Assembly: GCA_919902985.1 (NCBI GenBank)
Contig: CAKKSC010000021.1
Location: 29,676 to 93,675, forward strand
Origin: Desulfuromonadales bacterium
Lineage (GTDB): Bacteria > Desulfobacterota > JAENJC01
DNA length: 64,000 nucleotides
Direction: 5' to 3'
In this document: positions 1-64,000 of the stretch, piece by piece
How positions within the stretch are numbered: the stretch's first letter is position 1
Layout: each line of letters begins with the position of its first letter
Notes under the pieces: generated by a model
What the model saw: the letters and a program-made list of their open reading frames with translations, nothing else
Database searches by the model: none
Told to the model about the DNA's origin: nothing
Made by a program: the position numbers and the translations under genes

Positions 1-891
1 GCAGAAACAGAACTTGACAAGCATATAGTTGAAGAGCTGGCAAACCCCCTCATCCACATAATAAGGAACTCTCTTGATCACGGCATTGAAGCTGCGGAGG
101 AAAGAAGGAGGGCGGGTAAGAAGGAAAAGGGGCTGATAAAGGTCAGCGCCTCTCAGAAAGGAAGTCATGTTGTTATTACGGTGGAAGATGACGGCAGGGG
201 AATAGACCATGATATGGTGTTGCGTAAAGCTGTAGAACTGGGTCTGGCCGAGAAAGGGGCCGTTCTGAAGAGGGAGCAGATCCTTGATTTCATGTTTCTT
301 CCAGGCTTTAGTACAAAGGAGAAGGTTAGCGAGATATCAGGCCGAGGCGTGGGGATGGATGTGGTCAAGAAGAACATCACAGACCTGTCGGGAATGGTAG
401 AGATAGAGACGGAAAAAGGGAGAGGGACTACAGTTATGTTGATACTTCCTCTGACCCTGGCCATTGTTAAGGCGCTGATCGTGGAGGAGGCGGGCTCTGT
501 ATACGCAATTCCGCTGAATGCTATACTTGAGAATTTTGTCCTTGAACCATCTAAAATCGAAACGATTGAGACCAGTGAATTCGTCTATCTCCGGGACACA
601 ACCCTGCCCCTCATCAGGCTTTGCAAGTTTTTTCAGCTTTCCGATAACTGTAAAAATGGAAATTACGTGGTTGTGGTAGGACTTGCAGAAAAGAAACTGG
701 GACTTGTGGTGGACGGGCTCCGTGGGCAGCAGGATATCGTTATGAAGTCGGTGGGAAAGAGGTTAGAAGAGGTAAAAGGAATAGCCGGCGCCACTGACAT
801 TGGGCAGAAGACCATCCTGGTGCTGGATGTCGGAGACATAATGGATGAATGCATGAAGGGTCAGGGGGGCTCCAGACTGGCCAAAGGATAG
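1..891 (+). CDS. cheA: Chemotaxis histidine kinase CheA, C-terminal part (HATPase_c + CheW-like regulatory domain); 5' end lies outside the window
   Basis: Reading frame is open from base 1, so the gene is 5'-truncated. Translation shows the G1/G2 ATP-binding boxes (DDGRGID, GRGVGMD) followed by a CheW-like domain. It sits directly upstream of cheW. Confidence 0.85.
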   Translation, partial: AETELDKHIVEELANPLIHIIRNSLDHGIEAAEERRRAGKKEKGLIKVSASQKGSHVVITVEDDGRGIDHDMVLRKAVELGLAEKGAVLKREQILDFMFLPGFSTKEKVSEISGRGVGMDVVKKNITDLSGMVEIETEKGRGTTVMLILPLTLAIVKALIVEEAGSVYAIPLNAILENFVLEPSKIETIETSEFVYLRDTTLPLIRLCKFFQLSDNCKNGNYVVVVGLAEKKLGLVVDGLRGQQDIVMKSVGKRLEEVKGIAGATDIGQKTILVLDVGDIMDECMKGQGGSRLAKG

Positions 892-911
892 CGAAGGGGT
901 AAGGAGCTGTT

Positions 912-1703
912 ATGGATATAGCAGAGATAAGAGAGAAGGCGAAGCAGCTTAAGGACAGTGGAGAAGAACCTGCTTTAAGAAATGAAGAGGCTCTTTCCAT
1001 CAAGGAGGTCGAAATCCAGCCTGAACCGGTGCCACAGGTGGAGTTGCCGGAAGATAATGAGGCACAGCCTTCAACTGACGATGCTCCTGAGGTTGAGGTG
1101 CGGTCTAATAAGACGTTTTTTGATCTTGAAGAAGAGAATAGGGCAGGGGAGCAGATCTTGGAATCTTGGGAACAGAAACTCGTTCATGCGGCGCCGGAAA
1201 ATTTTGCGCCTATGGTTCCTGATCCTCTGAAGCCTGTGCCTTCTGCTGATGAAGAGGTAGACGAGAGCGACAACGAAGGAGCTGCTGAAGGGGAGGTAGA
1301 TGCCATTGTCTTTTCCCTTGACAATGAGGATTACGGTGTCGACATACGTCAGGTGAAGGAGGTGATAAAGGTCAGGGACCTGACCGAGGTCCCAAAGGCC
1401 CCGAGATATATCATGGGTGTAATATCTCTTCGAGGTGTTGTGATACCTGTGATGAACCTCAGAGGAAGATTTGGCATGCCGATAAAGAGCAGCGGTGAGC
1501 GGATTATCATAGTCAGGGACGGAACAGGTCTCCTTGGCCTCCTCGTTGATACCGTCAGGCATGTGGTAAGGGTCCCTGAAAAGAGCATAGAGCCTGCACC
1601 TTCGATTAACACCATAGATGGGGAATTCATCAGAGGGATAGGAAGGCATAAGGGCGGGATGTTTATACTGTTAGATATGCAGAAGATGCTGGAGTTAAAA
1701 TGA
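912..1703 (+). CDS. CheW-like coupling protein with a long acidic N-terminal extension
   Basis: RBS AAGGAG 5 nt upstream of the ATG. The C-terminal ~150 aa is a CheW domain (VDIRQVKEVIKV...IMGVISLRGVVIPVMNLR). The N-terminal ~110 aa is rich in Glu/Asp/Pro. Confidence 0.75.
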   Translation: MDIAEIREKAKQLKDSGEEPALRNEEALSIKEVEIQPEPVPQVELPEDNEAQPSTDDAPEVEVRSNKTFFDLEEENRAGEQILESWEQKLVHAAPENFAPMVPDPLKPVPSADEEVDESDNEGAAEGEVDAIVFSLDNEDYGVDIRQVKEVIKVRDLTEVPKAPRYIMGVISLRGVVIPVMNLRGRFGMPIKSSGERIIIVRDGTGLLGLLVDTVRHVVRVPEKSIEPAPSINTIDGEFIRGIGRHKGGMFILLDMQKMLELK

Positions 1704-2158
1704 GTAACGAGATACAGCTTGCCTGTTTTAAGGTCGGGGAAGAGAGATATGCGGCAGACATAATGATGATAAAGGAGATAATCCTTTACCACAAGGCGAC
1801 TCATATCCAAAAGGCCCCGGAATTCATAGAGGGGATCATTAACCTGAGGGAGAAGGTCATCCCTGTGATAAATATGAGGAAGAGGCTTGGGTTACATGCA
1901 ACAGAGCCGACCGCTGCAACAAGGATCATAATAACCAAGGTTGAGGGGAAGAATATAGGTTTAATTGTCGATTCTGTTCTTGGTATACTGAGAGTAGGGA
2001 AGGGAGATATCCAGCCTCCGCCCAGGATAATAAAAGGGATAGAGTCGGAATATCTGTCAGGAATAGTTAGAGACGGGGATGAGTTGATACTTATCCTTGA
2101 TATGGAACGTGTGTTGACCACTATTGAAAAGGTCCGGCTCGGGGAGTTCAGTGAATAG
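1700..2158 (+). CDS. cheW: CheW coupling protein
   Basis: 152 aa with a CheW domain (QLACFKVGEERYAADIMMIKEII...GIINLREKVIPVINMRKRLGL). Its ATG overlaps the stop of the preceding gene (ATGA). Confidence 0.8.
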   Translation: MSNEIQLACFKVGEERYAADIMMIKEIILYHKATHIQKAPEFIEGIINLREKVIPVINMRKRLGLHATEPTAATRIIITKVEGKNIGLIVDSVLGILRVGKGDIQPPPRIIKGIESEYLSGIVRDGDELILILDMERVLTTIEKVRLGEFSE

Positions 2159-2195
2159 TAACGACTATTTGCTGATTTCAGGGGGTAAATGAATT

Positions 2196-3116
2196 ATGAT
2201 TGCGGTATGTCCTAAGTGCAAGACGAGGTTTAAAATAGATGAGTCGAAGATGGCTGGGGCAGGGGTAAAGCTGAGGTGCTCCAAGTGCAGGACGGTATTT
2301 ACTGTAAGGAAGAAGGCAGCTGATCGTGAGACCAGAGCGCCTTCTGCAGCCGCCAAGTCTTACAAGGTACTCATAGCAAACAGCGATGAAGACATCTGCA
2401 GCAGAGTAGAGGAGATCCTTAAGAATGAGCATTTTGAAGTCTTCAAGGCCTATGATGGCGTTGACGCCCTTGCCATAATTGAGAAAAACAGGCCCAATGT
2501 AGCCATACTCGATGTGGCCCTTCCGATGAAGTACGGTTTTGAGGTTTGTGAGCATATCAAGGGTCACGTGGAACTAAAGGAGGCTGTCAAGGTCATCCTC
2601 ATGGCAGCCATTTACGACAAGACAAGGTATAAGAGGAATCCCACGTCGCTTTATGGGGCAGATGATTTTATAGAGATACACCACCTTCACGATGACATTG
2701 TCCCGAAGATAAACAGGCTCATATTGTCTTCAGAGCATGAGCCTGCCGCGGCTGGAGCGCCTGCGAAGGAGGCGGAAGAGGTGGTAACCCGGGAGGTAAA
2801 ACCAGAGGCGCCTAGCGGAAAAGATTTAGAGACATTGAGGGCCGGAGAGAAGGTGATTGACGATAAGGACAGGGATGTCCAGGAAAAGGCGAGACGTCTG
2901 GCCAGGATAATTGTATCGGACATTGCCCTTTATAATGAAGACCTGGTATCTGAAGGGGTAAGGAACAGCAACTTATATAAGCTCCTGAAGGACGATATAA
3001 AAGAGGGGCTGGAGCATTTTAAGAAAAAGGTTTCCCCATCCATATCTGCGGAGACTTACCTCAAGGAGGCCTTTCAGGATTTTATCTCCAAGAGGAAGCT
3101 GGAGATGGGGCTTTAA
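2196..3116 (+). CDS. MJ0042-type zinc-ribbon + CheY-like receiver domain protein with a C-terminal domain of unknown function
   Basis: The N-terminus has CPKC...CSKC double CxxC motifs. The receiver-like core is KVLIANSDED...ILDVALP, and the conserved Thr/Ser position is partly degenerate. It lies in the che operon. Confidence 0.55.
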   Translation: MIAVCPKCKTRFKIDESKMAGAGVKLRCSKCRTVFTVRKKAADRETRAPSAAAKSYKVLIANSDEDICSRVEEILKNEHFEVFKAYDGVDALAIIEKNRPNVAILDVALPMKYGFEVCEHIKGHVELKEAVKVILMAAIYDKTRYKRNPTSLYGADDFIEIHHLHDDIVPKINRLILSSEHEPAAAGAPAKEAEEVVTREVKPEAPSGKDLETLRAGEKVIDDKDRDVQEKARRLARIIVSDIALYNEDLVSEGVRNSNLYKLLKDDIKEGLEHFKKKVSPSISAETYLKEAFQDFISKRKLEMGL

Positions 3117-3153
3117 GGCTGTGTGAGATGTGAGATGTGAGACTCAAAATAAC

Positions 3154-3183
3154 CAAGGGCAGCCCTCTGTGGCTGCCTTATTT
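3154..3183 (+). terminator. Candidate Rho-independent terminator / attenuator hairpin
   Basis: Hairpin GGCAGCC-ctctgt-GGCTGCC followed by TTATTTGT. It sits between the Zn-ribbon/REC gene and the HEAT-repeat gene. Confidence 0.4.
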
Positions 3184-3199
3184 GTGAAGAGGTAGGACG

Positions 3200-5014
3200 A
3201 TGATTGAAGATATGAAGAAAAGGCTTCTGGAAGGTGACGAGGAAGAAAGGAGGGTGGCGGTGGAGGCCCTCGGCGGAGTGAGAGATAGGGAGGCTGTTCT
3301 ACTTCTTGTCTCAGCACTTGGAGACCAGAGCTGGAGGGTCAGGAAGACCGCTGAAGAAATACTGGAGGGTTTTACAGAGGAAGAGAGTCTGGTCCCGGCC
3401 CTTATAGGGTCCCTCAGGTCCGAAGACAATGCAGGGATGAGAAACTCCGCTGCCTCTGTTCTGGTGAGAATAGGGTGGTCTGCAATTCCATATCTGATAG
3501 AGACATTGAAGGATGCTGACAAAGATATAAGGAAGTATGCAGCAGACATACTGGGAGAGATAGGAGACAGGAAGGCAATCTCTCCTCTTATTAACGCCCT
3601 CAGGGATAGTGATGATAATGTCAGGTCTTCCGCCGCAGAGGCGCTTGGAAAGATAGGGGGTGATGAGGTTGTTAACTCCCTTGTCTATGTCCTGACGAAT
3701 ACGGAGGATGACATCTGGCTCCGCTATTCCGCCCTGGAGGCGCTGGGAAAAACCGGAAGCAGGATGCCTATTGGGCCCATTGTCACCTTGCTGGATGAAA
3801 AACTTTTAAGGAAAGCGGCAATGGATGCCCTTGCCAAAAGCCGCGATCCGCAGGCGGTCCCTCACCTGCTTGCAGGCCTGCACGATAAAAGCAGGGGCTG
3901 CCGGGAGGCAGCGGTGACAGGTTTGAACAATATATACAAGTCCCTGCCTTTTCAGGAGAGGTTGGCGGTTGATGAAGAGATAAGAGGCAATGTCGAGCCC
4001 GGTTTATTGACAGGGCTTCTGGACTCCCCGTCTATAGATATAAAGCAAGGCGCTGTTGTTGTCCTCGGGATTATGGGAGGAGGTGCAGATCCATCCATGA
4101 TACTGGACCTTGCTTCAGATGAAAGGATGCAGGATGCCGTTACGGACGCATTTATCAAGATGGGTGAGAAAGGCCTGGAAGTCCTGACAGAGACCTTTTC
4201 AGAGGCAGATGATAAAATGAGGTCGTATATATGCAGGCTCATTGGGAAGCTTGGCGATAAAAAAGGAGTAGGCACCCTTACGAGCGCCCTCTCAGACCCT
4301 TACGGACATACAAGACAGTCGGCAGCCTTGGCAATAGCGGAAATCGGGGCTATAGAAACCCTTCCATTACTGGTTCCTCTGCTGCTTGATGAATATGAGG
4401 ACGTTGAAGAGGCCGCAGTCCAGGCCATCATCAGGTTATCCAAAGAGTCTCAGGGAAAGGCCATAAGTAGTTTACTGGATGGCATGGCTTCAAGGGAGCC
4501 CCATCTAAGGAGAAACATAACGGCGATCATAGGTGGGATAGGGAGTAAAGATGCATTGCCTGCAATCATATCATCACTCAAGGATGAGGATAGCGATGTG
4601 CGAAAGGCTGCGGCGACAGCCATAGGAAACCTCATGCTGAAGGAGGGGATTGACCATCTGGCCATTGCTCTGGCAGACGAGGACAGTCAGGTGAGGGTAG
4701 CTGGGGTCAATGCCCTGAGCAGATTCCAGAGCATTGAGGCAGGCAGGCTCCTGGCTCTTGCTTCTGATGACACGGATATATGGGTAAGGTGCGCCGCCCT
4801 GAAAGGCCTTTCAAAGATAGGCGACGAAAATGCCGAAAAGATACTGAGCAGAGCGGTAATGGATGAAGTGGGAGTCGTTGCCATTACTGCCATAGAATCC
4901 CTTTTTGCAATGAAGGGGGTGGAAGCTGTCGAAACTATCAAGAAAGGACTCCGTCACAACAACCCCGATGTGGCATGGGCTGCAGAAAAGACATTAAGCA
5001 AGACTGCAAAATAA
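3200..5014 (+). CDS. HEAT / PBS-lyase-like repeat protein (chemotaxis-operon associated)
   Basis: 604 aa built of about 15 tandem ~30-aa repeats with the pattern ...VRxxAAxALGxIGdxxAvxxLxxaLxDxdxxVR..., typical of PBS-lyase HEAT-like repeats. Confidence 0.7.
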   Translation: MIEDMKKRLLEGDEEERRVAVEALGGVRDREAVLLLVSALGDQSWRVRKTAEEILEGFTEEESLVPALIGSLRSEDNAGMRNSAASVLVRIGWSAIPYLIETLKDADKDIRKYAADILGEIGDRKAISPLINALRDSDDNVRSSAAEALGKIGGDEVVNSLVYVLTNTEDDIWLRYSALEALGKTGSRMPIGPIVTLLDEKLLRKAAMDALAKSRDPQAVPHLLAGLHDKSRGCREAAVTGLNNIYKSLPFQERLAVDEEIRGNVEPGLLTGLLDSPSIDIKQGAVVVLGIMGGGADPSMILDLASDERMQDAVTDAFIKMGEKGLEVLTETFSEADDKMRSYICRLIGKLGDKKGVGTLTSALSDPYGHTRQSAALAIAEIGAIETLPLLVPLLLDEYEDVEEAAVQAIIRLSKESQGKAISSLLDGMASREPHLRRNITAIIGGIGSKDALPAIISSLKDEDSDVRKAAATAIGNLMLKEGIDHLAIALADEDSQVRVAGVNALSRFQSIEAGRLLALASDDTDIWVRCAALKGLSKIGDENAEKILSRAVMDEVGVVAITAIESLFAMKGVEAVETIKKGLRHNNPDVAWAAEKTLSKTAK

Positions 5015-5270
5015 TATACAACCTAATAACTGCAAACCACAGAGGCCACAGAGATAAATTTTGGGTATAACTTTTCAATACCATTTTCTTCTCTGTGTTC
5101 TCGTGAGGTTGATTTAAAAAAATATCGGGTTTTTAAAAGTCCCCCTTTGAGTGCACAGAGAAAAGATTGAAAACAAGTTTATTCTTTTGTTATTAAAGGG
5201 TTTTCTCCGCGTGTCTGTGGTTAGATTGCAGGATTTAGGTACAATAAAACTCTTATATGTGGCGCATAGA

Positions 5271-6125
5271 ATGTTTGAAAACAAAAATATGGTAGAGATG
5301 CATGATGAGGAGTTTCTTCTTATAAGAGACTTTATCTACGACCACTGCGGACTCTTCTTTGAGACCGACAGCAAATACCTTCTGGAAAAGAGGCTTTCCG
5401 GGAGGATTGCCCTGCACCAGATCTCCAGCTACAGGGACTACTATCTATACCTGAAATACGACAGGCTCAGAGATGAAGAACTCAGTACTGTTTTAGACCT
5501 CCTCACAACTAACGAGACCTATTTTTTCAGGGAAGGGTATCAACTGAAGGCCTTTACTGAAGAAATAGTCCCGGAGATAACCGGCAGGAAGAGAGAGAAG
5601 GTGCTGAGGATATGGAGCGCCGGCTGTTCTACCGGGGAGGAGCCATATACAATAGCCATGATGCTTGTTGATCTTATGAAAAACGGGGTCCTTAACGGAT
5701 GGCATATAGAGATACTTGGAAGTGATATCTCCCAGAGGGTCTTGGGAGTAGCCAGGAAGGGGGCATACAGTCCCTCTTCATTCAGGGAGACGGATAAAAG
5801 GTATATGTCATATTTTGAAGAGGATGATGGGAAAAAGAGGATAAAGGATGAAGTCAGAAAGCTGGTAACTTTTACTCACCTGAACCTTCTGGATTCAAGT
5901 AAGATAAGTCTGCTGAAGACAATGGACGTAATATTTTGCCGAAATGTCATAATATATTTCGACATCAAGGCAAAAAAGAGAGTTATGCAAGAGTTTTATG
6001 ATAGACTTGATAAAGGAGGTTATCTGCTGCTTGGACATTCGGAGTCATTGATGAACATATCTGCACTATTTGACCTGAAGCACCTGAAAAATGACATGGT
6101 GTACCAAAAGCCCTTTGCTGTGTAA
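5271..6125 (+). CDS. cheR: Chemotaxis protein methyltransferase CheR
   Basis: Shows the SAM-dependent methyltransferase motif LRIWSAGCSTGEEPYTIAMML and the CheR C-terminal region. The ORF is open from 5151, but the first plausible ATG (MFENKN...) is at 5271. Confidence 0.85.
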   Translation: MFENKNMVEMHDEEFLLIRDFIYDHCGLFFETDSKYLLEKRLSGRIALHQISSYRDYYLYLKYDRLRDEELSTVLDLLTTNETYFFREGYQLKAFTEEIVPEITGRKREKVLRIWSAGCSTGEEPYTIAMMLVDLMKNGVLNGWHIEILGSDISQRVLGVARKGAYSPSSFRETDKRYMSYFEEDDGKKRIKDEVRKLVTFTHLNLLDSSKISLLKTMDVIFCRNVIIYFDIKAKKRVMQEFYDRLDKGGYLLLGHSESLMNISALFDLKHLKNDMVYQKPFAV

Positions 6126-6211
6126 AACGATAGAAGGATGAAATTATGTAGAGATGCCCCGGTTGGGCGTCTAAGACGGGTCACCGACCCATCTATACGG
6201 AGGTTTTTCAG

Positions 6212-7267
6212 GTGGAAAAGATAATAAAGGTACTTGTCGTAGACGACTCTGCCTACAACAGGATGATAATAACGGACATGTTGGAGTCATCCCCTGTTGT
6301 TAAGGTGGTGGGGGTGGCATTGGATGGCGAAGACGCCATAAAGAAGGCCATTAACCTCAAGCCTGACATAATTACGCTGGACTTGGAGATGCCAAGGATG
6401 GACGGTTTTACCTTCCTCAGGATAATGGCAAGCAACTTTCCTATTCCGACCATAGTGGTCAGTTCTCGGAGCGACGATCCGAACGTGTTCAAGGCCCTTG
6501 AACTTGGCGCAGTGGATTTTATCGCAAAGCCGATCCACCAGGCATCCCGCGAGCTTTTGAAGATCAGGGATGAACTTATTTATAAGGTCGGGATGGCCGG
6601 CCAAGTGAGCATAGACAGGATAAAGACTTTGCAGGTACCTGCCGTCGCCAAGTCACCTGCGAAAGGGATTGTTCCGTCCACTGCGGGAACAGGGTTTCCC
6701 GTGGTACTTATAGGGGCATCTACCGGGGGTCCGTCGGCGCTTCAGGCTGTCTTATCGATGCTCCCGCCGGATATACCGTCTGCTGTCGCCATCTCCCAGC
6801 ATATGCCTCCGGGGTTTACAAAGACCTTTGCAGAGAGGCTCAACAAGTTGTCTCCATTTGAGGTGAAGGAGGCCGAGAATGGGGATATCATCCGTCCTGG
6901 AAGGGTGCTTATATCTCCCGGAGGATTCAATATGACCTTTATTAAAAAGGGGGCATCTGTGGCAGCCTGCCTTCTGCCTGGTGAGGATATGGACAGGTAT
7001 ATCCCGTCCATAAACAGGATGTTTGTGTCAGCCTCTGAGTTATTCGGCAGCAGGGCAGTAGCTGTTGTCATGACAGGGATGGGAAACGATGGAAAGGAAG
7101 GTGTAGTAAAGATAAAGAGTGCAGGGGGAAAGATCATTGCCCAGTCAGAGGATACATCGGTTATCTTCGGGATGCCGAGGGAGGCAATTGCAACAGGTAT
7201 GGTAGACGTGGTATTGCCACTCCAGGGAATTGCAAAGGGGATAGTGGCAATGTGCAAAACACAATAA
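6212..7267 (+). CDS. cheB: Protein-glutamate methylesterase/deamidase CheB (REC + methylesterase)
   Basis: GTG start with a GGAGG RBS. The N-terminal receiver has VLVVDDS...ITLDLEMPRMDG. The C-terminal CheB catalytic domain has VVLIGASTGGPSAL and ...GMGNDG... Confidence 0.9.
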   Translation: MEKIIKVLVVDDSAYNRMIITDMLESSPVVKVVGVALDGEDAIKKAINLKPDIITLDLEMPRMDGFTFLRIMASNFPIPTIVVSSRSDDPNVFKALELGAVDFIAKPIHQASRELLKIRDELIYKVGMAGQVSIDRIKTLQVPAVAKSPAKGIVPSTAGTGFPVVLIGASTGGPSALQAVLSMLPPDIPSAVAISQHMPPGFTKTFAERLNKLSPFEVKEAENGDIIRPGRVLISPGGFNMTFIKKGASVAACLLPGEDMDRYIPSINRMFVSASELFGSRAVAVVMTGMGNDGKEGVVKIKSAGGKIIAQSEDTSVIFGMPREAIATGMVDVVLPLQGIAKGIVAMCKTQ

Positions 7268-7268
7268 A

Positions 7269-7367
7269 CCCACCCTCACCTTAATCCTCTCCCTGAGGGA
7301 GAGGAAAGTCTTTTCTCCCCTTCAAGGGTTTATGCCCTGTGGGTAGAGGGTTAGGGTGGGGATGGGG
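7269..7367. repeat. ~100-bp GC-rich palindromic intergenic element; a second copy at 35261..35350 is in inverted orientation
   Basis: The reverse complement of 7269..7367 matches 35261..35350 at roughly 90% identity by eye. Shared blocks are ccccatcccc.ccct.accctctacccacagggcataaacccttgaagggga and tcctctcc.tcagggagaggattaaggtgagggt. Confidence 0.6.
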
Positions 7368-7419
7368 TAAATAAGGTATTTCTATGGCAAAAGAGTAAAA
7401 GGCAAAGCCAAGGGCAGTT

Positions 7420-9252
7420 ATGATTCAGGAGATAACCCTTCACGGGAGGGTTGAAAACAGTATAGAGTTCTATGCCACTATCGCCGGACGCGGACTGGTG
7501 TACAGCTATTTTTATGAACCCTCAGAAGGCTCTTCAGACAGGTTCTTTTTCGGAGGGAGAGAGTTTGTTATCGATAAGGAGGGGATAAGGCACAAAGGTA
7601 ACGGCGGCAGCGTTTGCGAATATATGTTCGGCGTTGAGCAGCCGTTGAAAGACATGGTAAGAAGGGACGTATTGAACCGGCTTGCCATGTATGGGGCCTT
7701 GTTTGATGACGAAACAGGAAAGGTGATATTCACAGACAAGACAGACGGGTATTGCATGTATGACAGGGTTTTTCTGGAGGGGAATGCCGTAAGCAACTAC
7801 TACTTCTTCATAGATATTGACCTGCGCGGAGATATTGGCTCCCAGCAGGAACAGATACTTAAACTTGTCGGAAAGACCCTCAAATACTCCCCTGCAGTAG
7901 GGAAGGGGGACGATGTTTCTCTTATGAGGGAATTGACCACAGACTTAGACGGCTATAACCCTGTCATATTTCTCTTCCGGCTTGTGAACCGCTACCACAA
8001 GAAGTACTACGACCTTTTCAGGGACCTTTATGCTGAGAAGAAGGAGATATCTCCGAAAGGTGAGAAGGTGCTGTCTTCTCTTGTGGAAGAGTTCAATATA
8101 GACCAGTATCAGCAGGAGAGGATAAAGATTGATGTCATATACAACCATCCGGAGAACAGGCGCGTTCTGGATGAGTACAAGGATATCCTCATCTCTCTGG
8201 AAAAAATGGAGGAGATAGACCATTCCTATATAACCTCCCTAAACAGGCTAAGATCGCTGGCCATGAAGAACAATATCCCTCTCTCCCTGTTTGATCTCCT
8301 GGATGAGCTTCTGCTTAAAGACAAGAAACTTCTCCAGGGTGAGGAGCCTGACTATATCAAGCACAGCAGGGCATTGCTGGACGGGCTGTTCATAATAGAA
8401 GGCGGGTTTGGAGCAATCCTGAGCAAGCAGGACCTTGTAAAACTCCTCTTTGACAAGAAGCGTTCCCTGGAAAACAGGGACCTGGCGTTTGACAGTCTTT
8501 TGCTGGATATAGGAAAGGCCTGTGACGACAGCTTTCAGAAGGGCGACTCGAGGGCCATGGAGAGGTTCAGTGAGCTCATCACATATTTCGATAGATTTGA
8601 TACTACATCTTCCATGATCAGCATGATGGCCTTTATGGATGAGGATATGCCGATAGAAAAACTGAGGAGTATACTTGGGAACAAAAGGGCCATTGAGGAA
8701 ATACAGGAAGGGCTCTTCGAGTCCCTTTTTATCTCGGACCTACTTAAAAATAAATATATTTCCTCTTCAGGCAGGAGGAAGGTCTTAATTCTGAGCAAGG
8801 GGCTTGATGATGTCGAGAAGGGGTATAAATCCCTGAATGAAATTACCAGCACTATCGCTCATATTAATGAAGAGGACAGGATATACCATCTTCTATACAG
8901 CACCGCAAGGGAGAAGCTGAAAAAGATACCAGGCGCTATGGAGGGGAAAGGAGATTCTGACAAGCTTCTAAAGGAGGTACTGAAAAATCTTCTTCATGAA
9001 GGCCCTATAAAAAGAATACCAAGGGAGATAATGAAGAGGGTCTTCATAGCGCTTAAAATGGAGATATTCTATGTCAATGATATATTGCCGAAGATAATGG
9101 ATACATTTGACATGAAGCCGAGGGGGGATTTCCTTCATAACAGCGGGTTTGACAGGTTCTACGTAGAGGATATAGAGAGGCAGTATATGGAAAAGTACGA
9201 TGTCCCCCCGGAGATAGCAAAGAGGTTCCGGGAGCTGGTTGAACAGGGGTAG
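7420..9252 (+). CDS. Uncharacterized 610-aa protein embedded in the chemotaxis operon
   Basis: Long ORF co-directional with cheB and the second cheR. I could not recognise any catalytic motif. It is rich in Lys/Glu helical repeats. Confidence 0.5.
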   Translation: MIQEITLHGRVENSIEFYATIAGRGLVYSYFYEPSEGSSDRFFFGGREFVIDKEGIRHKGNGGSVCEYMFGVEQPLKDMVRRDVLNRLAMYGALFDDETGKVIFTDKTDGYCMYDRVFLEGNAVSNYYFFIDIDLRGDIGSQQEQILKLVGKTLKYSPAVGKGDDVSLMRELTTDLDGYNPVIFLFRLVNRYHKKYYDLFRDLYAEKKEISPKGEKVLSSLVEEFNIDQYQQERIKIDVIYNHPENRRVLDEYKDILISLEKMEEIDHSYITSLNRLRSLAMKNNIPLSLFDLLDELLLKDKKLLQGEEPDYIKHSRALLDGLFIIEGGFGAILSKQDLVKLLFDKKRSLENRDLAFDSLLLDIGKACDDSFQKGDSRAMERFSELITYFDRFDTTSSMISMMAFMDEDMPIEKLRSILGNKRAIEEIQEGLFESLFISDLLKNKYISSSGRRKVLILSKGLDDVEKGYKSLNEITSTIAHINEEDRIYHLLYSTAREKLKKIPGAMEGKGDSDKLLKEVLKNLLHEGPIKRIPREIMKRVFIALKMEIFYVNDILPKIMDTFDMKPRGDFLHNSGFDRFYVEDIERQYMEKYDVPPEIAKRFRELVEQG

Positions 9253-9334
9253 CCTCTCGCCTTCCTTGACAAACTCAAAATCCGTGGTAAGTTTTGTCAT
9301 CTTCTAACGAGGTCAACAATGGCACGCATTTTGA

Positions 9335-9382
9335 ACTCACTCACTCACTCACTCACTCACTCACTCACTCACTCACTCACTC
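9335..9382. repeat. Perfect tetranucleotide microsatellite (ACTC)12
   Basis: actcactcactc... runs uninterrupted for 48 nt in the intergenic region, ~80 nt after the 610-aa gene and ~240 nt before the second cheR. Confidence 0.95.
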
Positions 9383-9576
9383 ATAAAATCCACTCCTTAT
9401 TCATAATGAATCGAAAAGTAATTATATTCACGAATGGCACGAAGAAAAGAAATATGTTTTTCTATATCTCCCCTGACCTTACCCTCCGGGCATAAACTCT
9501 TTTCCAAACAGGGGAATATCGAAGATCATAGTAGCGGTACTCTTTACGGTTGCTAATTTGTTGGTGCAGGTATAAT

Positions 9577-9605
9577 GTAGGGGCGGGTTTGAAACCAGCC
9601 CCTAC
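9577..9605. repeat. GTAGGGGCGGG-loop-CCAGCCCCTAC hairpin (REP-like) in the 5' leader of the second cheR; a sister copy is at 59956..59984
   Basis: A near-perfect palindrome sits immediately after a TATAAT hexamer (9571..9576) and before the AAGAGG RBS. The same arm sequence recurs between panC and panD. Confidence 0.5.
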
Positions 9606-9624
9606 GTGCGCCGCAAGAGGATGT

Positions 9625-10533
9625 ATGGATGATAAACTACTACACCTGTTCAGGCGGCTCATATCGAGGAAGACCGGGATAGTGGTAAGGACGGAAGACT
9701 TAACGGCATTGGAGAAATGCATCTCCGCCCGGATTGCACTGTTGAGACTTTTAGAGCCGGTAGACTATCTCCGCCTCCTATCCGGCGATACATATGTGAG
9801 CAGGTGCGAGTGGAAGGAGCTTATAATCCCCCTGACAATCGGGGAGTCATTCTTCTTCCCGGACAAGGGGCAGTTTGAGGTTCTTAAGGAGAGGATACTC
9901 CCTGAGTTGATAGAGAAGAGAAAGGATGTCCGCTCTCTGCGGATATGGAGCGCAGGATGTTCCCGCGGGGAGGAGCCGTATTCGTTGGCCATCCTGCTGG
10001 ATGGGCTTTTACCAGACAGGAGAGACTGGAACATATCCATCGTAGGAACCGATATAAACGAGGATACCTTGGGGAAGGCGAGACTCGGAGCATATACACA
10101 ATGGTCTTTTCGTATGGTGGAGCAGGAGGTGCAGGGGCGTTATTTCAAGAGACGCAGGGATGAATGGGAGATTGATGAAAGGATAAGGAATATGGTGACC
10201 TTCAGTTATGGGAACTTGATAGAAGAGGCTTTTCCTAATCATGAGATATGCAATATGGACCTGATCATGTGCAGGAATGTATTTATCTACTTCAAGGAGC
10301 TGGTATTAACACAGGCGCAACTCTATGACCTCAATACAAAGCTTGAGGAGAAGGTGAAGGAGAGGACTGCGGCGCTGAAGGCGGAGATCGAGCAGCGTAA
10401 GGCCACTGAGGAGTCCCTGAAGAAGAGCGACGAGGAGCTCCGCAAAAGCCTCGATGAGGTGGAAAGGCTCAACAGGCTGATGGTGAATGGTGAAGAGGGA
10501 GTTCAGGATAGAAGAGCTGAGGAAGGAGAATGA
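9625..10533 (+). CDS. CheR-family methyltransferase with C-terminal signalling-helix/coiled-coil extension; the tail is frameshifted by a 7-bp tandem duplication
   Basis: RBS AAGAGG 5 nt before the ATG at 9625. The CheR motif is LRIWSAGCSRGEEPYSLAILL, followed by an ERT signalling-helix motif (KVKERTAALKAE). The conserved terminal motif continues in the +1 frame at 10487..10576. Confidence 0.8.
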   Translation: MDDKLLHLFRRLISRKTGIVVRTEDLTALEKCISARIALLRLLEPVDYLRLLSGDTYVSRCEWKELIIPLTIGESFFFPDKGQFEVLKERILPELIEKRKDVRSLRIWSAGCSRGEEPYSLAILLDGLLPDRRDWNISIVGTDINEDTLGKARLGAYTQWSFRMVEQEVQGRYFKRRRDEWEIDERIRNMVTFSYGNLIEEAFPNHEICNMDLIMCRNVFIYFKELVLTQAQLYDLNTKLEEKVKERTAALKAEIEQRKATEESLKKSDEELRKSLDEVERLNRLMVNGEEGVQDRRAEEGE

Positions 10534-10600
10534 GAAGCTGAAGGAGAGGATTGAGGAGATGGAGGCGAAGGGATGAAGAATCACCAACAGGAGTTGGTTC

Positions 10601-11020
10601 CTACCGGCTTTCGATTATTATAGAGCTTATTTCATTTAGAACATCTTTTATAGATGGCATGGTTGCATCTATCACTTTGTTCTGAATGTGTTTATGGTGT
10701 GGGAATGAGCTGACTTCAGGATGATGTGAGGCATTGTCATAGCGGAAAATCATCTCTTTGTTCGAATTCATGTAGTGCAGGCGGTATTTAGTGATGACCA
10801 GGGCATTGCGAAAATTAGTGGCAAATATGGATATCTCAAGGGAAGAAGAATCGATAAATATGAGGTTCCCTTTTAGGTATACGGTGTTTCGAGGTCCGAA
10901 GTGTTTTTGGATGTTTGAGGATAAGACGATAGAGGAGGATGCAATGGTTTTATCTATTTCTTCTGCGAGCTTTTCAATCACCGTATTGCCGATTGAATGG
11001 CGGAACGGGTTTCCTGCCAT
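10601..11020 (-). CDS. Conserved hypothetical protein with an R-Y-D-N-A-x-H-H-P-E ... F-P-H-H-K-H motif (resembles DUF6516-type toxin-antitoxin-associated proteins)
   Basis: 139-aa ORF that overlaps the upstream 98-aa ORF by 43 nt. Family assignment is from memory of the motif only. Confidence 0.4.
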   Translation of the reverse strand: MAGNPFRHSIGNTVIEKLAEEIDKTIASSSIVLSSNIQKHFGPRNTVYLKGNLIFIDSSSLEISIFATNFRNALVITKYRLHYMNSNKEMIFRYDNASHHPEVSSFPHHKHIQNKVIDATMPSIKDVLNEISSIIIESR

Positions 11021-11274
11021 TCAGAAAGGAGTTTTGCGAAGGCATACCAGTCAAAGAAATCTGCTTCATCACCCATTTGGCCTGATTCAAACTTCTTCAG
11101 GAATGAAGGGGTGGTGAGATGGTATTTTTGCTCAAACTCTTTTACAGCCTTTTTGTAAAAGGCCATAGCGCTTGAATAGAGGCTGTATTCTCTCTTCAGG
11201 GAGGTTTTTATTTCATTTGTAAGCTGCATAATGAATTTATAGAGCAAATGGTCCGGCAAGTCAAGCAATAACAA
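10978..11274 (-). CDS. Small hypothetical protein, upstream partner of the 139-aa protein (possible two-gene addiction-like cassette)
   Basis: 98-aa ORF co-oriented with and overlapping the downstream gene. No recognisable motif. Confidence 0.3.
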   Translation of the reverse strand: MLLLDLPDHLLYKFIMQLTNEIKTSLKREYSLYSSAMAFYKKAVKEFEQKYHLTTPSFLKKFESGQMGDEADFFDWYAFAKLLSEWQETRSAIQSAIR

Positions 11275-11285
11275 ACGGAAGTTTT

Positions 11286-13019
11286 ATGCCATTCAAGATA
11301 CGGACAAAACTCATCTTTGCATTCCTTGCAATAATAATCCCGTACATGGTTATTTCAGGAACAATCTTCCTTTATAACATGAATATTATCTACAAGGGGG
11401 TCAACAAGGTTGAGGCCGTCGCCGGAGAGATGAAGAAGAGCTATAACCTTCAGCTTGCCCTGGATATGGCATTGATGCCTATCAACGACTACATAATCAC
11501 AGGCGAGAAGAGGTATATGGAAGAGTTTCGGAAGACATCTCTGGAAGTAGAGAGGTGGCTGAAGGAGTTGGAAGGGGAACTGGCCGGTCTGGAGGGGTTG
11601 TTCCCTGCCGAGGTAAAGGAGGAGAAGGAGATACTGAATGACATCAGGGCCTCATGGCAGAAGGTAAAGGAGATGTCGCTTGAGATATTTGCGATCCCAA
11701 ACCCGGTCGGCAATAGTGACGCCGCAAGGCTTATGGAGGATATGGACTATAAATTGGCTTACCCTGCCATAGAAAGGCTCAGGAGATGGCAGGAGATTGA
11801 TAAGGAGGAATACAGGGAGGCCCATGAAGAGTCTGAGAGGGCGTTGAGGCTGGTAGTGATAATCATGATTGCGGGCGGAGTCATATTGGCCTTCATCGGC
11901 GGCTTCTTTGCTATTTTCTATTCCAGGATGTTCGTCAGGCCGATAGAGACCATTCATGAAAGGGTAGACGCCATAGCCGGAGGGGATTTCAAGACGAGGC
12001 TAGATATAAAGACAGATGATGAGATTGAGCAGCTTGCAAACGCCGTGAACGAGATGGCCGCCCAGCTTGACTCTTTTACCTCAAACCTTCAGGGTATGAT
12101 TGAGGAGAGGACGGCGGAGCTGAGGGAGAGTGAGGAGCATTACCGGGGTGTTTTTGAAAAAACGCCAAATGCGATTGTGATTTTTGACGCAGAGACATTG
12201 CACTTTGAAAAGGTCAACCGCGGTGCAGTAGACCTTTATGGGTACACAGAAGAAGAGTTCCGCTCCCTGACCCCACCGGACGTCTCGGCGGAGGTGGAAA
12301 AGACCAGGAAAGCCGTACAAGACGGCCTTGCCGAGAAGTTTGCCCATGTCCCTGTACGGTATCATAAGAAGAAGGACGGGACGGTCTTCCCTATTGAAAT
12401 ATTCATGGGGACCTTTTTATCCAATGGACGCCAGAAGGGTTTTGCGGTCATAGTTGACCTTACAGCGATAAAAAAGAACGAGGAAATGTTAAAGGCGAGC
12501 GAGGAGCGGTTCCGCACCATTACAAATACCGCTGGCGATGCCATTATCTGTCTGGAGGCTCCCGGTAATATTAATTTATGGAATAAAAAGGCAGAGGAGA
12601 TGTTCGGATACACGGCAGATGAGGTGATGGGAAGGGATATGCATGACCTCATTGTCCCTGAAAAATACCGTGAAAAGGCCCGCGAGGGTTTGAAGGGATT
12701 TTTCCAGACAGGCGCAGGGCCTGTTGTCGGCAAGACCGTCGAGCTTACAGCCCTTCGTAAGGATGGGACGGAGTTCCCTATCGCCCTTTCCATCTCGGCA
12801 ATGAAGATACAGGAAGAGTGGCAGACCACAGGCATCATCAGGGACATCACCGAAAGGAAGAAGGCGGAGGATAAGATAAAGGAGCAGCTGGATCTCCTTA
12901 AACGGTTTGAGAAGGTGGCGATAGACAGGGAGTTCAGGATAAAGGAACTCCGGGATGAGAACGATTTGCTGAAAAAGAGGATTGGGGAGATGGAGAAAAG
13001 ATTCAAAACTAATGCATAA
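11286..13019 (+). CDS. Membrane-anchored sensor: TM helix - helical sensor region - HAMP - signalling helix - PAS - PAS - conserved C-terminal coiled-coil tag. No kinase, GGDEF or MCP output domain
   Basis: N-terminal hydrophobic helix and a second TM (VVIIMIAGGVILAFIGGFFAIFY). The HAMP region ends in DEIEQLANAVNEMA, followed by the ERT motif (IEERTAELRESEE). Two PAS folds follow. It ends in DREFRIKELRDENDLLKKRIGEME. Confidence 0.75.
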   Translation: MPFKIRTKLIFAFLAIIIPYMVISGTIFLYNMNIIYKGVNKVEAVAGEMKKSYNLQLALDMALMPINDYIITGEKRYMEEFRKTSLEVERWLKELEGELAGLEGLFPAEVKEEKEILNDIRASWQKVKEMSLEIFAIPNPVGNSDAARLMEDMDYKLAYPAIERLRRWQEIDKEEYREAHEESERALRLVVIIMIAGGVILAFIGGFFAIFYSRMFVRPIETIHERVDAIAGGDFKTRLDIKTDDEIEQLANAVNEMAAQLDSFTSNLQGMIEERTAELRESEEHYRGVFEKTPNAIVIFDAETLHFEKVNRGAVDLYGYTEEEFRSLTPPDVSAEVEKTRKAVQDGLAEKFAHVPVRYHKKKDGTVFPIEIFMGTFLSNGRQKGFAVIVDLTAIKKNEEMLKASEERFRTITNTAGDAIICLEAPGNINLWNKKAEEMFGYTADEVMGRDMHDLIVPEKYREKAREGLKGFFQTGAGPVVGKTVELTALRKDGTEFPIALSISAMKIQEEWQTTGIIRDITERKKAEDKIKEQLDLLKRFEKVAIDREFRIKELRDENDLLKKRIGEMEKRFKTNA

Positions 13020-13257
13020 GTAAGGCAAAAAGGAATGCAAGTTTTTCTCTTGAGATGCCTGCTTTTTTGAGGATGTTATGGAGGGTCCCTTTCTTAAGGG
13101 ACTTATTGGAGTGAACAGGGATGGGAATGGTTAAAGCGCCTTCTTCAGTCTGTTTCTGGTATATGCGGTGGCTGCCTGTCTGTCTCACAAAGACAAAGCC
13201 TTCTTTTTCAAGAGCCCTGCACAGTTCTTGTCCGCTGATTTGCGGCAACTTACCCAT
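13009..13257 (-). CDS. hicA: HicA-family mRNA interferase toxin
   Basis: 82 aa with the HicA hallmarks (ELCRALEKEGFVFVRQTGSHRIYQK...GTLHNILKKAGI). It overlaps the upstream hicB by 8 nt. Confidence 0.8.
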   Translation of the reverse strand: MGKLPQISGQELCRALEKEGFVFVRQTGSHRIYQKQTEEGALTIPIPVHSNKSLKKGTLHNILKKAGISREKLAFLFALLMH

Positions 13258-13477
13258 TTATGACAAGTTCCAGTTCCTTAACCTGATGCCCCTTGGCGAA
13301 ATGCGGTATATTTTCAAGGCCGACAACATCTACGTATCCATTTGCGGCGTCTTTGAGCATATAAACAGCCTCTTCAACGGTTTCGCCTTCTGTGGTGATG
13401 TCAAGTTCCGGGCAATATACAACGTAACCGCCTTCTTCAGCGGGGGTGAGCTCCGCAGTGATTTTTATCGTTGTCAT
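13250..13477 (-). CDS. hicB: HicB-family antitoxin (UPF0150-like)
   Basis: 75 aa (TIKITAELTPAEEGGYVVYCPELDITTEGETVEEAVYMLKDA), typical of the HicB N-domain. Lies immediately upstream of hicA. Confidence 0.75.
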   Translation of the reverse strand: MTTIKITAELTPAEEGGYVVYCPELDITTEGETVEEAVYMLKDAANGYVDVVGLENIPHFAKGHQVKELELVING

Positions 13478-13553
13478 AAAGACCTCCTGTTTCAGAGGAT
13501 AGCATTTTGCCGGATAAAGTCAAGTATTGAACTGGAACCGGGTGAGGGAAAGT

Positions 13554-15659
13554 ATGTCTAATGAGGTTCTTATATCAGAATTAGAGGCCGAAAACAAAAA
13601 GCTCAGGGCCGAACTTGAGAAGGCCCATGAGAAGGAGCAGGATGCTGAGAAAAGCAGTACGGCTACGCTCTTTATGCTGGAAGATATTGGAAGGTCACGT
13701 GACGAGATAGAGAGGAGTAAGAAGGAGTGGGAGGCGACATTTGACAGCATTTCTGATCCTCTTTTCATCCATGATAAAGAGATGAGACTTATAAGAGTGA
13801 ACAGGGCATACCTATTGGTTTCCGGCGAGGAAAAGTTCAAGAAGATAATCGGAAGGCCATATTACGAGGTCTTTCCGAAGATAGACGGGCCGTTCAAGAC
13901 ATGTCTGAAGGCATTTGAATTGCAGGAGGAGGAGCAGCAGGAGGTTTTACTGCCCTCTATAAACAAGGCCTTTAAGGTCAGGTTCTACCCCATAAAGGAT
14001 GAAAACGGCAGTCTCCTTTATTCCATCCATATCCTTGAAGACATAACAGAGGCGAAGAGGGCGGAGGAGAGGATAAAAGAGGAGATGGAGGTCACCACCC
14101 ATCTCCTTATGATCTCCGAGGCCACCGCCCATACAACAGATATAGACAAGCTCATGCAGCAGGTCGTCCACTGCGGCCACGAGATAATGAGGTGCGGTAT
14201 ATGCCTGTCATATCTCTATGATGAGGACTCAAGGGTATTCCAGCCATGTCAGGAGTTTGGTCTTTCTCATGAATTGATCCCGGTTTTCAGGACAGAGCCG
14301 ATAGATGAAGAGATGGAGTTTGTCAGAAAGGCGGTAAAGGGGAAGGAGCCGGCGGTAGATCAGGTAGGTGCGATTCATGAATCGCACCTACAATGGTTGC
14401 CCGACTTCAAAACCCTCGCTGTCATTCCACTTATTGGCAAGACCGGCCCCCTCGGCCTCATTGTCGGTATTTACAAAAGGCCAACCGAGACTACGGAAAG
14501 GGATAAAAAGATAATGGTGGGGATATCACAGCAGGTCTCTGTTGCTCTCGAGCAGGCAAGGCTTTACAAGGAGTCTATAGACAAAACTCTGGAGCTTTCC
14601 CACAAGATAGAGACGATAAGGGTGATGAACGAGATAGACAGGTCTATCCTCTCGACCCTGAAGGCGGATGAACTGCTTGAGACTGTGACGAGACTTATTT
14701 CAAAGGTGATCCCCTGTGACCGGGCGACAGTCTCACTTGTTGACAGGGAGAGGGGCGGGTTCATATACAAGGCCGGTTTTGGGACAGCAGTGGTCCAAAA
14801 GGGTGCCTTTGTCTCCTTTGCCGATATGTCTGCCAGGGGAATTGTTGAGACAGGCAGAACGGAGTGCGTTAACAACCTCTCGGAGATGACGCCGCTTCTA
14901 CCCATAGAGAAGAGATTTCTTGATGAAGGGTTTCTATCCCACATAAGGGTCCCCATAACGATAAAGGGGAATGTGGCCGGGATATTGACGGTTGGCGCAA
15001 AGAGGGTTGCGGCCTTTACAAAGGAAAATCTCTCGACCCTCGAATATCTCTGCTCCCAGATAGGCGTTGCCCTGTCCAATGCAGGGCTTATATCAGACCT
15101 TGAGGAGCTTTTTGTCGGTGTGGTAAAGTCACTGTCCTCCGCCATAGACGCCAAGTCACCGTGGACAGCCGGTCATTCGGAGAGGGTCACGAAATATGCC
15201 CTTGATATTGCGAAGCAGATGGGCTTGCCTGAGAAGGAGCTTAAAGACCTTGAGCTTGCCGGACTCCTGCACGACATCGGGAAGATAGGGACTTACGAGT
15301 CCATACTCGATAAACCTGCAAAGCTTAACGATGAGGAGCAGGCCGTGATGAGGCAGCATCCTGTAATGGGCGCTGAGATACTTGCTCACATTAGACAATT
15401 GAAAGATATTATCCCTGGAGTGAAATACCACCATGAATTCTATGACGGGACGGGTTACCCTGAAGGGCTCAAGGGAGAGGCTATACCGTTACACGCACGA
15501 ATCCTCACCGTTGCCGATACCGTAGACGCGATGGGTGCGGACAGGCCTTACAGGGAGGGGATGACAATGGATGTTATCATTGCAGAGCTGAAGAGATGCT
15601 CCGGGACGCAGTTTGATCCTAAGGTGGCGGAGGCGTTTCTGGAAGTGATTGGAACATAG
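13554..15659 (+). CDS. Coiled-coil - PAS - GAF - GAF - HD-GYP c-di-GMP phosphodiesterase-type protein
   Basis: HD motif in LAGLLHDIGKIG and GYP motif in HHEFYDGTGYPEGL. The ORF is open from 13527, but GAGGGA lies 4 nt before the ATG at 13554. Confidence 0.8.
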   Translation: MSNEVLISELEAENKKLRAELEKAHEKEQDAEKSSTATLFMLEDIGRSRDEIERSKKEWEATFDSISDPLFIHDKEMRLIRVNRAYLLVSGEEKFKKIIGRPYYEVFPKIDGPFKTCLKAFELQEEEQQEVLLPSINKAFKVRFYPIKDENGSLLYSIHILEDITEAKRAEERIKEEMEVTTHLLMISEATAHTTDIDKLMQQVVHCGHEIMRCGICLSYLYDEDSRVFQPCQEFGLSHELIPVFRTEPIDEEMEFVRKAVKGKEPAVDQVGAIHESHLQWLPDFKTLAVIPLIGKTGPLGLIVGIYKRPTETTERDKKIMVGISQQVSVALEQARLYKESIDKTLELSHKIETIRVMNEIDRSILSTLKADELLETVTRLISKVIPCDRATVSLVDRERGGFIYKAGFGTAVVQKGAFVSFADMSARGIVETGRTECVNNLSEMTPLLPIEKRFLDEGFLSHIRVPITIKGNVAGILTVGAKRVAAFTKENLSTLEYLCSQIGVALSNAGLISDLEELFVGVVKSLSSAIDAKSPWTAGHSERVTKYALDIAKQMGLPEKELKDLELAGLLHDIGKIGTYESILDKPAKLNDEEQAVMRQHPVMGAEILAHIRQLKDIIPGVKYHHEFYDGTGYPEGLKGEAIPLHARILTVADTVDAMGADRPYREGMTMDVIIAELKRCSGTQFDPKVAEAFLEVIGT
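15134..15640. repeat. ~500-bp block almost identical to 18418..18924 (HD-GYP domain-encoding 3' ends of two paralogues)
   Basis: By-eye alignment shows only a handful of substitutions (for example atgacaatgg/atggcgatgg, gcagagctg/gcggaactg, and the last ~15 nt). Upstream of the block the paralogues are much more diverged at nucleotide level. Confidence 0.85.
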
Positions 15660-15725
15660 GTCCCTTGCATACATTCTACTTGCTGGTAAAATTTAACAGA
15701 TAATCAATATCTAAGGAGGTATTTT

Positions 15726-16280
15726 TTGGCTAATATCAGTGTATTAATTGTTGAAGATGAGGAGTTTTTTGCAAGCGAAGTCCAAGATATATTGAATAAG
15801 CTAGGATACGATGTCTTAGGTATCGCTTCGACTGGAGAGGATGCCGTTAAGATGACGGAAGAGACCCACCCTGATCTGGTCCTCATGGATATTGTCCTTA
15901 AAGGGGAAATGGATGGTGTTACAGCTGCTGAACAGATCCATGAACGTCTCGATATACCTGTCATATATCTTACCGGTCTTACAGGTGACCAGATAACGGA
16001 GAGGGCAAAAACAACAGAACCTTTCGGATATATCCTGAAACCTTTTCAGGAAAGGGAATTGCATGTTGCGATAGAGATAGCCCTTTATAGGCATAAGATG
16101 GAGAAGAAGTTTAGGGAGATTTCAGAAGAGCGTGAAAAATATACCGCCGATCTGGAAAGGATGAATAAGCTGATGATAGGACGGGAATTAAAGATGGAGG
16201 AGCTTAAGAAGAAAAATGAGAGGTTGAAGGAGTTGGTTGAGGAACTGGAAAGCAAAATCAGGGCAGGAGAAAGACCGTGA
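15726..16280 (+). CDS. Single-domain response regulator (REC) with conserved C-terminal coiled-coil tag
   Basis: TTG start with an AAGGAGG RBS. REC motifs VLIVEDEE...LVLMDIVL...IYLTG...K are present. The C-terminus is IGRELKMEELKKKNERLKELVEELES. Confidence 0.75.
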   Translation: MANISVLIVEDEEFFASEVQDILNKLGYDVLGIASTGEDAVKMTEETHPDLVLMDIVLKGEMDGVTAAEQIHERLDIPVIYLTGLTGDQITERAKTTEPFGYILKPFQERELHVAIEIALYRHKMEKKFREISEEREKYTADLERMNKLMIGRELKMEELKKKNERLKELVEELESKIRAGERP

Positions 16281-16302
16281 AGAAGGTCCAACGGTAAGGC
16301 TT

Positions 16303-18954
16303 ATGGGAAACAACCCCGAAATCGAAAGACTCGAAGTTGAGGTAAGCAGGCTCAAATTGGACCTTGAAAAGGCCCAAGAACGTGAGGAGCTTGCCGAGGT
16401 GTCCCGAAGGATTATCCTCAACATGATGGAGGAGGTGAATGAGTCTGCCGAAAACATAGAGAAGGGAAAGCGGGAGTGGGAGGCGACCTTTGATGCCATC
16501 TCAGAGCCACTCTTCATCCATGATAAAGAGATGAGGATAATCAGGGCGAACAAGGCATATCTTAGTGCATCCGGCGAGGGCGGGTTCGAGCATATAATCG
16601 GCAGACCGTATTACGAGGTCTTCCCCAAGAGGGATGGTCCTTTCAGGATGTGCTCGAAGTCATTGGAATTGCGGGAGGAGGTGGAGGAGGTTTCTCTTCC
16701 AGCTACAGGCAAGGTTTTCAGGGTAAGGTTTTATCCAGTCCAAGGTCCGGCCAAAGAATCCCTTTACTCCATTCATGTCATGGAGGACATAACCGATTCA
16801 AAGAGGGAAGAGGAGAAGCGTAAGATACTGTATGAGTTTAGCAATAGAATGATCGCCAGTATGGACCTTGATTACAGGTTGAACCACATCTGTTCAACGA
16901 TAGTTGATTTCGGTTATAGAATGGCCTGGATAGGCACCTTGAGAGATGATACCAAAGAGGTGGTCCCCAGGTCCCAGGCTGGATTTGAGGAGGGGTACAT
17001 ATCCACCGTCAGGGTAAGATATGACGACTCACCTTTAGGGCAGGGGCCAACGGGGATAGCGATTAAGAGTAAGAAGCCTGAATTTCAGAACCACATTGCA
17101 ACAGATCCGAGGTATGGGCCTTGGAGAGAGGCTGCCTTGAAAAGAGGGTATGGTTCTTCGGCTGCCTTCCCTATCATGCACGAAAACAAGGTCATTGCCG
17201 TACTTAATATATACAACTCGAATGAGACCTTCCCGGAGAAGGAGATAAATTTCCTTCAGACCTTCGCCAATCAGACTGGAACGGCCCTGAGAAATGCCCA
17301 GCTGTTTGAGGAGGTTAAGGGATCGGCTGAAAGGATAAGGCAGGAGATGGAGGTGACGACCCATCTCCTGATGATCGCGGACGCCGTTGCCGGGACGACG
17401 GATATAGACAGGCTCATGGAGCAGGTTGTTCACTGCGGGCACAAGATCACAGGCTGTGATATCTGTCTTTCATACCTATGGGACAAGGACTTAAATGCCT
17501 TTCAACCATGCCAGGAGTTTGGCCTGCCTAAAGAATTACTTCCCATCTTCAGGACGGAACCGTTGGGCATTAAGGCAGAGTTTGTCAAACAAGCTCTAAC
17601 GAAGAAGGCCCCGGTGATAGAAAAGGTAGGGGCGGTCTGCGAACCCACCCTACAGTGGATTGCCGACATTAACACCATTGCCGTAATTCCCCTGACAGGC
17701 AAGAAGGATTATCTCGGCCTGATAGTAGGCATCTATCAGGCAGGGAAGGGTTTGAAATCCGCCCTTACGGAATTCACAGAAAGGGACATAAATCTTATGC
17801 AGGGGATCTCCCACCAGGTCTCAGTTGCCCTTGAGGAGGCAAGCCTTTACAAGGAATCCACCGACAGGGCCATGGAGCTTTCCCATAAGATTGAGACCAT
17901 AAAGGTGATGCATGAGATAGACAGGAGCATCCTCTCGACCCTGGCATCTACTGAGATACTTGAGACCGTTACCAGGATGATTGGTAGGTTGATCCCCTGC
18001 GACAGGGCAACCATTGCCCTTGTGGATAAGGAAAGAGAGGGGTTTATCTATGAGGCAGGTTTTGGGTTGATATTTATCCAGAAGGGGGCGCTGGTACTTT
18101 TTGCTGAGACATCGGCAACAGAGGTGGTAACGACAGGTAGGCCTCAATACATCCAGGATCTTGAGATAGTCAATGAACCGCTGCCTTTTGAGCAGAGGCT
18201 CCTCAAAGATGGTTTCCTTTCACATATCAGGCTCCCCCTCGCAGTAAAGGGTGAGGTAGTGGCGGTCTTAAACGTTGGTGCAAAGAGGTCCGCCGCATTT
18301 ACAAAGGAAAACCTGTCTACTCTTGAGTATCTTGCATCCCAGATAGGCGTTGCCCTCTCAAATGCAGGTCTTGTATCAGACCTTGAGGGGCTTTTCATAG
18401 GAGTGGTCAAGTCCCTCTCCTCCGCCATAGACGCCAAGTCACCGTGGACAGCCGGTCATTCGGAGAGGGTCACGAAATATGCCCTTGATATTGCGAAGCA
18501 GATGGGCTTGCCTGAGAAGGAGCTTAAAGACCTTGAGCTTGCCGGACTCCTGCACGACATCGGGAAGATAGGGACTTACGAGTCCATACTCGATAAACCT
18601 GCAAAGCTTAACGATGAGGAGCAGGCCGTGATGAGGCAGCATCCTGTAATGGGCGCTGAGATACTTGCTCACATTAGACAATTGAAAGATATTATCCCTG
18701 GAGTGAAATACCACCATGAATTCTATGACGGGACGGGTTACCCTGAAGGGCTCAAGGGAGAGGCTATACCGTTACACGCACGAATCCTCACCGTTGCCGA
18801 TACCGTAGACGCGATGGGTGCGGACAGGCCTTACAGGGAGGGGATGGCGATGGATGTTATCATTGCGGAACTGAAGAGATGCTCCGGGACGCAGTTTGAT
18901 CCTAAGGTGGCGGAGGCGTTTTTAAAGGTTTTACCTCAAAAAGATATTGTCTAA
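16303..18954 (+). CDS. Coiled-coil - PAS - GAF - GAF - GAF - HD-GYP protein (paralogue of 13554..15659)
   Basis: Same architecture as the paralogue plus an extra GAF domain. The HD-GYP domain is near-identical to the paralogue's. The ORF is open from 16237 (overlapping the preceding gene); by homology to the paralogue's N-terminus, M at 16303 is the likely start. Confidence 0.8.
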   Translation: MGNNPEIERLEVEVSRLKLDLEKAQEREELAEVSRRIILNMMEEVNESAENIEKGKREWEATFDAISEPLFIHDKEMRIIRANKAYLSASGEGGFEHIIGRPYYEVFPKRDGPFRMCSKSLELREEVEEVSLPATGKVFRVRFYPVQGPAKESLYSIHVMEDITDSKREEEKRKILYEFSNRMIASMDLDYRLNHICSTIVDFGYRMAWIGTLRDDTKEVVPRSQAGFEEGYISTVRVRYDDSPLGQGPTGIAIKSKKPEFQNHIATDPRYGPWREAALKRGYGSSAAFPIMHENKVIAVLNIYNSNETFPEKEINFLQTFANQTGTALRNAQLFEEVKGSAERIRQEMEVTTHLLMIADAVAGTTDIDRLMEQVVHCGHKITGCDICLSYLWDKDLNAFQPCQEFGLPKELLPIFRTEPLGIKAEFVKQALTKKAPVIEKVGAVCEPTLQWIADINTIAVIPLTGKKDYLGLIVGIYQAGKGLKSALTEFTERDINLMQGISHQVSVALEEASLYKESTDRAMELSHKIETIKVMHEIDRSILSTLASTEILETVTRMIGRLIPCDRATIALVDKEREGFIYEAGFGLIFIQKGALVLFAETSATEVVTTGRPQYIQDLEIVNEPLPFEQRLLKDGFLSHIRLPLAVKGEVVAVLNVGAKRSAAFTKENLSTLEYLASQIGVALSNAGLVSDLEGLFIGVVKSLSSAIDAKSPWTAGHSERVTKYALDIAKQMGLPEKELKDLELAGLLHDIGKIGTYESILDKPAKLNDEEQAVMRQHPVMGAEILAHIRQLKDIIPGVKYHHEFYDGTGYPEGLKGEAIPLHARILTVADTVDAMGADRPYREGMAMDVIIAELKRCSGTQFDPKVAEAFLKVLPQKDIV
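18418..18924. repeat. Second copy of the near-identical HD-GYP-encoding block (see 15134..15640)
   Basis: See the paired feature. Even antisense ORFs translate identically (15156..15434 and 18439..18717). Confidence 0.85.
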
Positions 18955-19006
18955 ATCCCTTCTTTCTGATAAATTCCAATCATAACTAATTTTTCGGAGG
19001 TATGTT

Positions 19007-20791
19007 TTGGCAGAATCGCTGGAAGGATGGAAGAGGAGCAATAGTTGCGGAGAGCTTAATTCCTCGTATATTGATAAGGATGTTCTTCTGATGGGCTGGG
19101 TACAGAGAAGAAGGGACCATGGTGGTCTTATATTCATAGACCTTCGGGACAGGGAAGGGCTTACACAGGTCGTCTTTAACCCGGAATCCGGGGCTGCATC
19201 CCATGCAAAGGCCCATTCCCTTAGAAGCGAGCATGTTGTTGCCATAAAGGGAAAGGTCTCCAAAAGACCGGAAGGGACTGTGAACCCCAATCTGAAGACA
19301 GGTGAGATAGAGGTCATAGCCGATTCACTTAAGCTGCTTAACGAATCTAAGACACCGCCCTTTGCAATAGAGGACGACCTCGATGCTGCTGAGACCCTGA
19401 GGCTCAGGTACCGTTACCTGGATCTGAGGAGGCCATTAATTCAGAGCAAGATCATTCTCCGCCACAAGGTAGTGCAGAAGTTCAGAGGGTTTCTAAGCAA
19501 CAACGGTTTTCTTGAGATAGAGACACCTATGCTCACAAAGAGCACGCCTGAAGGGGCAAGGGACTTCCTTGTCCCGAGCAGACTCAGCCCTGGTGCGTTC
19601 TATGCACTCCCGCAGTCCCCGCAACTGTTTAAACAGATCCTGATGGTTTCAGGGTTTGATAAATATTATCAGGTTGTAAGGTGTTTCAGGGACGAGGACC
19701 TCCGGGCAGACAGGCAGCCTGAGTTCACCCAGATAGATATTGAGATGTCCTTTATTGATATGGATGATCTCATGGGTCTGATGGAGGAGATGATCGGAGA
19801 TGTTTTCCACGAGGCCAGGGGGGTCAGACCAAACACCCCCTTCTCACGGCTCACATACAAAGAGGCTATTGACAGGTTCGGTCTTGATGCCCCTGATACA
19901 AGGTTTGGGATGGAGTTAAATGACATATCGGATGTGGTGAAGAACTCCTCATTTAAGGTCTTTGCAGACCCACTTTCAAAGGGCGGGGTTGTAAAGGTAA
20001 TTAATGTCAGGGGCGGAGGTTCCATGTCCAGGGCAGAGATAGATCTACTTACGGAATTTGCAAGGTCCCACGGCGCAAAGGGTCTTGCATGGGTCAAGGT
20101 GACGGCAGAAGGCTGGCAGTCGCCGATCGCAAAGTTCCTTACAGAGGATGAGATAAAGGGGGTAAATGAGAAGTCAGGCGCCGAAATTGGAGATATCCTC
20201 CTGTTCGCTGCTGATAGCTACAAGGTTGCAAATACGCTCCTCGGCAGGCTGAGGGTGCATCTCGGTCATAAGCTTGGGCTGATAGACAAGGCTATCTTTA
20301 ACTTTGTTTGGGTGACTGAGTTTCCTCTGCTTGAATTTGACGAGGCAGAAAAGAGGTATGTAGCTGTTCATCATCCTTTTACAGCTCCTATGGACGAGGA
20401 CATGCCGCATATTTCGGACCAGCCTGAAAAGGTCAGGGCAAAGGCCTATGATCTTGTTCTGAACGGCACCGAGATTGGTGGAGGGAGTATCAGGATACAC
20501 CGCCAGGACATACAGTCTATGATTTTTACCAAGCTTGGGATAACCGAGGAGGAGGGGAGGGAGAAGTTCGGTTTCCTCCTGGAGGCCCTTGAATACGGCG
20601 CCCCGCCGCATGGAGGAATAGCATTCGGACTCGACAGGCTTATTGCGATACTAACAGGCTCCGACTCCATCAGGGATGTCATCGCGTTCCCCAAGACACA
20701 GAAAGGGACGTGCCTCATGACCGATGCACCTTCAAAGGTCGGGAAGAGGCAGTTAGATGAGCTTTCTATAAAGGCGAATATAGTTGAGTGA
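19007..20791 (+). CDS. aspS: Aspartyl-tRNA synthetase
   Basis: TTG start 6 nt after GGAGG. The class II aaRS AspRS signature runs throughout (anticodon-binding OB fold, [33 protein letters not shown]). Confidence 0.9.
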
Positions 20792-20798
20792 TGGCTGC

Positions 20799-21947
20799 TT
20801 ATGCCGGAGGTATGATAAAGCTTATCCTTGTTCCTTTACCGTATTCACTTTCGATACTTAACTTCCCACCCATTGATGCTACAAGATGCTTTACAATGGC
20901 AAGTCCCAGGCCGGTTCCGCCCAGTTCTCTTGAGCGGGCAGGGTCAACCCTGTAGAAGCGCTCACCGAGCCTCGGGATATCCTTTGGCGGTATTCCGGTC
21001 CCGGTGTCAGTGACGGAGATTTGTACTAACGCCCCAGAAGTTAAGAGGTTAAGAGGTTGAGAGGTTATTATTCGTGCGTTGATTCTCACTGACCCTTTCT
21101 CTGTGAACTTTATCCCGTTGTCTACGAGATTTAAAAGTATCTGAGCCAGCCTGTCCTTGTCAGAAAGGGCATGGACCCCTTTTTCAATATCCAGTTCAAG
21201 GTTTAGCCCCTTGGCCTTTGCCTTAGGTTCCAGGGTTGAAATAACCATTCTTGCCACTTCTTCGATCTCCACAGCCCTTATATCAAAGCTTACCTTACCG
21301 AGTTCGATGTTGGACAGGGTCAGGAGGTCTTCCACAAGCCTTGAGAGCCTGTCGGCATTCTCCTTTATTATATCAACAAACCTGGCGGCGTGTTCCTTGT
21401 CGTTAATGGCCCCTTCCTTCAACGTCTCAGCAAACCCTTTAATGGCGGTCAGCGGGGTCTTTAGCTCGTGGGATACATTGGCCACAAAGTCTATCCTCAT
21501 TGTCTCAAGTTTTTTGAGCAGGGTTATCTCATGGAAGACTATGACCGAACCGAGTCTTTCAGTATTGCGAATGAGAGGGGTCATTGTCACTGAGAGGCTT
21601 ACGGAATTAGGGGCAGCAATAGTTATTTCTCCGGTTACCGTCTCTCCCTTTTTACTCCCCTCCTCAATGATCCTGTGAAGCTCAGGGTTTCTTGATATCT
21701 CAACAACTCTTTTCTCAAGGAGTTCTTTGCCGAAAAGCTCTTCAGCCTTCCTGTTGGCCATTGTCACGTTCCCTTTGGGGTCCGTAACTATGACCCCCTC
21801 TTCCATACTGGCAAGGATGGCCTCTCTCTGCTCTTTTTCGTCTTTAAGCTTTTCCAGAGTGACCCTTAGTTCAGATGAGAGCCTGGAAAGCTCGGAATCT
21901 GGTTCTTTTTTTCCTGATGGGAAGAGCTTGGTAAACATATCTTTCAA
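20799..21947 (-). CDS. PAS-domain sensor histidine kinase (PAS - HisKA - HATPase_c), PhoR-like core
   Basis: H-box VANVSHELKTPLTAIKGF. N, G1 and G2 boxes are present (NLVDNGIKF, DTGTGI, GTGLGLAIV). Convergent with aspS with only a 7-nt gap. Confidence 0.85.
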   Translation of the reverse strand: MKDMFTKLFPSGKKEPDSELSRLSSELRVTLEKLKDEKEQREAILASMEEGVIVTDPKGNVTMANRKAEELFGKELLEKRVVEISRNPELHRIIEEGSKKGETVTGEITIAAPNSVSLSVTMTPLIRNTERLGSVIVFHEITLLKKLETMRIDFVANVSHELKTPLTAIKGFAETLKEGAINDKEHAARFVDIIKENADRLSRLVEDLLTLSNIELGKVSFDIRAVEIEEVARMVISTLEPKAKAKGLNLELDIEKGVHALSDKDRLAQILLNLVDNGIKFTEKGSVRINARIITSQPLNLLTSGALVQISVTDTGTGIPPKDIPRLGERFYRVDPARSRELGGTGLGLAIVKHLVASMGGKLSIESEYGKGTRISFIIPPA

Positions 21948-22191
21948 AAATATACCTTCGTCGGTTTTTTATGAAACTTGACAGTCATATTAATAACAGC
22001 TTTCCGTCCGCCGATTCTAAGTAGACTTTAGAGAATAAAGCATACTCTGTCAAGAAAAATGAACTGAAAAATGAGCTGAATTGTACTCCTGTTTCAGGGT
22101 AAATTTATCAACTTACCCACTTTGCAAAATTCCGCACCCGTGCTAAGCTTTCTCTGTAAAACTGGAGAAACAGTTATGGCACCTACCTTGC

Positions 22192-22230
<39 letters not shown>

Positions 22231-22334
22231 TTTGCCCTAGCGGCAAGTCTGTTGCGGATTTTGGAAATTCAAAAACCTCGGTTTCACCGGAGCAGCGGTG
22301 GCCGGGGTTTTTGTTTTTTAGGGCGGAGGGGTAC

Positions 22335-23987
22335 ATGAGCGTCAGGACGAAATTGATCTTAATGTTTGCGGGCATTGCTATGCTTGTCGGTATTGGCGCC
22401 TCCTTCTACGTCATATATGACCATTGGATAGAAGCCGATGAGCACGCTGCACGCCATGCTGAAGGCTCCGCCAGAGCCTTTGCCTTTGCCATGGTCTCCG
22501 AGGATCTATCAGCAAACTCCACACCCATATATAAATCTCCAGTGCAGCTACAGAATTTCATTACCGATCTGCACGCGAAACTCAAACAAGATATTGAGTT
22601 GGTGGATACCCAAAAGAAGATACTCGGAGACGCAATCCCCGAAGATGTGGGCACAGTACTTGACCATGATAGTAATGACGAAGTGGGGCAGACGATAAGG
22701 GACGGCATCACCAGGACGCTGATTGAAACAAGCGCGGATTATCCCCAGGGGATTCGTCAGATCGCAGTCCAGGTCAAGACGAAACAGGGGGAAGTAGTTG
22801 GCGCCCTCCTCCTTGAGTACACAAATGTTTATGACGAACACATTGCCGATGCAAAAAGAGAGATGCTCTATTTTTACATGGAAGCACTCATCTCGGTATT
22901 CATGGTCAGCCTGATCGGGTTTTGGTTCGCCAGAAGCATCACCAATCCGATTCTGAAGTTGGCCAAGGCGAGCGGCGAGATGGCAGCAGGCAATCTTGAT
23001 GTAATAGTGGAGGTTGCATCGAAGGACGAGATTGGCGACCTCGCCACGGCCTTTAACAATATGGTGGAATCGAGGAAGTTGGCAGAGAAAAAGGCAAGGG
23101 AGAGCGAAAACCGCTTCAGGAAACTCTTTGAAAACTCCAACGACGCCATCTTCATCAATGATGCAGAAACGAGCCGTATTCTCGATGTCAACGAGCGGGT
23201 GCTGAAAAACCTGGGATATACCAGGGAAGAATTACTGGCGATGAGGGTCACCGATATCGAGGCTACCCTGCCGGATAAATTCTCATGGGAAAACCACATG
23301 AGGGAACTCGACGCAGCGGGTTTCATGCTCCTCGAAGGCCGACACAGGAGAAAGGATGGCGTCGTATTCCCCGTTGAGATCAGTGTAAGGAACATTCAGG
23401 CGGAAGAGAAAAAGTTCAATCTTGCCATCGTCCGCGACATCACCGAGCGGAAAAAGGCGGAGGAAAAGCTATTGGAGAGCAGGAAGACGATAGAATCTGT
23501 CCTGAACGCTACCACTGACGCGCTGTTTCTGATAGATGCCGCAGGGAATATCCTTGCATTGAATGAAACAACCGCCGGGAGGCTTGCTAAAAAACCAGGG
23601 GAGCTTATCGGTTCCTGCATATATGACCATCTGCCTCCCGCTATTGCGCAGGCAAGGAAGGCGTATGTTGATGAGGCGATGCGCACCGGCAAAACCGTAA
23701 GGTTTGAAGATGAACACAATGGAGAGTGGCTGGACAACAGTATATTCCCTATCTCTGATGAACAGGGAAAGCTTGTAAGGGCTGTCATTTATGGCCACTA
23801 CATCACAGACCGCAAGAACGCGGAGAAGGAGCTTAAGGAAAAGTCCGCAAATCTTGAGAGGTTCAACAGGCATATGGTCGGCAGGGAGATGCGTATGCTT
23901 GAGATGAAAAAAGAGGTGAACGACCTCCTTGAGAGGCTGGGAGAGCCGAAGAGGTATGAATGGACGAAAGAGGGGGAATCTTCATGA
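22335..23987 (+). CDS. Membrane sensor: TM - periplasmic-type sensor region - TM - HAMP - PAS - PAS - conserved C-terminal coiled-coil tag. No enzymatic output domain
   Basis: GGAGGG RBS 4-5 nt before the ATG at 22335 (MSVRTKLILMFAGIAML...). The second TM is followed by HAMP (ITNPILKLAKASGEMAAGNLD...EIGDLATAFNNM). Two PAS folds follow. It ends in GREMRMLEMKKEVNDLLERLGE. The ORF is open from 22122. Confidence 0.7.
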   Translation: MSVRTKLILMFAGIAMLVGIGASFYVIYDHWIEADEHAARHAEGSARAFAFAMVSEDLSANSTPIYKSPVQLQNFITDLHAKLKQDIELVDTQKKILGDAIPEDVGTVLDHDSNDEVGQTIRDGITRTLIETSADYPQGIRQIAVQVKTKQGEVVGALLLEYTNVYDEHIADAKREMLYFYMEALISVFMVSLIGFWFARSITNPILKLAKASGEMAAGNLDVIVEVASKDEIGDLATAFNNMVESRKLAEKKARESENRFRKLFENSNDAIFINDAETSRILDVNERVLKNLGYTREELLAMRVTDIEATLPDKFSWENHMRELDAAGFMLLEGRHRRKDGVVFPVEISVRNIQAEEKKFNLAIVRDITERKKAEEKLLESRKTIESVLNATTDALFLIDAAGNILALNETTAGRLAKKPGELIGSCIYDHLPPAIAQARKAYVDEAMRTGKTVRFEDEHNGEWLDNSIFPISDEQGKLVRAVIYGHYITDRKNAEKELKEKSANLERFNRHMVGREMRMLEMKKEVNDLLERLGEPKRYEWTKEGESS

Positions 23988-24005
23988 AATATGGAGGGTT
24001 TTTAA

Positions 24006-25265
24006 ATGCTTAATACGGTAAAGGTCCCGGAACAGCTTGCGCCTCTGTTTGAAAAGGCCCAGGAGTACGTCGGGAGGTATTTTCAGGAAAGGAAGGAGGA
24101 CCCGTCTAAGGGGACTATCGAGATATTCGGGGAGCGGTACATACTTGTAAGGGCTGCCTCCATGTCCGTGGATTTTTTTGAGACTGTTTCAAAGCTGTAT
24201 GAAAAGGAGGGGGAAGAAGAGGGAAGAAATATTGCAAGGCAACTCCTTTTTGATATAGCCCATGCCATAGGCAAACAGGACGCCCGAAACTTCCATAAAA
24301 AGATGGAGCTGAAAGACCCCATCGAAAAGCTGTCTGCGGGGCCTATCCATTTTTCCCATACTGGTTGGGCCTTTGTTGATATCTTTGCGGAATCCAGACC
24401 TTCCTCAGACGAAGATTATTACCTCATCTATGACCATCCTTATGCCTTTGAGTCTGCCGCATGGATTGCATCGGGGAAAAAGAGCGACTTCCCTGTCTGT
24501 GTGATGAACGCGGGTTACTCATCAGGATGGTGCGAGGAGAGCTTCGGCATCCCCCTTGTGGCCTCGGAGATCATGTGCACGGCAAAGGGGGATGAAGCCT
24601 GCCGGTTTATCATGGCGCCGCCGTCAAGGATCGAAGGGCATATAGCAGACTACATGAAAAGGGAGCCGGAACTGGCAAAGAAGATCACAAGATACGAGGT
24701 GCCCGGTTTCTTCAAGAGAAAGGAGATGGAAGACGAACTGAAAAAGGCATACGAGTTTATGAACGCCATTATAAACGCCATCCCTTCGCCTTTTTACGTC
24801 ATAGATGCAGATGATTACAAGGTCAAGCTGGCCAACGCGGCATTTGGTCCAAGAGATGGATGGGAGGGGAAGACCTGTTATGATGTTACTCATCATAGGG
24901 ATGAACCCTGCACCGGCGAGCATGTATGCCCTCTCGCTGAGGTAAAGAGGACAAAGAGACCTGTGGTAGTCGAGCATATTCATTACGACGAGGACGGCAG
25001 GCCAAGACTATACGAGGTACACGGGTCTCCCATATTAGACAAAGACGGCAATGTCGTCCATATGATTGAGTACAATCAGGACATTACAGAGAGGAAGAAG
25101 ATGGAGGAATCTTTGAAAAAGGCCAATAAGGAGCTTCTGGATAAGACCACCCGTCTTGAGATGTTCCAGAAGATGACTATGGGGAGGGAGCAGAGGATAA
25201 TGGAGTTGAAGAAGGAAGTGAACGAGCTCCTTGAAAGGCTTGGCGAGCATAGGAGATATGAATAG
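24006..25265 (+). CDS. V4R-like (4-vinyl-reductase-type) ligand-binding domain - Cys-rich PAS domain - conserved C-terminal coiled-coil tag
   Basis: The N-terminal ~200 aa resembles the V4R/XylR-N fold (ERYILVRAASM...GWCEESFGIPLVASEIMCTAKGDEACRF). The PAS region carries a CxxxxxxxxCxxxxxC cluster (CYDVTHHRDEPCTGEHVCP). It ends in GREQRIMELKKEVNELLERLGE. Confidence 0.55.
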   Translation: MLNTVKVPEQLAPLFEKAQEYVGRYFQERKEDPSKGTIEIFGERYILVRAASMSVDFFETVSKLYEKEGEEEGRNIARQLLFDIAHAIGKQDARNFHKKMELKDPIEKLSAGPIHFSHTGWAFVDIFAESRPSSDEDYYLIYDHPYAFESAAWIASGKKSDFPVCVMNAGYSSGWCEESFGIPLVASEIMCTAKGDEACRFIMAPPSRIEGHIADYMKREPELAKKITRYEVPGFFKRKEMEDELKKAYEFMNAIINAIPSPFYVIDADDYKVKLANAAFGPRDGWEGKTCYDVTHHRDEPCTGEHVCPLAEVKRTKRPVVVEHIHYDEDGRPRLYEVHGSPILDKDGNVVHMIEYNQDITERKKMEESLKKANKELLDKTTRLEMFQKMTMGREQRIMELKKEVNELLERLGEHRRYE

Positions 25266-25353
25266 GGTTCTTTTTCATTCCAAATGGGTGATCTTTGGAT
25301 GTTAGTGTTTGAAATTCCTCCCCCCAGCGGGGGGAGGTTGGGAGGGGGGAAAG

Positions 25354-25821
25354 ATGGGGGAATTTACCACCGGCAATTCAGTAAAAAAGCTTTTTATTCC
25401 CCAGCCTGTGCCTGCTCCCCTTCTTGAGGCTGCCCGTAATATGAGAAAGGGGATGACAGATGCGAAGCAACTGTTATGGTTCTGCCTGCGCCGCAAGCAG
25501 ATTGGCGGGTTCAGATTTCGCAGGCAGCATCCGTTTGAGCGATTTGCCCTTGACTTCTACTGCTGCGAAGCAAAACTTGCGATGGAGCTTGACGGCGGGC
25601 ATCACAATGAAGTCGGCGTCCATGCCCGCGATAATGAGAGGACCGCAATCCTTGAGCATCATGGCATTAAGGTAATCAGATTCTGGAATAACGAGGTTTT
25701 TCGCAATATGGAGGGCGTATTGCAAACAATTTATGATACGTTGCTGGAGAGAACGACAAAGAACCCCCTCCCCGACCCTCCCCCGCTTGGGGAGGGAAAT
25801 GCATTTCCCCACTTTAAATGA
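25354..25821 (+). CDS. DUF559 / Vsr-like endonuclease-domain protein
   Basis: Has the pattern ARNMRKGMTDAKQLLW...FRFRRQHPFERFALDFYC...LAMELDGGHH...ILEHHGIKVIRFWNNEV. It is flanked on both sides by CCCCCTCC/GGAGGGGG-type GC-rich hairpins. Confidence 0.6.
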   Translation: MGEFTTGNSVKKLFIPQPVPAPLLEAARNMRKGMTDAKQLLWFCLRRKQIGGFRFRRQHPFERFALDFYCCEAKLAMELDGGHHNEVGVHARDNERTAILEHHGIKVIRFWNNEVFRNMEGVLQTIYDTLLERTTKNPLPDPPPLGEGNAFPHFK

Positions 25822-25855
25822 GAAAGAACTTGAATAGTCTAAAAAGGAGGCGGTC

Positions 25856-26398
25856 ATGAAAGGGATAGTCTTTAACCTGCTTGAGGAGTTCATCACTTCG
25901 ATGCTTGGCGAGGAGAAGTATGAGGAGATAGTTGCCGGATGCGACCTGAAGACAAAGGAGCCGTTTGTCGGCCCGGGCACATATCCCGACGAGGACCTGT
26001 TTGCAATCGTGGGCAAGACGGTTGCGGTAAGCGGGATTGCACTGCCTGATGCACTTCGTGGATTCGGCAGATTTTGTTTTCCGAGGCTGGCTGAAAAGTT
26101 CCCGGTGTTTGTGACTGCCCATAATCATCCGAAACCGTTCCTCAAAAGCGTGGAGACCGTAATACATGTTGAGGTAAAAAAACTCTATCCTGATGCAGTG
26201 CTGCCCTCTTTCACCTATGACAACCCTGCCCCTGATAGGCTCATCATGAGATATTCATCTAAAAGGAGGCTCTGTCATCTCATGGAAGGGTTGATTGACG
26301 GAGTCGCCGAATATTACAAAACCCCAATCAGGCGCAGGCAGACAAAGTGTCTGCTGGAAGGGGGGAATGAGTGCGAGTTTGAGCTGAGCTTTGGTTAA
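25856..26398 (+). CDS. Stand-alone H-NOX (heme nitric oxide/oxygen-binding) sensor domain protein
   Basis: AAGGAGG RBS. The N-terminus MKGIVFNLLEEFI matches the H-NOX start. A proximal His-Pro pair is in VETVIHVEVKKLYPDAVLP. The heme-propionate-binding Y-x-S-x-R motif is present as RYSSKRR. Confidence 0.8.
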   Translation: MKGIVFNLLEEFITSMLGEEKYEEIVAGCDLKTKEPFVGPGTYPDEDLFAIVGKTVAVSGIALPDALRGFGRFCFPRLAEKFPVFVTAHNHPKPFLKSVETVIHVEVKKLYPDAVLPSFTYDNPAPDRLIMRYSSKRRLCHLMEGLIDGVAEYYKTPIRRRQTKCLLEGGNECEFELSFG

Positions 26399-26562
26399 AT
26401 CTAAAAAGAACATTTAACCGCAGAGGGCGCAGAGGGAACTCTAATACTCCCCTCCCCTGGCGGGAGGGGATTGAGGGGAGGGGGAACGTGTTATAAGTCT
26501 AAGGGAACAGCATTGGGGTTAGGGGGCGCTATGAGGGACTATTTCCGCAGCAGAGAGAAAAG

Positions 26563-27849
26563 ATGAAAGAGGAAATCCTTGAAAAGAAGTTGGAGAGGGA
26601 GCGGCAAAAGGTCAATATCCTCGAGAAGATGATAGAGGACAGGACCCGCGAACTCTACATCGTCAATGAATATCTCCAGAACATCAACAACTCTATGGCG
26701 GACACCCTTATCGTCGTCAACCCGGACGGCACGATAAGGAGCGCCAACCGCGCCGCCCTTAATATGCTCGGATACACTGAAGATGAACTGAGGGGAAAAG
26801 ATATTGAGACCCTTTTCGAGAAAGGAGTGGGAACCGGGCCTTCCGGTTTCGGCAGACAAGACTCCGCCGCGAGGAGCGAGACGACCTGCGTCACAAAGGC
26901 CGGAAGGAATATCCCTGTCATACTCTCACGCTCGACAATGAAAGACCTGGACGGGGCCGTCCTTGGCGTCGTATGCCTGGCCCTTGATATCTCGGAACGC
27001 AAAAAAACTGAGGAAAAACTCAGGAAGGCATACGATGAAATCAAGGCGACCCAGGACGCAAGCCTCAGCATCATGGAGGACATGGAGATCCAGAGGAAGA
27101 AGCTGGAGGCAACCGTCAGGGAGAAGGACGCCCTAATGAGTCAGGTTGAAAGGGCCAACAAGGAGCTGCAGGACTTTGCATATATCGTCTCCCACGACCT
27201 CAAGGCCCCGCTCCGTGCCATAGGCACAATTTCAAGCTGGATAGCGGAGGACTATAAGGACAAACTTGACGATGCAGGCAGGGAACAGCTCTTCGTCCTC
27301 CTCCAGAGGACGAAGAGGATGCACGATATGATAGAGGGAATACTCCAGTATTCGAGGGTGGGGAGGATAAAGGGGACGCCTGAGACAATAGACACGGGGA
27401 AGGTTGCGGAACAGGTGAGAGAGGCGCTTTCTTCGCCTGCCAATATGCAAATCAAAATTCATGCGCCGATGCCTGCTATTTTCATAGATCCTGTCCAGAT
27501 AAACCAGATCATCCAAAACCTGATAAGCAACGCAATCAAATATATGGACAAGCCGGAGGGTCTGGTAGAGGTGGGTTGCAGGGATGCAGGAGAGTTTTGG
27601 GAGTTCTATGTTAAGGACAACGGCCCCGGCATAGAAGAAAAGCACTTTGAACGGATATTCCAGATATTCCAGACCCTGAAGGCGCGCGACGAGTTTGAGA
27701 GCACGGGGATAGGTCTGACGATAGTAAAGAAGATAATAGAGCAGAGCGGCGGAAGGGTTTGGGTGGAATCGGAGGTCGGGAATGGGAGCACGTTTAAATT
27801 TACAATACCGAAAGGTACAACGCCCCCGACTTCGTTACCCCCTCTTTAG
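26563..27849 (+). CDS. PAS-domain sensor histidine kinase, a candidate H-NOX partner kinase
   Basis: PAS fold (SMADTLIVVNPDGTIRSAN...). HisKA H-box FAYIVSHDLKAPLRAI. N, G1 and G2 boxes of HATPase_c (ISNAIKY, DNGPGI, GIGLTIVKKI). Confidence 0.85.
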   Translation: MKEEILEKKLERERQKVNILEKMIEDRTRELYIVNEYLQNINNSMADTLIVVNPDGTIRSANRAALNMLGYTEDELRGKDIETLFEKGVGTGPSGFGRQDSAARSETTCVTKAGRNIPVILSRSTMKDLDGAVLGVVCLALDISERKKTEEKLRKAYDEIKATQDASLSIMEDMEIQRKKLEATVREKDALMSQVERANKELQDFAYIVSHDLKAPLRAIGTISSWIAEDYKDKLDDAGREQLFVLLQRTKRMHDMIEGILQYSRVGRIKGTPETIDTGKVAEQVREALSSPANMQIKIHAPMPAIFIDPVQINQIIQNLISNAIKYMDKPEGLVEVGCRDAGEFWEFYVKDNGPGIEEKHFERIFQIFQTLKARDEFESTGIGLTIVKKIIEQSGGRVWVESEVGNGSTFKFTIPKGTTPPTSLPPL

Positions 27850-27891
27850 TAAAGAGGGGGTTGGGGGGAGTTGAAAGGGGGAGGGTTTTAA

Positions 27892-28815
27892 ATGGGAGAG
27901 CGTATCCGCATTCTCCATATAGAAGACGATGAGGTGGTTCAAATGGCAGTAAAAAGGAAGGTAAAGGTCGACGGCCTTCCATACGATATTGACGTAGCGC
28001 CGACCCTCGCTGCGGCATTGGAGCTTTTTGGAAAGAAGAGGTATGACATTGCGGTTCTCGACTATATGCTCCCGGACGGGACAGGACTTGACCTGCTTCC
28101 GAAGATAAAAGGGGTTCCGGCCATTTTTGTGACCGGAAGCGGGGATGCCACTGTGGCTGTTAAAGCTTTAAAGGGCGGGGCTTATGATTATCTTATAAAG
28201 GATGCAGGGAATGAATATATAGAACTCCTTCCTGCGACTATAGAAAAGGTCTTGCGCACCTTTAGTTTGGAGCAGGAGCACATAAAGGACGAGGAGCAGA
28301 TTCGCATATTGAACAAAGAGTTGTCAAAGATGTACGAAGAGGCCAGGGAATGTTCACTCCACGATCCGCTCACCGGGCTTGCCAACAGGCGCCTCATGGA
28401 AATTAACCTTAAGCGGGATATTGAAAGGACAAAGAGGACAGACGGGCGGCTTTCCGTATTAATGCTGGACATTGACTATTTCAAAAAATACAACGACACG
28501 CACGGTCATCCGGCAGGGGACAGGCTCCTTGCCGCAATAGCAAAGGTGCTGACCGAGGAGGTAAGGGGGGCGGACCTTGTTGCGAGGTACGGCGGGGAGG
28601 AGTTCTTTGTACTCCTTCCTGACACAAACCTTGACGGAGCGCTGAATACGGCCGAAAGAGTAAGGAAGGCTGTCTCCGGGAGTCTTGGCGTCACCATTAG
28701 CATCGGAGCGGTTTCATACAGAAAGGAAGAGAAGATGGAGGAGTTCATAAACAGAGCGGATGCGGCGCTTTATAGGGCAAAAGAGGGCGGGAGAAACAGG
28801 GTGGAGGAGGGTTAA
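27892..28815 (+). CDS. Response regulator - diguanylate cyclase (REC-GGDEF, PleD/WspR-like)
   Basis: REC motifs ILHIEDDE...AVLDYMLPDGTG...FVTG...K. The GGDEF domain has HDPLTGLANRR and an intact active site RYGGEEF. Confidence 0.85.
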   Translation: MGERIRILHIEDDEVVQMAVKRKVKVDGLPYDIDVAPTLAAALELFGKKRYDIAVLDYMLPDGTGLDLLPKIKGVPAIFVTGSGDATVAVKALKGGAYDYLIKDAGNEYIELLPATIEKVLRTFSLEQEHIKDEEQIRILNKELSKMYEEARECSLHDPLTGLANRRLMEINLKRDIERTKRTDGRLSVLMLDIDYFKKYNDTHGHPAGDRLLAAIAKVLTEEVRGADLVARYGGEEFFVLLPDTNLDGALNTAERVRKAVSGSLGVTISIGAVSYRKEEKMEEFINRADAALYRAKEGGRNRVEEG

Positions 28816-28882
28816 AGAAGCCGTCAGCGGTCAGCAGAATCTTTGGCTGAAAACTGAAAGCTGATAGCTGTTTGGAGGTTTT

Positions 28883-29314
28883 ATGCGCAATAACATACCT
28901 ATTTTGCTGCTTGAGGACGACCGGGTGGACGTGATGACGGTCCGGAGGGCATTTAAGGTGAATAAGATAGCAAACCCGCTCTTTGTCGTCCAGAATGGGG
29001 AGGAGGGCCTGAAATTCCTGCGGCATCAGGACGGGTTCAGCGACCCTGAAAAATCGCCGAAGCCGGGGATAATGCTCCTTGACCTGAACATGCCTCTAAT
29101 GAACGGGATAGAGTTCCTGAAGGTCGTTAAGTCTGATGACGATTTGAAACGTATTCCGGTTGTCGTCCTTACTACTTCAAAGGTCGATGAAGACAGGGTC
29201 GAGAGCTTCAATCTAAGCGTTGCGGGCTACATAATAAAGCCTGTGGAGTTTGAAAAGTTCGTGGAGGCGGTAAAGCTCATTGATCTTTACTGGACGCTGA
29301 GCGAGTTGGGTTGA
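28883..29314 (+). CDS. Single-domain CheY-like response regulator
   Basis: 143 aa with the REC signature (ILLLEDD...MLLDLNMPLMNG...VVVLTTS...K). Confidence 0.8.
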   Translation: MRNNIPILLLEDDRVDVMTVRRAFKVNKIANPLFVVQNGEEGLKFLRHQDGFSDPEKSPKPGIMLLDLNMPLMNGIEFLKVVKSDDDLKRIPVVVLTTSKVDEDRVESFNLSVAGYIIKPVEFEKFVEAVKLIDLYWTLSELG

Positions 29315-29338
29315 TATCTATGTTTAAAGGAGGCAGTT

Positions 29339-29881
29339 ATGGAAGAGAAACGTATCAAGATACTGAATATTGAGGACGAGGACATTGACCATCTGGCATT
29401 GATGAGAATGGTGAAGGAAAAGGGCCTTCTTTATGAGGTGGAGAGGGCGGCCAATCTTGCAGGGGCATTAAAGCTCCTTGGAGAGAAGAAGTATGACGTT
29501 GCCCTGATAGACTACAGGCTTCCGAACGGGACAGGCCTTGACATCCTGGATAAACTTAAAGGGACAGCCTCAATCTTTGTTACCGGAAGCGGGGATGAAA
29601 GGGTGGCTGTGAAGGCGATGAAGGGCGGGGCAAATGACTACATCATAAAAGACCCGAATGGGGCATATCTGGAGATGCTTCCGGCAGTGGTTGACAAGGC
29701 TATGGAGGCGGTCAGCCTGAAGAAGGAAAAGGAAGAGGCTGAAAGGAAGCTCAGGGAGAAGCTGGACACAGAAGAACGATTGAATAAACTGCTGCTCAAA
29801 AGGGAGTTCAGGATAAAGGAGCTCAGGGATGAGAACGACAAGTTGAAGGAGAGGATCGGAGAGCTTCAGAAGAAGCTGTAG
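29339..29881 (+). CDS. Response regulator (REC) with conserved C-terminal coiled-coil tag
   Basis: REC signature (ILNIEDED...ALIDYRLPNGTG...FVTG...K). It ends in KREFRIKELRDENDKLKERIGELQKKL. Confidence 0.75.
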   Translation: MEEKRIKILNIEDEDIDHLALMRMVKEKGLLYEVERAANLAGALKLLGEKKYDVALIDYRLPNGTGLDILDKLKGTASIFVTGSGDERVAVKAMKGGANDYIIKDPNGAYLEMLPAVVDKAMEAVSLKKEKEEAERKLREKLDTEERLNKLLLKREFRIKELRDENDKLKERIGELQKKL

Positions 29882-29896
29882 AGACGTTGTCTCTGC

Positions 29897-30580
29897 TTAT
29901 TCCATTGAGAACCTGTATCCAGTGCCTCTTACGGTCTTTATCAACCTTGCCCCCTCGGGCTCTATCTTTTCCCTGAGCCTTCTTATGTGGACATCAACGG
30001 TCCTCGGCTCTACAAACGCCTCATCTCCCCATACAAGGTCAAGGAGCTGGTCCCTGTTGTACACCCTTTCCTGATGGGTGATGAAGAACTTTAAAAGCCT
30101 GAATTCGAGGGGGCTCAGCGTTATAACCCTTCCATTCAGTTTGACCTCGTGGGTTGAGAGGTCTGCATGGAGCCCTTCGAAGTCATAGACCTCATTCCCA
30201 GCGCCCTCCTTACTGGTTCTCCTGAGCAACGCCCTGACCCTTGCGGTAATCTCCCTTACGCTGAACGGTTTTGTCACATAGTCGTCTGCGCCGGTTTCCA
30301 GCCCGGTTATCTTATCGGTCTCCTGTCCCCTGGCAGTAAGCATGATTATCGGTATCAACGCAGTTTTGGGGTCTTTCTTCAATATCCCGCATAGCTCCAG
30401 TCCGTCAATCCCTGGAAGCATGAGGTCGAGGATTATAAGGTCTGGATTTGAATTCCTGGCCGCTTCTTTCCCGCTTATTCCATCTTTGGCGGTAAGGATG
30501 GAAAACCCTTCTTTCTTAAGGTTGTAGGAGAGAAGGTCCAGGATATCCTGTTCGTCATCTATTATAAGGATAGTGGGCAT
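29897..30580 (-). CDS. phoB: OmpR/PhoB-family response regulator (REC + winged-helix); last gene of the pst-phoU cluster
   Basis: REC motifs ILIIDDEQD...IILDLMLPGIDG...IIMLTARG...K. The C-terminal trans_reg_C part has VHIRRLREKIE...IKTVRGTGYRF. Synteny is with phoU-pstBACS; no phoR is adjacent. Confidence 0.75.
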   Translation of the reverse strand: MPTILIIDDEQDILDLLSYNLKKEGFSILTAKDGISGKEAARNSNPDLIILDLMLPGIDGLELCGILKKDPKTALIPIIMLTARGQETDKITGLETGADDYVTKPFSVREITARVRALLRRTSKEGAGNEVYDFEGLHADLSTHEVKLNGRVITLSPLEFRLLKFFITHQERVYNRDQLLDLVWGDEAFVEPRTVDVHIRRLREKIEPEGARLIKTVRGTGYRFSME

Positions 30581-30590
30581 AGTTACATCC

Positions 30591-30649
30591 GGGGACAGTC
30601 CCTATTCTACGACTTCGCTGCGCTTCGTCCGTAAATAGGGACAGTCCCC
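30591..30649. repeat. 59-bp REP-like element, copy 1 of 3 (GGGGACAGTCCC...core...GGGACAGTCCCC)
   Basis: Each end is a GGGAcagTCCC mini-hairpin flanking a 35-nt core (tattctacgacttcgctgcgcttcgtccgtaaat). Lies between phoB and phoU. Confidence 0.8.
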
Positions 30650-30655
30650 TCCGGT

Positions 30656-31342
30656 TCACGGATTTTCCTGCTGCGGCTTTATATGCCTTATCACCTTTCC
30701 CTTGACCATGAAGACCACCATTTCTGCGATGTTTGTGGCGTGGTCTGCAATGCGTTCAAGGTATTTAGAGATGAAAAGGATCTTCATTGCCCTTGATATG
30801 GTGTTGGGGTCCTCCATCATGAATGTCAGGAGTTCCCTGAATATCTGCCTGTTTAGGTCGTCCACAAAGTCATCCTCTGCAAGGACCCTTGTGGCCAGGT
30901 CGGTGTCTCCGTTTACAAAGGCGTCAAGGCTCTCTTTCAGCATCCTCTGGGCGGCCTCGGCCATTCGCGGTATATCTATGTAAGGCTTCAGAGGAGCCTC
31001 CTCGTTAAGCTCAAGGACCCTTTCACAGACGTTTACAGCCATGTCCCCGATCCTTTCAAGGTCGGTGATTATCTTTATGGCTGTTGTGATGAGCCTCAGG
31101 TCTGAAGCAGCAGGTTGACGCAGTGCCAGTACCTTGAGGCAGAGCTCGTCAATCTCAACCTCCAGACCGTTCACCACATGGTCATTCTCAATGGTACTTT
31201 CGGCCAATTGCGTATCCCTTTCCACCAGGGCCTTTATGGAATTAGCAATCCCTTCCTCGACAAGGCCGCCAAGCCGGAGGACCTTCTCCTTGATCAACCT
31301 CAGTTCTTCTTCGTACTGCTTTATTATATGTGTCTCGGACAT
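30656..31342 (-). CDS. phoU: Phosphate-transport system regulatory protein PhoU
   Basis: Two PhoU repeats with the conserved ...LERIGD... motifs. Sits downstream of pstB. Confidence 0.85.
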   Translation of the reverse strand: MSETHIIKQYEEELRLIKEKVLRLGGLVEEGIANSIKALVERDTQLAESTIENDHVVNGLEVEIDELCLKVLALRQPAASDLRLITTAIKIITDLERIGDMAVNVCERVLELNEEAPLKPYIDIPRMAEAAQRMLKESLDAFVNGDTDLATRVLAEDDFVDDLNRQIFRELLTFMMEDPNTISRAMKILFISKYLERIADHATNIAEMVVFMVKGKVIRHIKPQQENP

Positions 31343-31371
31343 ATTTCCTCCAAGTGGCTGATTTCAATACC

Positions 31372-31430
31372 GGGGACAGTCCCTATTCTACGACTCCGTT
31401 TCACTCCGTCCGTAAATCGGGACAGTCCCC
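31372..31430. repeat. 59-bp REP-like element, copy 2 of 3
   Basis: Same termini as copy 1. The core is cgactccgtttcactccgtccgtaaatc, with a few substitutions. Lies between phoU and pstB. Confidence 0.8.
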
Positions 31431-31431
31431 T

Positions 31432-32202
31432 CTATCCAAACCTTCCTGTTATGTAATCTTCTGTAAGTTTGTGAGACGGGACTGTGAAGACCTTTTCCGT
31501 TTTATCGAATTCGATTAGCTCTCCTATATACATGAATGCCGTGTAGTCTGAAACCCTCGCAGCCTGTTGCATATTGTGGGTTACAATTAATATGGTTACT
31601 TCTTTCTTCAACTCAAGTATCAGTTCTTCTATCTTTGCCGTAGCTATTGGGTCAAGGGCCGATGTAGGTTCATCAAATAAAAGTATCTCAGGATCGGTAG
31701 CAAGGGCCCTTGCTATGCAGAGTCTCTGCTGCTGACCACCGGACAGGTTAAAGGCCAGGTCATGGAGCCTGTCCTTTGCCTCTTCCCATATGGCGGCGCC
31801 CCTGAGTGACTTTTCAACTCTTTCATCCAGTTCACTCCTCCTCCGTATCCCCCTCACCTTTGGTCCATAGGCTACGTTTTCGTAAATAGATTTTGGGAAA
31901 GGGTTAGGCCTCTGGAATACCATACTGATCCGCATCCTTACCTCTATGGGGTCGATATCGGGGCCGGCGATATTAAGAGCGTCCGGGTGCAGGATTATCT
32001 CTCCTTCGTACCGGTTGTTAGGGTAAAGGTCATGCATCCTGTTGAAACACCTGAGATAAGTAGTCTTTCCGCAACCGGACGGGCCAATCAGCGCTGTAAC
32101 CTTTTTCTCGGCAATATTGAGATTTATATCTTTTAATGCCTTCACCGAACCGTAATAAAAATTCAGGTTCCTGACCTCTGCCTTGATTTTTTCATCTACC
32201 AT
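31432..32202 (-). CDS. pstB: Phosphate ABC transporter ATP-binding protein PstB
   Basis: Walker [13 protein letters not shown] signature LSGGQQQRL, Walker [13 protein letters not shown]. The N-terminal pattern is typical of PstB. Confidence 0.9.
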
Positions 32203-33122
32203 TTTATCCTCTTTCTGAATCTGTATCTTATGTAAATAGCTATTCCATTCATTATGAGCGTCATGACCAGGAGGATTACTCCGGCAGCAGCTGCATTATG
32301 TTGAAACGCTGCCTCTGGACGGGATGTCCAGTTAAACATCTGTATGGGCATCACAGTAAAAGGATCCATCAGCCACCTGAAGGATACGAAGGGGAAAACG
32401 TCGCTGAAAGGAGACTGCGGCAAGAACGCTATGAATGTCAGAGCGCCGATGGTGATGACAGGGGCGGTCTCTCCTATTGCCCTTGACAGTCCCATTATAG
32501 TTCCCGTAAGTATCCCGCCAAGGGAATACGGCAGGACATGGTCCCTTACCGTCTGCCATTTGGTAGCGCCTAAGGCGTAGGCCGCCTCCCTTATGCTCCC
32601 CGGAACAGCGCGGATGGCCTCCCTTGCAGACACTATGACAATCGGCAATATCAGGAGGGCAAGTGTGAGACCGGCAGAAAGGATGCTCTGCCCGAAGTCA
32701 AGTTTATAGACAAATAACCCCAACGCCAGCAGGCCGTAAACAATGGACGGCACGCCTGCCAGGTTTGTCACATTTATTTCAATTATGGCGGTAAGCCAGT
32801 TTTTTCGGGCATATTCCTCAAGATAGACGGCTGATGCTACGCCGAGGGGAACGGCGGAAGCGGCCGTAACCAGCATGATCAGGGTGGTGCCTACCCATGC
32901 GGAAAGTATCCCTGCTTTTTCCGGGTGACGGGAAGGGAAGGAAGTAAATAACTTCCAGCCTATACGCGGCGCCCCTTCAATTGCCAGTTCCGTAAATAAT
33001 GCCAGTAAGGTCAGAATCCCAACCATGAGTGAGAGGATGCCTACTATGGCGAATATGTGGTCCCAAAGCTTGTGCCGGGCAATCATTCTGCGGATATGGT
33101 CAATGGACTGCTCAGGCATCAA
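32196..33122 (-). CDS. pstA: Phosphate ABC transporter permease PstA
   Basis: Polytopic permease with the [15 protein letters not shown]-loop motif. Overlaps pstB and pstC. Confidence 0.85.
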
Positions 33123-34039
33123 TAAACCTCCCTGAATCGTTTCGCCAGGAAGTAGCCGAGAATATTAAAGATCAGGGTGATCAGCATAAGTGACAGGCCC
33201 GCGACGAATATGGTCTGATACCCGATGCTTCCGTGTGGCAGGTCTCCCAGGCTGACCTGGACAATATATGCGCTAATGGTTGCTGCCGGTTCCATGGGGT
33301 TCAATGTCAGGTTCGGCTGCTGACCTGCGGCTATGGCCACGATCATTGTTTCTCCGACTGCGCGGGATATGCCGAGTATATAGGCGGAGGCAATGCCTGA
33401 AAAAGCGCTTGGTATAATCACCCTGACAGCGGTCTGGAACCTCGTTGCTCCCATGGCATAAGAACCTTCAAGGATGTGTTTCGGAACTGCATGCATGGCA
33501 TCCTCGCTCACTGATGCGATATAAGGCACGATCATTATACCCATAACCAGTCCGGCGCTCAACATATTAAATCCAGGTAAGCCAGGGATGAGCTTTTGCA
33601 TGATAGGGGTCACGAAGATAAGGGCAAAATATCCGAATACAACGGTAGGGACGGCGCCCAGCAGTTCGAGAAATGGTTTTATGATTTCACGCACACGGTG
33701 CGGGGCGAATTCACAAAGATATATAGCAATGGTAGTGCCCAGAGGGATGGCAACCAGCAATGCCACGCCGGTTGTCACAAGGGTGCCTGCCATGAGGGGC
33801 ATGATGCCGTAATGGGCGTCGTCAAACAGCGGCGTCCACTGAATGTCTGTAAGAAAAACAAGCAGCGGGACATGCCTGAAAAACGGGATGGACTCGATGA
33901 CAAGTATTGAGACAATTGCGAATGTGGTGGCTACCGATGACAGAGCGGCAAGGAAAAGGATTGATTCAATAATAAATTCGCGCACACGCCGCAAACGGCT
34001 GCGGCCTGAGTATTTATTGTTAGCTTTGTTTGATGGCAA
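33119..34039 (-). CDS. pstC: Phosphate ABC transporter permease PstC
   Basis: Polytopic permease with the EGSYAMGATRFQT EAA-loop. Sits between pstS and pstA. Confidence 0.85.
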   Translation of the reverse strand: MPSNKANNKYSGRSRLRRVREFIIESILFLAALSSVATTFAIVSILVIESIPFFRHVPLLVFLTDIQWTPLFDDAHYGIMPLMAGTLVTTGVALLVAIPLGTTIAIYLCEFAPHRVREIIKPFLELLGAVPTVVFGYFALIFVTPIMQKLIPGLPGFNMLSAGLVMGIMIVPYIASVSEDAMHAVPKHILEGSYAMGATRFQTAVRVIIPSAFSGIASAYILGISRAVGETMIVAIAAGQQPNLTLNPMEPAATISAYIVQVSLGDLPHGSIGYQTIFVAGLSLMLITLIFNILGYFLAKRFREVY

Positions 34040-34140
34040 GAATTAACACCTTAAGAACATTTATTAAAACAATGGAGTCAAAAAAGACCACCCTTAATCC
34101 CCTCCTTGACAAGGAGGGGAATGGGAAGGTGGCCCGTTTT

Positions 34141-35154
34141 TTAATATATCCCTTCTCTCTTCAGAAGGTCCTTGATCAGCACGCCAACCTCAGCAACGCC
34201 GCCAAAGCCGGTGCCGAGCTTCTTCTTGCCAAATGCCTCTATAACCAGTTTGAAATCTTCCTCAGGGATCGGCACATACTGTACCTCTTTTACCAGTTTT
34301 GCCGCATGTTTGAGGTAGAATTCAACGAACTCCTTGACCTCCGGCTTATTCACGGACTTGGCATTGATGTAGATGAAGATCGGGCGCGCCAGCGGCTGGT
34401 ATGTCCCGTTCATTACCGTTTCGAAAGAAGGAGAGACTGCCGGTTTACCTTCCTTTTCCACTATAGGAACGGCCTTCAGCTTTTCTGTGTTTTCGGCATA
34501 GTAGGCATAACCAAAGTAACCAAGGGCATTGACATCGCGGCTTACGCCCTGGACCAGGACGTTATCGTCCTCGCTTGCAGTGAAATCGCCCCTGCTTGAC
34601 TTGGCCTTGCCAACAATGGCCTCGGTAAAGTAGTCAAAGGTGCCGGAATCGGAGCCGGCGCCGAAAAGGTTCAGCGGCGCATCAGGCCATGCAGGGTTGA
34701 CCTGGTTCCACTTCGTTATTTTACCCTGGGCGGCAGGTTCCCATATCTTCTTGAGTTCAGCAACGGTCATGCTTTTGATCCAGTCGTTCTTCGGGTTTAT
34801 CACTACTGTAAGAGCGTCGTATGCCACAGGCAGCTCAATATATTGAATGCCCGCCTGCTTGCATATCTCCATCTCCTTTGTGAGTATCGGGCGCGAGGCG
34901 TCCTGAATATCGGTTTCGCCGCGGCAGAACTTTTTAAAACCGCCTCCTGTCCCGGATATTCCTACCGTGACCCTGGCAGAGCCTCTCTTTTCCTTCTGAA
35001 ACTCCTCGGCGACAGCCTCGGTTATCGGATACACGGTGCTTGAACCGTCAATCTTTATGACTGGAACAGCAGCATGAGCTGTAACAGTGAACGTTGAATA
35101 GTAAATAGTGAATAGTGAAACCAGAAGCAGTAAGTGTAGCTTTGAAATTTTCAT
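34141..35154 (-). CDS. pstS: Phosphate ABC transporter substrate-binding protein PstS
   Basis: Signal peptide, then the PstS/PBP fold (IDGSSTVYPI...ISGTGGGFKKF...). The ORF is open to 35175, but the GGAGG RBS fits the ATG at 35154 (MKISKLHLL). Confidence 0.85.
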   Translation of the reverse strand: MKISKLHLLLLVSLFTIYYSTFTVTAHAAVPVIKIDGSSTVYPITEAVAEEFQKEKRGSARVTVGISGTGGGFKKFCRGETDIQDASRPILTKEMEICKQAGIQYIELPVAYDALTVVINPKNDWIKSMTVAELKKIWEPAAQGKITKWNQVNPAWPDAPLNLFGAGSDSGTFDYFTEAIVGKAKSSRGDFTASEDDNVLVQGVSRDVNALGYFGYAYYAENTEKLKAVPIVEKEGKPAVSPSFETVMNGTYQPLARPIFIYINAKSVNKPEVKEFVEFYLKHAAKLVKEVQYVPIPEEDFKLVIEAFGKKKLGTGFGGVAEVGVLIKDLLKREGIY

Positions 35155-35202
35155 TTTTCCTCCATTTGCTAACATTTTACCAGCAGAGTATGCCAGAGAA
35201 AT

Positions 35203-35235
35203 GTTACAGTTATATTACAGTTCCCTTAAAATTGT
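35203..35235 (-). promoter_or_regulatory. Pho-box-like array upstream of pstS: GTTACA / ATTACA / CTTAAA hexamers at exact 11-bp phasing
   Basis: On the plus strand the hexamers start at 35203, 35214 and 35225. Read on the gene's coding strand they are TGTAAC-type repeats 49-80 nt upstream of the pstS ATG. This resembles PhoB/PhoP boxes (E. coli CTGTCAT-N4 repeats; B. subtilis TT(A/T/C)ACA repeats). Confidence 0.6.
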
Positions 35236-35260
35236 CAAGCCGTGCTTCTACCCCATCCCC

Positions 35261-35350
35261 GCCCTGACCCTCTACCCACAGGGCATAAACCCTTGAAGGG
35301 GAGGAACTTTTTTCCTCTCCATCAGGGAGAGGATTAAGGTGAGGGTAGGG
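35261..35350. repeat. ~100-bp GC-rich palindromic element, inverted copy of 7269..7367
   Basis: See the paired feature. Located between the porin gene stop and the pstS promoter. Confidence 0.6.
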
Positions 35351-35356
35351 TAATCT

Positions 35357-36601
35357 TTAGAAGTACAACTGGGCCTGTACCTGATAGACATCTTTTTTGG
35401 CTGCATCCGCTAAATAGCCGCTCGCGTTTTTGCCGTAGGATGAATTTACCCAGTTGGCGCCAATCTTGAAGCTGTGGCCTTTGCCGTACCAGTTTACACC
35501 TATGGTGGTGTCCTTTTCCTCAGTGTCATCCGCACCGGCGGCCGCATTGGAGTTGTGGTCATAGATTTCATACCTTACAACAGGCTCAAGGTTTATGCCG
35601 GGGATGAAGTAACCTGCCTGCGCATACCAGCCCGTCGGCTCCTTGTCACTTGTTGCTGCATTGCTGTAATCGATCTTCCATGCCGTATATTCGCCCTGAA
35701 GGGTAAGGCCTCCAAAGTGGGCCGAGATGTCCACTCCCATAAGGGTCCTGCTCTCGCTGTCGCCGCTGGCGCCTGTGTATTCTATGGAGCCCTGTGATGC
35801 AGTGCTGAAGCCGAGGGTTACATGCTGTCCTTCTCCAAGATGAGCGTCGCTCTTACCCTTCTCCACAAATCCAGGAGGTGAGACCTCTACCCTTCCCATA
35901 AAGACCGGGTTGGACTTTTGGACTTTTACATCTGTAGAGGTTGTAGTAACAACACCAGTTGTGAGGTCTGCAGTAGATGTGCTTGTTCCTGTTTTAATTA
36001 TGTTCTTGTTCTCCCATCCGTCTGCCGTTGCCAGATTGTAAGATATCATCCCTTCCGCAATGCTGCCGTGGAGCATGGCATTGGTCTGGTAGTAGTCATC
36101 GAAAAGCTTCTTTGCCGCCTCTGTGGATACCGGCCTCTCAATCAGGAGCTGCTTTGATGAAGAGGTGAGGGATATCCTTGAGTATGGAAGCTTTGCCTTC
36201 CCGAAGCGGAGGTTAGCGGTATCCGCAAACTTATAGTCAAGATATGCATACAGCACCTTGACTTCATTTGCAGCGGATGCACTGGTGCTCCCACTCTTGC
36301 CGTTCTTGTCCATCTCCAGGGTCAGGTTGTACTTCAACTCCTTTGTAAGCTTTCCGTCCATCTCAAGGCGGAGCCTCCTGAGATACATATCCGTTTCGGA
36401 CTCATAGGACTTCCCGTCCTTGCTTGTTATCAGGTCGCCCATATCAAACCTCGGCTGCATGCGGGTCCTGATGCTGAAGTCGGTATCATCGCTGATCTTT
36501 ACCTTAAGTCCCTTTGTCTCCTCGCCCATTGCAAAATCCTGAGCAAATGCCGGCGCGGTCATTGAGAGCGCCAGAGTTAATGCTAATAACGTTTTTTTCA
36601 T
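35357..36601 (-). CDS. Outer-membrane beta-barrel porin, probably a phosphate-selective porin O/P family member
   Basis: Signal peptide (MKKTLLALTLALSMTAPAFA). Alternating amphipathic beta-strand character and a C-terminal ...QAQLYF aromatic terminus. Adjacent to the pst operon. Confidence 0.55.
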   Translation of the reverse strand: MKKTLLALTLALSMTAPAFAQDFAMGEETKGLKVKISDDTDFSIRTRMQPRFDMGDLITSKDGKSYESETDMYLRRLRLEMDGKLTKELKYNLTLEMDKNGKSGSTSASAANEVKVLYAYLDYKFADTANLRFGKAKLPYSRISLTSSSKQLLIERPVSTEAAKKLFDDYYQTNAMLHGSIAEGMISYNLATADGWENKNIIKTGTSTSTADLTTGVVTTTSTDVKVQKSNPVFMGRVEVSPPGFVEKGKSDAHLGEGQHVTLGFSTASQGSIEYTGASGDSESRTLMGVDISAHFGGLTLQGEYTAWKIDYSNAATSDKEPTGWYAQAGYFIPGINLEPVVRYEIYDHNSNAAAGADDTEEKDTTIGVNWYGKGHSFKIGANWVNSSYGKNASGYLADAAKKDVYQVQAQLYF

Positions 36602-36655
36602 CTGTTTTTCTCCTTTTTTATTTGATTTTACATCTTACGTCTTTCGTCTAACGTC

Positions 36656-37009
36656 TCACTTGGTCTCATGCCTCTTGTCATATTCCTTCTGTGCCAGTTC
36701 AGACTCGAAGATCACGGTTTCGCTGTTCGGGCCATAACCGAAACCGCTTACAGGCTTTCCGCCGAGCTTCCCTGTATTTTCCCATGCAGCCTTTGCCTTA
36801 GGCGAGACGAAGACATAAATCTTTTCGTCCTTTGGCACCTCAAAGTAGGCATTTGCTTTTTCTTTGCCCGGAACGAGCTTACCGCCATCCAGCTTGAAGT
36901 ATTCGACAGTCGGTTCTGCCGGCGCCTTGGCTGTCTGTGAAGTTGCGCAGCCGCTGATCAGCCCGGCCACGAGCAATCCAATTAAAGTGATGTATCTTTT
37001 AACCCTCAT
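36656..37009 (-). CDS. Small lipoprotein of unknown function
   Basis: Signal peptide with lipobox LISGC. 117 aa. Lies immediately upstream of, and co-directional with, the porin gene. Confidence 0.5.
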   Translation of the reverse strand: MRVKRYITLIGLLVAGLISGCATSQTAKAPAEPTVEYFKLDGGKLVPGKEKANAYFEVPKDEKIYVFVSPKAKAAWENTGKLGGKPVSGFGYGPNSETVIFESELAQKEYDKRHETK

Positions 37010-37059
37010 TTATTCACCCCCTTTCATTTAAGATTTTTCTGTTTTTCATCTCTGATGAA

Positions 37060-37190
37060 GTCGTAAAAAGTCCGAGAAATACTTTTTTTTCGTCATTCCG
37101 GCGAAAGCCGGAATCCAGTGATTTTAAATAGTTATAAAAATCCTGGACACCGGTTTTCACCGGCGAGACGACTTTTTACGAGACCATCAT
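37060..37190. repeat. Structured ~130-nt element bounded by a perfect 12-bp inverted repeat (TCGTAAAAAGTC / GACTTTTTACGA) containing two internal hairpins
   Basis: Internal hairpins are TTCCGGCgaaaGCCGGAA and CACCGGttttCACCGG. It lies in the long leader between a Pho-box-like array (37323..37361) and the lipoprotein gene. Confidence 0.4.
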
Positions 37191-37322
37191 CTCTAACACA
37201 GCCACCCTACTTCCTTTTACCCCGAACTTTATTTGTCCCTCCTGCCTCATCCTGCCGGTAGCATCGGCAAGAGGAAGCAGAAGGAAACGGCGGGTAGAAC
37301 GAGGCCAGTATAGTTTAGGATT

Positions 37323-37361
37323 GTTACGGTGTTATTACGGGAATATTAAGATTAGGTTACA
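37323..37361 (-). promoter_or_regulatory. Pho-box-like array: GTTACG / ATTACG / ATTAAG / GTTACA at 11-bp phasing
   Basis: Hexamers start at 37323, 37334, 37345 and 37356. It lies ~310 nt upstream of the lipoprotein-porin unit and just 3' of the response-regulator gene stop. Confidence 0.5.
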
Positions 37362-37719
37362 ATAGGTATGTGGCTACCTTCCTCTTTAAATCAAAGATGT
37401 CTCCTTTGCATATATATCCCTTTACCCTGCACTCTGCCACCGCTCTCCTCAGGCTGTCCTCATCATTGGAGGAATGAAAGACGATAGGCACATCACACCT
37501 TTGAAGCACCAGCTTTGCGAGGTTGTCACCGGAGAGGGCGGGCATGTTTATATCAAGCAGGACAATATCCGGCCGGGATGTGGTGATGCGATTTATGACT
37601 CCAAATCCGCTGACATGGGTGGCTACATCATATCCCTCAGCAGTCAACAACTCCTTCGTTGCCATTAGCAGCATCTCATCATCATCTACAACAAGAATCT
37701 TCTTTTTAAACTTTTCCAT
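37357..37719 (-). CDS. Single-domain CheY-like response regulator
   Basis: REC signature (ILVVDDDE...VLLDINMPALSG...IVFHSS...K). 120 aa. Confidence 0.8.
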   Translation of the reverse strand: MEKFKKKILVVDDDEMLLMATKELLTAEGYDVATHVSGFGVINRITTSRPDIVLLDINMPALSGDNLAKLVLQRCDVPIVFHSSNDEDSLRRAVAECRVKGYICKGDIFDLKRKVATYLL

Positions 37720-38905
37720 GATCTATTACCTCCTCTTTTGAGTTTTTTATCGGCAGATGGACTTCAAACGAAGTCCCCTCCCCGAACCTGCTTGATACCG
37801 AAATAGAGCCTCCCAACAAATCCACAAGGTTTTTTGTTATTGTCAGGCCGAGTCCTGTCCCTTCATGCCTTTTTGTCTTTGCATCCTCAACCTGGCTGAA
37901 CGCCGTGAAGAGCTTGTCGAGGTCTGCCTCTTTTATCCCTATTCCCGTATCCTTGACAGATATCGCAACCATCTCTTCCCCAGCGGTCACTGCCAGTGTC
38001 AATCTTCCCTTGTCTGTGAATTTTGCCGCATTGCTTGTAAGATTTATCAGTATCTGACGGACTTTGATGGGATCGGAGACCGTAAATACGGGGCCGTCGT
38101 GGGCAACCACCTCAACATCGACCGGCTTGTTCCCTACGAGAATCCTTGCAGTCTCCGCCACTTCCCGAAGAAGAGGTATAATGTCAAAAGTCTCAAGGAA
38201 GACGTCCATCTTTCCCGCCTCAATCTTGGAAAGGTCGAGGATGTTGGTAATAATGGTCCTCAGATGGGTTGCGCTTGACATCATGACGGACAGGCGGTCC
38301 CTCAGTTGGCCTATGTCGCTTTTTTCGGAAGAAATCCTCATCAGTTCCGCCAGACCGATGATGGCGTTCACCGGCGCCCTTAGCTCATGTGTGACATGGG
38401 CAATAAACTGGGACTTCACCTGATTCACTTTTTCAAGTTCCTTCGCCCTCTCCCGCGCCATCTCTTTCTGAACAACGCTGTTTGCAAGGGCATGGCTCTG
38501 GTGGATCACCATCTGCTTCACTGATAGAAGCCCCTTGTAACGGTTGTCCCAGTCCACCAGCATGATTTCGTCATAGATGTCCTGGTCAGGCCTTGACAAT
38601 GCCCTGTCTATGGCGATGTCAAGCTTTTCGTCTTCTCTCATAATGAGGGGATTTGTGTCCGCAATAGCAATGATGGGCTTTTTGCCGAAAAGTTCAAACC
38701 CGAACCTTCGGAACAATGTAAACAGGAGCTTGGGCCTTGTAACGAGCCCCACAGGTCTTCCATCATCAACCAGAGCTACGGCGTCAAGGGTGGTAGATTG
38801 GTAAAACCTGTCTGCCACGTGGCCGGTAAGCGTGGTCGGAGAGAGCCATTCTTTTGATGTAATAAGGCTTCCGATAGGTTGCGAATCGGTCTGTAATGGT
38901 TCCAT
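37706..38905 (-). CDS. Sensor histidine kinase with N-terminal CBS-pair-like domain (HisKA + HATPase_c)
   Basis: H-box FIAHVTHELRAPVNAI. N, G1 and G2 boxes (LTSNAAKFT, DTGIGI, GTGLGLTITKNL). The ORF is open to 38995, but a GGAGA RBS precedes the ATG at 38905. Overlaps the RR gene by 14 nt. Confidence 0.75.
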   Translation of the reverse strand: MEPLQTDSQPIGSLITSKEWLSPTTLTGHVADRFYQSTTLDAVALVDDGRPVGLVTRPKLLFTLFRRFGFELFGKKPIIAIADTNPLIMREDEKLDIAIDRALSRPDQDIYDEIMLVDWDNRYKGLLSVKQMVIHQSHALANSVVQKEMARERAKELEKVNQVKSQFIAHVTHELRAPVNAIIGLAELMRISSEKSDIGQLRDRLSVMMSSATHLRTIITNILDLSKIEAGKMDVFLETFDIIPLLREVAETARILVGNKPVDVEVVAHDGPVFTVSDPIKVRQILINLTSNAAKFTDKGRLTLAVTAGEEMVAISVKDTGIGIKEADLDKLFTAFSQVEDAKTKRHEGTGLGLTITKNLVDLLGGSISVSSRFGEGTSFEVHLPIKNSKEEVIDHGKV

Positions 38906-39032
38906 ATCTTTCTCCGGCAAAGTCCCCGTGTATTGGGAATTTATTCTTGTTCTTCCCCCGCCCGATCTACCGGTAGCAGGGCCGCCGGGCCGCACATACC
39001 AATGGTCAGGTCTTGAAAAATCAGTCAGCCTG

Positions 39033-39515
39033 TCAAACCAGCTCCAATCGCCCCTTCGTAAATCCCCCTTTGCCCACTTTGTAAAGGGGGGTAATGGTTA
39101 AGAGTTTTTCCGCGAAAAAGGATAAGAGCCTATCCTTTATCTCATCCCGCACATGGCGGAATTCATACATAATCTCCTCTTCGCTGCCAATAGCGCCTGC
39201 CGGGTCCGAAAAGCCTATATGGGTTATCTCCACCCCGCCGAAAAAGTAGGGACATGTCTCATGAGCGCTGTCGCACAGGGTGATGACGTAATCGAAGGTT
39301 TGATCTTGAAATTCAGACATCTCTTTTGAGCGATGTCCGGAGATGTCTATCCGTATCTCCTTCATGACTGCGATCGCACGGGGATTGACGTAAGTCGCCC
39401 TGGTCCCTGCTGAAAAGGCCTCTATCCTGTCTCCCAGGAAGTGGTTTACAATCCCCTCAGCCATCTGGGAACGGCATGAGTTTGCGGTGCAAAGGAATAG
39501 TACTCGTTTTTTCAT
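39033..39515 (-). CDS. Low-molecular-weight phosphotyrosine phosphatase / ArsC-type arsenate reductase family protein
   Basis: P-loop signature LCTANSCRSQMAEG (C-X5-R) near the N-terminus, typical of LMW-PTP/ArsC (Trx-type). Confidence 0.7.
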   Translation of the reverse strand: MKKRVLFLCTANSCRSQMAEGIVNHFLGDRIEAFSAGTRATYVNPRAIAVMKEIRIDISGHRSKEMSEFQDQTFDYVITLCDSAHETCPYFFGGVEITHIGFSDPAGAIGSEEEIMYEFRHVRDEIKDRLLSFFAEKLLTITPLYKVGKGGFTKGRLELV

Positions 39516-39708
39516 CTTATGCTCAATTCAGCGAAATATTTATTCACTGGTCCTCTTGAGAAGAGCAAGCCTTTCCAGGACTATTTCTATTATCCTGAAA
39601 GTCTTAGCGACAACTTGTTTCGGGAACCTTCCTGGTCTCGTCAGGCGATACCTCCACACCAGCAGGCCGTTTCTGATCCTGTCATCTGCCATATTTCTAA
39701 ATATCTGT

Positions 39709-40731
39709 CTATATCTTTTTAACATCGATTCTCTTCCGCACAGCCTCACGGAGCGAATCCATTGTCGGGCATAGCTCCGCAAGATTCTTTCTGCTCAAAA
39801 AGGTCATATTCTCTGTCTCAGGGCCGGGAAGGGGAGGGCGGCAGGCTATCATTGGCAAACCCTTTACCAGGCATTCTGCTACCGTAGCCCCTCCCGGCTT
39901 TGTAATGCAGAGATCACTTATATCCATCAGCTCGTACATATTCTCAATATAGCCAAATACAAAGAGACGAGGATAGTTTTGTTTTAACAGGTCGAGCCTC
40001 TGCCTCAGCTTTTCATTTCTGCCTGTCACTATGAGGCACTGAACTGGAAACTCCTTTAAGACCTTGACAACATCTTCTATCCTCCCCAGCCCCTCTCCGC
40101 CTCCCAGGACAAGCACTGTATAAGTTTCAGGTTTCAGGTCCGGATCAATTTTCCTGCAGAGCTCTTTTCTGTTCCCCTTTCTGTGAAAAACCTGTCTTAC
40201 AGGAAAGGGCTTCACCACTATAGTCATTTCCGGTACGCCGTTCAGTATCATCCTCTCTCTCAGTTCTTCAGTGGCCACAGAAAAGCAGTCCAGGCGGCAG
40301 GTGTTCCAGTATGTGTCGTCAAGGAAATCGGTCAGGACTCCATGAACGGCCTTTATTGATGGGTATCTCGCTTTTAATTCGGATGAAGCCATGGCGCAGA
40401 AGACATGCGTGGATATGATCAGGTCCGGCGAAAAGTTGTTGACAAACTTTTCCATCTTCTTTAGATAAGGCCTGAAGAGAAGATTCGAGAACCATTTATA
40501 TTCGGCAAACCTTTGATAAAAGAAGTGGTACGCGCCAGGTGTAAATCTGATTGTTGAAAAATAGAAGGCGCTCCTTAGTTTGTCTCTCAGCCCTCCGTCA
40601 TAACTCAAAAAATCCACAACCCGGACATCCGCGCCTGGGAAGTCACGACAGACAGATTCAGCCAGTGCCTCTGCCGCCATATTGTGGCCTGAACCGTAGC
40701 CGATGGTCGCGATCAATATTTTTTTATACAT
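39709..40731 (-). CDS. GT28-family glycosyltransferase (MGDG-synthase / processive diacylglycerol glycosyltransferase-like), a candidate glycolipid synthase
   Basis: The N-terminus IATIGYGSGHNMAAEAL and overall length match bacterial/plant MGDG-synthase-like (UgtP/MGD) enzymes. Co-operonic with the PAP2 and DAG-kinase-like genes. Confidence 0.6.
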   Translation of the reverse strand: MYKKILIATIGYGSGHNMAAEALAESVCRDFPGADVRVVDFLSYDGGLRDKLRSAFYFSTIRFTPGAYHFFYQRFAEYKWFSNLLFRPYLKKMEKFVNNFSPDLIISTHVFCAMASSELKARYPSIKAVHGVLTDFLDDTYWNTCRLDCFSVATEELRERMILNGVPEMTIVVKPFPVRQVFHRKGNRKELCRKIDPDLKPETYTVLVLGGGEGLGRIEDVVKVLKEFPVQCLIVTGRNEKLRQRLDLLKQNYPRLFVFGYIENMYELMDISDLCITKPGGATVAECLVKGLPMIACRPPLPGPETENMTFLSRKNLAELCPTMDSLREAVRKRIDVKKI

Positions 40732-41259
40732 CTACCCGATCACCCATATCAGGGTGCTGGACACCCCTATCCCTATGAGGCCCCCGACGATGACATCGGT
40801 CGGATAATGGAGCGACAGAAAGACCCTGGAGATGGCAATTAGGGACGCCATGACGAAAAGCGGAATAAACAGTAGCGGGAAGAACCAGGCCGCTGCCGTT
40901 GCAATGGCAAAGGCGTTTATTGAATGACCGGATGGGAATGAGTATTCATCAGGCGGTGGAAGGATAAACTCCATGTCTACGTAAGTCTCAAAGGGCCTCT
41001 TTCTTGTAGTGCTGTGCTTGATGGCCTTAAATACCGCCACGCACAGGATGACCGATATGATTCCTATTAATACAGCTTTCTGCCCGTCACTGCCCCCAAA
41101 TATGAGCAAAGACAGGCTCAGGAAGAGCCATATTGGGCCGTCCCCCAGCTTGCTTGAAATGACCATCAGGTCGCTTAGCCACCGGTGCGACTTGAGGTCC
41201 CCCAGACGGTAACTTATGAGAGAGTCGTATTTATATATTGTTTCCATAATTACTGCCAT
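40732..41259 (-). CDS. PAP2-family (type 2 phosphatidic acid phosphatase) membrane phosphatase
   Basis: All three PAP2 motifs are present: KxxxxxxRP (KHSTTRKRP), PSGH (FPSGHS) and SRxxxxxHxxxD (SRVFLSLHYPTD). Confidence 0.75.
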   Translation of the reverse strand: MAVIMETIYKYDSLISYRLGDLKSHRWLSDLMVISSKLGDGPIWLFLSLSLLIFGGSDGQKAVLIGIISVILCVAVFKAIKHSTTRKRPFETYVDMEFILPPPDEYSFPSGHSINAFAIATAAAWFFPLLFIPLFVMASLIAISRVFLSLHYPTDVIVGGLIGIGVSSTLIWVIG

Positions 41260-41279
41260 ATATTCCTCCTTAACTATTC

Positions 41280-41338
41280 GGGGACAGTCCCTATTCTACG
41301 ACTTCGCTGCGCTTCGTCCGTAAATTGGGACAGTCCCC
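41280..41338. repeat. 59-bp REP-like element, copy 3 of 3
   Basis: The core is identical to copy 1 (tattctacgacttcgctgcgcttcgtccgtaaat) with the same GGGACAGTCCC termini. Lies between the PAP2 and DAG-kinase-like genes. Confidence 0.8.
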
Positions 41339-42208
41339 ATCTTTCGGAAGGATTACTGTTATGCCTTCCTCTGCTGTTGAAAACTCAGCGGGCAACTGCC
41401 CCACCACATCCCCGTCAGCCTGTATGTAAGTCTTTCCTTTTGATGTTATCTTTAGACTCTTTACCGTGTGATATTCAACATCAGGGTACGTCAGATGCCT
41501 GTTTCGCATGACGCCCCATGTATACCTAAGTATGTTCCCGAACCCCTTGCTCTTGAATATGCATACATCCAGATCATTTCGTTCCATATCCGCAAAGGGG
41601 GTTATAGATATGGTCCCGCCATAATATTTCATATTCCCAACTACTGTCCCGTAACCATTGATCTTCTTGCCGCTGTCAAGCTCTATCTCCAGAGGGGAGG
41701 ACCGATAGGTCAACCCCCTCCCTAGTGCGGTCAGGAGATAAGACAGCCTTCCTGAGAGCCGCTTGAGCCTGACATCAAGGCCGTAAACCACATATGCATC
41801 AAACCCGACGCCCCCCATCAGGAGAAAATAGCGGCCGTTGACCCTTCCAAGGTTTAGCTTTCTTGGCAAACCTTCAAGAATGATGTTGCAGGCCCCTACA
41901 GGGTCCATAGGGATGCCAGTTTCAAGGGCGAATACGTTGACAGTCCCCAGAGGGATGACGCCAAGCGGAATGTCCGAGCCTGCAAGACCGTTTATGATCT
42001 CATTTATGGTCCCGTCCCCGCCTGCGCCTACCACAATATCAACATTTTGGCAGCGAGCATCCCTTGCTGCCTGAAGGGCATCCCCCCTCTTGCTTGTCTC
42101 ATAGAGGTGGACCGTTGCGCCTCTTAGTCTCAAATATGCCCTGACCTGCAGGATGATGTCCTTACCGCCTCGTCCTGCAGTAGGGTTTGCAATAAGTTTA
42201 ATAACCAT
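41291..42208 (-). CDS. Diacylglycerol-kinase catalytic-domain lipid kinase (YegS/BmrU family)
   Basis: Has the GAGGDGT-type motif in IVVGAGGDGTINEIINGL and the overall DAGK_cat layout. Confidence 0.75.
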   Translation of the reverse strand: MVIKLIANPTAGRGGKDIILQVRAYLRLRGATVHLYETSKRGDALQAARDARCQNVDIVVGAGGDGTINEIINGLAGSDIPLGVIPLGTVNVFALETGIPMDPVGACNIILEGLPRKLNLGRVNGRYFLLMGGVGFDAYVVYGLDVRLKRLSGRLSYLLTALGRGLTYRSSPLEIELDSGKKINGYGTVVGNMKYYGGTISITPFADMERNDLDVCIFKSKGFGNILRYTWGVMRNRHLTYPDVEYHTVKSLKITSKGKTYIQADGDVVGQLPAEFSTAEEGITVILPKDGDCPNLRTKRSEVVE

Positions 42209-42407
42209 AAGAAACCGATTCCATTACCCTGGAAATCGTCCGGCTCCTGAACTCGTTCCGAAAGAGATGGGCCAGGAGTATAGGGCAATTGGAGTGGTCC
42301 TCTGACTCGCAGTATTTCACCAGGTCAGAGAGATCTGGAGTCAGCTGGCCCAAAGAGGCCTGACAAAAAGATTTGTGTTCTTTATGCCCAAGATATATAC
42401 AGGTCAT
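42198..42407 (-). CDS. Small Cys4-His protein, paralogue of 55176..55379; first gene of a Pho-box-preceded operon
   Basis: 69 aa with the pattern C-x-Y-L-G-x9-C-x-A-S...Y-C-x-x-E-x-H-x-x-C-P-x-L-L-x-H, shared with the paralogue. Overlaps the DAGK-like gene start by 11 nt. Confidence 0.45.
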   Translation of the reverse strand: MTCIYLGHKEHKSFCQASLGQLTPDLSDLVKYCESEDHSNCPILLAHLFRNEFRSRTISRVMESVSYGY

Positions 42408-42460
42408 CTACATTACCTTCTGATTTGGAATTATATATGATGAGATTTTAACAGGCAGAT

Positions 42461-42499
42461 GTTACGGAATAGTTACAGGGAAATTAAGATTTGGTTACA
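42461..42499 (-). promoter_or_regulatory. Pho-box-like array: GTTACG / GTTACA / ATTAAG / GTTACA at 11-bp phasing
   Basis: Hexamers start at 42461, 42472, 42483 and 42494. The nearest repeat is 54 nt upstream of the small Cys-protein ATG (42407). A TATATAAT-like -10 hexamer lies between the array and the ATG. Confidence 0.6.
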
Positions 42500-42527
42500 A
42501 TTCGCATGTTTTTTATAGATCGAACTT

Positions 42528-43568
42528 CTATACCCTGTCTTTGTGGATATGGAAGGTGATGGTGGAGCCTGTGATAGTGCTGCGGCCGGTATGGATAAAG
42601 ACAGCCATCCATAAGATTATCAGGGAGTATAAAACTGGCGGCGTCAATGAGGCGAGGCCGAGGGTTACGCTTTCCGTCCCCGAAACCCGTGAATTGAACA
42701 AAAGGGATACAGCAGCAGCCAATATGATGGAGATTATCGCCATGATCTGGTACGAGGAAATCTGTCTTTCCCCCCTGTAATCGGCCCTCAATATCTCTGA
42801 GAATGTCCTCCATCCCTGGGTTACGGCGATGGTCAGCATAAAGGCGAGTGTAAAATGAGACATCAGGAACAGAAGAGTAGCGGCTATGCCTGTAACACAG
42901 TAAAGCAGCGCGGTAATTGCCTGAATGGGAACGACTTTGACTCCGTCCAAGCCTCTTTCGTATGCGATCTTCTTGGTTTTACCGATAAAAATAAAGGAGT
43001 ATCTGCCGAAGCACCTTTGAAATAGCGGATGCGTATCGGCCAGTGCCCTTCCATAACAGCAGCCAAAGCTGATGCATGCGAGGCGTCCTGTCCCTTCTCC
43101 GAGTGTGTACGATATGGCAATGGCAGTCATGGCCGGAACTATAGGGATATTGCTGTTTAAGATACGGTTTATAAGGAGGATGGCTGCGGGGGCCATTATT
43201 ATGCCCACGAAAGATGCCCCTCCGACCGTAAATGTATGCCTCTTTTTCTCCACAATAATTGCCACTATCCTTGATGCAGGCACACAGATCAAAAGTATGG
43301 AGAGCGTCATAATCGCAGTTCCTTCAAGCGGGACATGAATGGCCTCCATAAGGACCAGGAACACGGCCACCGCAATAACATAGGCATTTGCCGTCAGCAG
43401 GCCGTAGTACGTGAGATTAATTCCTCTCCATTCGCCTGATATGTTCTTGGATACAGGCAGTGAAGCTATAATCTGCCACTCCTCTCCAGGCAGCGTACGG
43501 AACCCCCATCTGAGGAGGAGCAACAGCATCAATGCAAGCGTTGAAACAAAGATCATTTCATTTGACAT
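42528..43568 (-). CDS. Polytopic membrane protein, possibly prolipoprotein diacylglyceryl transferase (Lgt)-like
   Basis: At least seven TM segments. GEGTGRLACISFGCCYGR resembles the Lgt region GLGAGRLGNFINGELWGR. The match is weak. Confidence 0.35.
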   Translation of the reverse strand: MSNEMIFVSTLALMLLLLLRWGFRTLPGEEWQIIASLPVSKNISGEWRGINLTYYGLLTANAYVIAVAVFLVLMEAIHVPLEGTAIMTLSILLICVPASRIVAIIVEKKRHTFTVGGASFVGIIMAPAAILLINRILNSNIPIVPAMTAIAISYTLGEGTGRLACISFGCCYGRALADTHPLFQRCFGRYSFIFIGKTKKIAYERGLDGVKVVPIQAITALLYCVTGIAATLLFLMSHFTLAFMLTIAVTQGWRTFSEILRADYRGERQISSYQIMAIISIILAAAVSLLFNSRVSGTESVTLGLASLTPPVLYSLIILWMAVFIHTGRSTITGSTITFHIHKDRV

Positions 43569-43608
43569 AACCTCTCCTTATATATTTGTCCCGAAAATAG
43601 CCGTTCTT

Positions 43609-43672
43609 TTGTAGGGGAGGGGCTTGTCCCCTCCAGATTATTCGGGCGGTCGCAAGGGACCACCCCTACGGA
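43609..43672. repeat. GTAGGGGAGGGGCTTGTCCCCTCCAG...GCAAGGGACC.CCCCTAC REP-like element; a second copy at 56649..56708
   Basis: The two copies share ttgtaggggaggggcttgtcccctccag and caagggacc(a/g)cccctac blocks. Both lie between co-directional minus-strand genes. Confidence 0.7.
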
Positions 43673-43675
43673 GCT

Positions 43676-44680
43676 TCAAGATTTTTTTGCTATTGACGAA
43701 CGCACCTTGACGTCGGTCTCTACGAGTGGAACCCCAAACCCTTTTGAGAAGCGGCTTTGCACGTCCTGACGTCTCATGTTCCCGACAATGTCTTCATCAA
43801 AACGAACACATCCTTTCTGAAATATCAGCAGATCTGTACTGCTGCCAGGACGGTACAGGCTCTTGGGCTGCCCCTTTTTAAGAAACATGCCGGGGACCAC
43901 AGGTTGCGGAGATTCATACCGTTCCCCGGAATAGCACTGGATTATCTCCCCTATCATAAGGGCCACTACTTCGATCATTGCCACCAACCCGATCCCAGTC
44001 CCCCCTGGGACATCGGTATCCATTACAGTGACAATCCTCTTGTTCTTTGAATAAGGAGTCACTACCTTCACAACCGCACCGGGGTTGCACGCATGATATG
44101 TCCCGTCTATCTCGTATATATCCCTGACCAGGCCGTCAACGGGAATATGGTTGTAATGATATTGTTCCGGCGTCAGGCGGAACAGGGCGAAATCGCCTTC
44201 TTTAAACGCCTCAAGCCACTCTTCTTTGTTGCGCCCCAACAGTTCCTCATAAACAAAGAACTTGTCCTTTAAGAATAAGGACAGGCCGTCAAAGGAGCCC
44301 ACCAGGACCTTTGAATCCGCTGGAGAAACGATTACAGAGCGGTCATCCGGCATGGGACGGCAATCCCAGTATCGTATCTTTCTTTCAAAGAAATGTCTTG
44401 GTGTTTTGAGGATTTCCGGGCTGTCCAGGCATTCATTCAGGTCAATCCCAGGGGTACTCAGCAACCATTTGGTAAATCCTGCTCCTGAACCCGGATAATC
44501 TCCGTAATTAATGAGTCCAATCAGGTCGGACGCCCAGGCGCTGGTCAGTCCCCTGAAGAGCGCAGGCATCTTCTCCCTTACTGAGGAATAAAGGAAGCTG
44601 ACGGGTCCGTCCTTATACAGCGGCTCTGTACATATCCTGTTCGTACTGCGTTCTAAATACTGATGTTTTATCGTAAACAT
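43676..44680 (-). CDS. Phosphatidylserine decarboxylase-family protein (Psd-like)
   Basis: PSD hallmark LTPEQYHYNHIPVDG (Y-H-x-x-H-x-P). A C-terminal G-S-S/T self-cleavage-type site (LYRPGSSTDLL). Length ~330 aa. Confidence 0.55.
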   Translation of the reverse strand: MFTIKHQYLERSTNRICTEPLYKDGPVSFLYSSVREKMPALFRGLTSAWASDLIGLINYGDYPGSGAGFTKWLLSTPGIDLNECLDSPEILKTPRHFFERKIRYWDCRPMPDDRSVIVSPADSKVLVGSFDGLSLFLKDKFFVYEELLGRNKEEWLEAFKEGDFALFRLTPEQYHYNHIPVDGLVRDIYEIDGTYHACNPGAVVKVVTPYSKNKRIVTVMDTDVPGGTGIGLVAMIEVVALMIGEIIQCYSGERYESPQPVVPGMFLKKGQPKSLYRPGSSTDLLIFQKGCVRFDEDIVGNMRRQDVQSRFSKGFGVPLVETDVKVRSSIAKKS

Positions 44681-47102
44681 AGTTTTCCTTGTCCATTATT
44701 TTCTCATATTGGCAGGCATCGTGATCGACGGAGGCAATGATTATACATATGAGCCTGATTATCTCTTCTATCGGCGCCGTCTCATCAAGTACCGCTTCCC
44801 GCATCCTGTCGAGAAACCTCTTAGGGTCTTCTCCCCCAAGTATTTTACCAAGCGCCGCCAGATGATCTGAACTCCCCTCTTTGAATAAGCTCTGAAGGTC
44901 TTCCTTAAGCATCATGAAGGATTCGGCGATATGAAGCTTCCTGAGGTCTTCCCTGTAATATCTCTCAGCTGAAAGATTGAACTCCTCAGCCTCAATGTTC
45001 ATGGGAGAGCGGGTGTTTAATTTCCCCATGATTCCGCTGGTCAACTTAGCTGAAACTGAATATTTCCGGGGATCGAATATCCGCTCCTTCAGGTCTGCCA
45101 CGGTCTCCTGCAAGTTCAGCATTTCTATCAGGTCTGCCGCATCTTCCTGTAGAATGCTTACTAATGTCTTACGGTACTGATCAATGCAGATACGCAGATA
45201 TCCGGGGTATCTGCGGCTATGCCGCACCGCTTTGGTCTTCTCCACTATCCTCTTGAGGAAAAGGTTGCCGGTGTCGCTCTTCACAAAAAAGGTGGGTATG
45301 TCTGTGGCTGCACAGAAGAATATCTGGCGGCGCTCACTTTCAACAGCCGGGTCATCAGGTATGTGCGAGTGAGTGAGCTTTCCCTCCGCCATATATTTGA
45401 ATGCCAATGCATTCAAAAGGTTTTGCAGGTTGGCGGCCTTCCCCATATCTTCCTCGATACTGGAGAAAAGACTGTAATAGCGCCCCTCAAAGCCGGAAAA
45501 CCCCATCTTTTCAAACTCCCTGAGCTTGTAGAGCAGATAAAGGGACATCTTGGAATCAAATATCCCCAGGTCAGCCAGGTCTTTTTTCAGGCGCAAATCG
45601 TTGCCGGGAGAGCCGTCAAGGGCGTTGCACTGATCTGTACTCATAAGAGATACAAGGTAATCGATAAGGCGCATATCAGGGACAAAATCCCCTCTGAGCC
45701 CCAATATATTCCTGATCGGGTTATCCAGCCATACCGGCCCGAACGGACTAATTGTCTGTCCCATGAATCTCAACCGTGCCTTGCTCTTCCATTTGCGCCA
45801 GATCATCCTGAGGTGTGTATAGTCAAGTTCATGAGGGAGGAACCCCAAGGCCTTTTCCGGGCGAAAGTCCGTAAAGTCGAGACGGTGAGGCGCTGCGCTG
45901 TATGTCCCTACGAATAAGGGCAGGAAATGCTCCACCATCTTGATTGACAGGTCGCCAAGGTACTTTTCGTGCGCCGCTGTAAACCCGGATGACTTGTCCT
46001 GGAGGTGATCCGACAATCTGATGCTCCCAAGGCTTATGTGCGTGCCGTTATTGGCAAGGCTGATGTTTGAAGTATTCGGCAATACAACCAGGTTGTTAGT
46101 GATGATCTCAGCGTCCCTAAGTTTGGCGACGCCGTTTAGCTGGCTTCTACTCAGGACCTGGTGACAGAGGTGCATATAGTTGTACTTTTCCTCCCCCCTG
46201 TCCCACCCTGAAAGGCAGGGGTTCATGAACAACTCTCTGTAAAAGGAGTCTGAGATGATCCCGTTCAACTGTTTCTGCCTGACCGGCGGAAGGGAGGAAA
46301 AATATACCTTTACCTTCTGTCCGTTTTCTCTGAGCATGAATTTGTTGTTTGCGTAGGCAGTTAGAAGCTGTGTAAGGAGGAACCTCTTTGAGCTTTCCTT
46401 TGCAACAGCCCTTCCCATGCCTGTTGCAGACCTCAGAGGCACGACATAAAAGGAGAATGTCTCCGGGGATGTGTTGTCGTTGAGAAAGTGGTCAAGCAGC
46501 CGCTCCCCCCTGTGTAAGACGAGTCCGGGACTGCTTCCCTGTGAGGCCATTGCATCGGCCAGGGAAAGTTTTAGAAGATAGCTGACAGGGATGCGGATAA
46601 ACTCCCTGCCATGTTCATAGAGGAAAAACCTGTCCTTGTCGCTCCTGGAACTGCTGAAAGGATTTTTCTTGTCGGCTCGGAGGTCCGAGATGAAGAGGTT
46701 GTAGACCTGCCGTGACAGGGTCTCCCTTGGGAATCTGACCCAACTGTTTTCCCATACATTGTCGGCGTTATCGTTGAGGAACCTCTCAAGCTCTGAAATC
46801 ACTTTTTTGGGCGCCACGCCGGATGAGGCCCTCCTGATGATGTTCCTGAAGTAGTTGGACTCCCTTATAGTCAGGGGGAGGTCGACGTTGTCGGCTGTGC
46901 CTTCAACCGCAACCTGAAGCTCGTTTTCAGAACCGGAGGTAGTGTCGTTCAGGGAAAAGGGGAGCGCCTCGACAGGCAGCCGGGATGTCCCAAGATCAAT
47001 CCCGAGCAGTTCAAGCATCTTCCTTGGGTCATCTGGCAGGCTTCCGCTTCTCCCCCAGTCATATGATAGCCGGTCATTCGTAAGCGCCATAAGCCTGCTC
47101 AT
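44613..47102 (-). CDS. Uncharacterized 829-aa protein, translationally coupled to the downstream Psd-like gene
   Basis: Long ORF that overlaps the Psd-like gene's 5' end by 68 nt. I recognised no known catalytic motifs. A Pho-box-like array lies ~200 nt upstream. Confidence 0.5.
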   Translation of the reverse strand: MSRLMALTNDRLSYDWGRSGSLPDDPRKMLELLGIDLGTSRLPVEALPFSLNDTTSGSENELQVAVEGTADNVDLPLTIRESNYFRNIIRRASSGVAPKKVISELERFLNDNADNVWENSWVRFPRETLSRQVYNLFISDLRADKKNPFSSSRSDKDRFFLYEHGREFIRIPVSYLLKLSLADAMASQGSSPGLVLHRGERLLDHFLNDNTSPETFSFYVVPLRSATGMGRAVAKESSKRFLLTQLLTAYANNKFMLRENGQKVKVYFSSLPPVRQKQLNGIISDSFYRELFMNPCLSGWDRGEEKYNYMHLCHQVLSRSQLNGVAKLRDAEIITNNLVVLPNTSNISLANNGTHISLGSIRLSDHLQDKSSGFTAAHEKYLGDLSIKMVEHFLPLFVGTYSAAPHRLDFTDFRPEKALGFLPHELDYTHLRMIWRKWKSKARLRFMGQTISPFGPVWLDNPIRNILGLRGDFVPDMRLIDYLVSLMSTDQCNALDGSPGNDLRLKKDLADLGIFDSKMSLYLLYKLREFEKMGFSGFEGRYYSLFSSIEEDMGKAANLQNLLNALAFKYMAEGKLTHSHIPDDPAVESERRQIFFCAATDIPTFFVKSDTGNLFLKRIVEKTKAVRHSRRYPGYLRICIDQYRKTLVSILQEDAADLIEMLNLQETVADLKERIFDPRKYSVSAKLTSGIMGKLNTRSPMNIEAEEFNLSAERYYREDLRKLHIAESFMMLKEDLQSLFKEGSSDHLAALGKILGGEDPKRFLDRMREAVLDETAPIEEIIRLICIIIASVDHDACQYEKIMDKENYVYDKTSVFRTQYEQDMYRAAV

Positions 47103-47298
47103 ATTTCTTCCTCATTGGATATCTGTGGTTATAGTCAATAGCAAACTTGCGTAAACAATATCTTCACTTAAGACCGGCCATAAGTTTGCAGCTTCGATAT
47201 AAAAACTTTCTGATGGCAGTCTATGGCCTTTTCGCCTCGTTCGGCAGTGGGGTTTGCAATGACCTTGGTCCTCACACTGGCAACTATAAATACTTTAT

Positions 47299-47337
47299 GT
47301 TACAGGGATGTTAAGGTTGTGTTAAGAATTGGTTAAT
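47299..47337 (-). promoter_or_regulatory. Pho-box-like array (variant): GTTACA / GTTAAG / GTTAAG / GTTAAT at 11-bp phasing
   Basis: Hexamers start at 47299, 47310, 47321 and 47332. It sits upstream of the 829-aa/Psd-like operon. Confidence 0.5.
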
Positions 47338-47357
47338 TTTTTGGGGAGAGAGATGGT

Positions 47358-47651
47358 TTACCCGTTAAGACCTTCAATAAAGCCCATCACCTCTTCATTT
47401 GAAGCCATATCGGAGATCATGGAGTCGATGAACTTCATGATGTCTATCTCACTGGGCTTATAAAGGAGTGTAAGGCTTCCTGTCATAGGGTTAGTCTGGA
47501 TGTCTATTATTGACGGGGGGAATGTGACAAAGGAAAAGTTTCTGATGACCTCTGGGATATCTTCGACCTTGACGGAGGAAAGTCTCTTAATAAAGGGGAC
47601 ATCAAGTCTAATGCGTCCAGGGATATGATGGGCAACTTTGTAGGTAATCAT
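47358..47651 (-). CDS. Small HMA-like domain protein with conserved basic motif H-H-I-P-G-R-I-R-L (CoBaHMA-like, tentative)
   Basis: 97 aa (MITYKVAHHIPGRIRLDVP...NPMTGSLTLLYK). It shares the H-x-x-PGR-[IL]-R ... NP[LM]TGS[IL] pattern with 54785..55156, 53996..54454 and the N-terminus of the P-type ATPase. Confidence 0.45.
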   Translation of the reverse strand: MITYKVAHHIPGRIRLDVPFIKRLSSVKVEDIPEVIRNFSFVTFPPSIIDIQTNPMTGSLTLLYKPSEIDIMKFIDSMISDMASNEEVMGFIEGLNG

Positions 47652-47655
47652 CTGG

Positions 47656-47889
47656 CTATCCTATTTGTCTGAAATGAAGTCTTGCTGTCAGAACGTATTT
47701 TACCTTTCTGGGGACGAGTATGGGAAGATAGTCCTTAACCTTTGCCCCTTTCCTGGTCTTATCTAAGGCAACTTCATAGAGGAGTGCGACGTCGTCAAAA
47801 GGTATCCCCGTATCGTTGGCGATTGACTCAATATTATGAAGATGCTGCTTTTTTTCCTTTTCGTTGCCATAGAGTGCGGTTTTGTCCAT
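47656..47889 (-). CDS. Small hypothetical protein
   Basis: 77-aa ORF between the HMA-like gene and the CDF gene. No recognisable motif. The ORF is open to 47925. Confidence 0.3.
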   Translation of the reverse strand: MDKTALYGNEKEKKQHLHNIESIANDTGIPFDDVALLYEVALDKTRKGAKVKDYLPILVPRKVKYVLTARLHFRQIG

Positions 47890-47942
47890 AGAGATGCCCT
47901 TTTTATATAAGAATGATCGTAACAATGACGAAATCTACCAGC

Positions 47943-48803
47943 TTATCCCTCTTCATAAATCTCAACATAGACATCATGGAAACCGAACTTGCTCTCCAAT
48001 CTTTTCTTCAAGGCCTTTATCTCATCCCTGCTGCAAACCTGCCCATCTGTCCTTACCCTTGCAGCCATTATTGTCTTTTCTGGGGTTAATACCCAGACAC
48101 GCAGGTCTTTCACCTGCTTTATGCAGTCAAGACCGTTCCCTATAAATCTTCTTACTCCCTCAATGTCCATCCCGACAGGAGTCCCCTCCATGAGTATCCC
48201 AATGCTGCCTTTCAATAAACTGTATATTGGATATGCCACCAGGAGACCTATAAAGATACTTGTTACTGCATCCATCACGTAAAGACCGGTGAGTTGAATT
48301 ATCACTGAGGATACGATGACTCCCACGGAACCCAGGGCATCATTCAGAATGAGGATATAAGCCCCTTTTATGTTTATATCCCCGGAGCTTTTGTAGAGTT
48401 TGAGCAAGCCAAAACCGTTTACCAGAAGACCGAGAAGCGCTATGTAAAACACCTTCCCTGCATCCAATGCTTGGGGATTTCTTATCCTGTTGTAGGAATC
48501 GACCAGAACAAAAAAAAGCACAAAACCCACCAGCATTCCGTTAAAGAGCCCGGACAGGACCTTGGCCCTTTCATAGCCGAATGTATTGTTATTGTCCGCA
48601 GGCCTTTTGCTGAGTTTCGCGACATAAAGGACTATCAACTGGCCTGTTATGTTAATCGCCATGAATGACGCGTCTGTAAGCAGGGCAAGACTGTTATAAT
48701 AGAGCCCTCCAAGCAGTTCTATAAAAAAGTAACCTATTGTTAATATAAAGACAGTGCCCAGGTTGTAGGTCATTGTTTGCTCCGAAAATAGTTTTTTAAC
48801 CAC
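47943..48803 (-). CDS. Cation diffusion facilitator (CDF) family divalent-cation efflux transporter
   Basis: Six TM helices with the CDF signature region (SLALLTDASFMAIN in TM2, ILNDALGSVGVIV in TM5) and a C-terminal cytoplasmic domain. Confidence 0.8.
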   Translation of the reverse strand: MVKKLFSEQTMTYNLGTVFILTIGYFFIELLGGLYYNSLALLTDASFMAINITGQLIVLYVAKLSKRPADNNNTFGYERAKVLSGLFNGMLVGFVLFFVLVDSYNRIRNPQALDAGKVFYIALLGLLVNGFGLLKLYKSSGDINIKGAYILILNDALGSVGVIVSSVIIQLTGLYVMDAVTSIFIGLLVAYPIYSLLKGSIGILMEGTPVGMDIEGVRRFIGNGLDCIKQVKDLRVWVLTPEKTIMAARVRTDGQVCSRDEIKALKKRLESKFGFHDVYVEIYEEG

Positions 48804-48879
48804 CCCACCGAACCTCCCCTTACCAAGGGGAGGAATTAAATATTCCCCTCCTTGGCAAGGAGGGGCTAGGAAGGTGGTT
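48804..48879. repeat. GC-rich CCCCTCC...GGAGGGG hairpin cluster (REP-like), one of about seven similar hairpins in the window
   Basis: ccaccccacc...cccttaccaaggggagg...cccctccttggcaaggagggg...ggtgg. Similar CCCCTCCC/GGGAGGGG hairpins occur near 25316, 25770, 26446, 27836, 52868 and 62935. Confidence 0.6.
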
Positions 48880-50073
48880 CTAAAGCATCCCTGCCTTATC
48901 CGTAAGTTCCCACGGAAGCCCTATATCCATCCTCCCCACATGGCCATAGGCAGCCAGTTTTCTGTAAAAGCCCCCCTTATTGCTGGATGGCAAGTGCCTG
49001 AGATTGAATTGTCTTATTATTCCGGCAGGCCGAAAGTCGAAATGTCTTTCAATCCGAGAGGCTATTTCTTTATCCGGCATCTTCCCTGTTCCGAAGGTCT
49101 CAACTTGAATGCTTACGGGCCTTGAAAGGCCGATAGAATAGCTTAACATTACTTCACATTCGTCAGCCAGCCGGGCTGCCACAACATTCTTGGCGGCATA
49201 ACGGGCTGCATAGGCCCCGATCCTGTCGATACGCGATGGATCCTTGCCGCTCAAGGCTGCTCCGCTGTGTCTTGAATATTCTCCGTAAGTGTCTATGGCG
49301 TTCTTCCTTCCGGTCAGGCCCGAATGGATCGCAGGTCCTCCCAGGATAAAAGGCCCGTCGGGGTTGACGAATATCCTTGTATCGTTATCCGGTTTTATCT
49401 CTTCATCCTGAAACACGGAGTTGATGAGTGCTTCCCTTATATCCTCCTCAAGCTTATTCAAGCCTGGCCCTCCTGATGAGGCAACTATATTCTGGCTTGC
49501 GATCACTGTTATGCTATGGATCCTGAACGGCCGCCCATCTTTATATTCAACTCCTACCTGGGTCTTGCCGTCAGGGGCAAGGTATGGAAGCGTCCTTTGA
49601 AGTCTGGCTGACGTAAGCTTCCTTGAAAGCTTGTGAGCAAGCCAGATCGGGAGCGGCATAAGGGAAGGGGTCTGGTTGCAGGCAAAGCCGAAGACCGTAA
49701 CCTGGTTCTTGGCCTGGATGCGCTCAATATCATCATCGGAAAGGTTCTTCTCATCAAAAAAATCCTGTCCGTCATAAGGCTGTTCCCTGAGGCTCGTAAT
49801 TATACTGCACGTCTTAGAGTTAAAGGCGTTCTGGTCATAACCTATCTGGCTTATCACCTGCCTTGCAACGTTTGAAAAATCTATAATTGCCCTTGACTCA
49901 AAGCGGGCTGCGATAAAAACAATGGCGGTAGAGAGGGCACACTCCGCAATGACCTTTGAATAAGGGTCCTGCTGGAGAAAGTGATCGACAACGGCGTCGC
50001 TGATAATGTCGCAAAGCTTGTCAGGATGCCCTTCTGTTACCGACTCGGATGTAAACATAAAGTCCTGTTTCAT
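48880..50073 (-). CDS. S-adenosylmethionine synthetase (MetK)-like protein, divergent
   Basis: FTSESVTEGHPDKLCDIISDAV matches the MetK N-terminal motif. GGPAIHSGLTGRKNAIDTYGEYSRHSGAALSGKDPSRIDRIGAYAARYAAKNVVAARLA matches the MetK C-terminal P-loop region, but the usual GGGAFSGKD appears as SGAALSGKD. Overlaps the ATPase stop by 4 nt. Confidence 0.65.
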   Translation of the reverse strand: MKQDFMFTSESVTEGHPDKLCDIISDAVVDHFLQQDPYSKVIAECALSTAIVFIAARFESRAIIDFSNVARQVISQIGYDQNAFNSKTCSIITSLREQPYDGQDFFDEKNLSDDDIERIQAKNQVTVFGFACNQTPSLMPLPIWLAHKLSRKLTSARLQRTLPYLAPDGKTQVGVEYKDGRPFRIHSITVIASQNIVASSGGPGLNKLEEDIREALINSVFQDEEIKPDNDTRIFVNPDGPFILGGPAIHSGLTGRKNAIDTYGEYSRHSGAALSGKDPSRIDRIGAYAARYAAKNVVAARLADECEVMLSYSIGLSRPVSIQVETFGTGKMPDKEIASRIERHFDFRPAGIIRQFNLRHLPSSNKGGFYRKLAAYGHVGRMDIGLPWELTDKAGML

Positions 50074-53000
50074 TGTTTCACCTCGCTTTTTGTCGCCTCA
50101 TTTACCACCAGCGGAAGAAATGCGCTCCCCCCGATAACAAGACCGTCAACAATGCTTAACGGAGCAATTCCAAGGAGACCTCGCAACCCCGGCACTACAA
50201 GGGTCAATCCCTGCAATGCAAAGGAACCGGCCAGGGCGGCGTTCAGATAGCCGTTGGACTGCATGCCCGATCCGGGGGCACTATCGAAGATCCCATGTGT
50301 CTCCGACCTGCAGCTTAACGCATGAAGAAGCTGTCCGGAGGTCAGACTCATAAATGCCATGGTGCTTGCCTGCGGCCCAATTCCATACCTCATAATGCCG
50401 TATCCATATGCGCTGAGGGCCCCGGCTGAAAGCACTGAGGACTCGAAGAAAATCCGCTTGAAATCAGAACTCTTTACAATCGGCTCATCGGGGTCCCTTG
50501 GGGGGCGTGTAAGAACGTCCGGTTCCGGCGGCTCCATTGCCAGGGCAAGGCCTGGCGCTATATCGGACATGATATTGATCCATAAGAGCTGAATTGCGCT
50601 CAACGGCTCTCCAAAGCCTCCGGCGATAGATGTGAACATGACCGTTATCTCACTGATATTCGTGGAAAGAAGGAAATGGACAGACTTCCTTATGTTGTGG
50701 TAGATGGTCCTCCCCTGACTTATGGCAATGATCATGGTTTCAAGGTTGTCATCCTCAATCACGACATCCGCAACCTCGCGGGCTACATCGGTTCCGGTCT
50801 GCCCCATGGCTATCCCCACGTCTGCTGCTTTCAAAGCCGGGCCGTCGTTAATCCCGTCACCCGTCATGGCGACAACCTTGCCGGCCCTTTGAAAGGACTG
50901 GACTATCTGGAGCTTATGGGCCGGACTGACCCTGGAGAAGACCCGGACCCTCTCGCACAGGGCCGTCAACACCTTGGGATCCATTTCTTTCAGGTGGGAA
51001 GAGTCAAGTATCTCAAGCTGCTCCTCCATGCTGAGATTCAACTCTTTCCCGATAGAGTAGGCGGTGGGGCTCTGGTCGCCGGTGATCATGACCGTATCAA
51101 TACCTGCTGCATGGAATTTGCCTATCAGTTCTTTAACGCCTTTACGGACAGGGTCTGCCATGCCTACAAGGCCCAGCCATATAAGGTCGTATGAGGTCGA
51201 GAGGTCGAGAGGTTGAGAGGTTGAGAACTCCTCATCATCACAGATTCTCAACTTCTCATCTTCTGAATGAGTATAAGCCATGCCGAGAACCCGCAATGCA
51301 TCCCCTGCCATGCGCTCATTCACAGTCTCTATAGAGAAACGGTCGTTGTCGGTCAAAGGAAGTTTTTGGCCGTCTTTTATAAACCAGTTACATTGAGAGA
51401 GCACCTCATTGGGGCTCCCCTTTACCGCCGCCAAAAGTCTCTGTCCACCTGTCCCTTCTGCTGATGCATGATAGGAAACCATGTAGTTGCGGTTTTCGGA
51501 GCGGTGGACCATCCTGGTCAGCGGAAATTTCTTCCTTAGGCGGTCTATATCAACGCCGGTGCTGATTGCCATATGCAGCAGCGCATTCTCGGTAGACGAA
51601 CCGTTCAGGATGTATTCTCCATCGTTCATGGTTACCTCACTCTCATTGCACAGTACTGATATATGAATTAACCTGAGCAATTCGTCGTTGGAGTAAGGAT
51701 TTACGATGCCGTTTCCGGAAACAAAATTATTTTCAGAGATCCTTATATGTTTCATTCCGGTGTGTATTGCAACAACCGACATCCTGTTCATGGTAACGGT
51801 CCCTGTCTTGTCAAGGCAGATGGTCTGGACCGCACCCAGCGCCTCCACAGCGTCAAGATGCCTTATCAGGACGTTGTGTCTGCGCATCTTTCGAATGCCT
51901 AAAGCCAGGGTGGTTGTTGCGACCGTTGGAAGACCTTCCGGAACTGCGGCAACGGCCAGGGATATGGCAGACTTAAACATATGAAGAAAACCGTATCCTC
52001 TAAGAATGCCTGCAATGAATACTATGCCGCACACACCGCCGCAGATAAGCACTATTTGAGTGCCTATAGTATCAAGTTGTTTTTCCATGGGAGTTTGAGG
52101 AGGCCTTGTCCCGCCGACCAGGATTTGAATCATCCCTATCTCTGTATATCTGCCGGTGGCAATAATCACAGCCAGCCCCTGTCCGCCGGTAACGAGGGTC
52201 CCCATGTAGACGATGTTCGTCCTGTCCGCAAGAGGGATATTCTCGTCGGATGCAATAATTTCAGCCGTCTTGATAGCAGGCATACTTTCGCCTGTGAGGG
52301 CCGATTCGTCGACGCTTAAGTGTGTGGCCTCTATAAGTCTGGCATCTGCTGCCACATAACTTCCAGGTCTAAGGACAATAATGTCGCCAGGCACAAGTTT
52401 ACCGGCATTTATATTAGTGTAAAGGCCGTCTCTTATAACAATGGCTGACGGTCTGACAAGGCTCTTAAGGGAATGGATCGTCCTTTCCGTCTGCATTTCG
52501 GTAAAATACCCTATGGCCGCATTTATGCCTACTACACCAATTATAACCGCCGCATCAGCCACTCCTCCGGTAAAAATGGATATGCCAGCGGCCACTCCCA
52601 GGAGCGCTACAGGCAAAGATTTAAACTGTTCAAACAGCACGCTGAGCCCGGAGCGCGGGACAGACTCAGGGAGAAGATTCGGGCCGAATCTTTTTGTCCT
52701 GTCACTGACCGATTCAACAGTTAATCCGTTTTTCCGGTCAGTACCCATCAGATCAAGGACCTGGGCAGTACCCATAAGGTGCCAGGCTTCTACCGGCTGT
52801 TCCTGAGCACTGTTAATCAGCTTTCTGAGGGCCGGTCTGCCTGTTATCGGGGAGAAGCCAACTAACTTTTCCCCCCCTTTAGAAAAAGGGGGAGAGGAGG
52901 GGTTTGGTGTCTCAGGATTACTATTGTTGAAATAATCAATTACTACGCTTTCAAGGAGAGATGCAATGTCATTGGATGTATTCCCGGAGTTGAAGAGGAC

Positions 53001-53159
53001 AAGGACGTTGCCGGTCAGAGTATTAATGGCAACGTATGAAATCTCCTGCCTGTGTGAGAACCTTGCCTCTATATATTCCCTCAGGGGCTCCGAACGGTAA
53101 AGCCCTTTTACCTTATATCGAGCCCTTCCGCTTACAGCGGTGTTTATAGTCTGAACCAT
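50070..53159 (-). CDS. P-type cation-transporting ATPase (type II, Ca2+/cation-ATPase-like) with an extra N-terminal HMA-like (CoBaHMA-like) domain
   Basis: Phosphorylation site CLDKTGTVTMN; TGDQ (MITGDQ); hinge GDGINDGPALKAADVGIAMG; a Cation_ATPase_N-like segment (AWHLMGTAQVLDLMGTDRKNGLTVESVSDRTKRFGPN). The first ~60 aa (RARYKVKGLYRS...AINTLTGNVLVLFN) resemble the small HMA-like proteins. Confidence 0.85.
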   Translation of the reverse strand: MVQTINTAVSGRARYKVKGLYRSEPLREYIEARFSHRQEISYVAINTLTGNVLVLFNSGNTSNDIASLLESVVIDYFNNSNPETPNPSSPPFSKGGEKLVGFSPITGRPALRKLINSAQEQPVEAWHLMGTAQVLDLMGTDRKNGLTVESVSDRTKRFGPNLLPESVPRSGLSVLFEQFKSLPVALLGVAAGISIFTGGVADAAVIIGVVGINAAIGYFTEMQTERTIHSLKSLVRPSAIVIRDGLYTNINAGKLVPGDIIVLRPGSYVAADARLIEATHLSVDESALTGESMPAIKTAEIIASDENIPLADRTNIVYMGTLVTGGQGLAVIIATGRYTEIGMIQILVGGTRPPQTPMEKQLDTIGTQIVLICGGVCGIVFIAGILRGYGFLHMFKSAISLAVAAVPEGLPTVATTTLALGIRKMRRHNVLIRHLDAVEALGAVQTICLDKTGTVTMNRMSVVAIHTGMKHIRISENNFVSGNGIVNPYSNDELLRLIHISVLCNESEVTMNDGEYILNGSSTENALLHMAISTGVDIDRLRKKFPLTRMVHRSENRNYMVSYHASAEGTGGQRLLAAVKGSPNEVLSQCNWFIKDGQKLPLTDNDRFSIETVNERMAGDALRVLGMAYTHSEDEKLRICDDEEFSTSQPLDLSTSYDLIWLGLVGMADPVRKGVKELIGKFHAAGIDTVMITGDQSPTAYSIGKELNLSMEEQLEILDSSHLKEMDPKVLTALCERVRVFSRVSPAHKLQIVQSFQRAGKVVAMTGDGINDGPALKAADVGIAMGQTGTDVAREVADVVIEDDNLETMIIAISQGRTIYHNIRKSVHFLLSTNISEITVMFTSIAGGFGEPLSAIQLLWINIMSDIAPGLALAMEPPEPDVLTRPPRDPDEPIVKSSDFKRIFFESSVLSAGALSAYGYGIMRYGIGPQASTMAFMSLTSGQLLHALSCRSETHGIFDSAPGSGMQSNGYLNAALAGSFALQGLTLVVPGLRGLLGIAPLSIVDGLVIGGSAFLPLVVNEATKSEVKQ

Positions 53160-53225
53160 GACAGAACTGGTTTCCTTTCTAACTTCTACAGGAGTGACAG
53201 CTTTTACAAGACCTTATTAGTGTCT

Positions 53226-53948
53226 TTATCGTTTATTAATAGGATATTTGCCCTGTTTCCCTTTTACCCTGCCGGCAGCCTCAGGCTCCTCAATTTCTTC
53301 CTTTACCGGAAAGACCCTTTCTTCCAGAGTGGCTGCAGCAGCCGTCCTCGGCTCCGGCAGGGCAGCACATGCGATGTCCTTAATGCCGCCAACCACACCG
53401 ACCAGTATGTCTTTAACCGACCTGACGGCTGTGTTTCCGATATCGCCGGCCGCCTCAATGGCGCTACTGACAGCGACAGCAGCCACCTGTCCCACATTTC
53501 CACCTACTTCCCTTGTTGCCTCTATGACGCCGTCAACTGTCCTTCTGGCGACCATGGCCACATCGGCCCCGATCTCAGCTGCTCCATTGACAGCGCCTTT
53601 TACCGTCTGTCCAGCAGCAGTAATCACGTCTCCGCCCACATCGCTCACACCCATTACGACCCCCTTTGCCACACTCTTGGTGCTAAGGGTGAGCCCTGTG
53701 CCTACCTCCTCAGTTGCGGCTATTGCCCCCTTAATGACATCTTTTGTAATGTTTACGGTTTCGCCCGCCACGTCGCCTGTTGTCCGCAGGGCATTGGAAA
53801 CAGTGGCCCTCACAAGGCCCACGATCTCCGCCTGGATTTCATTTATTCCTTTCAGGCTTCCTACGATACCTTCCTTAACCGAGTTGCCTGTGCTGCTTAA
53901 TCCTACTTTGATTGTTGTCCCGCTTGTTTCTGTTGTTTCGGTGATCAT
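53226..53948 (-). CDS. Repeat-rich amphipathic protein (Val/Gly/Ala/Thr-rich ~11-residue periodic repeats)
   Basis: AAGGAGG RBS 7 nt before the ATG at 53948. The sequence is dominated by repeats such as TVKGAVNGAAEIGADVAMVARRTVDGVIEATREVGGNVGQVAAVAVSSAIEAAGDIGNTAV. The opposite-strand ORF is low-complexity and rejected. Confidence 0.45.
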   Translation of the reverse strand: MITETTETSGTTIKVGLSSTGNSVKEGIVGSLKGINEIQAEIVGLVRATVSNALRTTGDVAGETVNITKDVIKGAIAATEEVGTGLTLSTKSVAKGVVMGVSDVGGDVITAAGQTVKGAVNGAAEIGADVAMVARRTVDGVIEATREVGGNVGQVAAVAVSSAIEAAGDIGNTAVRSVKDILVGVVGGIKDIACAALPEPRTAAAATLEERVFPVKEEIEEPEAAGRVKGKQGKYPINKR

Positions 53949-53995
53949 TTTATTCCTCCTTTGAATTTTTACCACAAAGCCTTGCGGGTTAATTT

Positions 53996-54454
53996 TTATG
54001 CTCCTTTGAGAAAGATGTTCATCCCGTACCAGATAGCTGTATACCAGGGGATTGAAGCCGCGTTTCCAATACTGATCTGGTATAGACCCGCAGCCAAAAG
54101 TATTAGAAAGGCCAGGGTTGAGATATCCAGTTCATGGCCTGTTAACCTTTTAACCTGCGTATTGAAGTCATTGAAAGTAGTTTTTATCCCTGCAGCCACA
54201 GTAGGGGTCTGATTTGCTCCGTTAAGCCTGAAGAGCTTATTGGTTTCAGCAATTTTCATTACCGATGTAGAGTTTCCTGAATGGATTATCAGTATACTCC
54301 CGGTCAGTGGATTGACCTCTGTCCGGTCTATTCCCTTATGTTGCTGCAATAAGGCGTTGGCGTTCTTAAAGTAACTATCATCGCCCTTTTTGGATGGAAT
54401 TTTTACCCGTATTCTTCCAGAGGTCTGATGGCTGAGGTACGCATCAGGCAGCAT
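53996..54454 (-). CDS. HMA-like (CoBaHMA-like) domain protein with C-terminal hydrophobic segment
   Basis: MLPDAYLSHQTSGRIRVKIP...NPLTGSILIIHS, then a predicted TM helix (ISTLAFLILLAAGLYQI). The ORF is open to 54535. Confidence 0.4.
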   Translation of the reverse strand: MLPDAYLSHQTSGRIRVKIPSKKGDDSYFKNANALLQQHKGIDRTEVNPLTGSILIIHSGNSTSVMKIAETNKLFRLNGANQTPTVAAGIKTTFNDFNTQVKRLTGHELDISTLAFLILLAAGLYQISIGNAASIPWYTAIWYGMNIFLKGA

Positions 54455-54755
54455 TAACAGCGCCCTCCTGAGCGATGCCGGCTGTTTGCACGACCTCCTG
54501 CTGGGGCTCGGCCAGCTCGGATTTCGACTCGGCAATAAGGTCTTCGACTACCTCCTGCATCTCGGCCATTACCTCTTTTCCTTTTTCAAAGACGATGAGT
54601 CCCCCCTTGATTGCGCCCTTGGCCAGGGGCTTTGCGACCGCTGCCGCAATAGGTATAACGATAGGCGCCAGTATTGCAGCGCCCAGACCTATTACAAGCA
54701 TAGGTACGATGTTGCTCCCTTTTAGAACGCCTGTGATGTCATCAAACAGTGCCAT
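54444..54755 (-). CDS. Small membrane-associated protein resembling the DUF5132 family (tentative)
   Basis: 103 aa: MALFDDITGVL...PMLVIGLGAAILAPIVIPIAAAVAKPLAKGAIKGGLIVFEKGKEVMAEMQEVVEDLIAE. One hydrophobic helix followed by an amphipathic acidic tail. Confidence 0.4.
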   Translation of the reverse strand: MALFDDITGVLKGSNIVPMLVIGLGAAILAPIVIPIAAAVAKPLAKGAIKGGLIVFEKGKEVMAEMQEVVEDLIAESKSELAEPQQEVVQTAGIAQEGAVNAA

Positions 54756-54784
54756 TTGTCCTTTACCTCCTGATTTGAAATAGG

Positions 54785-55156
54785 CTATATGAGTATAGCC
54801 AAATATGATAAAGCGCTTCCTTCAAATGCCTTCTCTACAAATGTCCCGAAAAGGGCTTTTTTAACGACATGTCCTGCCTTTGTAACAGCAGAGTGTATAT
54901 ACTGGTCGTTTGTTATGGCCCTTGAAGGATCAAAATAGCTGGCCCTTCTGAGAACGCCTAATATCTCCCTGGAATGAACAGTCCTTGGATCATAGTTGAT
55001 TACAATGCTTCCAGTAATAATATTAATTTCGGTAGACAATATTCCCTTGATTTGCCGGAGCAGACCCCCAACCTCCTCAGCTATCCAACCTTTCCCTTTA
55101 ATCGCTGGATTTTTAACCCTTAATCTACCAGGGACATCGTGAATATAATGATCCAT
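54785..55156 (-). CDS. Small HMA-like (CoBaHMA-like) domain protein
   Basis: GGAGGTG RBS 8 nt before the ATG at 55156. MDHYIHDVPGRLRVKNPAIK...NIITGSIVINYDP. The ORF is open to 55189. Confidence 0.45.
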   Translation of the reverse strand: MDHYIHDVPGRLRVKNPAIKGKGWIAEEVGGLLRQIKGILSTEINIITGSIVINYDPRTVHSREILGVLRRASYFDPSRAITNDQYIHSAVTKAGHVVKKALFGTFVEKAFEGSALSYLAILI

Positions 55157-55175
55157 CCAACTCACCTCCACTTTT

Positions 55176-55379
55176 TTATTTAAAAGCAAAGTCGTTATAT
55201 CTTTGTCCGTGATTTAAGCCATGCACCATGAGTAGTGGACAGCGGTGATGCTCTTCGGTTTTGCAGTACCTTTCAAGTTCAAAGGCGCTTGGAGTCATAT
55301 GAAATGTAGAGGCATTACACATCTTATTTTTTTTGATAGTTCCTAAATACGGGCAATCGCCTATTTCACTTGGCTTCAT
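55176..55379 (-). CDS. Small Cys4-His protein, paralogue of 42198..42407; first gene of the cation-cluster operon
   Basis: 67 aa: CPYLGTIKKNKMCNASTFHMTPSAFELERYCKTEEHHRCPLLMVH, with the same Cys/His spacing as the paralogue. Confidence 0.45.
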   Translation of the reverse strand: MKPSEIGDCPYLGTIKKNKMCNASTFHMTPSAFELERYCKTEEHHRCPLLMVHGLNHGQRYNDFAFK

Positions 55380-55422
55380 AAAAACCCCCTCATTTTGATC
55401 TGCTACACTTTAAACTATAAAT

Positions 55423-55461
55423 ATTACAAGATTGTGACAGTTGCATTAAGATTTGGTTACA
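55423..55461 (-). promoter_or_regulatory. Pho-box-like array: ATTACA / GTGACA / ATTAAG / GTTACA at 11-bp phasing
   Basis: Hexamers start at 55423, 55434, 55445 and 55456. The nearest repeat is 44 nt upstream of the ATG at 55379. A TATTTATAG -10-like element follows. Confidence 0.6.
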
Positions 55462-56512
55462 GTTGAGCCTTTCTGAACGATACTGTAAAGGTGCTTCCGA
55501 CTCCCTCTTTGCTTTTTACCGAGATACTGCCGCCCATTGCATCCATAAGCAATCCGACAATATAAAGGCCCAGTCCGGTCCCTTGTGCCCGTTCGCTGCC
55601 TTTAGCACGAAAAAACTTTTCAAATATCTTTGGCAATTCATCCTCAAAGATTCCGTATCCTGTATCCTTGACAGAGACCTCAATGCCGTTGGATATATTG
55701 TTGGTATATATCCAGATATTCCCATTTTTCCTGTTATATTTAACGGCATTGGATAAGAGGTTTATCAGTACCTGTCTTATCGCAACGGTATTACCGCCGA
55801 CCACACAGGGCTGGTCGTTTATGAGATGGATATCTATCTCCTTACTCACCGTATTGGCACTGACTGTGTTTATTGCCCAGTTAAGCTGCTCGGAAATGTC
55901 GACATTTTCCAAAGGAAATAAACCATCGCCTTTCTCAAGTTTAGACAAGAGAAAGGCATCGTTTAAAAGGCTGTCCATATGGTTGGCGCTGGAATTTACG
56001 TAATACAGGTATTTGCCGTTATCTCCATTCTCCATTGCCAGCTTGCTGAAGCCTCCAACAGTAGTAAGAGAGTTTTTCAGCTCATGGACCAGATATTGAA
56101 GGGAGTCATGCCCTTCTTTCTCTTTTCTTTTAAGGGTTTTTATAGTCTTTTCTTTTTCCAGAAGCCTCTTTACCCTGAGCATCAGTTCCTTTACTGAAAA
56201 CGGCTTCGAAAGGTAATCATCAGCGCCAATGGTTAGACCCTTAATCTGTTCCTCCTTTGTAGACAGGGCAGTGAGCATGATTATAGGTATAGTCATACCT
56301 TTAGAACGCAAGGCTTCACAAGTTTCCCATCCGTTAAGACCTGGGAGCATTATGTCCAAAAGTATGAGATCGAGGTTATGCGTCTGTAAAGCAATTATAG
56401 CCTCTTCCCCGTTTTGGGCAGTCACGGTGCTGTACCCTTCCTTGTGGAGGTTGTACCTGAGCAGCTCAATAGTGTCCTTTGTGTCCTCAACGATTAAGAC
56501 CGTTTCATTCAT
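55457..56512 (-). CDS. Hybrid response regulator - histidine kinase (REC - HisKA - HATPase_c)
   Basis: N-terminal REC (VLIVEDTKD...ILLDIMLPGLNG...IIMLTA...K). H-box LVHELKNSLTTV. N, G1 and G2 boxes (LLSNAVKYN, DTGYGI, GTGLGLYIV). Confidence 0.8.
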   Translation of the reverse strand: MNETVLIVEDTKDTIELLRYNLHKEGYSTVTAQNGEEAIIALQTHNLDLILLDIMLPGLNGWETCEALRSKGMTIPIIMLTALSTKEEQIKGLTIGADDYLSKPFSVKELMLRVKRLLEKEKTIKTLKRKEKEGHDSLQYLVHELKNSLTTVGGFSKLAMENGDNGKYLYYVNSSANHMDSLLNDAFLLSKLEKGDGLFPLENVDISEQLNWAINTVSANTVSKEIDIHLINDQPCVVGGNTVAIRQVLINLLSNAVKYNRKNGNIWIYTNNISNGIEVSVKDTGYGIFEDELPKIFEKFFRAKGSERAQGTGLGLYIVGLLMDAMGGSISVKSKEGVGSTFTVSFRKAQL

Positions 56513-56648
56513 CTCGGCATCCAGTGGAATATGGCTGTCACTATCCCGACAACTGTAATGGCTGCCAGAAACATTTCTATTACCTTCTGTGATTCGTCGT
56601 TAAACATCTTCCCCTCCTTTTTGTTTCCGAAAATAATACCCGCCGTTT

Positions 56649-56708
56649 TGTAGGGGAGGGGCTTGTCCCCTCCAGTTGCGGGGGGGCACAAGGGACCGCC
56701 CCTACATG
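56649..56708. repeat. Second copy of the GTAGGGGAGGGGCTTGTCCCCTCCAG...CCCCTAC REP-like element
   Basis: See 43609..43672. The 69-aa ORF 56509..56718 is largely a translation of this repeat. Confidence 0.7.
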
Positions 56709-57130
56709 GATGTTTCAATTATTTTACCTGGAGACCTTGTAATAGCCATGAGTCTCAACCCTCCAAGCGCTGTAATCAAAAGGGACATGGCAATCAGTTC
56801 CTGCCACTCAAGTCTGTGTTGATAGAGCGCTATCATTAGTTCCCTCATGATAAAGACCAGGGTCATGTCTGCGATAAGGGTTATCCTGACCCTGTGGAGC
56901 TCAAAGTATTCCAGGAGTCCCTTGAAAAGCTCCAGGACAACAATCATCCCAAGGATGTCCGAGACCAGCGTATTAAACCCGACCTCTATGCTTGCACTGA
57001 ATATCTTTCCCATGTCGAGAAAAATCCTGGCAGTGCCGATCACGAGGGCAAGGATGACAAACAGGGTAAGTGTCTTGAACACAGTATCTGTTGCGACCTG
57101 CGAGGCCTTCTTAAAATCAACATTTATCAT
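56702..57130 (-). CDS. Small 4-TM membrane protein resembling the phosphate-starvation-inducible PsiE family (tentative)
   Basis: 142 aa with four hydrophobic helices and a central ...LELFKGLLEYFELHRVRITLIADMTLVFIMREL... region similar in layout to PsiE. Preceded by a Pho-box-like array. Confidence 0.4.
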   Translation of the reverse strand: MINVDFKKASQVATDTVFKTLTLFVILALVIGTARIFLDMGKIFSASIEVGFNTLVSDILGMIVVLELFKGLLEYFELHRVRITLIADMTLVFIMRELMIALYQHRLEWQELIAMSLLITALGGLRLMAITRSPGKIIETSM

Positions 57131-57177
57131 ACGTTTATCTCCTTTTTATGATTTCAGATGGAGTTTAACAAAGGATT

Positions 57178-57216
57178 GTTACGGGTTTATGACGGATAGG
57201 TTAAGATTTAGTTACA
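57178..57216 (-). promoter_or_regulatory. Pho-box-like array: GTTACG / ATGACG / GTTAAG / GTTACA at 11-bp phasing
   Basis: Hexamers start at 57178, 57189, 57200 and 57211. The nearest repeat is 48 nt upstream of the PsiE-like ATG (57130). It lies in the intergenic region shared with the divergent intI gene. Confidence 0.55.
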
Positions 57217-57243
57217 ATTTTAATTAAAAGGATTTTCTGTGTT

Positions 57244-58293
57244 ATGATGAAATACAAAGGGGATATGAAATGGTCAAGATTGAAGGGCGGCAGTCGTTTC
57301 AATGAATGGCGATGCCTTGATAAGTCCGGTTCCCCGGACTGGGACAAGATAATAGAAGACCTTGCTGCTGAGATCAAGACCCGTCACTATTCCCGGAAGA
57401 CCCTAAAGACTTATGCGGACTGGTGCCGAAAGTTTCAGAAATTCCTGAAAAACAAGCCTACAGAGGCATTGACATCGGATGATGTGAAGGCATATCTCAC
57501 CTATCTTGCCGTGAAGCGCAAGGTTGCCGCATCTACTCAGAACCAGGCTTTCAATGCTCTATTGTTTTTATACCGGCATATCCTGAAGCAGGATTTTGGC
57601 GTCCACAAGGACATCCCACGCGCCAAGAGATCGAGATATATTCCGGTGGTGCTATCGCGTCAGGAGATTGAGGCCGTGCTGAATCATCTCGATCATCCTT
57701 ACAGCCTTGCGGTTAAGCTGCTGTATGGTTGCGGACTCCGTCTTTTTGAATGTGTGAACCTGAGGGTGAAGGATTTTAATTTCGATGCCCGGGTACTTAC
57801 AGTCCGCGGAAAAGGGAATAAAAGCAAGACCGTGCCTATCCCGAAAAAGATAGTACAGGAACTGACAGCCCAGCTTGAGGCTGTAAAAAGGCTCCACGAC
57901 GAAGATTTGGCGGCGGGGTTTGACGGCGTTTTTTTAGATGACCAACTCGAAAAGAAATATCCGAGGGCCGCGAAGGAGTTTATCTGGCAATGGTTCTTCC
58001 CTCAGAAATCATTGACTCTTGTTGATGAAACTAAGGAGCGGAGACGGTATCATCTTCATGACTCACACGTCCAGCAGGCGTTGTACGAGTCGGTAAGACT
58101 GGCAAAACTCACGAAGCGGGTCACCTGTCACACCTTCCGCCACTCTTTTGCCACTCACCTATTGCAGGCCAATTACGATATCCGTACCATACAGGTGCTT
58201 CTCGGCCACAGCGATGTGCGGACGACTATGATATATACCCACTGTGTGCCAAGCAGGACTGTGAAGGAGGCGAAGAGTCCGCTGGATTTCTGA
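57244..58293 (+). CDS. intI: Integron-type tyrosine recombinase (IntI)
   Basis: Tyrosine recombinase boxes (R...HxxR...Y: TFRHSFATHLL...IRTIQVLLGHSDVRTTMIYTHC). The IntI-specific additional domain is LEKKYPRAAKEFIWQWFFPQ...RRRYHLHDSHVQQA (compare IntI1 [21 protein letters not shown]...RRHHMYDQTFQRA). Confidence 0.8.
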   Translation: MMKYKGDMKWSRLKGGSRFNEWRCLDKSGSPDWDKIIEDLAAEIKTRHYSRKTLKTYADWCRKFQKFLKNKPTEALTSDDVKAYLTYLAVKRKVAASTQNQAFNALLFLYRHILKQDFGVHKDIPRAKRSRYIPVVLSRQEIEAVLNHLDHPYSLAVKLLYGCGLRLFECVNLRVKDFNFDARVLTVRGKGNKSKTVPIPKKIVQELTAQLEAVKRLHDEDLAAGFDGVFLDDQLEKKYPRAAKEFIWQWFFPQKSLTLVDETKERRRYHLHDSHVQQALYESVRLAKLTKRVTCHTFRHSFATHLLQANYDIRTIQVLLGHSDVRTTMIYTHCVPSRTVKEAKSPLDF

Positions 58294-58401
58294 AGTTGTG
58301 ATAAAGGCCCGGCAAATTTCCTTACTGACTGAAATCTCCGTTTGTAAAAAAGTTCAATTTAAAATATAATCGAAAACCGTAAATGTGCGGAGGACTTTTA
58401 A

Positions 58402-58737
58402 ATGAACCCAAAAGTAAGAAACGCCGTTACAGACTTTGTAAAGATGGTAAAAGAAGGGGATGTGGCCTCAAAAATAGATTTTATAAGGCTCTATGGTTCA
58501 GCATTGGGCGATGAATACAAGCCGGAAAAAAGCGATGTGGATTTATTCATTGTCTCTGCCGATAAGGGTGTCTATGAAAGGATACTCGATTATCAGAATG
58601 AAGTGGGGCTCAAATACGGCATTCCTCTTTCTATTGTTTTTGATACAGAGGACGAGTTTGAGAAAGAAATGTCATACGGCTCCTCTTTTTTGAAGAATGT
58701 CATTAACAGCGGGGAGCTGCTATATGGGCGAGGCTGA
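58402..58737 (+). CDS. Minimal nucleotidyltransferase (MNT) domain protein, antitoxin-like partner of the HEPN gene
   Basis: GSxxxG...D-x-D motif in LYGSALGDEYKPEKSDVDLFIV. 111 aa. Immediately followed by a HEPN-domain gene. Confidence 0.7.
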   Translation: MNPKVRNAVTDFVKMVKEGDVASKIDFIRLYGSALGDEYKPEKSDVDLFIVSADKGVYERILDYQNEVGLKYGIPLSIVFDTEDEFEKEMSYGSSFLKNVINSGELLYGRG

Positions 58738-59114
58738 TGTTCAGCTAAAGATAGCTGAAAATGCTTGCTGATGCAAAGCTTCTGTATGAGCAGAAACGGT
58801 ACAGGTCGGCGGCAAGCAGGGCATATTATGCCATCTTTCACGCGGCGAAGGCCTTGCTTAACCAAGTTGGTCAAAGCTGCCAGTCTCACGGTGGCGTCAT
58901 AAGCAGGTTTGGGCAATATGTCGTGAATACGGGCCTTATGGATAAAGACTTTTCATAATTTTTTGGCCGCGCATATAACCTTAGAGAGAAAAGCGATTAC
59001 GGACTTCTATTTGAGGGTATAGAGGAAGAGGTTGGAAGAGTGGTTTCAGATGCTGAAAAGTTTATTGACGAGGCGACAAAGGTTTTGCACCAACTGCAAA
59101 GTAAACTAAAATGA
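58724..59114 (+). pseudogene. HEPN-domain toxin-like gene, disrupted (N-terminal frameshift and an in-frame TAA)
   Basis: Three collinear pieces rebuild a complete HEPN domain: MGEADVQLKIAENA (frame of 58724); MLADAKLLYEQKRYRSAASRAYYAIFHAAKALL...GLMDKDFS then TAA at 58959; then FFGRAYNLREKSDYGLLFEGIEEEVGRVVSDAEKFIDEATKVLHQLQSKLK in the same frame, ending at the TGA overlapping the panC ATG. Confidence 0.55.
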
Positions 59115-59959
59115 AGGTCATTGAATACATTCATGAGATGAAAGAGGCATCTCAGGCCTTGAGAGCTGAGGGTAACAAGATATCCTTTGTCCCTACAATG
59201 GGCTATCTTCACCAGGGTCATCTGAGCCTGTTGAAGAAGGGGAGAGATGTTGGTGATCTCCTTGTTATGAGCATATTTGTAAACCCTGCCCAGTTTGCCA
59301 AAGGCGAAGACTTTGAACGATATCCCAGGGATTTTGAGAGAGATAAAAAGATGTGCGAAAGCGAATCTGTAGATATCCTCTTTCTTCCTAACGCCAGAGA
59401 GATATACCCTGATGGATATCAGACATATGTTGAAGTTGAGGGGGTCACAAAAAACCTTTGTGGAACCTCAAGACCTGGGCACTTCAGGGGCGTGGCAACT
59501 GTGGTGACTAAGCTGTTTAATATCGTCAGGCCGCATTATGCGATATTCGGGGAGAAGGACTTTCAGCAGTTAGTTACGATAAAGAGGCTTGCACTCGACC
59601 TGGATATGGATGTGGATGTCATCGGGATGCCGATTGTCAGGGAGGCCGACGGCCTTGCAATGAGTTCCAGGAACAGTTATTTGGGCCAGGAAGAGAGGGC
59701 GGCAGCCGGAAGCATCTACAGGGCTATTCAGCGGTCAAAAGAGGTGTTTGATGAAGGGGAAAGGTCTGCCGGGATACTCTTGAACGAGGCCAGGAAAGTG
59801 GTGGAAATCAGTCCCCTTATCGAGCCGGAATATGTTAAACTGGTAAATATGGGGACAATGGAAGAGGTAGACAGGGTTGAGAATGAGGCCCTGCTGGCCA
59901 TTGCTGTGAGGATTGGGAAGACAAGGCTGATAGATAATATTATATTACGGAAGGCGTAG
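59111..59959 (+). CDS. panC: Pantoate--beta-alanine ligase (pantothenate synthetase)
   Basis: HIGH-like motif VPTMGYLHQGHLSLL and overall PanC pattern. 282 aa. Confidence 0.9.
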   Translation: MKVIEYIHEMKEASQALRAEGNKISFVPTMGYLHQGHLSLLKKGRDVGDLLVMSIFVNPAQFAKGEDFERYPRDFERDKKMCESESVDILFLPNAREIYPDGYQTYVEVEGVTKNLCGTSRPGHFRGVATVVTKLFNIVRPHYAIFGEKDFQQLVTIKRLALDLDMDVDVIGMPIVREADGLAMSSRNSYLGQEERAAAGSIYRAIQRSKEVFDEGERSAGILLNEARKVVEISPLIEPEYVKLVNMGTMEEVDRVENEALLAIAVRIGKTRLIDNIILRKA

Positions 59960-59984
59960 GGGCGGGTTTCAAACCCGCCCCTAC
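59956..59984. repeat. Perfect 12-bp-stem hairpin GTAGGGGCGGGT-ttcaa-ACCCGCCCCTAC overlapping the panC stop codon (REP-like; sister of 9577..9605)
   Basis: The palindrome is read directly from the sequence. No U-tract follows it, so it is not a canonical intrinsic terminator. Confidence 0.6.
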
Positions 59985-60003
59985 AATTCATGGAGGGGTA
60001 GAA

Positions 60004-60366
60004 TTGCAAAGAATAATGCTGAAATCTAAGATACACAGGGTCACGGTGACTGACGCCAACCTTGAATACGAGGGAAGCGTAACTATTGACGAGACACTCA
60101 TGAAAGAGGCGGACATTATTCCGTTTGAACAGGTTCGGATATACAACATCTCCAACGGCAACCGCTTTGAGACGTATGCTATAAAGGGGAAGAAGGGGTC
60201 GGGGACAATCTGTCTCAATGGTGCGGCTGCCAGAAAAGCCCACAGGGGGGACCTTCTTATAATTGCAACATATGTCTCTATAGAGGACAAAGAGTTAAAG
60301 GGGTTCACTCCAAAACTCGTGCTGGTTGATGATAGAAACAAGATGATAAAGAAAGGAATGAAATGA
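60004..60366 (+). CDS. panD: Aspartate 1-decarboxylase
   Basis: MLKSKIHRVTVTDANLEYEGSVTID... with the G-S self-processing site and PanD length (120 aa). Confidence 0.9.
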   Translation: MQRIMLKSKIHRVTVTDANLEYEGSVTIDETLMKEADIIPFEQVRIYNISNGNRFETYAIKGKKGSGTICLNGAAARKAHRGDLLIIATYVSIEDKELKGFTPKLVLVDDRNKMIKKGMK

Positions 60367-62078
60367 AAAGAATACCCAAACTGTTGATAATAATGCCGCT
60401 ACTGCTTTCAGCATGCGCAACGCCCACGGTAAAAATGTCCCTTGTCAAGACAGAAGTTTTGACGGAGCCGGAAGGGAAGATCTCGCCGGCAAAGGCTTAT
60501 CTCCATTTCACCCAGGCCGAGCTTATGCTACTGGAGGGCAACATCGACGGCGCCATTGATGAACATAAAAAGGCACTTTTTTATGATCCGAAGTCCTCAT
60601 TCCTCCATAGAAGCCTGGCCGGCCTTTATGCGAGGAAAGGGACAATTGAGGATGCAATAAGGGAGGCTTCGGTTGCGGTCTCTCTGGATCCCTATTCTCT
60701 TAATGCACGGATGCTCCTGGGTGGACTCTATTCAGTGACTAAGAACAGCATCAAGGCCCTGGAAGAATATAAAACCGCCATATCTATAGATCCTGAGAAA
60801 CCGGATGCTTATTTTTACATGGGAACCATATACGCGGATATAGGGGAGTTAGATAAGTCGCTGGAGATAATGAATAAACTTCTTAAAATTGACCCTAACT
60901 CACTCCTTGGCAACTACTACATAGGAAGGATATATGCTAATAAGAAACTCTTTTCCGAGGCGGAGGTTTATTTCAAAAAGGCGCTGGAAATCAAGCCCCA
61001 CTTTGATTCCGCCATAGTAGACCTTGCCCTTGTATATGAGATAGAGGGTAAAATCGACAAGGCAATTGACCTGTACAAGGAGATGCTGGCATTCCAGGGT
61101 CACAATCCGAAGATTAGAGGCAAGCTTGGGGAACTTTATATAAGACAACAGAAGCTGGGAGAGGCCTTGGGAGAGTATAAGGAGATAGAGAAGTTTGAGG
61201 CGGGAAATTTAGATGCCAGGTTAAAGATAGGGCTTATCTATCTGGAGCAGGATAAGCTTAATGAGGCTATAGCTGAGTTTCAGCTTATCCTGTCGGCAAA
61301 CCCTGAACTTCACAGGATAAGGTATTACCTCGCCATGGCCTATGGTGAAAAAGAGGACATGGAAAAGGCAATAGAAGAGCTAAAGAAGATACCTGAGGGT
61401 GCGGATGTCTATACAGATTCCATGATGTATCTGGCCTCATCCCTTGCCCAGAAGAAGAAGTTTGATGAGGCCATAGGTTATATAAAAGAGGTTCTCAGGA
61501 TTGAGCCTGAGCTGGTGGCAGCCTGGTCGATGCTGGGGACACTCTATCAGGAGAAAAAGGATTACAAGAATTCTGTAGACGCTTTTAGAGAGACTGTAAG
61601 GCTGGAACCTCAGAATGCGGGGAACTATTTCAGCCTTGGCGCGGCATACGACAAGCTGGAGAGGTTTGATGACATGGTCTCTGCCATGAAAAAGGCCATA
61701 GAGCTTCATCCCAATCATGTCGGCGCCCTTAACTACCTGGGCTATTCATATGCTGACAGGGGGATCGAGCTGGATGAGGCAGAGGTGCTGATAAGGAAGG
61801 CCCTGGAACTCAAACCAGGGGATGGATATATCACTGACAGTTTAAGCTGGGTGCTTTTTAAAAAAGGGAGCATGAAGGAGGCCCTTGAAGCGATAAAGGA
61901 GGCGGTCCGTATTGTCCCTGATGATGCGGTAATAATTGAACATGCAGGCGACCTCTATTCAGCCATGAACGAGAAAACAGCGGCCTTGGAGTTTTATCAG
62001 AAGGCCATTGACCTTGATCCGAATAATGTGAAACTGATGGAAAAGGTCGAGAAGCTGATAAAAGAGATGGGGAAGTGA
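60363..62078 (+). CDS. TPR-repeat lipoprotein
   Basis: Signal peptide with lipobox LLSAC. About 13 TPR units (W-LG-Y...A...F...A...P pattern) across 571 aa. Confidence 0.7.
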   Translation: MKRIPKLLIIMPLLLSACATPTVKMSLVKTEVLTEPEGKISPAKAYLHFTQAELMLLEGNIDGAIDEHKKALFYDPKSSFLHRSLAGLYARKGTIEDAIREASVAVSLDPYSLNARMLLGGLYSVTKNSIKALEEYKTAISIDPEKPDAYFYMGTIYADIGELDKSLEIMNKLLKIDPNSLLGNYYIGRIYANKKLFSEAEVYFKKALEIKPHFDSAIVDLALVYEIEGKIDKAIDLYKEMLAFQGHNPKIRGKLGELYIRQQKLGEALGEYKEIEKFEAGNLDARLKIGLIYLEQDKLNEAIAEFQLILSANPELHRIRYYLAMAYGEKEDMEKAIEELKKIPEGADVYTDSMMYLASSLAQKKKFDEAIGYIKEVLRIEPELVAAWSMLGTLYQEKKDYKNSVDAFRETVRLEPQNAGNYFSLGAAYDKLERFDDMVSAMKKAIELHPNHVGALNYLGYSYADRGIELDEAEVLIRKALELKPGDGYITDSLSWVLFKKGSMKEALEAIKEAVRIVPDDAVIIEHAGDLYSAMNEKTAALEFYQKAIDLDPNNVKLMEKVEKLIKEMGK

Positions 62079-62896
62079 AAACAGGTCAGCTATCAGCAGT
62101 CAGTTGTCAGCAGTTGTTGTTCACTATTATTCACTCTTCACTATTCACTGTTCTCTTAATTACCGGCTGTGCCGCCAGGCAGGAGATCAAGCCTTCAAAA
62201 ACACTTCCTGCAGCCGGTGAAATCATCAGGCATATAGAAGAGAGACGTGGAAAGGTATATTCCCTGAAGGGTATGGCAAATATCAAGGGAACCTATAACG
62301 GCAAGGACAGTAACTTCAAAGAGGTATTGGTCGTAAAAAGACCTTCAAAGATAAGAGCTGAGACTGTTGGCCTGTTTGGTAATCCAGTGTTTACCCTTGC
62401 CCTTGACGGACCGGCTCTCAGCATTTACAAACCCGAGGAAAACATCTTTTATAAAGGGAGTATCTCCTCCCATGAGATACGGCTTCCAATCCCTCTGAAC
62501 GAGTTGGGGGGTGAGGAACTGGCCAATATCCTTCTGGGCGGTATCTCACTGATTGAATACAGTAACAATAACATCGAGTTTTCGGAAGCCAAAAATAGTT
62601 ATATACTCACCCTACGGTCACCGGATGGATTCAAGAAACAGATTATCACAACAGACACCAGGAACCTGCGGCTCAAGAAGAGCGAGACAATAGATGATGA
62701 AAGGAGAATGACATTATCCGCCACATTCGACAACTATCAGGATATTGGCAGTCTCTCTTTTCCAAAGGAGATAAAGATACAGTTCTCCAACAGGCCTGAT
62801 ACCCTACAGATCAACTATGAGGATATAGATCTGAATACAGATTTGCCGGATGAACTGTTTGTCTTGACACCGCCTGAAAGTAACAATAAACAATAA
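62075..62896 (+). CDS. Lipoprotein, LolB/DUF4292-like outer-membrane lipoprotein (tentative)
   Basis: Lipobox ITGCAA after a hydrophobic signal peptide. Size and beta-rich composition are consistent with the LolA/LolB-like fold. Its start overlaps the TPR gene stop. Confidence 0.4.
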   Translation: MKTGQLSAVSCQQLLFTIIHSSLFTVLLITGCAARQEIKPSKTLPAAGEIIRHIEERRGKVYSLKGMANIKGTYNGKDSNFKEVLVVKRPSKIRAETVGLFGNPVFTLALDGPALSIYKPEENIFYKGSISSHEIRLPIPLNELGGEELANILLGGISLIEYSNNNIEFSEAKNSYILTLRSPDGFKKQIITTDTRNLRLKKSETIDDERRMTLSATFDNYQDIGSLSFPKEIKIQFSNRPDTLQINYEDIDLNTDLPDELFVLTPPESNNKQ

Positions 62897-63013
62897 GAGA
62901 TAATTGATGGGAGTCTCCACTTTGAAGCTATTATATCCCCCCTCCCGCAAGGGGAGGTTATTGATCTAATGTACCAACAAATTTGTCGTAGACCATATGT
63001 TAAGGAGCAATCG

Positions 63014-64000
63014 ATGAGCTTCATAAATGTATTACTATTGGCATTTGTTCTTTTTTCCTTTACCGGATGCAAGAAGGCGGAGGCCCCGCCTACGGCCCAA
63101 AAGACTGAAGAGCCCCCGGCCTATGGCGACACCATAGTCGTAGGTTCCATTGGAGATGCCTCCAACCTTATCCCCCTTCTGGCATCTGACAGCGCATCCC
63201 ACGATATTGCAGGGCTTATCTACAACGGGCTTGTCCGATACGACAAGAACCTTAATCTGGAAGGAGACCTGGCTGAGTCATGGGAGGTCTCGAAGGACGG
63301 CCTTGAAATAACCTTTCATCTCAGAAATGGTGTTAAATGGCATGACGGCGCTGATTTTACCGCTGATGACGTCATCTATACATACAAGGTGACCATAGAC
63401 CCCAAGACGCCGACCGCTTATTCAGGCGACTTCCTCATGGTAAAGAAGGCAGAGGTATTGGACAAATATACATTCAGAGTGACCTATCCCAGGCCGTTCG
63501 CCCCTGCCCTTGCATCCTGGGGGTCAGCAATTTTGCCTAAGCACCTCCTTGAAGGGAAGGAGATAGCGAAGTCTGAACTGGCAAGGCATCCCATCGGTAC
63601 CGGCCCATATAAGTTCGTAGAATGGAAGACCGGTGAAAAGATTGTCCTTGAGGCAAACACTGAATACTGGGAGGGGAGACCTTACATAGAACGTTATATA
63701 TACAGGATAATCCCTGACCAGGCCACACTCTTCCTGGAGCTGAAATCCGGTGGAGTGGATTATACCGGACTGACTCCGTTACAGTATGCGAGACAGACAG
63801 AGTTTTCGGAGTTCAAGAAGAACTTCAACAAGTATAAATACCTTGCCTTTGCGTATACATATATGGGGTACAACCTGACAAACCCGGTATTTCAGGACAA
63901 GAGGGTGAGGAAGGCGATGTCTTACGCCATAGACAAGCAGGAACTGGTGGACGGCGTGCTGTTGGGGCTTGGAAAGTCGGCTTCCGGGCCTTATAAGCCA
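63014..64000 (+). CDS. ABC transporter substrate-binding protein, family 5 (peptide/nickel/opine-type), 3' end outside the window
   Basis: TAAGGAG RBS. Signal peptide with lipobox FTGC. The region DTIVVGSIGDASNLIPLLASDSASHDIAGLIYNGLVRYD...YTFHLRNGVKWHDGADFTADDVIYTY is typical of the SBP_bac_5 N-lobe. No stop codon before position 64000. Confidence 0.7.
   Translation, partial: MSFINVLLLAFVLFSFTGCKKAEAPPTAQKTEEPPAYGDTIVVGSIGDASNLIPLLASDSASHDIAGLIYNGLVRYDKNLNLEGDLAESWEVSKDGLEITFHLRNGVKWHDGADFTADDVIYTYKVTIDPKTPTAYSGDFLMVKKAEVLDKYTFRVTYPRPFAPALASWGSAILPKHLLEGKEIAKSELARHPIGTGPYKFVEWKTGEKIVLEANTEYWEGRPYIERYIYRIIPDQATLFLELKSGGVDYTGLTPLQYARQTEFSEFKKNFNKYKYLAFAYTYMGYNLTNPVFQDKRVRKAMSYAIDKQELVDGVLLGLGKSASGPYKP

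What the first reader, a model, noticed from the sequence alone, without database searches (positions are those of the whole stretch)
25856..29881. H-NOX-led operon: H-NOX, PAS histidine kinase, REC-GGDEF and two single-domain response regulators (candidate NO/O2-responsive c-di-GMP circuit)
Seen in sequence: the 180-aa protein has the H-NOX hallmarks. These are the N-terminal MKGIVFNLLEEF, a proximal His...Pro pair (IHVEVKKLYPDAVLP) and the Y-x-S-x-R heme-propionate motif (YSSKR). The genes that follow in the same orientation are a PAS-HisKA-HATPase kinase, a REC-GGDEF with intact GGEEF, a CheY-like REC, and a REC carrying the shared C-terminal tag.

Established knowledge: H-NOX genes are typically paired with histidine kinases or diguanylate cyclases and control biofilm and c-di-GMP levels in response to NO (the HnoX/HnoK systems).

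Inference: this is a ligand-regulated multikinase-style network with three downstream regulators. One of them could link it to the coiled-coil-tag network. The two PAS-GAF-HD-GYP proteins nearby would supply the opposing phosphodiesterase activity.
Basis: partly seen in the sequence, partly recalled or inferred. Interest (0 to 1): 0.6.

Follow-up and report, generated by a model that had tools for sequence, protein, structure and literature searches.

The report
H-NOX sensor with kinase and regulators
This is a genuine but fairly ordinary bacterial nitric-oxide-type haem sensor gene followed by its partner histidine kinase and three response regulators, one of which makes the biofilm signal c-di-GMP; the only unusual part is a widespread, undescribed C-terminal helix on the neighbouring sensor proteins.

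Summary
All five genes are real at the stated coordinates. The 180-aa protein is a bona fide H-NOX: Pfam HNOB 2.5e-35, model TM 0.91 to Shewanella H-NOX, proximal His104, Pro117, Y133-S135-R137. It lacks the distal Tyr/Trp/Asn network, so it is the NO type, not the O2 type. It also has the known Cys3+Gln zinc site.

The kinase 164 nt downstream is its cognate partner. It aligns end to end with H-NOX-adjacent kinases from many phyla. Its first 39 residues carry a helix signature (KVxILExMIEDRTRELY) found directly after hnoX in 75 of 80 genomes and nowhere else in those loci or this window.

REC-GGDEF (GGEEF, RGAD I-site), a CheY-like REC and a REC-plus-helix paralogue follow, all with intact phospho-acceptor residues.

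Corrections: H-NOX does not lead the operon. It is the fourth gene of a co-directional cluster (22311-29881), behind two 'tagged' sensors and a 565-bp mobile DUF559 insertion. The two nearby HD-GYP proteins lack the partner signature.

Verdict: a new member of the known HnoX/HnoK family with a diguanylate-cyclase output. The C-terminal tag helix (about 18,800 clusters, unannotated) is the only potentially novel element.

The parts
21948..22310 (+). Divergent intergenic region at the head of the co-directional cluster. It holds a (CAGA)9 repeat at 22193-22228 and a hairpin plus T-run just before the first gene.
   Evidence: Sequence. The repeat number differs between assemblies of the same population: 9 units in the window and L003, 8 in L001 and L002. 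No sigma-70-like site on the + strand passed the scan here.
22311..23987 (+). Membrane HAMP-PAS-PAS sensor ending in the C-terminal tag helix (tag about 23853-23984). The likely true start is the ATG at 22335.
   Evidence: Pfam HAMP and two PAS. Gene call in L001. Tag profile 70.5 bits.
24006..25265 (+). V4R/XylR_N-PAS sensor ending in the tag helix (about 25155-25262). Its PAS carries a C-x5-H-x5-C-x6-C motif (24876-24932).
   Evidence: Pfam V4R, XylR_N and PAS_4. Tag 62 bits. Orthologues sit 9-18 nt upstream of hnoX in L092 and L011.
25266..25830 (+). 565-bp insertion carrying a DUF559 (Vsr-like endonuclease fold) gene (25309-25821). It has 23-bp terminal inverted repeats and a 7-bp direct duplication TGAATAG (25259-25265 and 25831-25837). 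It is not part of the signalling system.
   Evidence: Pfam DUF559 7.4e-35. Empty site in L092 and L011. Terminal repeats found only at these two places in the window. Coordinates.
25856..26398 (+). Stand-alone H-NOX haem sensor. Key residues: H104 proximal ligand, P117, Y133/S135/R137 propionate triad, L142/L9/C74 in place of the O2-binding Tyr/Trp/Asn, and C140/Q162/C165/C173 zinc site.
   Evidence: AlphaFold model pLDDT 91.4; TM 0.91 and rmsd 2.0 A to 4U99.
26399..26562 (+). 164-nt spacer between hnoX and the kinase gene, with REP-like repeats (CGCAGAGG units, G-rich palindrome 26449-26483). No terminator, no Rfam family.
   Evidence: Fold z-score -0.07. The equivalent 172-nt spacer in L093 forms a long hairpin, z -6.3.
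26563..27849 (+). HnoK-type cytoplasmic histidine kinase: N-terminal H-NOX-partner helix (aa 3-39, nt 26569-26679), PAS (aa 37-147), HisKA with H211, and HATPase_c (N-box 319, G1 352, G2 382).
   Evidence: Pfam. Motifs. Full-length alignment to H-NOX-adjacent kinases. Partner-helix profile E 7.7e-18, the only hit in the window.
27892..28815 (+). REC-coiled coil-GGDEF response regulator and diguanylate cyclase. Residues: D12/D13, D57, T81, K103, I-site R225-x-x-D228, GGEEF 234-238.
   Evidence: Orthologue follows the kinase in L093 and lies upstream in L011 and L092.
28883..29314 (+). Single-domain CheY-like receiver (D12/D13, D67, T97, K119).
   Evidence: Homologues of 42-44% identity directly follow the H-NOX-linked kinase in L034 and L020.
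29339..29881 (+). Receiver (D58, T82, K104) plus helical linker plus the C-terminal tag helix (about 29771-29878). Its receiver is a paralogue of the cyclase's receiver.
   Evidence: 55% identity over 124 aa to the REC of 27892-28815. Tag 56 bits. The tag subtype REFRIKELRDEND is shared with 11286-13019.

Best explanation
This is an HnoX/HnoK-type accessory-sensor two-component system with a branched output.

Proposed mechanism:
1. The 180-aa H-NOX binds haem through His104. Because it lacks the distal hydrogen-bond network, it binds NO (five-coordinate nitrosyl, His release) rather than O2.
2. It acts in trans on the cytoplasmic kinase encoded 164 nt downstream. The kinase presents a family-specific N-terminal helix followed by a PAS domain.
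3. By analogy with every characterised H-NOX/kinase pair, the activated H-NOX inhibits autophosphorylation at His211.
4. That lowers phosphotransfer to three receivers: the REC-GGDEF cyclase (D57), a CheY-like REC (D67) and a REC-plus-helix paralogue (D58).
5. The net output is a change in c-di-GMP synthesis. For a REC-coiled coil-GGDEF of this size, phosphorylation most likely activates it, so NO would lower c-di-GMP. The sign is not established.
6. The two extra receivers probably act as phosphate sink and adaptor.

Shown here: the identity and intactness of all domains and catalytic residues, conserved synteny, and the partner-helix signature.

Inferred: haem and NO binding, the direction of regulation, and which receivers are phosphorylated.
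For: H-NOX identity:
- Pfam HNOB 2.5e-35.
- PDB sequence hits to S. woodyi and S. oneidensis H-NOX, 5e-25 to 1e-22.
- Model pLDDT 91, TM 0.91 to 4U99.
- H104, P117 and Y133/S135/R137 are conserved across 46 clade members. Position 142 is never Tyr.

Kinase pairing:
- At least 49 of 80 species-level relatives have a kinase directly downstream of hnoX.
- The window kinase aligns over residues 1-417 with those kinases, scoring 100-228 bits. The window's other kinase scores 45-90 against the same targets.
- A profile of the N-terminal helix from 65 other genomes hits right after hnoX in 75 of 80 loci. It hits nowhere else in 1.35 M residues of six-frame translation, which includes other kinase cores.
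- In the window it hits only this kinase, at E 7.7e-18; the next best is 0.76.
- The order hnoX, spacer, kinase, REC-GGDEF is kept in a relative with 72% H-NOX identity, L093.

Receivers and cyclase: all phospho-acceptor and catalytic residues are intact.

Precedents: H-NOX to kinase to several response regulators, and H-NOX to kinase to REC-GGDEF (PMC8846402; PMC4436077).
Against: - No experiment. Haem incorporation, ligand specificity and phosphotransfer are all inferred.
- hnoX and the kinase gene are separated by 164 nt of repeat-rich DNA. Most relatives have the usual 4-nt overlap, so co-transcription is not proven.
- The closest long-contig relatives (66-69% identity) pair H-NOX with a PAS-GAF-HD-GYP protein, not a kinase. 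Partners therefore switch within the clade.
- In Silicibacter, phosphorylation inhibits the cyclase, so the sign of the output is open.
Confidence: 0.78

Rival explanations
1. Same wiring, but the physiological signal is oxidant or thiol redox state. It would be sensed at the Cys3-Gln zinc site of the H-NOX (C140, Q162, C165, C173), with or without haem, rather than NO. Caulobacter H-NOX and haem-free Vibrio cholerae H-NOX behave this way.
For: The 3 Cys + His/Gln motif is present and conserved in the clade: C140 in 43/46, Q/H/E162 in 45/46, C165 in 43/46, C173 in 45/46. The motif and its redox switching are documented in PMC7108781 and PMC12329717. In the latter, the Fe(II)-NO form did not inhibit HnoK but Cys oxidation did.
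Against: The haem-binding residues are just as strictly conserved (H104 or H103, P117, YxSxR in 46/46). That argues haem matters. The two inputs are not mutually exclusive. The source is a groundwater 'Deltaproteobacteria' MAG, where NO from nitrogen cycling is a plausible signal.
Confidence: 0.15
2. The adjacent kinase is not the H-NOX target. H-NOX would act on another effector, such as the two PAS-GAF-GAF-HD-GYP proteins 7-12 kb upstream, and the present adjacency would be a by-product of rearrangement around repeat elements.
For: The nearest long-contig relatives couple H-NOX directly to PAS-GAF-HD-GYP proteins. hnoX is bracketed by a mobile insertion and a repeat-rich 164-nt spacer.
Against: The H-NOX-coupled HD-GYP proteins of relatives start with the partner helix. 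The window's HD-GYP proteins do not: no hit at E<=10. The window kinase does, at E 7.7e-18. The same hnoX-spacer-kinase-cyclase order occurs in L093.
Confidence: 0.04
3. The protein is an O2 sensor, or a non-haem small-molecule (hydrocarbon) binding V4R-like protein, as some automatic annotations say.
For: Pfam also reports a V4R match over residues 132-178 (1.3e-08). JGI labels several homologues 'predicted hydrocarbon binding protein'.
Against: The V4R match covers only the shared zinc-ribbon-like C-terminus. The whole chain matches H-NOX structures at TM 0.91, against about 0.5 for the related TRAPP/Bet3 fold. The O2-stabilising Tyr140/Trp9/Asn74 equivalents are L142/L9/C74 and are never Tyr/Trp/Asn in 46 relatives.
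Confidence: 0.03

Closest known systems
HnoX/HnoK/HnoB/HnoC/HnoD network of Shewanella oneidensis and Vibrio cholerae
   Same: A stand-alone NO-type H-NOX with a Cys3+His/Gln zinc site. A cytoplasmic kinase gene lies immediately downstream on the same strand. One kinase feeds three receivers, and the output is c-di-GMP.
   Different: The outputs are REC-GGDEF, a CheY-like REC and a REC-plus-helix, not REC-EAL, REC-HTH and a degenerate REC-HD-GYP. The kinase has a SHDLKAPL-type HisKA, whereas the kinases of the two Cellvibrionaceae hno-like clusters I read (L028, L040) have an AHEINTP-type H-box. A 164-nt spacer replaces the overlapping genes. Extra tagged sensors sit in the same cluster. H-NOX identity to So H-NOX is only about 29-30%.
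Silicibacter sp. TrichCH4B H-NOX / hybrid kinase / Hpt / SiliDGC (PMC4436077)
   Same: H-NOX regulates a kinase whose cognate response regulator is a REC-GGDEF diguanylate cyclase.
   Different: There the kinase is a hybrid that needs a separate Hpt, and the cyclase is an orphan gene elsewhere in the genome. Here the kinase is not hybrid and the cyclase gene is adjacent.
Caulobacter crescentus H-NOX/HnoK (PMC12329717)
   Same: NO-type sequence features plus the zinc-Cys site. The kinase gene is adjacent.
   Different: The Caulobacter kinase is a hybrid (it has a D543 receiver). There the functional signal was Cys oxidation rather than NO. Which applies here is unknown.
Direct H-NOX/cyclase pairs (Legionella Hnox1-Lpg1057, Shewanella woodyi H-NOX-DGC/PDE, Dinoroseobacter H-NOX-Dgc1)
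   Same: H-NOX control of c-di-GMP.
   Different: Those act by direct protein-protein contact without a kinase. Here the cyclase has a receiver domain and follows a kinase.
Small REC-coiled coil-GGDEF cyclases such as Leptospira DgcR and PleD
   Same: Same domain order and size (307 aa), GGEEF and an RxxD I-site. NCBIfam DgcR 3.5e-47 and PleD 1.4e-56.
   Different: Scores are far below the equivalog cut-offs (161 against 500 bits; 192 against 474). It is the same architecture, not an orthologue.

Membership tests
H-NOX (Pfam HNOB, PF07700) | Sequence match above the curated threshold over the whole domain | tested here: met
   122.2 bits against a 25.5 cut-off; residues 2-159 match model positions 1-160 of 163.
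H-NOX (Pfam HNOB, PF07700) | Proximal haem-ligating His on helix alpha-F | tested here: met
   H104 aligns with So H103 and Tt H102. His is at 104 in 41/46 clade members and at 103 in the other five.
H-NOX (Pfam HNOB, PF07700) | Y-x-S-x-R propionate-binding triad and the conserved Pro (Tt P115) | tested here: met
   Y133, S135, R137 and P117 are invariant in 46/46.
H-NOX (Pfam HNOB, PF07700) | H-NOX fold | tested here: met
   AlphaFold pLDDT 91.4, pTM 0.87. Foldseek TM 0.91 and rmsd 2.0 A to 4U99 over 179 columns.
H-NOX (Pfam HNOB, PF07700) | Binds haem b and a diatomic gas | not testable with these tools
   Needs expression and UV-vis spectroscopy.
NO-selective (non-O2-binding) H-NOX subclass | Absence of the distal Tyr140/Trp9/Asn74 hydrogen-bond network of Tt H-NOX | tested here: met
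   L142, L9 and C74. Position 142 is L or F in 46/46. The Tt sequence was verified against 1U4H.
Zinc-site H-NOX groups 2/3 (PMC7108781) | Three Cys plus a His/Gln at the positions of So C139, H161, C164 and C172 | tested here: met
   C140, Q162, C165 and C173. Metal binding itself was not tested.
HnoK-type H-NOX-associated histidine kinase | Gene immediately downstream of hnoX on the same strand | tested here: met
   It is the next gene, on the same strand, 164 nt away. Most relatives overlap by 4 nt. L093 has a similar 172-nt spacer.
HnoK-type H-NOX-associated histidine kinase | N-terminal helix signature shared by H-NOX-adjacent effectors. This criterion was derived here, not from the literature. 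| tested here: met
   59.4 bits, E 7.7e-18, unique in the window. The profile hits 75/80 loci right after hnoX and nowhere else.
HnoK-type H-NOX-associated histidine kinase | Catalytically competent DHp and CA (H-box His, N, G1 and G2 boxes) | tested here: met
   SHDL with H211, NLISNA at 319, DNGPG at 352, GIGL at 382. HisKA and HATPase_c are above the Pfam cut-offs.
HnoK-type H-NOX-associated histidine kinase | Autophosphorylation inhibited by activated H-NOX | not testable with these tools
   Biochemical assay needed.
Shewanella-type Hno network (HnoB/HnoC/HnoD outputs) | REC-EAL phosphodiesterase, REC-HTH regulator and degenerate REC-HD-GYP as the cognate receivers | tested here: not met
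   The three adjacent receivers are REC-GGDEF, REC and REC-plus-helix. The window's HD-GYP proteins have no receiver domain. It therefore works like this network but is not an orthologous copy of it.
Active diguanylate cyclase (GGDEF) | GG(D/E)EF active site, RxxD inhibitory site five residues upstream, and an intact receiver Asp | tested here: met
   GGEEF 234-238, RGAD 225-228, D57. GGDEF 156 bits.

The most novel reading that the evidence does not exclude
The ~35-residue C-terminal helix (consensus ELERFN(R/K)LxVGRE(L/F)(R/K)(M/I)xELKxEVNxL) may be an undescribed in-trans output module. It ends the two sensors upstream of hnoX, the last receiver of this cluster and two more proteins in the window.

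On this reading, output-less sensors (PAS, V4R, HAMP, REC, HNOBA) use it to dock onto effectors that begin with a free N-terminal helix (the HnoK-type kinase, HD-GYP proteins, a PP2C phosphatase). H-NOX docks on the kinase in a comparable way. The cluster would then be a multi-sensor hub converging on one kinase. The REC-plus-tag protein would relay the kinase state to the HD-GYP phosphodiesterases.
Probability: 0.15. Interest if true: 0.7.

Novelty: new member of a known kind. Interest (0 to 1): 0.3.

Why it matters
As it stands, this adds one more H-NOX/kinase/c-di-GMP circuit, from an uncultured groundwater 'Deltaproteobacteria' MAG. It shows that NO-type, zinc-site H-NOX proteins and their kinases are common well outside the gammaproteobacteria and alphaproteobacteria where they have been studied.

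Two by-products could be useful:
- A short N-terminal helix signature identifies the H-NOX partner gene whatever its output domain (kinase, hybrid kinase, HD-GYP). It points to where H-NOX input enters the effector.
- A very abundant, unannotated C-terminal helix on output-less sensor proteins is repeatedly found next to H-NOX genes. If it proves to be a docking module, it would explain how thousands of 'sensor-only' PAS proteins signal.

Tried and rejected
1. Tag as a degenerate DHp/H-box helix, or related to the kinase N-terminal helix. hhalign of the tag alignment against DHp regions and against the N-helix alignment gave probabilities below 2%. Rejected.
2. A structured RNA, riboswitch or terminator in the 164-nt hnoX-kinase spacer. 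There are no Rfam matches in the whole window, the folding z-score is -0.07, and no terminator was called on the + strand. The equivalent spacer in L093 is a strong hairpin (z -6.3), but it is not conserved in sequence. I read both as REP-like repeats.
3. The window's HD-GYP proteins as direct H-NOX partners. They have no partner-helix match.
4. Literature on the tag. Six characteristic strings were searched in full text; the three papers returned are on unrelated subjects.
5. Literature on the kinase side of the H-NOX interface. The two HDX-MS papers (PMID 28170222, 29457883) are not held. I cannot say whether the N-terminal helix signature is already described.
6. Stand-alone mini tag proteins. 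Contexts were mixed: a split PAS-PAS-tag in an archaeal sulfur-gene cluster, SBP-tag ahead of a large kinase, and a degraded region. They were not decisive.
8. A strict palindrome search for the G-rich element found nothing. The looser GGGGAGGG search gave 12 sites against 4.4 expected.

Full report
**1. The observation**

All five ORFs lie exactly at the coordinates given, on the + strand. The gaps between them are 164, 42, 67 and 24 nt. The last gene ends 15 nt from a convergent phoB-like gene.

Pfam domains:
- 25856-26398: HNOB, 2.5e-35.
- 26563-27849: PAS, HisKA and HATPase_c.
- 27892-28815: Response_reg and GGDEF, 7.7e-46.
- 28883-29314 and 29339-29881: Response_reg.

The window is identical in these genes to contigs from Hainich groundwater metagenomes. 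It also matches a deposited MAG labelled 'Deltaproteobacteria bacterium', proteins MEK6725761 to MEK6725793. The sequences are therefore public but only automatically annotated.

**2. The H-NOX**

- The best solved relatives by sequence are the Shewanella woodyi and S. oneidensis H-NOX proteins, at 5e-25 to 1e-22.
- I aligned 39 clade members with So H-NOX and Tt H-NOX. My typed Tt sequence was checked as identical to 1U4H.
- In that alignment H104 falls on the proximal His, P117 on Tt P115, and Y133/S135/R137 on the Y-x-S-x-R triad.
- In a 46-member alignment the triad and Pro are invariant. His is at 104 in 41 members and at 103 in the other five.
- The positions of Tt Tyr140, Trp9 and Asn74, which stabilise bound O2, are L142, L9 and C74. 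Position 142 is Leu or Phe in all 46. By the accepted sequence criterion this is the NO class, not the O2 class.
- C140, Q162, C165 and C173 reproduce the '3 Cys + His/Gln' zinc site described for So and Vc H-NOX (PMC7108781). This site also explains the partial Pfam V4R match.
- An AlphaFold model built on the alignment has pLDDT 91.4. It superposes on 4U99 with TM 0.91 and rmsd 2.0 A.

**3. Is the downstream kinase the partner?**

A scan of one genome per species returned 80 loci from many phyla: Thermodesulfobacteriota, Nitrospirota, Myxococcota, Bacteroidota, Planctomycetota, Gammaproteobacteria and others.

- With a crude ORF caller, at least 49 loci have a histidine kinase directly after hnoX, usually overlapping by 4 nt.
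- The window kinase aligns over residues 1-417 with those kinases at 25-35% identity. They score 100-228 bits against it. Against the window's other kinase (20799-21947), where there is a hit at all, they score about 45-90.
- Reading the N-termini of the genes after hnoX revealed a shared helix, roughly (K/R)(V/I)x(I/V)LExM(I/L)E(D/E)(K/R)(T/S)R(E/D)L(Y/F). It is present whatever follows: PAS-kinase, short kinase, hybrid kinase or PAS-GAF-HD-GYP.
- A profile built from 65 of these hits right after hnoX in 75 of 80 loci. Two of the five misses are contigs that end within or about 120 nt after hnoX. There are three further domain hits, all inside hnoX-downstream proteins. Nothing else hits in 1.35 M residues of six-frame translation, which holds 93 ORFs with kinase cores.
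- In the window it hits only 26563-27849 (E 7.7e-18; next best 0.76). It does not hit the two HD-GYP proteins.
- I could not access the two HDX-MS papers on the kinase side of the interface. I cannot say whether this signature is already described.

**4. The wider gene cluster**

The closest relatives correct the 'H-NOX-led' picture.

- L092 (89% H-NOX identity): a V4R-PAS-tag gene ends 9 nt before hnoX, with a REC-GGDEF gene upstream.
- L011 (84%): the order is REC-GGDEF, TM-PAS-tag, PAS-tag, hnoX.
- L093 (72%): a PAS-GAF-tag gene overlaps hnoX, followed by a 172-nt spacer, a 417-aa kinase very like the window's, and REC-GGDEF.

In the window the genes from 22311 to 29881 are co-directional, with short gaps and no predicted + strand terminator.

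The DUF559 gene between the V4R-PAS-tag gene and hnoX is a 565-bp insertion (25266-25830). It has 23-bp terminal inverted repeats and a 7-bp duplication TGAATAG. The empty site is seen in L092 and L011.

The hnoX-kinase spacer holds REP-like repeats. It has no stable fold or Rfam family.

**5. The receivers**

- All three have the acidic pocket, phospho-acceptor Asp, Thr and Lys.
- The cyclase has GGEEF and an RGAD I-site at the canonical spacing.
- The receiver of 29339-29881 is 55% identical to that of the cyclase. It is a recent paralogue in which GGDEF is replaced by the tag helix, so it plausibly shares the same kinase.
- Single-domain receivers of 42-44% identity to 28883-29314 follow the H-NOX-linked kinase in an Armatimonadota and a Bacteroidota MAG.
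- REC-GGDEF proteins of the same size follow it in two Myxococcales MAGs.
- The REC-tag protein has no counterpart among the 80 loci.

**6. Mechanism and rivals**

In all characterised H-NOX/kinase pairs but one, the Fe(II)-NO form inhibits autophosphorylation. I therefore take NO, then H-NOX, then kinase inhibition, then less receiver phosphorylation, then altered cyclase activity as the most likely mechanism (0.78).

The sign at the cyclase is open. Phosphorylation inhibits SiliDGC, whereas small REC-coiled coil-GGDEF enzymes are generally activated (my own knowledge of DgcR and PleD).

The main rival is redox sensing at the zinc-Cys site, as in Caulobacter. There the NO form was inactive (PMC12329717).

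An H-NOX-to-HD-GYP pairing, as in relatives L007, L009, L014 and L094, is unlikely here. The window's HD-GYP proteins lack the partner helix.

**7. The tag**

- The C-terminal helix occurs on five window proteins, plus a truncated copy.
- It has no Pfam family, and a full-text search for its characteristic strings returned only three unrelated papers.
- A profile finds 18,787 clusters at E<=1e-3 among 1.84 billion representatives. It is nearly always at the extreme C-terminus of proteins with no recognised output. Nine of the ten internal copies I scanned are followed by a PocR or CHASE domain.
- Outside the immediate clade it is again adjacent to H-NOX genes:
  - L020: HNOB, HNOBA-tag, HNOB, kinase.
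  - L024: H-NOX, then partner-helix-PAS-tag, then coiled-coil-SpoIIE phosphatase.
  - L034: a PAS-PAS-tag gene overlapping hnoX.
- It is not detectably related to DHp helices.
- Its function is unknown. A docking role is a low-probability but testable idea.

**8. Verdict**

This is a real, well-formed H-NOX/HnoK-type system with a diguanylate-cyclase branch. It is a new member of a known kind. It is of modest interest in itself, with two reusable sequence signatures as by-products.

Noticed in passing
window 25266-25830 (TSD 25259-25265 and 25831-25837): The DUF559 gene sits on a 565-bp element with 23-bp terminal inverted repeats and a 7-bp target-site duplication (TGAATAG). It is inserted exactly between the stop codon of the V4R-PAS-tag gene and the hnoX ribosome-binding site. 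Relatives L092 and L011 show the empty site. This suggests DUF559 can travel as cargo of a small MITE/IS-like element.
   Followed up: yes
window 22193-22228: A (CAGA)n tetranucleotide repeat lies in the intergenic region at the head of the sensor cluster. It has 9 units here and in L003 but 8 in L001 and L002, which are the same population from other samples. It is a possible contingency or phase-variable element.
   Followed up: partly
window 12873-13016, 16152-16277, 23853-23984, 25155-25262, 29771-29878; truncated copy near 10440-10530: A shared C-terminal helix, ELERFN(R/K)LxVGRE(L/F)(R/K)(M/I)xELKxEVNxL, occurs on output-less HAMP-PAS, V4R-PAS and REC proteins. It has no Pfam family. About 18,800 clusters in the 1.84-billion-protein library carry it, almost always at the C-terminus. 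There are two subtypes in the window: GRExRMxELKKEVN and REFRIKELRDEND.
   Followed up: partly
window 26569-26679 and the genes after hnoX in L012-L091: An N-terminal helix signature (KVxILExMIED(K/R)TRELY) marks the gene following hnoX in 75 of 80 genomes, whatever its output domain. It looks like a signalling helix left at the N-terminus of the effector, as if sensor and effector were a split fusion.
   Followed up: yes
window 24876-24932; L009, L014, L094 downstream proteins: The PAS domain of the V4R-PAS-tag protein carries C-x5-H-x5-C-x6-C (CYDVTHHRDEPCTGEHVCP). Closely similar Cys-rich motifs occur in the PAS domain of the H-NOX-coupled PAS-GAF-HD-GYP proteins of relatives; L009 and L014 keep the His, L094 has Tyr there. 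It may be a metal or cluster site.
   Followed up: no
window 26399-26562; ends of L011 and L092; L093 1546-1717: REP-like repeats (CGCAGAGG units, G-rich palindromes) start right after the hnoX stop codon. Two relatives' contigs end within 81 and 91 nt after the hnoX stop, inside this repeat region, and L093 has a long hairpin there (z -6.3). GGGGAGGG occurs 12 times in the window against 4.4 expected.
   Followed up: partly
L020 5667-8975; L024 266-2669: In a Bacteroidota MAG an sGC-like HNOB gene is followed by an HNOBA-plus-tag protein, a second H-NOX and a kinase. In a groundwater Bacteroidia MAG, H-NOX is followed by a 198-aa partner-helix-PAS-tag protein and then a coiled-coil SpoIIE/PP2C phosphatase. 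These are H-NOX partners whose only 'output' is the tag.
   Followed up: partly
window 9550-10533: A CheR-like methyltransferase has a long coiled coil that ends in what looks like a truncated tag (ERLNRLMVNGEEG). It may be a frameshift or a decayed copy.
   Followed up: no
window 11286-18954: A second signalling sub-cluster has the order HAMP-PAS-PAS-tag, a 146-aa ORF without Pfam match, PAS-GAF-GAF-HD-GYP, REC-tag, PAS-GAF-GAF-HD-GYP. Both HD-GYP proteins begin with long N-terminal helical extensions.
   Followed up: partly
window 5151-10533 and 29897-36601: Upstream there is a CheR gene (5151-6125), a CheB gene (6212-7267) and the CheR-like gene at 9550-10533. Downstream, convergent with the cluster, are phoB, phoU, pstB, two permease genes, a phosphate-binding protein gene and a phosphate-selective porin (Porin_O_P) gene.
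   Followed up: no

Follow-up and report, generated by a model that had tools for sequence, protein, structure and literature searches.

A REPIN-like hairpin element family at pst-phoU-phoB and lipid kinase gene junctions of a groundwater bacterium

Classical REPs are reported to differ between bacterial lineages, and those of E. coli have established effects on mRNA stability and translation (for references, see PMC6006769). To our knowledge, there has been almost no study of REPs in uncultured bacteria of groundwater and sediment. A REPIN consists of two inverted REP units with a short spacer and can form one long hairpin (PMC3337134). The cleavage site of TnpAREP is a CT next to the REP, and the enzyme requires both the GTAG tetranucleotide and the mismatch in the stem; in Marinomonas REPs, the tetranucleotide lies 2 nt from the palindrome (PMC8266576). 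The TIRs flanking 'TIRYT' tyrosine transposases share the sequence GGGGWSAS (Di Nocera, De Gregorio & Rocco 2013, PMC3733652). These TIRtron/TIRYT repeats are also found in dimeric or clustered form at other genomic sites, and their hosts include Planctomycetes and Acidobacteria; REPs can be intragenic, REP dimers have been found inside ORFs, where they encode 20-30 aa, and REP termini can provide TAG stop codons (PMC3733652).

The DNA analysed here (the window) is a stretch of 64 kb from a groundwater bacterium. It contains three 59-bp copies of one element in the same orientation, as claimed in an earlier sequence-only reading:

Copy 1, 30591..30649, + strand: between phoU (stop codon 7 nt away) and a phoB-like regulator gene (ATG 10 nt away).
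Copy 2, 31372..31430, + strand: between pstB (stop codon 1 nt away) and phoU (ATG 29 nt away).
Copy 3, 41280..41338, + strand: at the DAGK (YegS-like)/PAP2 junction, one base different from copy 1.

The gene names used in that reading are backed by Pfam (response regulator/Trans_reg_C, PhoU, ABC_tran, PAP2 and DAGK_cat). A covariance model made from 73 family members and run on the window found these three copies only, at about 84 bits each (84.1 for copy 1 and 84.3 for copy 2), and the next best match scored 17 bits. Six exact matches to the 11-mer GGGACAGTCCC exist in the 64 kb, each an end of one of the three elements; when one mismatch was allowed on both strands, 12 matches were found versus 1.06 expected, a number reached in 0 of 100 shuffles. 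Copy 1 matches exactly the pattern G-GGGACAGTCCC-TATT(C)TACG-AC...GT-(C)CGTA-AATA-GGGACAGTCCC-C; its genes lie on the minus strand, and the GGGACUGUCCC form is the one present in mRNA. Copy 2 shares 87% identity with copy 1 over 63 nt and has the apical stem GT-TTC-AC instead of the GC-TGC-GC of copies 1 and 3. The 35-nt cores of copies 1 and 3, described earlier as identical, are nearly so, the last base being A versus T. The intercistronic location ascribed to all copies holds for copies 1 and 2, whereas copy 3 is partly coding. The copies sit within operons, 10-30 nt ahead of the next start codon, and the upstream stop codon is 0-7 nt from, or overlapped by, all three. The GC skew of the window tracks gene orientation and is uninformative on the direction of replication.

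The sequence-only reading had described a mini-hairpin at each end of a core. The minimum-energy fold of either strand was instead one long imperfect hairpin per copy, built on pairing between the two 11-mers, which rules out two independent terminal mini-hairpins. Folding in the transcribed orientation, a check suggested by that reading, gave stable hairpins of -34.3, -31.4 and -30.1 kcal/mol for copies 1, 2 and 3, with z-scores of -5.0, -4.5 and -5.9, respectively. Pairing between the arms extends over about 21 bp, enclosing an apical stem that covaries, and the irregularities of the window copies are a central A.A (or U.U) mismatch and conserved bulges. The arm sequences are GTAG-AATN-GGGACTGTCCCC and GTAA-ATNN-GGGACAGTCCCC, i.e., each has the form GTA(G/A)-4 nt-palindrome-(CT), with the tetranucleotide 4 nt from the palindrome. 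On the A-form strand, the CT follows directly on the 3' side, with C at +1 in 102/122 and T at +2 in 87/122. Outside the element, the only flank signals are a C at -2 and a T at +2, two bases that are neither complementary nor repeated. The central mismatch is conserved (45 AA/TT stretches versus 5 AT and 9 TA), which suggests that a folded single strand is recognised. No Rfam 15 covariance model gave a match overlapping the elements, even at E values up to 10.

With GTAG/GTAA 5' of a 5-bp palindrome, conserved irregularities and an adjacent CT, the architecture broadly matches published REP biochemistry. We compared it with the REP/REPIN-RAYT systems of E. coli, Pseudomonas and Stenotrophomonas (Nunvar 2010, Bertels & Rainey 2011, Ton-Hoang 2012, Corneloup 2021). 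The shared features are short palindromes that follow a GTAG-like tetranucleotide, an inverted pair of units forming one long hairpin as in a REPIN, conserved stem irregularities with a CT beside the unit, multiple copies mostly between operon genes and, in other genomes, Y1 transposase genes flanked by the unit. Unlike classical REPs, the element has a different unit sequence with a core 13-mer common to several phyla, its GTAG and palindrome are 4 nt apart, and its second arm carries GTAA. It also differs from these systems in being a tail-to-tail dimer with a covarying mini-hairpin as spacer, and no cognate RAYT was found for its own lineage. As for the TIRtron/TIRYT repeats, GGGGACAG fits GGGGWSAS; however, the text of PMC3733652 gives an 8-nt consensus only, and the full 13-mer, the conserved mismatch, the TCTACG...CGTAA dimer family and the present hosts were not seen in it. 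The element is best placed as a REPIN-like family with its own unit sequence, within the already known REP/REPIN kind, and adds a well-defined, structurally constrained family for uncultured groundwater and sediment bacteria.

A metagenome scan revealed at least 125 distinct instances of the family in at least 120 loci. In the alignment of 73 members, 97.9% of cells were paired, double-sided changes occurred wherever the search pattern had left positions free, and no shuffle equalled or beat the observed score. Inner-stem changes were compensatory across the family, and other size classes swap the whole inner stem for a different complementary pair; such covariation indicates a folded strand. 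Family-bearing contigs carried about one further copy per 59 kb. Among the matches listed, 28 of 93 classifiable members lay in frame within long ORFs, so the family is not strictly extragenic. Members were found in frame inside single Pfam domains of IleRS (anticodon-binding), a heptosyltransferase (GT9; three orthologues), ManC and an Eco57I-type methylase, and both orientations occur within proteins. In-frame insertions were seen in both the 48-nt and the 58-nt size class, and no single end definition was found that fits both. This behaviour resembles that of the Rickettsia palindromic elements (RPE) and the intragenic REPs of Opitutus terrae, which also lie in frame within protein genes, add about 17-30 residues in loops or linkers and in some cases give the neighbouring ORF a stop codon. 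The element is shorter than RPE-1 (48-70 nt versus about 100-150 nt) and in the window affects only a C-terminal tail; we take the likeness to be one of behaviour only, as the element is not known to be related to these repeats in sequence.

At the metagenome loci listed, members adjoin unrelated genes and show no tie to the Pho regulon. One option of the sequence-only reading, intercistronic RNA structures that modulate the pst-phoU-phoB and lipid operons, is unsupported as a specific function, given this lack of Pho association and the relatives with 96-97% identical PhoU but without the elements. Pho-operon specificity is therefore refuted, and what was found is, in spirit, the plain repeat family without specificity that the reading had itself named as speaking against its proposal. 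For annotation, such hairpins should be treated as selfish repeats, not as Pho-regulon signals.

All three window copies are absent at the homologous sites of relatives whose flanking proteins are 86-97% identical. Copy 1 is lacking in L252 and L254, the latter keeping just a solo GGGACTGcCCC. At the copy 2 site, L252 has an identical left junction and one 11-mer followed by a different hairpin repeat, and in L253 and L254 the site holds unrelated repeats. In relatives whose PhoU is 96-97% identical, these junctions are occupied by other, unrelated repeats or by a spacer of 27 nt. The copy 3 site is empty in L247, L249 and L250. The single 11-mers that relatives keep where copies 1 and 2 lie in the window are more simply, if not provably, regarded as deletion footprints. 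A pre-existing duplicated 11-mer target was considered and rejected, since the motif is missing from the empty copy 3 sites and in-frame copies occur in proteins that are unrelated.

The DAGK/YegS-like lipid kinase ORF (41291-42208, minus strand) runs 45 nt into copy 3 and ends at a TAG stop inside the element:

Kinase tail, 41291..41338, - strand: element-encoded C-terminal GDCPNLRTKRSEVVE followed by TAG (15 codons plus stop).

This tail takes the place of the ancestral last residue and stop codon, and the window kinase has 305 aa versus 291 aa in homologues of 86-88% identity. When copy 3 was removed in silico, a 291-aa kinase ending in ...ILPKDE and a stop codon was obtained, followed by AAGGAGG and ATG, with the ancestral frame, stop codon and Shine-Dalgarno sequence regained. 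No target-site duplication was present at the reconstructed copy 3 site between GAT and GAA, the one reconstructable junction. Three independent assemblies end 21-22 nt into copy 1. The element thus accounts for both the 14-residue kinase extension and the contig breaks in this lineage. Because the copies are missing in relatives, removal of copy 3 restores the frame, and copies 1 and 3 are one base apart, gain or loss has been recent: the element recently landed in the pstB/phoU, phoU/phoB and lipid kinase/PAP2 junctions of this lineage. Near-identical Hainich populations differ in the presence of the copies, a polymorphism that could be used to mark strains and that constitutes a natural experiment on hairpin insertion beside stop codons versus operon expression.

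The terminal 13-mer of the family, GGGGACWGTCCCC, flanks RAYT-like genes in Planctomycetota, a Firmicute and marine contigs. ORFs matching Pfam Y1_Tnp and NCBIfam REP_Tyr_transpos were found bordered on both sides, within about 150 nt, by GGGACWGTCCC units:

L087 (Planctomycetota): RAYT-like locus, units on both sides.
L077 and L337 (Firmicute-like): RAYT-like loci, units on both sides.
L268: RAYT-like locus, units on both sides.
L330-L335: 66%-identical RAYT-like homologue on six contigs, units on both sides.

At the RAYT-like locus L032, units were present upstream, and the locus ends there. The RAYT-like genes beside GGGGACWGTCCCC are only 27-29% identical to each other. No RAYT-like ORF was found within the 64-kb window, and no RAYT bordered by the 13-mer in any contig carrying the TCTACG subfamily; the cognate gene of the window's lineage was not found. 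The sole RAYT on a contig of this subfamily (L229) is bordered by a different, classical GTAG REP. Different repeats also flank a 50%-identical RAYT (L336) and 16 of the 17 RAYT-like loci on viral contigs. The terminal 13-mer of the family is now tied to RAYT-like transposase genes in several phyla.

Considering the 13-mer beside RAYT-like genes together with the arm architecture, the element is best read as a tail-to-tail REP dimer (REPIN). We judge it probable that all three are copies of one mobile element of the REP/REPIN type, which forms a hairpin, is non-autonomous and is presumably moved by a RAYT-like transposase. Each copy would be a tail-to-tail dimer of REP-like units, 5'-GTA(G/A)-4 nt-GGGAC(W)GTCCC-C-3', facing each other across a small variable stem-loop, and the whole 59-60 nt is predicted to fold, as single-stranded DNA or RNA, into one hairpin with a central A.A mismatch and one bulged C per arm. 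If REP/REPIN systems are a guide, a single-copy transposase (Y1 HUH, RAYT/TIRYT type) would mobilise the element in trans, with single-stranded DNA as the intermediate; this enzyme may recognise the 13-mer in its folded, mismatched form and cleave at the flanking CT. The other option of the sequence-only reading, a mobile REP/MITE-like element, is supported by the metagenome loci (at least 120), compensatory changes, members in coding sequences, empty sites and assembly breaks in copy 1.

The hairpins could also belong to a domesticated intercistronic RNA element, acting near the upstream stop as an RNase III/E site, a 3'-exonuclease barrier or a translation attenuator and setting the PstB/PhoU/PhoB and kinase/PAP2 ratios; we consider this improbable. 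It would suit the stability of the transcribed-strand hairpin (-30 to -34 kcal/mol), the position of all copies 0-7 nt from, or over, the upstream stop and the influence of E. coli REPs on mRNA stability and translation. One intergenic site is also kept in five diverged contigs (L134, L142, L172, L197 and L233), with the core changed yet still paired, and orientation relative to transcription is strongly biased after dereplication (41:7 for intergenic and 16:6 for CDS members), a bias that could reflect RNA-level selection instead of the transposition mechanism. However, relatives with 96-97% identical PhoU lack the elements or have unrelated repeats at the same junctions, the family elsewhere lies beside unrelated genes and within proteins in both orientations, copy 3 damages the kinase C-terminus and does not spare it, and there is neither an Rfam family nor a link of the family to the Pho regulon. 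Correia (NEMIS) and ERIC repeats offer a parallel as co-transcribed hairpin repeats in operon junctions. As RNA, they can undergo processing and alter how stable the neighbouring cistrons are, depending on orientation. Unlike the present element, they are MITE-like and longer, with TIRs and target duplications (TA for Correia). For the mobile REPIN-like element, any effect on expression is plausibly a side effect of a hairpin of about -30 kcal/mol near the upstream stop. Lying 0-7 nt from that stop, the hairpin could shield the upstream mRNA from 3' exonucleases or, alternatively, reduce translation of the upstream cistron, as for E. coli REPs.

A classical MITE, i.e., a cut-and-paste element derived by deletion from a DDE-type insertion sequence and moved via its terminal inverted repeats, appears very unlikely. 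The inverted-repeat ends GGGGACAGTCCC...GGGACAGTCCCC, the size and the non-coding nature would fit, but the sole reconstructable junction has no target-site duplication, the ends border Y1/RAYT-like and not DDE transposase genes, and the conserved central mismatch points to folded single-strand recognition. Nor was a longer parent element with these ends present in 1.7 Mb of family-bearing loci, where apparent solo ends were mutated full copies. A BLAST search of the element against plasmid and phage collections gave no match. Hardly credible is a double-stranded protein-binding site (palindromic operator GGGAC-N-GTCCC twice) or transcription terminator, as the near-perfect palindromic 11-mer duplicated 46 nt apart might suggest, because the element lies within coding sequences and operon junctions of unrelated genes, covaries in its inner stem as a folded strand does, is polymorphic among close relatives, and has no U-tract, with no T-run after any copy on the transcribed strand.

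The REPIN-like reading may extend further. We suggest, tentatively, that GGGGACWGTCCCC with an obligatory central W.W mismatch might be a pan-bacterial recognition module of one RAYT/TIRYT branch, repeatedly built into lineage-specific REPIN-like dimers. Such dimers would have spread into essential proteins and operon junctions of groundwater bacteria (Nitrospirota-like or 'Deltaproteobacteria'), of Planctomycetes and Prevotella, and of further taxa. If true, this would imply a REP system conserved or exchanged across phyla, in contrast to the view of REPIN-RAYT pairs as strictly vertical and lineage-specific. A literature search with the 11- and 13-mers returned eukaryotic primers only. Our first scan of a genome collection, which used the two 11-mers only, revealed a superfamily, with matches in many phyla among those listed.

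The three copies of the element lie at gene junctions of the window, and sequence matching confirmed their 59-bp length, coordinates and single orientation as noted in the sequence-only reading.

Copies of the hairpin element in the window
30591-30649, same orientation as the other two: copy 1, phoU/phoB junction
31372-31430, same orientation as copies 1 and 3: copy 2, pstB/phoU junction
41280-41338, same orientation as copies 1 and 2: copy 3, overlapping the lipid kinase ORF on the PAP2 side

Pfam searches supported the gene names assigned to these junctions: the copies are near a minus-strand pst operon (pstS, pstC, pstA, pstB, phoU and a phoB-like regulator) and, further along the same strand, genes for a YegS/DAGK-type lipid kinase, a PAP2 phosphatase and an MGDG-synthase-like glycosyltransferase. 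All three copies are indeed at operon junctions, but copy 3 is not confined to an intercistronic gap, as had been proposed; it runs into the kinase ORF, whose TAG stop lies inside the element. Copies 1 and 3, described as identical in the core, are nearly so, differing by a single base, and copy 2 is 87% identical to copy 1 over 63 nt. All six occurrences of the motif GGGACAGTCCC in the window are ends of the copies; allowing up to one mismatch on both strands gave 12 matches against 1.06 expected. A covariance model of 73 family members recovered the three copies in the 64-kb window and nothing more.

A separate mini-hairpin had been suggested at each end of the element. However, folding of each copy, on either strand, revealed one long hairpin in which both 11-mers pair with each other, leaving an A.A (U.U) mismatch. 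On the transcribed (minus) strand this hairpin is stable, at -30 to -34 kcal/mol with z-scores of -4.5 to -5.9. The plus strand is laid out as G-GGGACAGTCCC-TAT-T(C)TACG-AC-(apical loop)-GT-(C)CGTA-AATA-GGGACAGTCCC-C, with one bulged C per arm. Read from the centre outward, the bottom-strand arm is 5'-CGTAG-AATA-GGGACTGTCCCC and the top-strand arm is 5'-CGTAA-ATAG-GGACAGTCCCC. The element is built of two tail-to-tail REP-like units, each comprising a tetranucleotide, a 4-nt spacer and a 5-1-5 palindrome, and it would represent a dimer of inverted REP units (REPIN).

A scan of a metagenome collection with the pattern GGGACAGTCCC-N3-TCTACG-N5-30-CGTAA-N3-4-GGGACAGTCCC revealed a family of at least 125 distinct instances in at least 120 loci; those listed measure 47-70 nt and fall mainly into size classes of 48 nt and 57/58 nt. 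The basal part of these elements is almost without variation, and the inner stem is swapped whole for other complementary pairs (GGC/GCC, GCCCC/GGGGC, GAGTCG/CGACTC, GCTCCGAC/GTCGGAGC). Across an alignment of 73 members (59/60 nt), 97.9% of cells are paired, double-sided changes occur at all pattern-free positions (15-47, 22-40, 27-34, 28-33 and the terminal pair 1-62), and the observed score was above that of every shuffle. Because the terminal G...C pair covaries (GC 52, AU 5, UA 1), it is part of the element. The additional C ahead of CGTAA is present in every instance listed. The element is thus a conserved hairpin with fixed irregularities. Rfam holds no family matching it, and a literature search did not find the motif in any bacterial context.

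Locations were counted from crude ORF calls after dereplicating the loci by flanking-protein homology. Among independent intergenic members, 41 match the window in having the GGGACTGTCCC form on the sense strand, and 7 are reversed. A further 22 independent members are within long ORFs, split 16 to 6 between the two orientations; each strand of the element offers two stop-free frames out of three. By Pfam, several of these ORFs are genuine single proteins in which the insert falls within a single domain: the anticodon-binding domain of IleRS (L173), the ManC nucleotidyltransferase (L234), an Eco57I-type methylase (L185) and a family-9 heptosyltransferase, which carries 48-, 48- and 66-nt variants at the identical site in three orthologues (L148, L202 and L227). 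Interdomain linkers are occupied in a MiaB-like enzyme and CobB/CobQ. The member within the ManC gene (L234, 694-762) contains GACTGCGTCCGTAAATCTGGG twice, an internal duplication that gives 69 nt and keeps the frame. Published precedents exist both for REP dimers that encode 20-30 residues in frame and for REP ends that provide a TAG stop (PMC3733652). The family members in relatives behave like Rickettsia palindromic elements. The orientation bias may reflect strand-specific transposition together with gene-strand bias, or else selection on the transcript.

The genes flanking family members in the metagenome loci are unrelated to phosphate metabolism, and no link with a particular gene class was seen there. 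Together with the in-frame inserts, this indicates that the family behaves as a dispersed selfish repeat, independent of gene type, and not as a regulon-specific signal. Specificity for the Pho operons is therefore refuted, and the proposal of intercistronic RNA structures is not supported as a specific function in the Pho and lipid operons. The alternative offered with it, a mobile REP/MITE-like element, is supported in its mobile REP-like part, since the element is dispersed and polymorphic among close relatives.

The window matches Hainich groundwater assemblies. The lipid kinase has 305 aa in the window versus 291 aa in homologues of 86-88% identity. At this site the kinase stop directly abuts the PAP2 start codon in relatives L247 and L249 and is 4 nt ahead of it in L250; the GGGACNGTCCC motif is absent from the junction in all three. 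In the window, an element-encoded 15-residue tail stands in place of the final kinase residue and its stop codon. Removing the 59 nt of copy 3 in silico restores a 291-aa protein ending ...ILPKDE*, followed by AAGGAGG and ATG, and neither this removal nor comparison with the relatives revealed a target duplication. The insertion of copy 3 was therefore precise, and the element is capable of inserting in this way.

Among relatives whose PhoU is 93-97% identical, the copy 1 and copy 2 junctions are exactly the sites of difference. In L254 the phoU-phoB spacer is 27 nt long and includes a solo GGGACTGcCCC, and L252 has an identical left junction of copy 2 and one 11-mer, followed by another hairpin repeat; small repeats unrelated to the element occur in L253 and L254. 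The solo 11-mers are probably deletion footprints. L253, whose PhoU is 93% identical, also carries a nucleotidyltransferase/HEPN toxin-antitoxin pair between phoU and phoB (2245-2962), one more sign that this junction is an insertion hot spot. Three independent assemblies end 21-22 nt into copy 1, a sign of multi-copy behaviour. Further copies occur at about 1 per 59 kb on family-bearing contigs, which, extrapolated from these contigs, suggests tens of copies per genome.

In a less stringent genome scan, the sole requirement was a pair of GGGACAGTCCC motifs spaced 25-55 nt apart; we calculated a chance expectation of about 2 in 596 Gb for such pairs. The matches listed include Planctomycetota, Omnitrophota, Prevotella, Firmicutes, Actinomycetota, Acidobacteriota and Nitrospirota; among them the hairpin core differs group by group, and some are tandem arrays. 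Arrays of GGGGACAGTCCCC with 5-7 units and periods of 25-57 nt were found in L069 (Metabacillus bambusae), L119, L040, L063 and L026, some with two different spacers in alternation. In a viral-contig collection, where the central base could be tested without bias, both 11-mers had the same central base in 45 stretches, versus 5 and 9 with complementary bases, so the central mismatch is a conserved feature of the wider superfamily.

E. coli RayT, a REP-associated tyrosine transposase (RAYT), was used to search all ORFs of the retrieved loci and matched ORFs resembling Y1 transposases (Pfam Y1_Tnp; NCBIfam REP_Tyr_transpos at 79.7 and 81 bits, cutoff 80). GGGACWGTCCC units, frequently as tight doublets, border four of the five: within about 150 nt on each side in L087 (Planctomycetota), L077 (Eubacterium) and L268, and only upstream, about 150-220 nt from the start, in L032, where the locus ends. 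Two further homologues, P0263 (six contigs) and P0241, have the same bordering units, and a third, P0274, lacks them. The terminal unit of the element is thus the repeat flanking RAYT-like genes in several phyla, and these RAYT-like proteins are only 27-29% identical to each other. Other repeats accompany 16 further RAYT-like loci. The one RAYT on a TCTACG-family contig (L229) is bracketed by inverted copies of the classical REP GTAGGGGAGGGGCTTGTCCCCTCCC, making a textbook REPtron; the window holds repeats of this type too. This search did not find a cognate transposase for the lineage of the window.

GGGGWSAS is shared by the terminal inverted repeats flanking "TIRYT" tyrosine transposases, repeats that also occur as dimers and clusters, notably among Planctomycetes and Acidobacteria (PMC3733652); GGGGACAG fits this consensus. 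TnpAREP acts on a folded single strand; it requires GTAG and a mismatch in the stem, and its cut falls at a CT adjoining the REP (PMC8266576). In our family, the A-form strand is followed on its 3' side by C in 102 of 122 members and, at the second position, by T in 87 of 122. We infer that copying proceeds via single-stranded DNA and depends on a RAYT/TIRYT enzyme whose gene lies elsewhere in the genome. The finding is real and ordinary in kind: the element belongs to the REP/REPIN class and comes from a groundwater lineage that is uncultured. Of most interest is a 13-mer that spans phyla, conserves its mismatch and is associated with divergent RAYT-like genes; the GGGGWSAS consensus anticipates this only partly.

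Effects of E. coli REPs on upstream mRNA stability and translation have been reported. All three window copies are 0-7 nt from, or overlap, the upstream stop codon; a predicted side effect is therefore that the mRNA upstream may be stabilised, or that pstB, phoU and the kinase may be translated less.

The window also holds other repeats. A second family of the classical GTAG type, GTAGGGGCGGGTTTGAAACCCGCCCCTAC, is at 9566-9606, 17729-17769 and 59945-59985, and also in L241 (1201-1230) and L229 (3983-4008, 4528-4555), where the type takes the form GTAGGGGAGGGGCTTGTCCCCTCCC named above. The hairpin repeat CCCCTCCTTGACAAGGAGGGG is at 34095-34128 (pstS/pstC junction) and 48841-48874; a repeat of the same type at about 1420-1470 in L252 adjoins a solo GGGACTGTCCC at the pstB/phoU junction. 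A palindromic repeat of about 106 nt is at 35249-35354 (porin/pstS junction) and, inverted and 90% identical, at 7264-7369. Four junctions (porin/pstS, pstS/pstC, pstB/phoU and phoU/phoB) thus each carry a repeat of some family. A 47-nt GTTAC-rich motif (37317-37363, 42455-42501, 55417-55463 and 57172-57218) lies upstream of minus-strand operons, including the porin-pst and lipid-kinase operons. These motifs are probably the "Pho boxes" of the earlier reading, and suggest co-regulation of genes for phosphate uptake and phospholipid-to-glycolipid remodelling. Short tandem repeats, the octamers GAGGTTAA/GAGGTCGA and (ACTC)n, are at 21029-21074, 51185-51230 and 9327-9390. The adjacent PAS/sensor-kinase segments 13707-15197 and 16456-18480 are paralogues, 73-79% identical over about 1.3 kb, and shorter coiled-coil-like coding repeats are at 10470, 12901 and 29775.

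What the first reader, a model, noticed from the sequence alone, without database searches (positions are those of the whole stretch)
35203..57216. Six operons share an 11-bp-phased GTTACA-type direct-repeat array (Pho-box-like), defining a candidate phosphate-starvation regulon
Seen in sequence: at 35203, 37323, 42461, 47299, 55423 and 57178 there are 3-4 hexamers of the form [GA]TTA[CA][AG]. They start exactly every 11 bp, and all arrays sit in the same orientation relative to the downstream minus-strand genes. The repeat nearest the gene is 44-54 nt from the start codon, and a TATAAT-like hexamer usually lies in between. One array sits in front of pstSCAB-phoU-phoB. The others precede five different units: (1) a leader plus lipoprotein and porin; (2) a Cys4 gene with DAG-kinase-like, PAP2 and GT28 glycosyltransferase genes; (3) the 829-aa and Psd-like genes; (4) a Cys4 gene with the HMA-like genes, P-type ATPase, MetK-like and CDF genes; (5) a PsiE-like gene.

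Established knowledge: PhoB/PhoP-family regulators bind tandem 7+4 (11-bp period) direct repeats. Examples are E. coli CTGTCAT and B. subtilis TT(A/T/C)ACA. Phosphate limitation induces glycolipid-for-phospholipid replacement in many bacteria.

Inference: this is the organism's Pho box, and the 36-57 kb region is a Pho-regulated island. The island couples glycolipid synthesis and lipid turnover to an unusual cation-handling module. No phoR is adjacent to phoB.
Basis: partly seen in the sequence, partly recalled or inferred. Interest (0 to 1): 0.85.

Follow-up and report, generated by a model that had tools for sequence, protein, structure and literature searches.

The report
Pho-box regulon island, uncultured deltaproteobacterium
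Six promoters in a 27-kb block carry the same phased repeat array, a classical binding site for the phosphate-starvation regulator PhoB; this is ordinary regulation, but it puts two conserved, uncharacterised gene sets (a candidate phosphorus-free lipid pathway and a calcium-pump/CoBaHMA cluster) under phosphate-starvation control.

Summary
Five arrays of four hexamers ([ACT][TG]T[AC]A[CT] on the gene strand, exact 11-bp period) and one weaker array before pstS lie on the minus strand. About 0 four-hexamer arrays are expected by chance. In all six, a -10-like hexamer starts exactly 10 nt after the last repeat, so the array replaces the -35 element as in E. coli Pho promoters. The hexamer and period match the EMSA-validated Desulfovibrio vulgaris PhoB site (GTTACA-N5-GTTAC). 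The same array precedes pstS, pstC, phnD, porins, phosphoesterases and psiE in relatives and other phyla. The Pho-box reading is therefore well supported in silico and is of a known kind.

The interest lies in the predicted regulon:
- A conserved cluster encodes CoBaHMA proteins, DUF5132, a 22-residue-repeat protein, a CoBaHMA-fused Ca-type P-ATPase, MetK and CDF.

Arrays of the same type precede both sets in more distant lineages. I propose, as inference only, that the cassette makes the 'butyramide-cysteine' phosphorus-free lipid found in P-starved sulfate reducers.

The parts
57178..57216 (-). Pho-box array 1 (TGTAAC-TAAAT-CTTAAC-CTATC-CGTCAT-AAACC-CGTAAC); -10 TAAACT at 57167-57162
   Evidence: conserved in L007, L003 and others
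55457..57130 (-). Unit 1: psiE-like gene (56702-57130), a small ORF, and a receiver-HisKA-HATPase hybrid kinase (55457-56512)
   Evidence: Pfam; the psiE + RR-HK pair behind the same array in distant L031 (58% and 46% identity)
55423..55461 (-). Pho-box array 2 (TGTAAC-CAAAT-CTTAAT-GCAAC-TGTCAC-AATCT-TGTAAT); -10 TAAAGT at 55412-55407
47358..55379 (-). Unit 2: Cys4B (55176-55379), CoBaHMA (54785-55156), DUF5132 (54444-54755), CoBaHMA (53996-54454), 22-residue-repeat protein (53226-53948), CoBaHMA-fused Ca-type P-ATPase (50070-53159), MetK (48880-50073, 4-nt overlap with the ATPase gene), CDF (47943-48773), DUF3562 (47656-47889), CoBaHMA (47358-47651)
   Evidence: Pfam and NCBIfam; motifs and periodicity; cluster conserved in L062 (55-77% identity), L077, L026
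47299..47337 (-). Pho-box array 3 (ATTAAC-CAATT-CTTAAC-ACAAC-CTTAAC-ATCCC-TGTAAC); -10 TATAGT at 47288-47283
   Evidence: conserved in L016 and L077
42528..47102 (-). Unit 3: 829-aa carboxylate-amine-ligase-fold protein (44613-47102), Psd-like pyruvoyl decarboxylase (43676-44680, overlaps the 829-aa gene by 68 nt), Lgt-like transferase (42528-43568). The 196-nt leader holds a remnant of the lipid-kinase N-terminus (about 47273-47200)
42461..42499 (-). Pho-box array 4 (TGTAAC-CAAAT-CTTAAT-TTCCC-TGTAAC-TATTC-CGTAAC); -10 TAAAAT at 42450-42445
37357..42407 (-). Unit 4: Cys4A (42198-42407), YegS-type lipid kinase (41291-42208), PAP2 phosphatase (40732-41259), GT28/MGDG-synthase-like glycosyltransferase (39709-40731). 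After a 193-nt gap come ArsC-type arsenate reductase (39033-39515), a CBS-domain histidine kinase (37706-38995) and a receiver-only regulator (37357-37719). Co-transcription of the last three is uncertain
   Evidence: in relative L026 ArsC follows GT28 directly and the kinase and regulator are absent
37323..37361 (-). Pho-box array 5 (TGTAAC-CTAAT-CTTAAT-ATTCC-CGTAAT-AACAC-CGTAAC); -10 TATACT at 37312-37307
35357..37306 (-). Unit 5: about 300-nt leader (5' third conserved, with a palindromic insert at about 37190-37065), 117-aa lipoprotein (36656-37009), phosphate-selective OprO/P porin (35357-36601)
   Evidence: lipoprotein-porin(-pstCAB) behind the same array in L006, L015, L036
35203..35241 (-). 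Pho-box array 6, weaker (GGCTTG/TTTAAG weak; CTGTAAT-ATAA-CTGTAAC strong); -10 CATACT at 35192-35187
   Evidence: conserved in L015
29897..35175 (-). Unit 6: pstS (likely start 35154), pstC, pstA, pstB, phoU, phoB (29897-30580), with 63-nt hairpin elements between pstB/phoU and phoU/phoB

Best explanation
The arrays are Pho boxes. Each holds four (at pstS, two good) 11-bp units of the form yTGTAAC/yCTTAAC plus an A/T-rich spacer. This is enough for two head-to-tail dimers of phosphorylated PhoB, the OmpR-family regulator encoded at 29897-30580. The array occupies about -24 to -62 and takes the place of a -35 hexamer, so RNA polymerase would be recruited only when PhoB~P is bound (class II activation, as at E. 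coli pstS).

Six transcription units would therefore be switched on together by phosphate limitation:
- High-affinity uptake plus positive autoregulation (pstSCAB-phoU-phoB).
- An outer-membrane phosphate porin with a lipoprotein.
- psiE with a hybrid kinase.
- A glycolipid set (lipid kinase, PAP2, GT28), with arsenate reductase downstream.
- A ligase/decarboxylase/diacylglyceryl-transferase cassette.
- A CoBaHMA/DUF5132/Ca-ATPase/MetK/CDF cluster.

What is shown: the arrays, their geometry, their significance, their conservation, and their association with Pi-acquisition genes in many genomes. What is inferred: PhoB binding, induction by low Pi, operon extents, and the functions of the last two units.
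For: - Significance: five four-hexamer arrays against 0 expected, and no other four-unit site in 64 kb.
- Geometry: a -10 hexamer exactly 10 nt after the last repeat in 6 of 6 sites. A sigma-70 -35/-10 consensus scan of 37.3-57.3 kb, the stretch holding five of the six promoters, finds promoter-like sites only at the chance rate (22 found, 24.8 expected).
- Regulator: one array drives pstSCAB-phoU-phoB, and its response regulator scores highest as PhoB (TIGR02154 289.7 bits; next family 217).
- Experimental precedent: the D. vulgaris PhoB site is AGGTTACAGCATAGTTAC (PMC6456213).
- Phylogenetic footprint: the array and -10 are invariant while upstream flanks are unalignable, in MAGs at 70-90% identity.
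- Collection scans: a strict 39-nt pattern was scanned in GTDB genomes and JGI metagenomes. Outside the close clade it lies before pstS (L004, L011), pstC (L044, L051, L060), OprP-like or other porins (L009, L013, L036), PHP (L028, L033), metallophosphoesterase (L068), NPP phosphodiesterases (L062) and psiE (L031). In a close relative it lies before phnD-phnC (L026).
- More distant lineages: in L079, three (A/C/T)TTAA(C/T) arrays are found where 0.003 are expected. All are in gene orientation, each has a -10 exactly 10 nt downstream, and they precede the 829-aa cassette, a CoBaHMA gene and an EAL-domain gene; L078 is similar.
- Pho boxes before P-free-lipid genes are established elsewhere (PMC7814305).
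Against: - There are no expression or binding data.
- The PhoB-like protein falls just below the TIGR02154 trusted cutoff, and no PhoR is identifiable in the window.
- The pstS array is the weakest of the six, whereas pstS promoters are usually among the strongest Pho promoters.
- The distal halves of the arrays are nearly identical, spacer included (TGTAACCAAATCTTAAY). Part of the similarity could therefore come from promoter duplication rather than selection at each site.
- Two units have long leaders (196 and 313 nt) that may add other controls.
- Operon extents are inferred from spacing only.
- With this window's matrix, no convincing array was found before the cassette in Geobacter, Brocadiaceae or Syntrophales.
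- About 15 strict-pattern hits are one low-GC gut clostridial sequence with no downstream ORF and are unexplained.
Confidence: 0.85

Rival explanations
1. The arrays are bound by a different OmpR/PhoB-family regulator that responds to another signal (for example envelope, cation or arsenic stress), and pstS is only one of its targets.
For: The region encodes several other two-component proteins: a CBS-domain kinase, a receiver-only regulator and a hybrid RR-HK with a PhoB-like receiver. No PhoR is present. Much of the regulon concerns cations and lipids rather than phosphorus as such.
Against: None of those proteins has a DNA-binding domain; the only winged-helix regulator in the window is the PhoB-like one. 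The motif equals the validated D. vulgaris PhoB site. Across phyla it precedes pst, phn, porin and phosphoesterase genes.
Confidence: 0.07
2. The arrays are copies of one promoter cassette spread by duplication or recombination within a flexible island. Their similarity reflects common descent, and some copies may not be functional Pho boxes.
For: The distal halves are almost identical, including the spacers. Cassette content between arrays differs among close relatives: the 829-aa-to-Cys4A segment is absent in L015 and L016, and a lipid-kinase remnant sits behind array 3. An integrase gene flanks the block.
Against: Flanks of the arrays are unrelated. Every copy keeps the exact 10-nt distance to a -10 hexamer. 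Orthologous copies are conserved at 70-90% overall identity, and analogous arrays occur in unrelated lineages with different hexamer variants. Common descent and function are not exclusive.
Confidence: 0.05
3. The phased hexamers are a chance feature of A/T-rich intergenic DNA.
For: The hexamer is degenerate and intergenic DNA is A/T-rich.
Against: 0 of 200 shuffles gave a single four-hexamer array, against five observed. All are on one strand, all are intergenic, and all have a fixed distance to a -10.
Confidence: 0.01

Closest known systems
E. coli Pho box / pstS promoter (PhoB, class II activation)
   Same: 7-bp conserved unit plus a 4-bp A/T-rich spacer with an 11-bp period. Tandem boxes (four repeats at pstS) replace the -35, about 10 bp upstream of the -10. 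The half-sites CTGTCAT and CTGTAAC/CCGTCAT are alike and lie on the same strand. (E. coli details are from my own knowledge of Makino, Wanner and Blanco et al.)
   Different: The preferred hexamer here is TGTAAC/CTTAAC. Repeat 2 is almost always CTTAAY. phoB lies at the end of the pst-phoU operon and no phoR is nearby.
Desulfovibrio vulgaris PhoB site (AGGTTACAGCATAGTTAC; PMC6456213, from Rajeev et al. 2011)
   Same: Identical hexamer (GTTACA, equal to TGTAAC on the other strand) and 11-bp spacing. It is validated by EMSA in a deltaproteobacterium.
   Different: That site has two repeats and lies upstream of a sigma-54 promoter at por. Here four repeats abut a sigma-70-type -10.
B. subtilis PhoP TT(A/T/C)ACA repeats and cyanobacterial SphR PyTTAAPyPy(T/A) repeats
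   Same: Direct repeats at an 11-bp period. CTTAACA on the gene strand contains both consensus forms. (Consensus sequences are from my own knowledge.)
   Different: The regulators are orthologous only at the family level.
Pho-regulated membrane-lipid remodelling in Proteobacteria (PlcP/Agt/Pgt glycolipids, BtaAB betaine lipid, OlsBA/OlsF ornithine lipid)
   Same: P-free lipid genes sit behind Pho boxes (PMC7814305). Glycolipid substitution occurs in P-limited Desulfovibrio (PMC5193443).
   Different: The enzymes differ. Here they are GT28 rather than a GT4 Agt, PAP2 plus a YegS-type kinase rather than PlcP, and a ligase/Psd-like/Lgt-like cassette with no characterised counterpart.
ccyA neighbourhood of iACC-forming Microcystis (CoBaHMA-DUF454, two DUF5132, Ca2+/H+ exchanger; bioRxiv 10.1101/2024.07.07.602159)
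   Same: The trio of a Ca2+ transporter, DUF5132 and membrane-anchored CoBaHMA proteins is encoded together.
   Different: There is no calcyanin here. The transporter is a P2A ATPase fused to a CoBaHMA-like domain. MetK, CDF (or MgtE), DUF3562 and a 22-residue-repeat protein are added. Control is by a Pho box.
Glutamate-cysteine ligase / YbdK / PafA-Dop / glutamine synthetase superfamily
   Different: There is no detectable sequence-profile similarity. It is about twice the size, has large helical additions, and always sits in an operon with Psd-like and Lgt-like genes.

Membership tests
Pho box (PhoB-dependent promoter) | Two or more direct repeats of a conserved 6-7-mer with an A/T-rich spacer at an exact 11-bp period | tested here: met
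   Four repeats at five sites and two good repeats at pstS; 0 expected by chance
Pho box (PhoB-dependent promoter) | The array replaces the -35 and ends about 10 bp upstream of a -10 hexamer | tested here: met
   A -10-like hexamer starts exactly 10 nt after the last repeat in 6 of 6 sites; sigma-70 -35/-10 consensus matches in 37.3-57.3 kb occur only at the chance rate
Pho box (PhoB-dependent promoter) | Present before pstS and other Pi-acquisition genes, in this and other genomes | tested here: met
   pstS in the window; pstS, pstC, phnD, porins, phosphoesterases and psiE elsewhere
Pho box (PhoB-dependent promoter) | A cognate PhoB (OmpR-family winged-helix regulator) is encoded | tested here: inconclusive
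   The best hit is PhoB TIGR02154 at 289.7 bits, just under the 296.2 cutoff, and the gene is linked to phoU-pstBACS. No PhoR was found
Pho box (PhoB-dependent promoter) | Bound by PhoB~P and induced by Pi limitation | not testable with these tools
   Only indirect support: the identical motif is bound by D. vulgaris PhoB in EMSA (PMC6456213)
CoBaHMA (Pfam HMA_2, PF19991) | Profile match above the gathering score | tested here: met
   55.8 and 45.5 bits against a cutoff of 30 for 53996-54535 and 54785-55189. The 47358-47651 protein (29.3 bits) and the ATPase N-terminus (26.6 bits) fall just below
CoBaHMA (Pfam HMA_2, PF19991) | Conserved histidine in strand beta0 and a basic patch (H-x2-[PS]GR[IL]R) | tested here: met
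   HDVPGRLR, HQTSGRIR and HHIPGRIR in the three small proteins; the ATPase N-terminus has SGRARYKV without the histidine. The signature is as described in PMC8890360
Calcyanin / iACC biomineralisation system | A ccyA gene with a C-terminal (GlyZip)3 domain | tested here: not met
   No such protein is present. The Gly/Ala/Val-rich 249-aa protein has a 22-residue period and many charged residues, not the Gly-x3 zipper with a central Gly-Pro. No calcyanin profile was available, so this is a weak test
P2A (SERCA/PMR1-type) Ca2+ P-type ATPase | Cation_ATPase_N and _C domains, the DKTGT, TGES, PEGL and GDGxND motifs, and best family hits of Ca type | tested here: inconclusive
   All motifs and domains are present. 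Best hits are PMR1-type (622 bits) and SERCA-type (542 bits), but both are below the equivalog cutoffs of 798 and 703. Ion specificity was not tested
Glutamate-cysteine ligase / carboxylate-amine ligase superfamily | Shared catalytic fold | tested here: met
Glutamate-cysteine ligase / carboxylate-amine ligase superfamily | Sequence-profile membership and catalytic Mg/ATP-binding residues | tested here: not met
   No Pfam, NCBIfam or PDB-sequence hit. Invariant E59, E61, H355 and several Arg exist but were not mapped onto GCL active-site positions
Phosphatidylserine decarboxylase family (PF02666) | Profile match and the self-cleaving G-S-(S/T) pyruvoyl motif | tested here: met
   E 2.4e-35. PGSST is invariant in six orthologues from four lineages. 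Psd equivalog cutoffs are not reached (123 against 371 bits), so this is a paralogous subfamily
Lgt (prolipoprotein diacylglyceryl transferase) | Profile match at family and equivalog level | tested here: inconclusive
   Pfam LGT 41.7 bits against a cutoff of 24.9, but the NCBIfam equivalog scores 18 against 334. L078 carries a separate canonical-length LGT gene nearby. It is an Lgt-like paralogue, not the housekeeping enzyme

The most novel reading that the evidence does not exclude
The conserved three-gene cassette behind array 3 encodes a previously unassigned pathway for a phosphorus-free, sulfur-containing aminolipid. The proposed roles are:
- The 829-aa GCL/PafA-fold enzyme makes a gamma-glutamyl-cysteine-type amide.
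- The Lgt-like enzyme moves the diacylglyceryl (or ether) moiety from phosphatidylglycerol onto the cysteine thiol. This frees glycerol phosphate, so the phosphorus can be recycled.
- The Psd-like pyruvoyl enzyme removes the glutamate alpha-carboxyl.

The product would be 4-aminobutyryl-cysteine glycerolipid. Its skeleton, C7 N2 O3 S, equals the diagnostic C7H13O3N2S+ head-group ion of the 'N-butyramide cysteine glycerols'. Those lipids replace phospholipids in P-starved Desulfatibacillum alkenivorans, and PMC11181052 names no genes for them.

In parallel, the CoBaHMA/DUF5132/Ca-ATPase/MetK/CDF cluster would be a phosphate-starvation module. It would rebalance divalent cations and membrane surfaces when anionic phospholipids and polyphosphate disappear. 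That would give CoBaHMA proteins their first physiological context outside cyanobacterial CaCO3 inclusions.
Probability: 0.3. Interest if true: 0.8.

Novelty: new member of a known kind. Interest (0 to 1): 0.58.

Why it matters
The regulatory element itself is textbook. Its value is as a label: it marks genes that the cell wants during phosphate starvation.

Two of the marked sets are large, conserved and uncharacterised.
- The 829-aa/Psd-like/Lgt-like cassette has about 3,000 homologues at 55-67% identity. They occur in Geobacter, Syntrophales, Desulfomonilaceae and anammox Brocadiaceae, and no domain annotation exists for the 829-aa protein. Linking it to Pi starvation, to a ligase fold and to a recently discovered lipid class turns it into a directly testable candidate pathway.
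- The CoBaHMA/DUF5132/Ca-transporter association was so far discussed only for cyanobacterial intracellular carbonate. Finding it behind Pho boxes, next to lipid-remodelling genes, in several lineages supports the published idea that CoBaHMA domains deal with anionic lipids, and it suggests an experimental condition (Pi limitation) in which to study them.

The analysis also shows that one strict Pho-box pattern can be used across phyla to pull Pi-starvation genes out of metagenomes.

Tried and rejected
- Rfam, at gathering threshold on the whole window and at E-value threshold on the lipoprotein leader, gave no credible family. Hits were only hairpin-like, at E 0.03-0.9.
- The sigma-70 and terminator consensus scan of 37.3-57.3 kb was at chance level and did not help to delimit operons.
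- Sequence searches with the 829-aa protein against Pfam, NCBIfam and PDB sequences found nothing. Only the fold comparison was informative.
- A word-indexed homologue search for the 67-aa Cys4 protein found one near-identical hit. The exhaustive HMMER search found a small family of about 80 clusters with no annotation.
- PhoR candidates were rejected. The kinases at 26563-27849, 37706-38995 and 55457-56512 score 132-159 bits against a PhoR cutoff of 334.
- Calcyanin or GlyZip identity for the 249-aa repeat protein was rejected on periodicity and composition.
- A heavy-metal (P1B) identity for the ATPase was rejected. The best families are PMR1- and SERCA-type.
- Searching Geobacter, Brocadiaceae and Syntrophales cassette promoters with this window's matrix gave nothing convincing. 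There was only a CTTCATGA-N3-CTTCATGA repeat in L023, so I cannot tell whether those copies are Pho-regulated.
- The afdb50 fold library was unavailable.
- Literature searches found no paper assigning genes to BACys lipids or linking these cassettes to phosphate.

Full report
**Observation**

On the minus strand, five arrays of four hexamers matching [ACT][TG]T[AC]A[CT] at an exact 11-bp period begin at 57216, 55461, 47337, 42499 and 37361. A sixth, before pstS (35241-35203), has two good repeats and two weak ones. In 200 first-order Markov shuffles of the window no four-hexamer array appeared, and three-hexamer arrays averaged 0.005 against 10 observed. A unit PWM finds no other four-unit site in 64 kb.

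Aligned on the gene strand, the arrays read TGTAAC-CAAAT-CTTAAY-N5-YGTMAY-N5-YGTAAC. In all six a -10-like hexamer (TAAACT, TAAAGT, TATAGT, TAAAAT, TATACT, CATACT) starts exactly 10 nt after the last repeat. A sigma-70 -35/-10 consensus scan of 37.3-57.3 kb, which covers five of the six promoters, finds promoter-like sites only at the chance rate.

The distance from the last repeat to the start codon is 43-53 nt for four units, taking the Shine-Dalgarno-preceded ATG at 35154 for pstS. It is 196 nt for the 829-aa gene and 313 nt for the lipoprotein gene.

**What the arrays are**

The geometry is that of a PhoB-dependent promoter. The only winged-helix response regulator in the window lies at the end of pstSCAB-phoU (29897-30580). 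It scores highest as PhoB: TIGR02154 at 289.7 bits against a cutoff of 296.2, with the next family at 217.

The experimentally validated PhoB site of Desulfovibrio vulgaris is AGGTTACAGCATAGTTAC. That is the same hexamer and the same period (PMC6456213).

Orthologous promoters in three 'Deltaproteobacteria bacterium' MAGs (70-90% DNA identity) keep the array and -10 unchanged, while the sequence upstream cannot be aligned.

I scanned a strict 39-nt version of the array through one genome per GTDB species and through JGI metagenomes, which gave 18 and 53 loci. By my own estimate the pattern carries about 48 bits. That gives roughly 0.004 chance matches in 1.2e12 positions of equiprobable bases, and more in A/T-rich genomes.

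Beyond orthologues of the window's promoters, the array lies just upstream, in gene orientation, of:
- pstS in a Thermodesulfovibrio MAG and a Bacteroides MAG.
- pstC in Bacteroidetes-type promoters.
- Porins.
- A PHP phosphoesterase, a calcineurin-like phosphoesterase and two NPP-type phosphodiesterases.
- A distant psiE.
- phnD-phnC in a close relative.

One low-GC gut clostridial sequence, repeated in about 15 samples, has no downstream ORF and is unexplained. I conclude with about 0.85 confidence that these are Pho boxes. Binding and induction remain untested.

**The predicted regulon**

1. pstSCAB-phoU-phoB.
2. A 117-aa lipoprotein and an OprO/P porin.
3. psiE with a receiver-HisKA-HATPase hybrid.
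4. A 69-aa Cys4 protein, a YegS-type lipid kinase, PAP2 and a GT28 MGDG-synthase-like transferase. An ArsC-type arsenate reductase, a CBS-domain kinase and a receiver lie downstream, and their co-transcription is uncertain.
5. The 829-aa, Psd-like and Lgt-like genes.
6. A paralogous 67-aa Cys4 protein, three small CoBaHMA (HMA_2) proteins, DUF5132, a 249-aa protein, a 1029-aa P-type ATPase, MetK, a CDF transporter and DUF3562.

No PhoR is recognisable in the window.

**The ligase/decarboxylase/transferase cassette**

The 829-aa protein has no Pfam, NCBIfam or PDB-sequence match. It has about 3,000 homologues at 55-67% identity in Geobacter, Syntrophales, Desulfomonilaceae and Brocadiaceae.

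In every context fetched it is followed by the Psd-like and Lgt-like genes. Neighbours are often phosphate-related: PstS-like, Ppx and CHAD genes in Geobacter pickeringii, and OprP and PstS genes in L079.

The Psd-like gene overlaps the end of the 829-aa gene, and its PGSST pyruvoyl motif is invariant.

P-starved Desulfatibacillum alkenivorans replaces its phospholipids with glucuronosyl lipids and with 'N-butyramide cysteine glycerols'. The head-group ion of the latter is C7H13O3N2S+, and PMC11181052 names no genes for them. Decarboxylated gamma-glutamyl-cysteine has exactly the skeleton C7 N2 O3 S.

A ligase, a thiol diacylglyceryl transferase and a lipid-head-group decarboxylase would together account for that structure. 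This is inference. I could not check the D. alkenivorans genome, and no paper in the library makes the link.

**The CoBaHMA cluster**

HMA_2 is the CoBaHMA domain, described from calcyanin. It is proposed to bind anionic lipids. In Microcystis, CoBaHMA and DUF5132 genes flank ccyA together with a Ca2+/H+ exchanger.

Findings for this window:
- Three small proteins carry the H-x2-[PS]GR[IL]R signature.
- The ATPase has a weak CoBaHMA-like N-terminus and all P-type motifs. Its best families are the PMR1 and SERCA types.
- The MetK start codon overlaps the ATPase stop, and MetK passes the equivalog cutoff.
- The 249-aa protein has a 22-residue amphipathic periodicity.
- There is no calcyanin.

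The cluster, MetK included, is conserved at 55-77% identity on a distant contig (L062). There, a Pho-box array drives a zinc-ribbon protein, a CoBaHMA protein, two NPP phosphodiesterases and ArsC. In L077 an MgtE channel replaces the CDF.

In L078 and L079, arrays of the (A/C/T)TTAA(C/T) type precede both the 829-aa cassette and a solitary CoBaHMA gene. The cassette there is extended by a GT4 transferase and a radical-SAM enzyme, and in L079 also by a methyltransferase. Each array has a -10 exactly 10 nt downstream. L079 has three four-hexamer arrays where 0.003 are expected.

The association of CoBaHMA genes with Pho-box-type promoters and lipid genes is therefore not peculiar to this window. 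A role in cation and membrane-surface rebalancing, when anionic lipids and polyphosphate are consumed, is my inference.

**Island structure**

The block from 29.9 to 57.2 kb is entirely minus-strand, has reversed GC skew, and abuts a phage-type integrase gene. Cassette content between arrays varies among close relatives.

In MAG CoA_3_bin.27, array 3 drives the lipid kinase directly. In the window the same promoter is followed by a remnant of the kinase N-terminus and then by the 829-aa cassette, array 4 and Cys4A. Each cassette thus brings, or is captured behind, its own Pho box.

**Verdict**

The kind of element is known, and this is a new member of it. The interest (0.58) comes from the two uncharacterised conserved gene sets that the element ties to phosphate starvation.

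Noticed in passing
window 30587-30649, 31370-31432, 41276-41338 (minus strand): Three copies (83-97% identical) of a 63-nt element form a long near-perfect hairpin (GGGGACUGUCCC...GGGACUGUCCCC; -30 to -34 kcal/mol, z -4 to -5). They sit inside operons between pstB/phoU, phoU/phoB and lipid kinase/PAP2. They may be REP-like mRNA stabilisers or attenuators.
   Followed up: partly
window 43596-43669 and 56635-56705; window 35249-35349 and 7269-7369: Two further intergenic repeat families. A 74-nt element (82% identical) lies between Psd-like/Lgt-like and after psiE. A 101-nt strongly folding element (91% identical, inverted) lies between the porin gene and the pstS Pho box, and also at 7.3 kb.
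   Followed up: partly
window 37300-37010 (minus strand): The lipoprotein leader varies from about 99 to 313 nt among relatives. Its first 100 nt or so, with a pyrimidine/purine hairpin, are conserved. The window carries a roughly 125-nt palindromic insert (about 37190-37065) that relatives lack. There is no Rfam match.
   Followed up: partly
window 47273-47200 (minus strand): The leader of the 829-aa gene encodes VRTKVIANPTAERGEKAID, a remnant of the YegS-type kinase N-terminus. In MAG CoA_3_bin.27 (L016) the same Pho box drives the intact kinase. The 829-aa-to-Cys4A segment therefore looks like an insertion.
   Followed up: yes
window 42198-42407 and 55176-55379: Two paralogous Cys4 mini-proteins (38% identical; C-x11-C-x17-C-x7-C; consensus CPYL..CxAS..P..YCxTEEHYRCPxLLA) are the first genes of two Pho-box units. 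They belong to an unannotated family of about 80 clusters of 55-75-aa proteins. In L062 an unrelated zinc-ribbon protein holds the same position.
   Followed up: partly
window 55457-56512; L031 907-2025: A sensor-less hybrid (receiver-HisKA-HATPase), whose receiver is most like PhoB receivers, is co-located with psiE behind a Pho box. This holds both here and in a distant lineage (46% identity). It may be a feedback or phosphate-sink device.
   Followed up: no
window 57244-58293 (+): A phage-integrase-family recombinase gene lies divergently next to the psiE Pho box, at the edge of the minus-strand block. GC skew changes sign at about 30 kb and about 58 kb.
   Followed up: no
window 44613-44680; 50070-50073: The Psd-like gene starts 68 nt inside the 829-aa gene. 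Its conserved N-terminus MFTI.HQY shows that the long form is real, and the overlap recurs in L023 and L077-L079. The MetK start overlaps the ATPase stop by 4 nt. Both suggest translational coupling.
   Followed up: partly
L079 3613-3690 and 14138-14215: Two leaders behind Pho-box-type arrays in the same contig share a roughly 80-nt motif (TAAGGACAAC..CGG.AGAGGGA.TTC.TCC.TCTCTC..CCG.AATTT) with a purine/pyrimidine hairpin. This may be an undescribed leader RNA.
   Followed up: no
L077 5957-6928: In a relative with the same gene order, an MgtE-type Mg2+ channel (CBS + MgtE) occupies the place of the CDF transporter after MetK.
   Followed up: no
window 13527-15659 and 16237-18954; 11286-13019, 22122-23987, 24006-25265, 26563-27849, 27892-28815: Upstream of the island is a dense signalling block on the plus strand. 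It holds two paralogous PAS-GAF-GAF-HD(HD_5) proteins (78% identical over 1.6 kb), HAMP-PAS proteins, a V4R/PAS protein, a PAS histidine kinase and a receiver-GGDEF protein.
   Followed up: no
L008, L018, L024, L032 and about 12 other loci (GC 0.27): A near-identical strict-pattern match from human-gut clostridial contigs (TGTAACCAAATCTTAATTTCTTTGTAATATTTTTGTAATA...) has no ORF within 400 nt downstream. Its significance is unknown.
   Followed up: no
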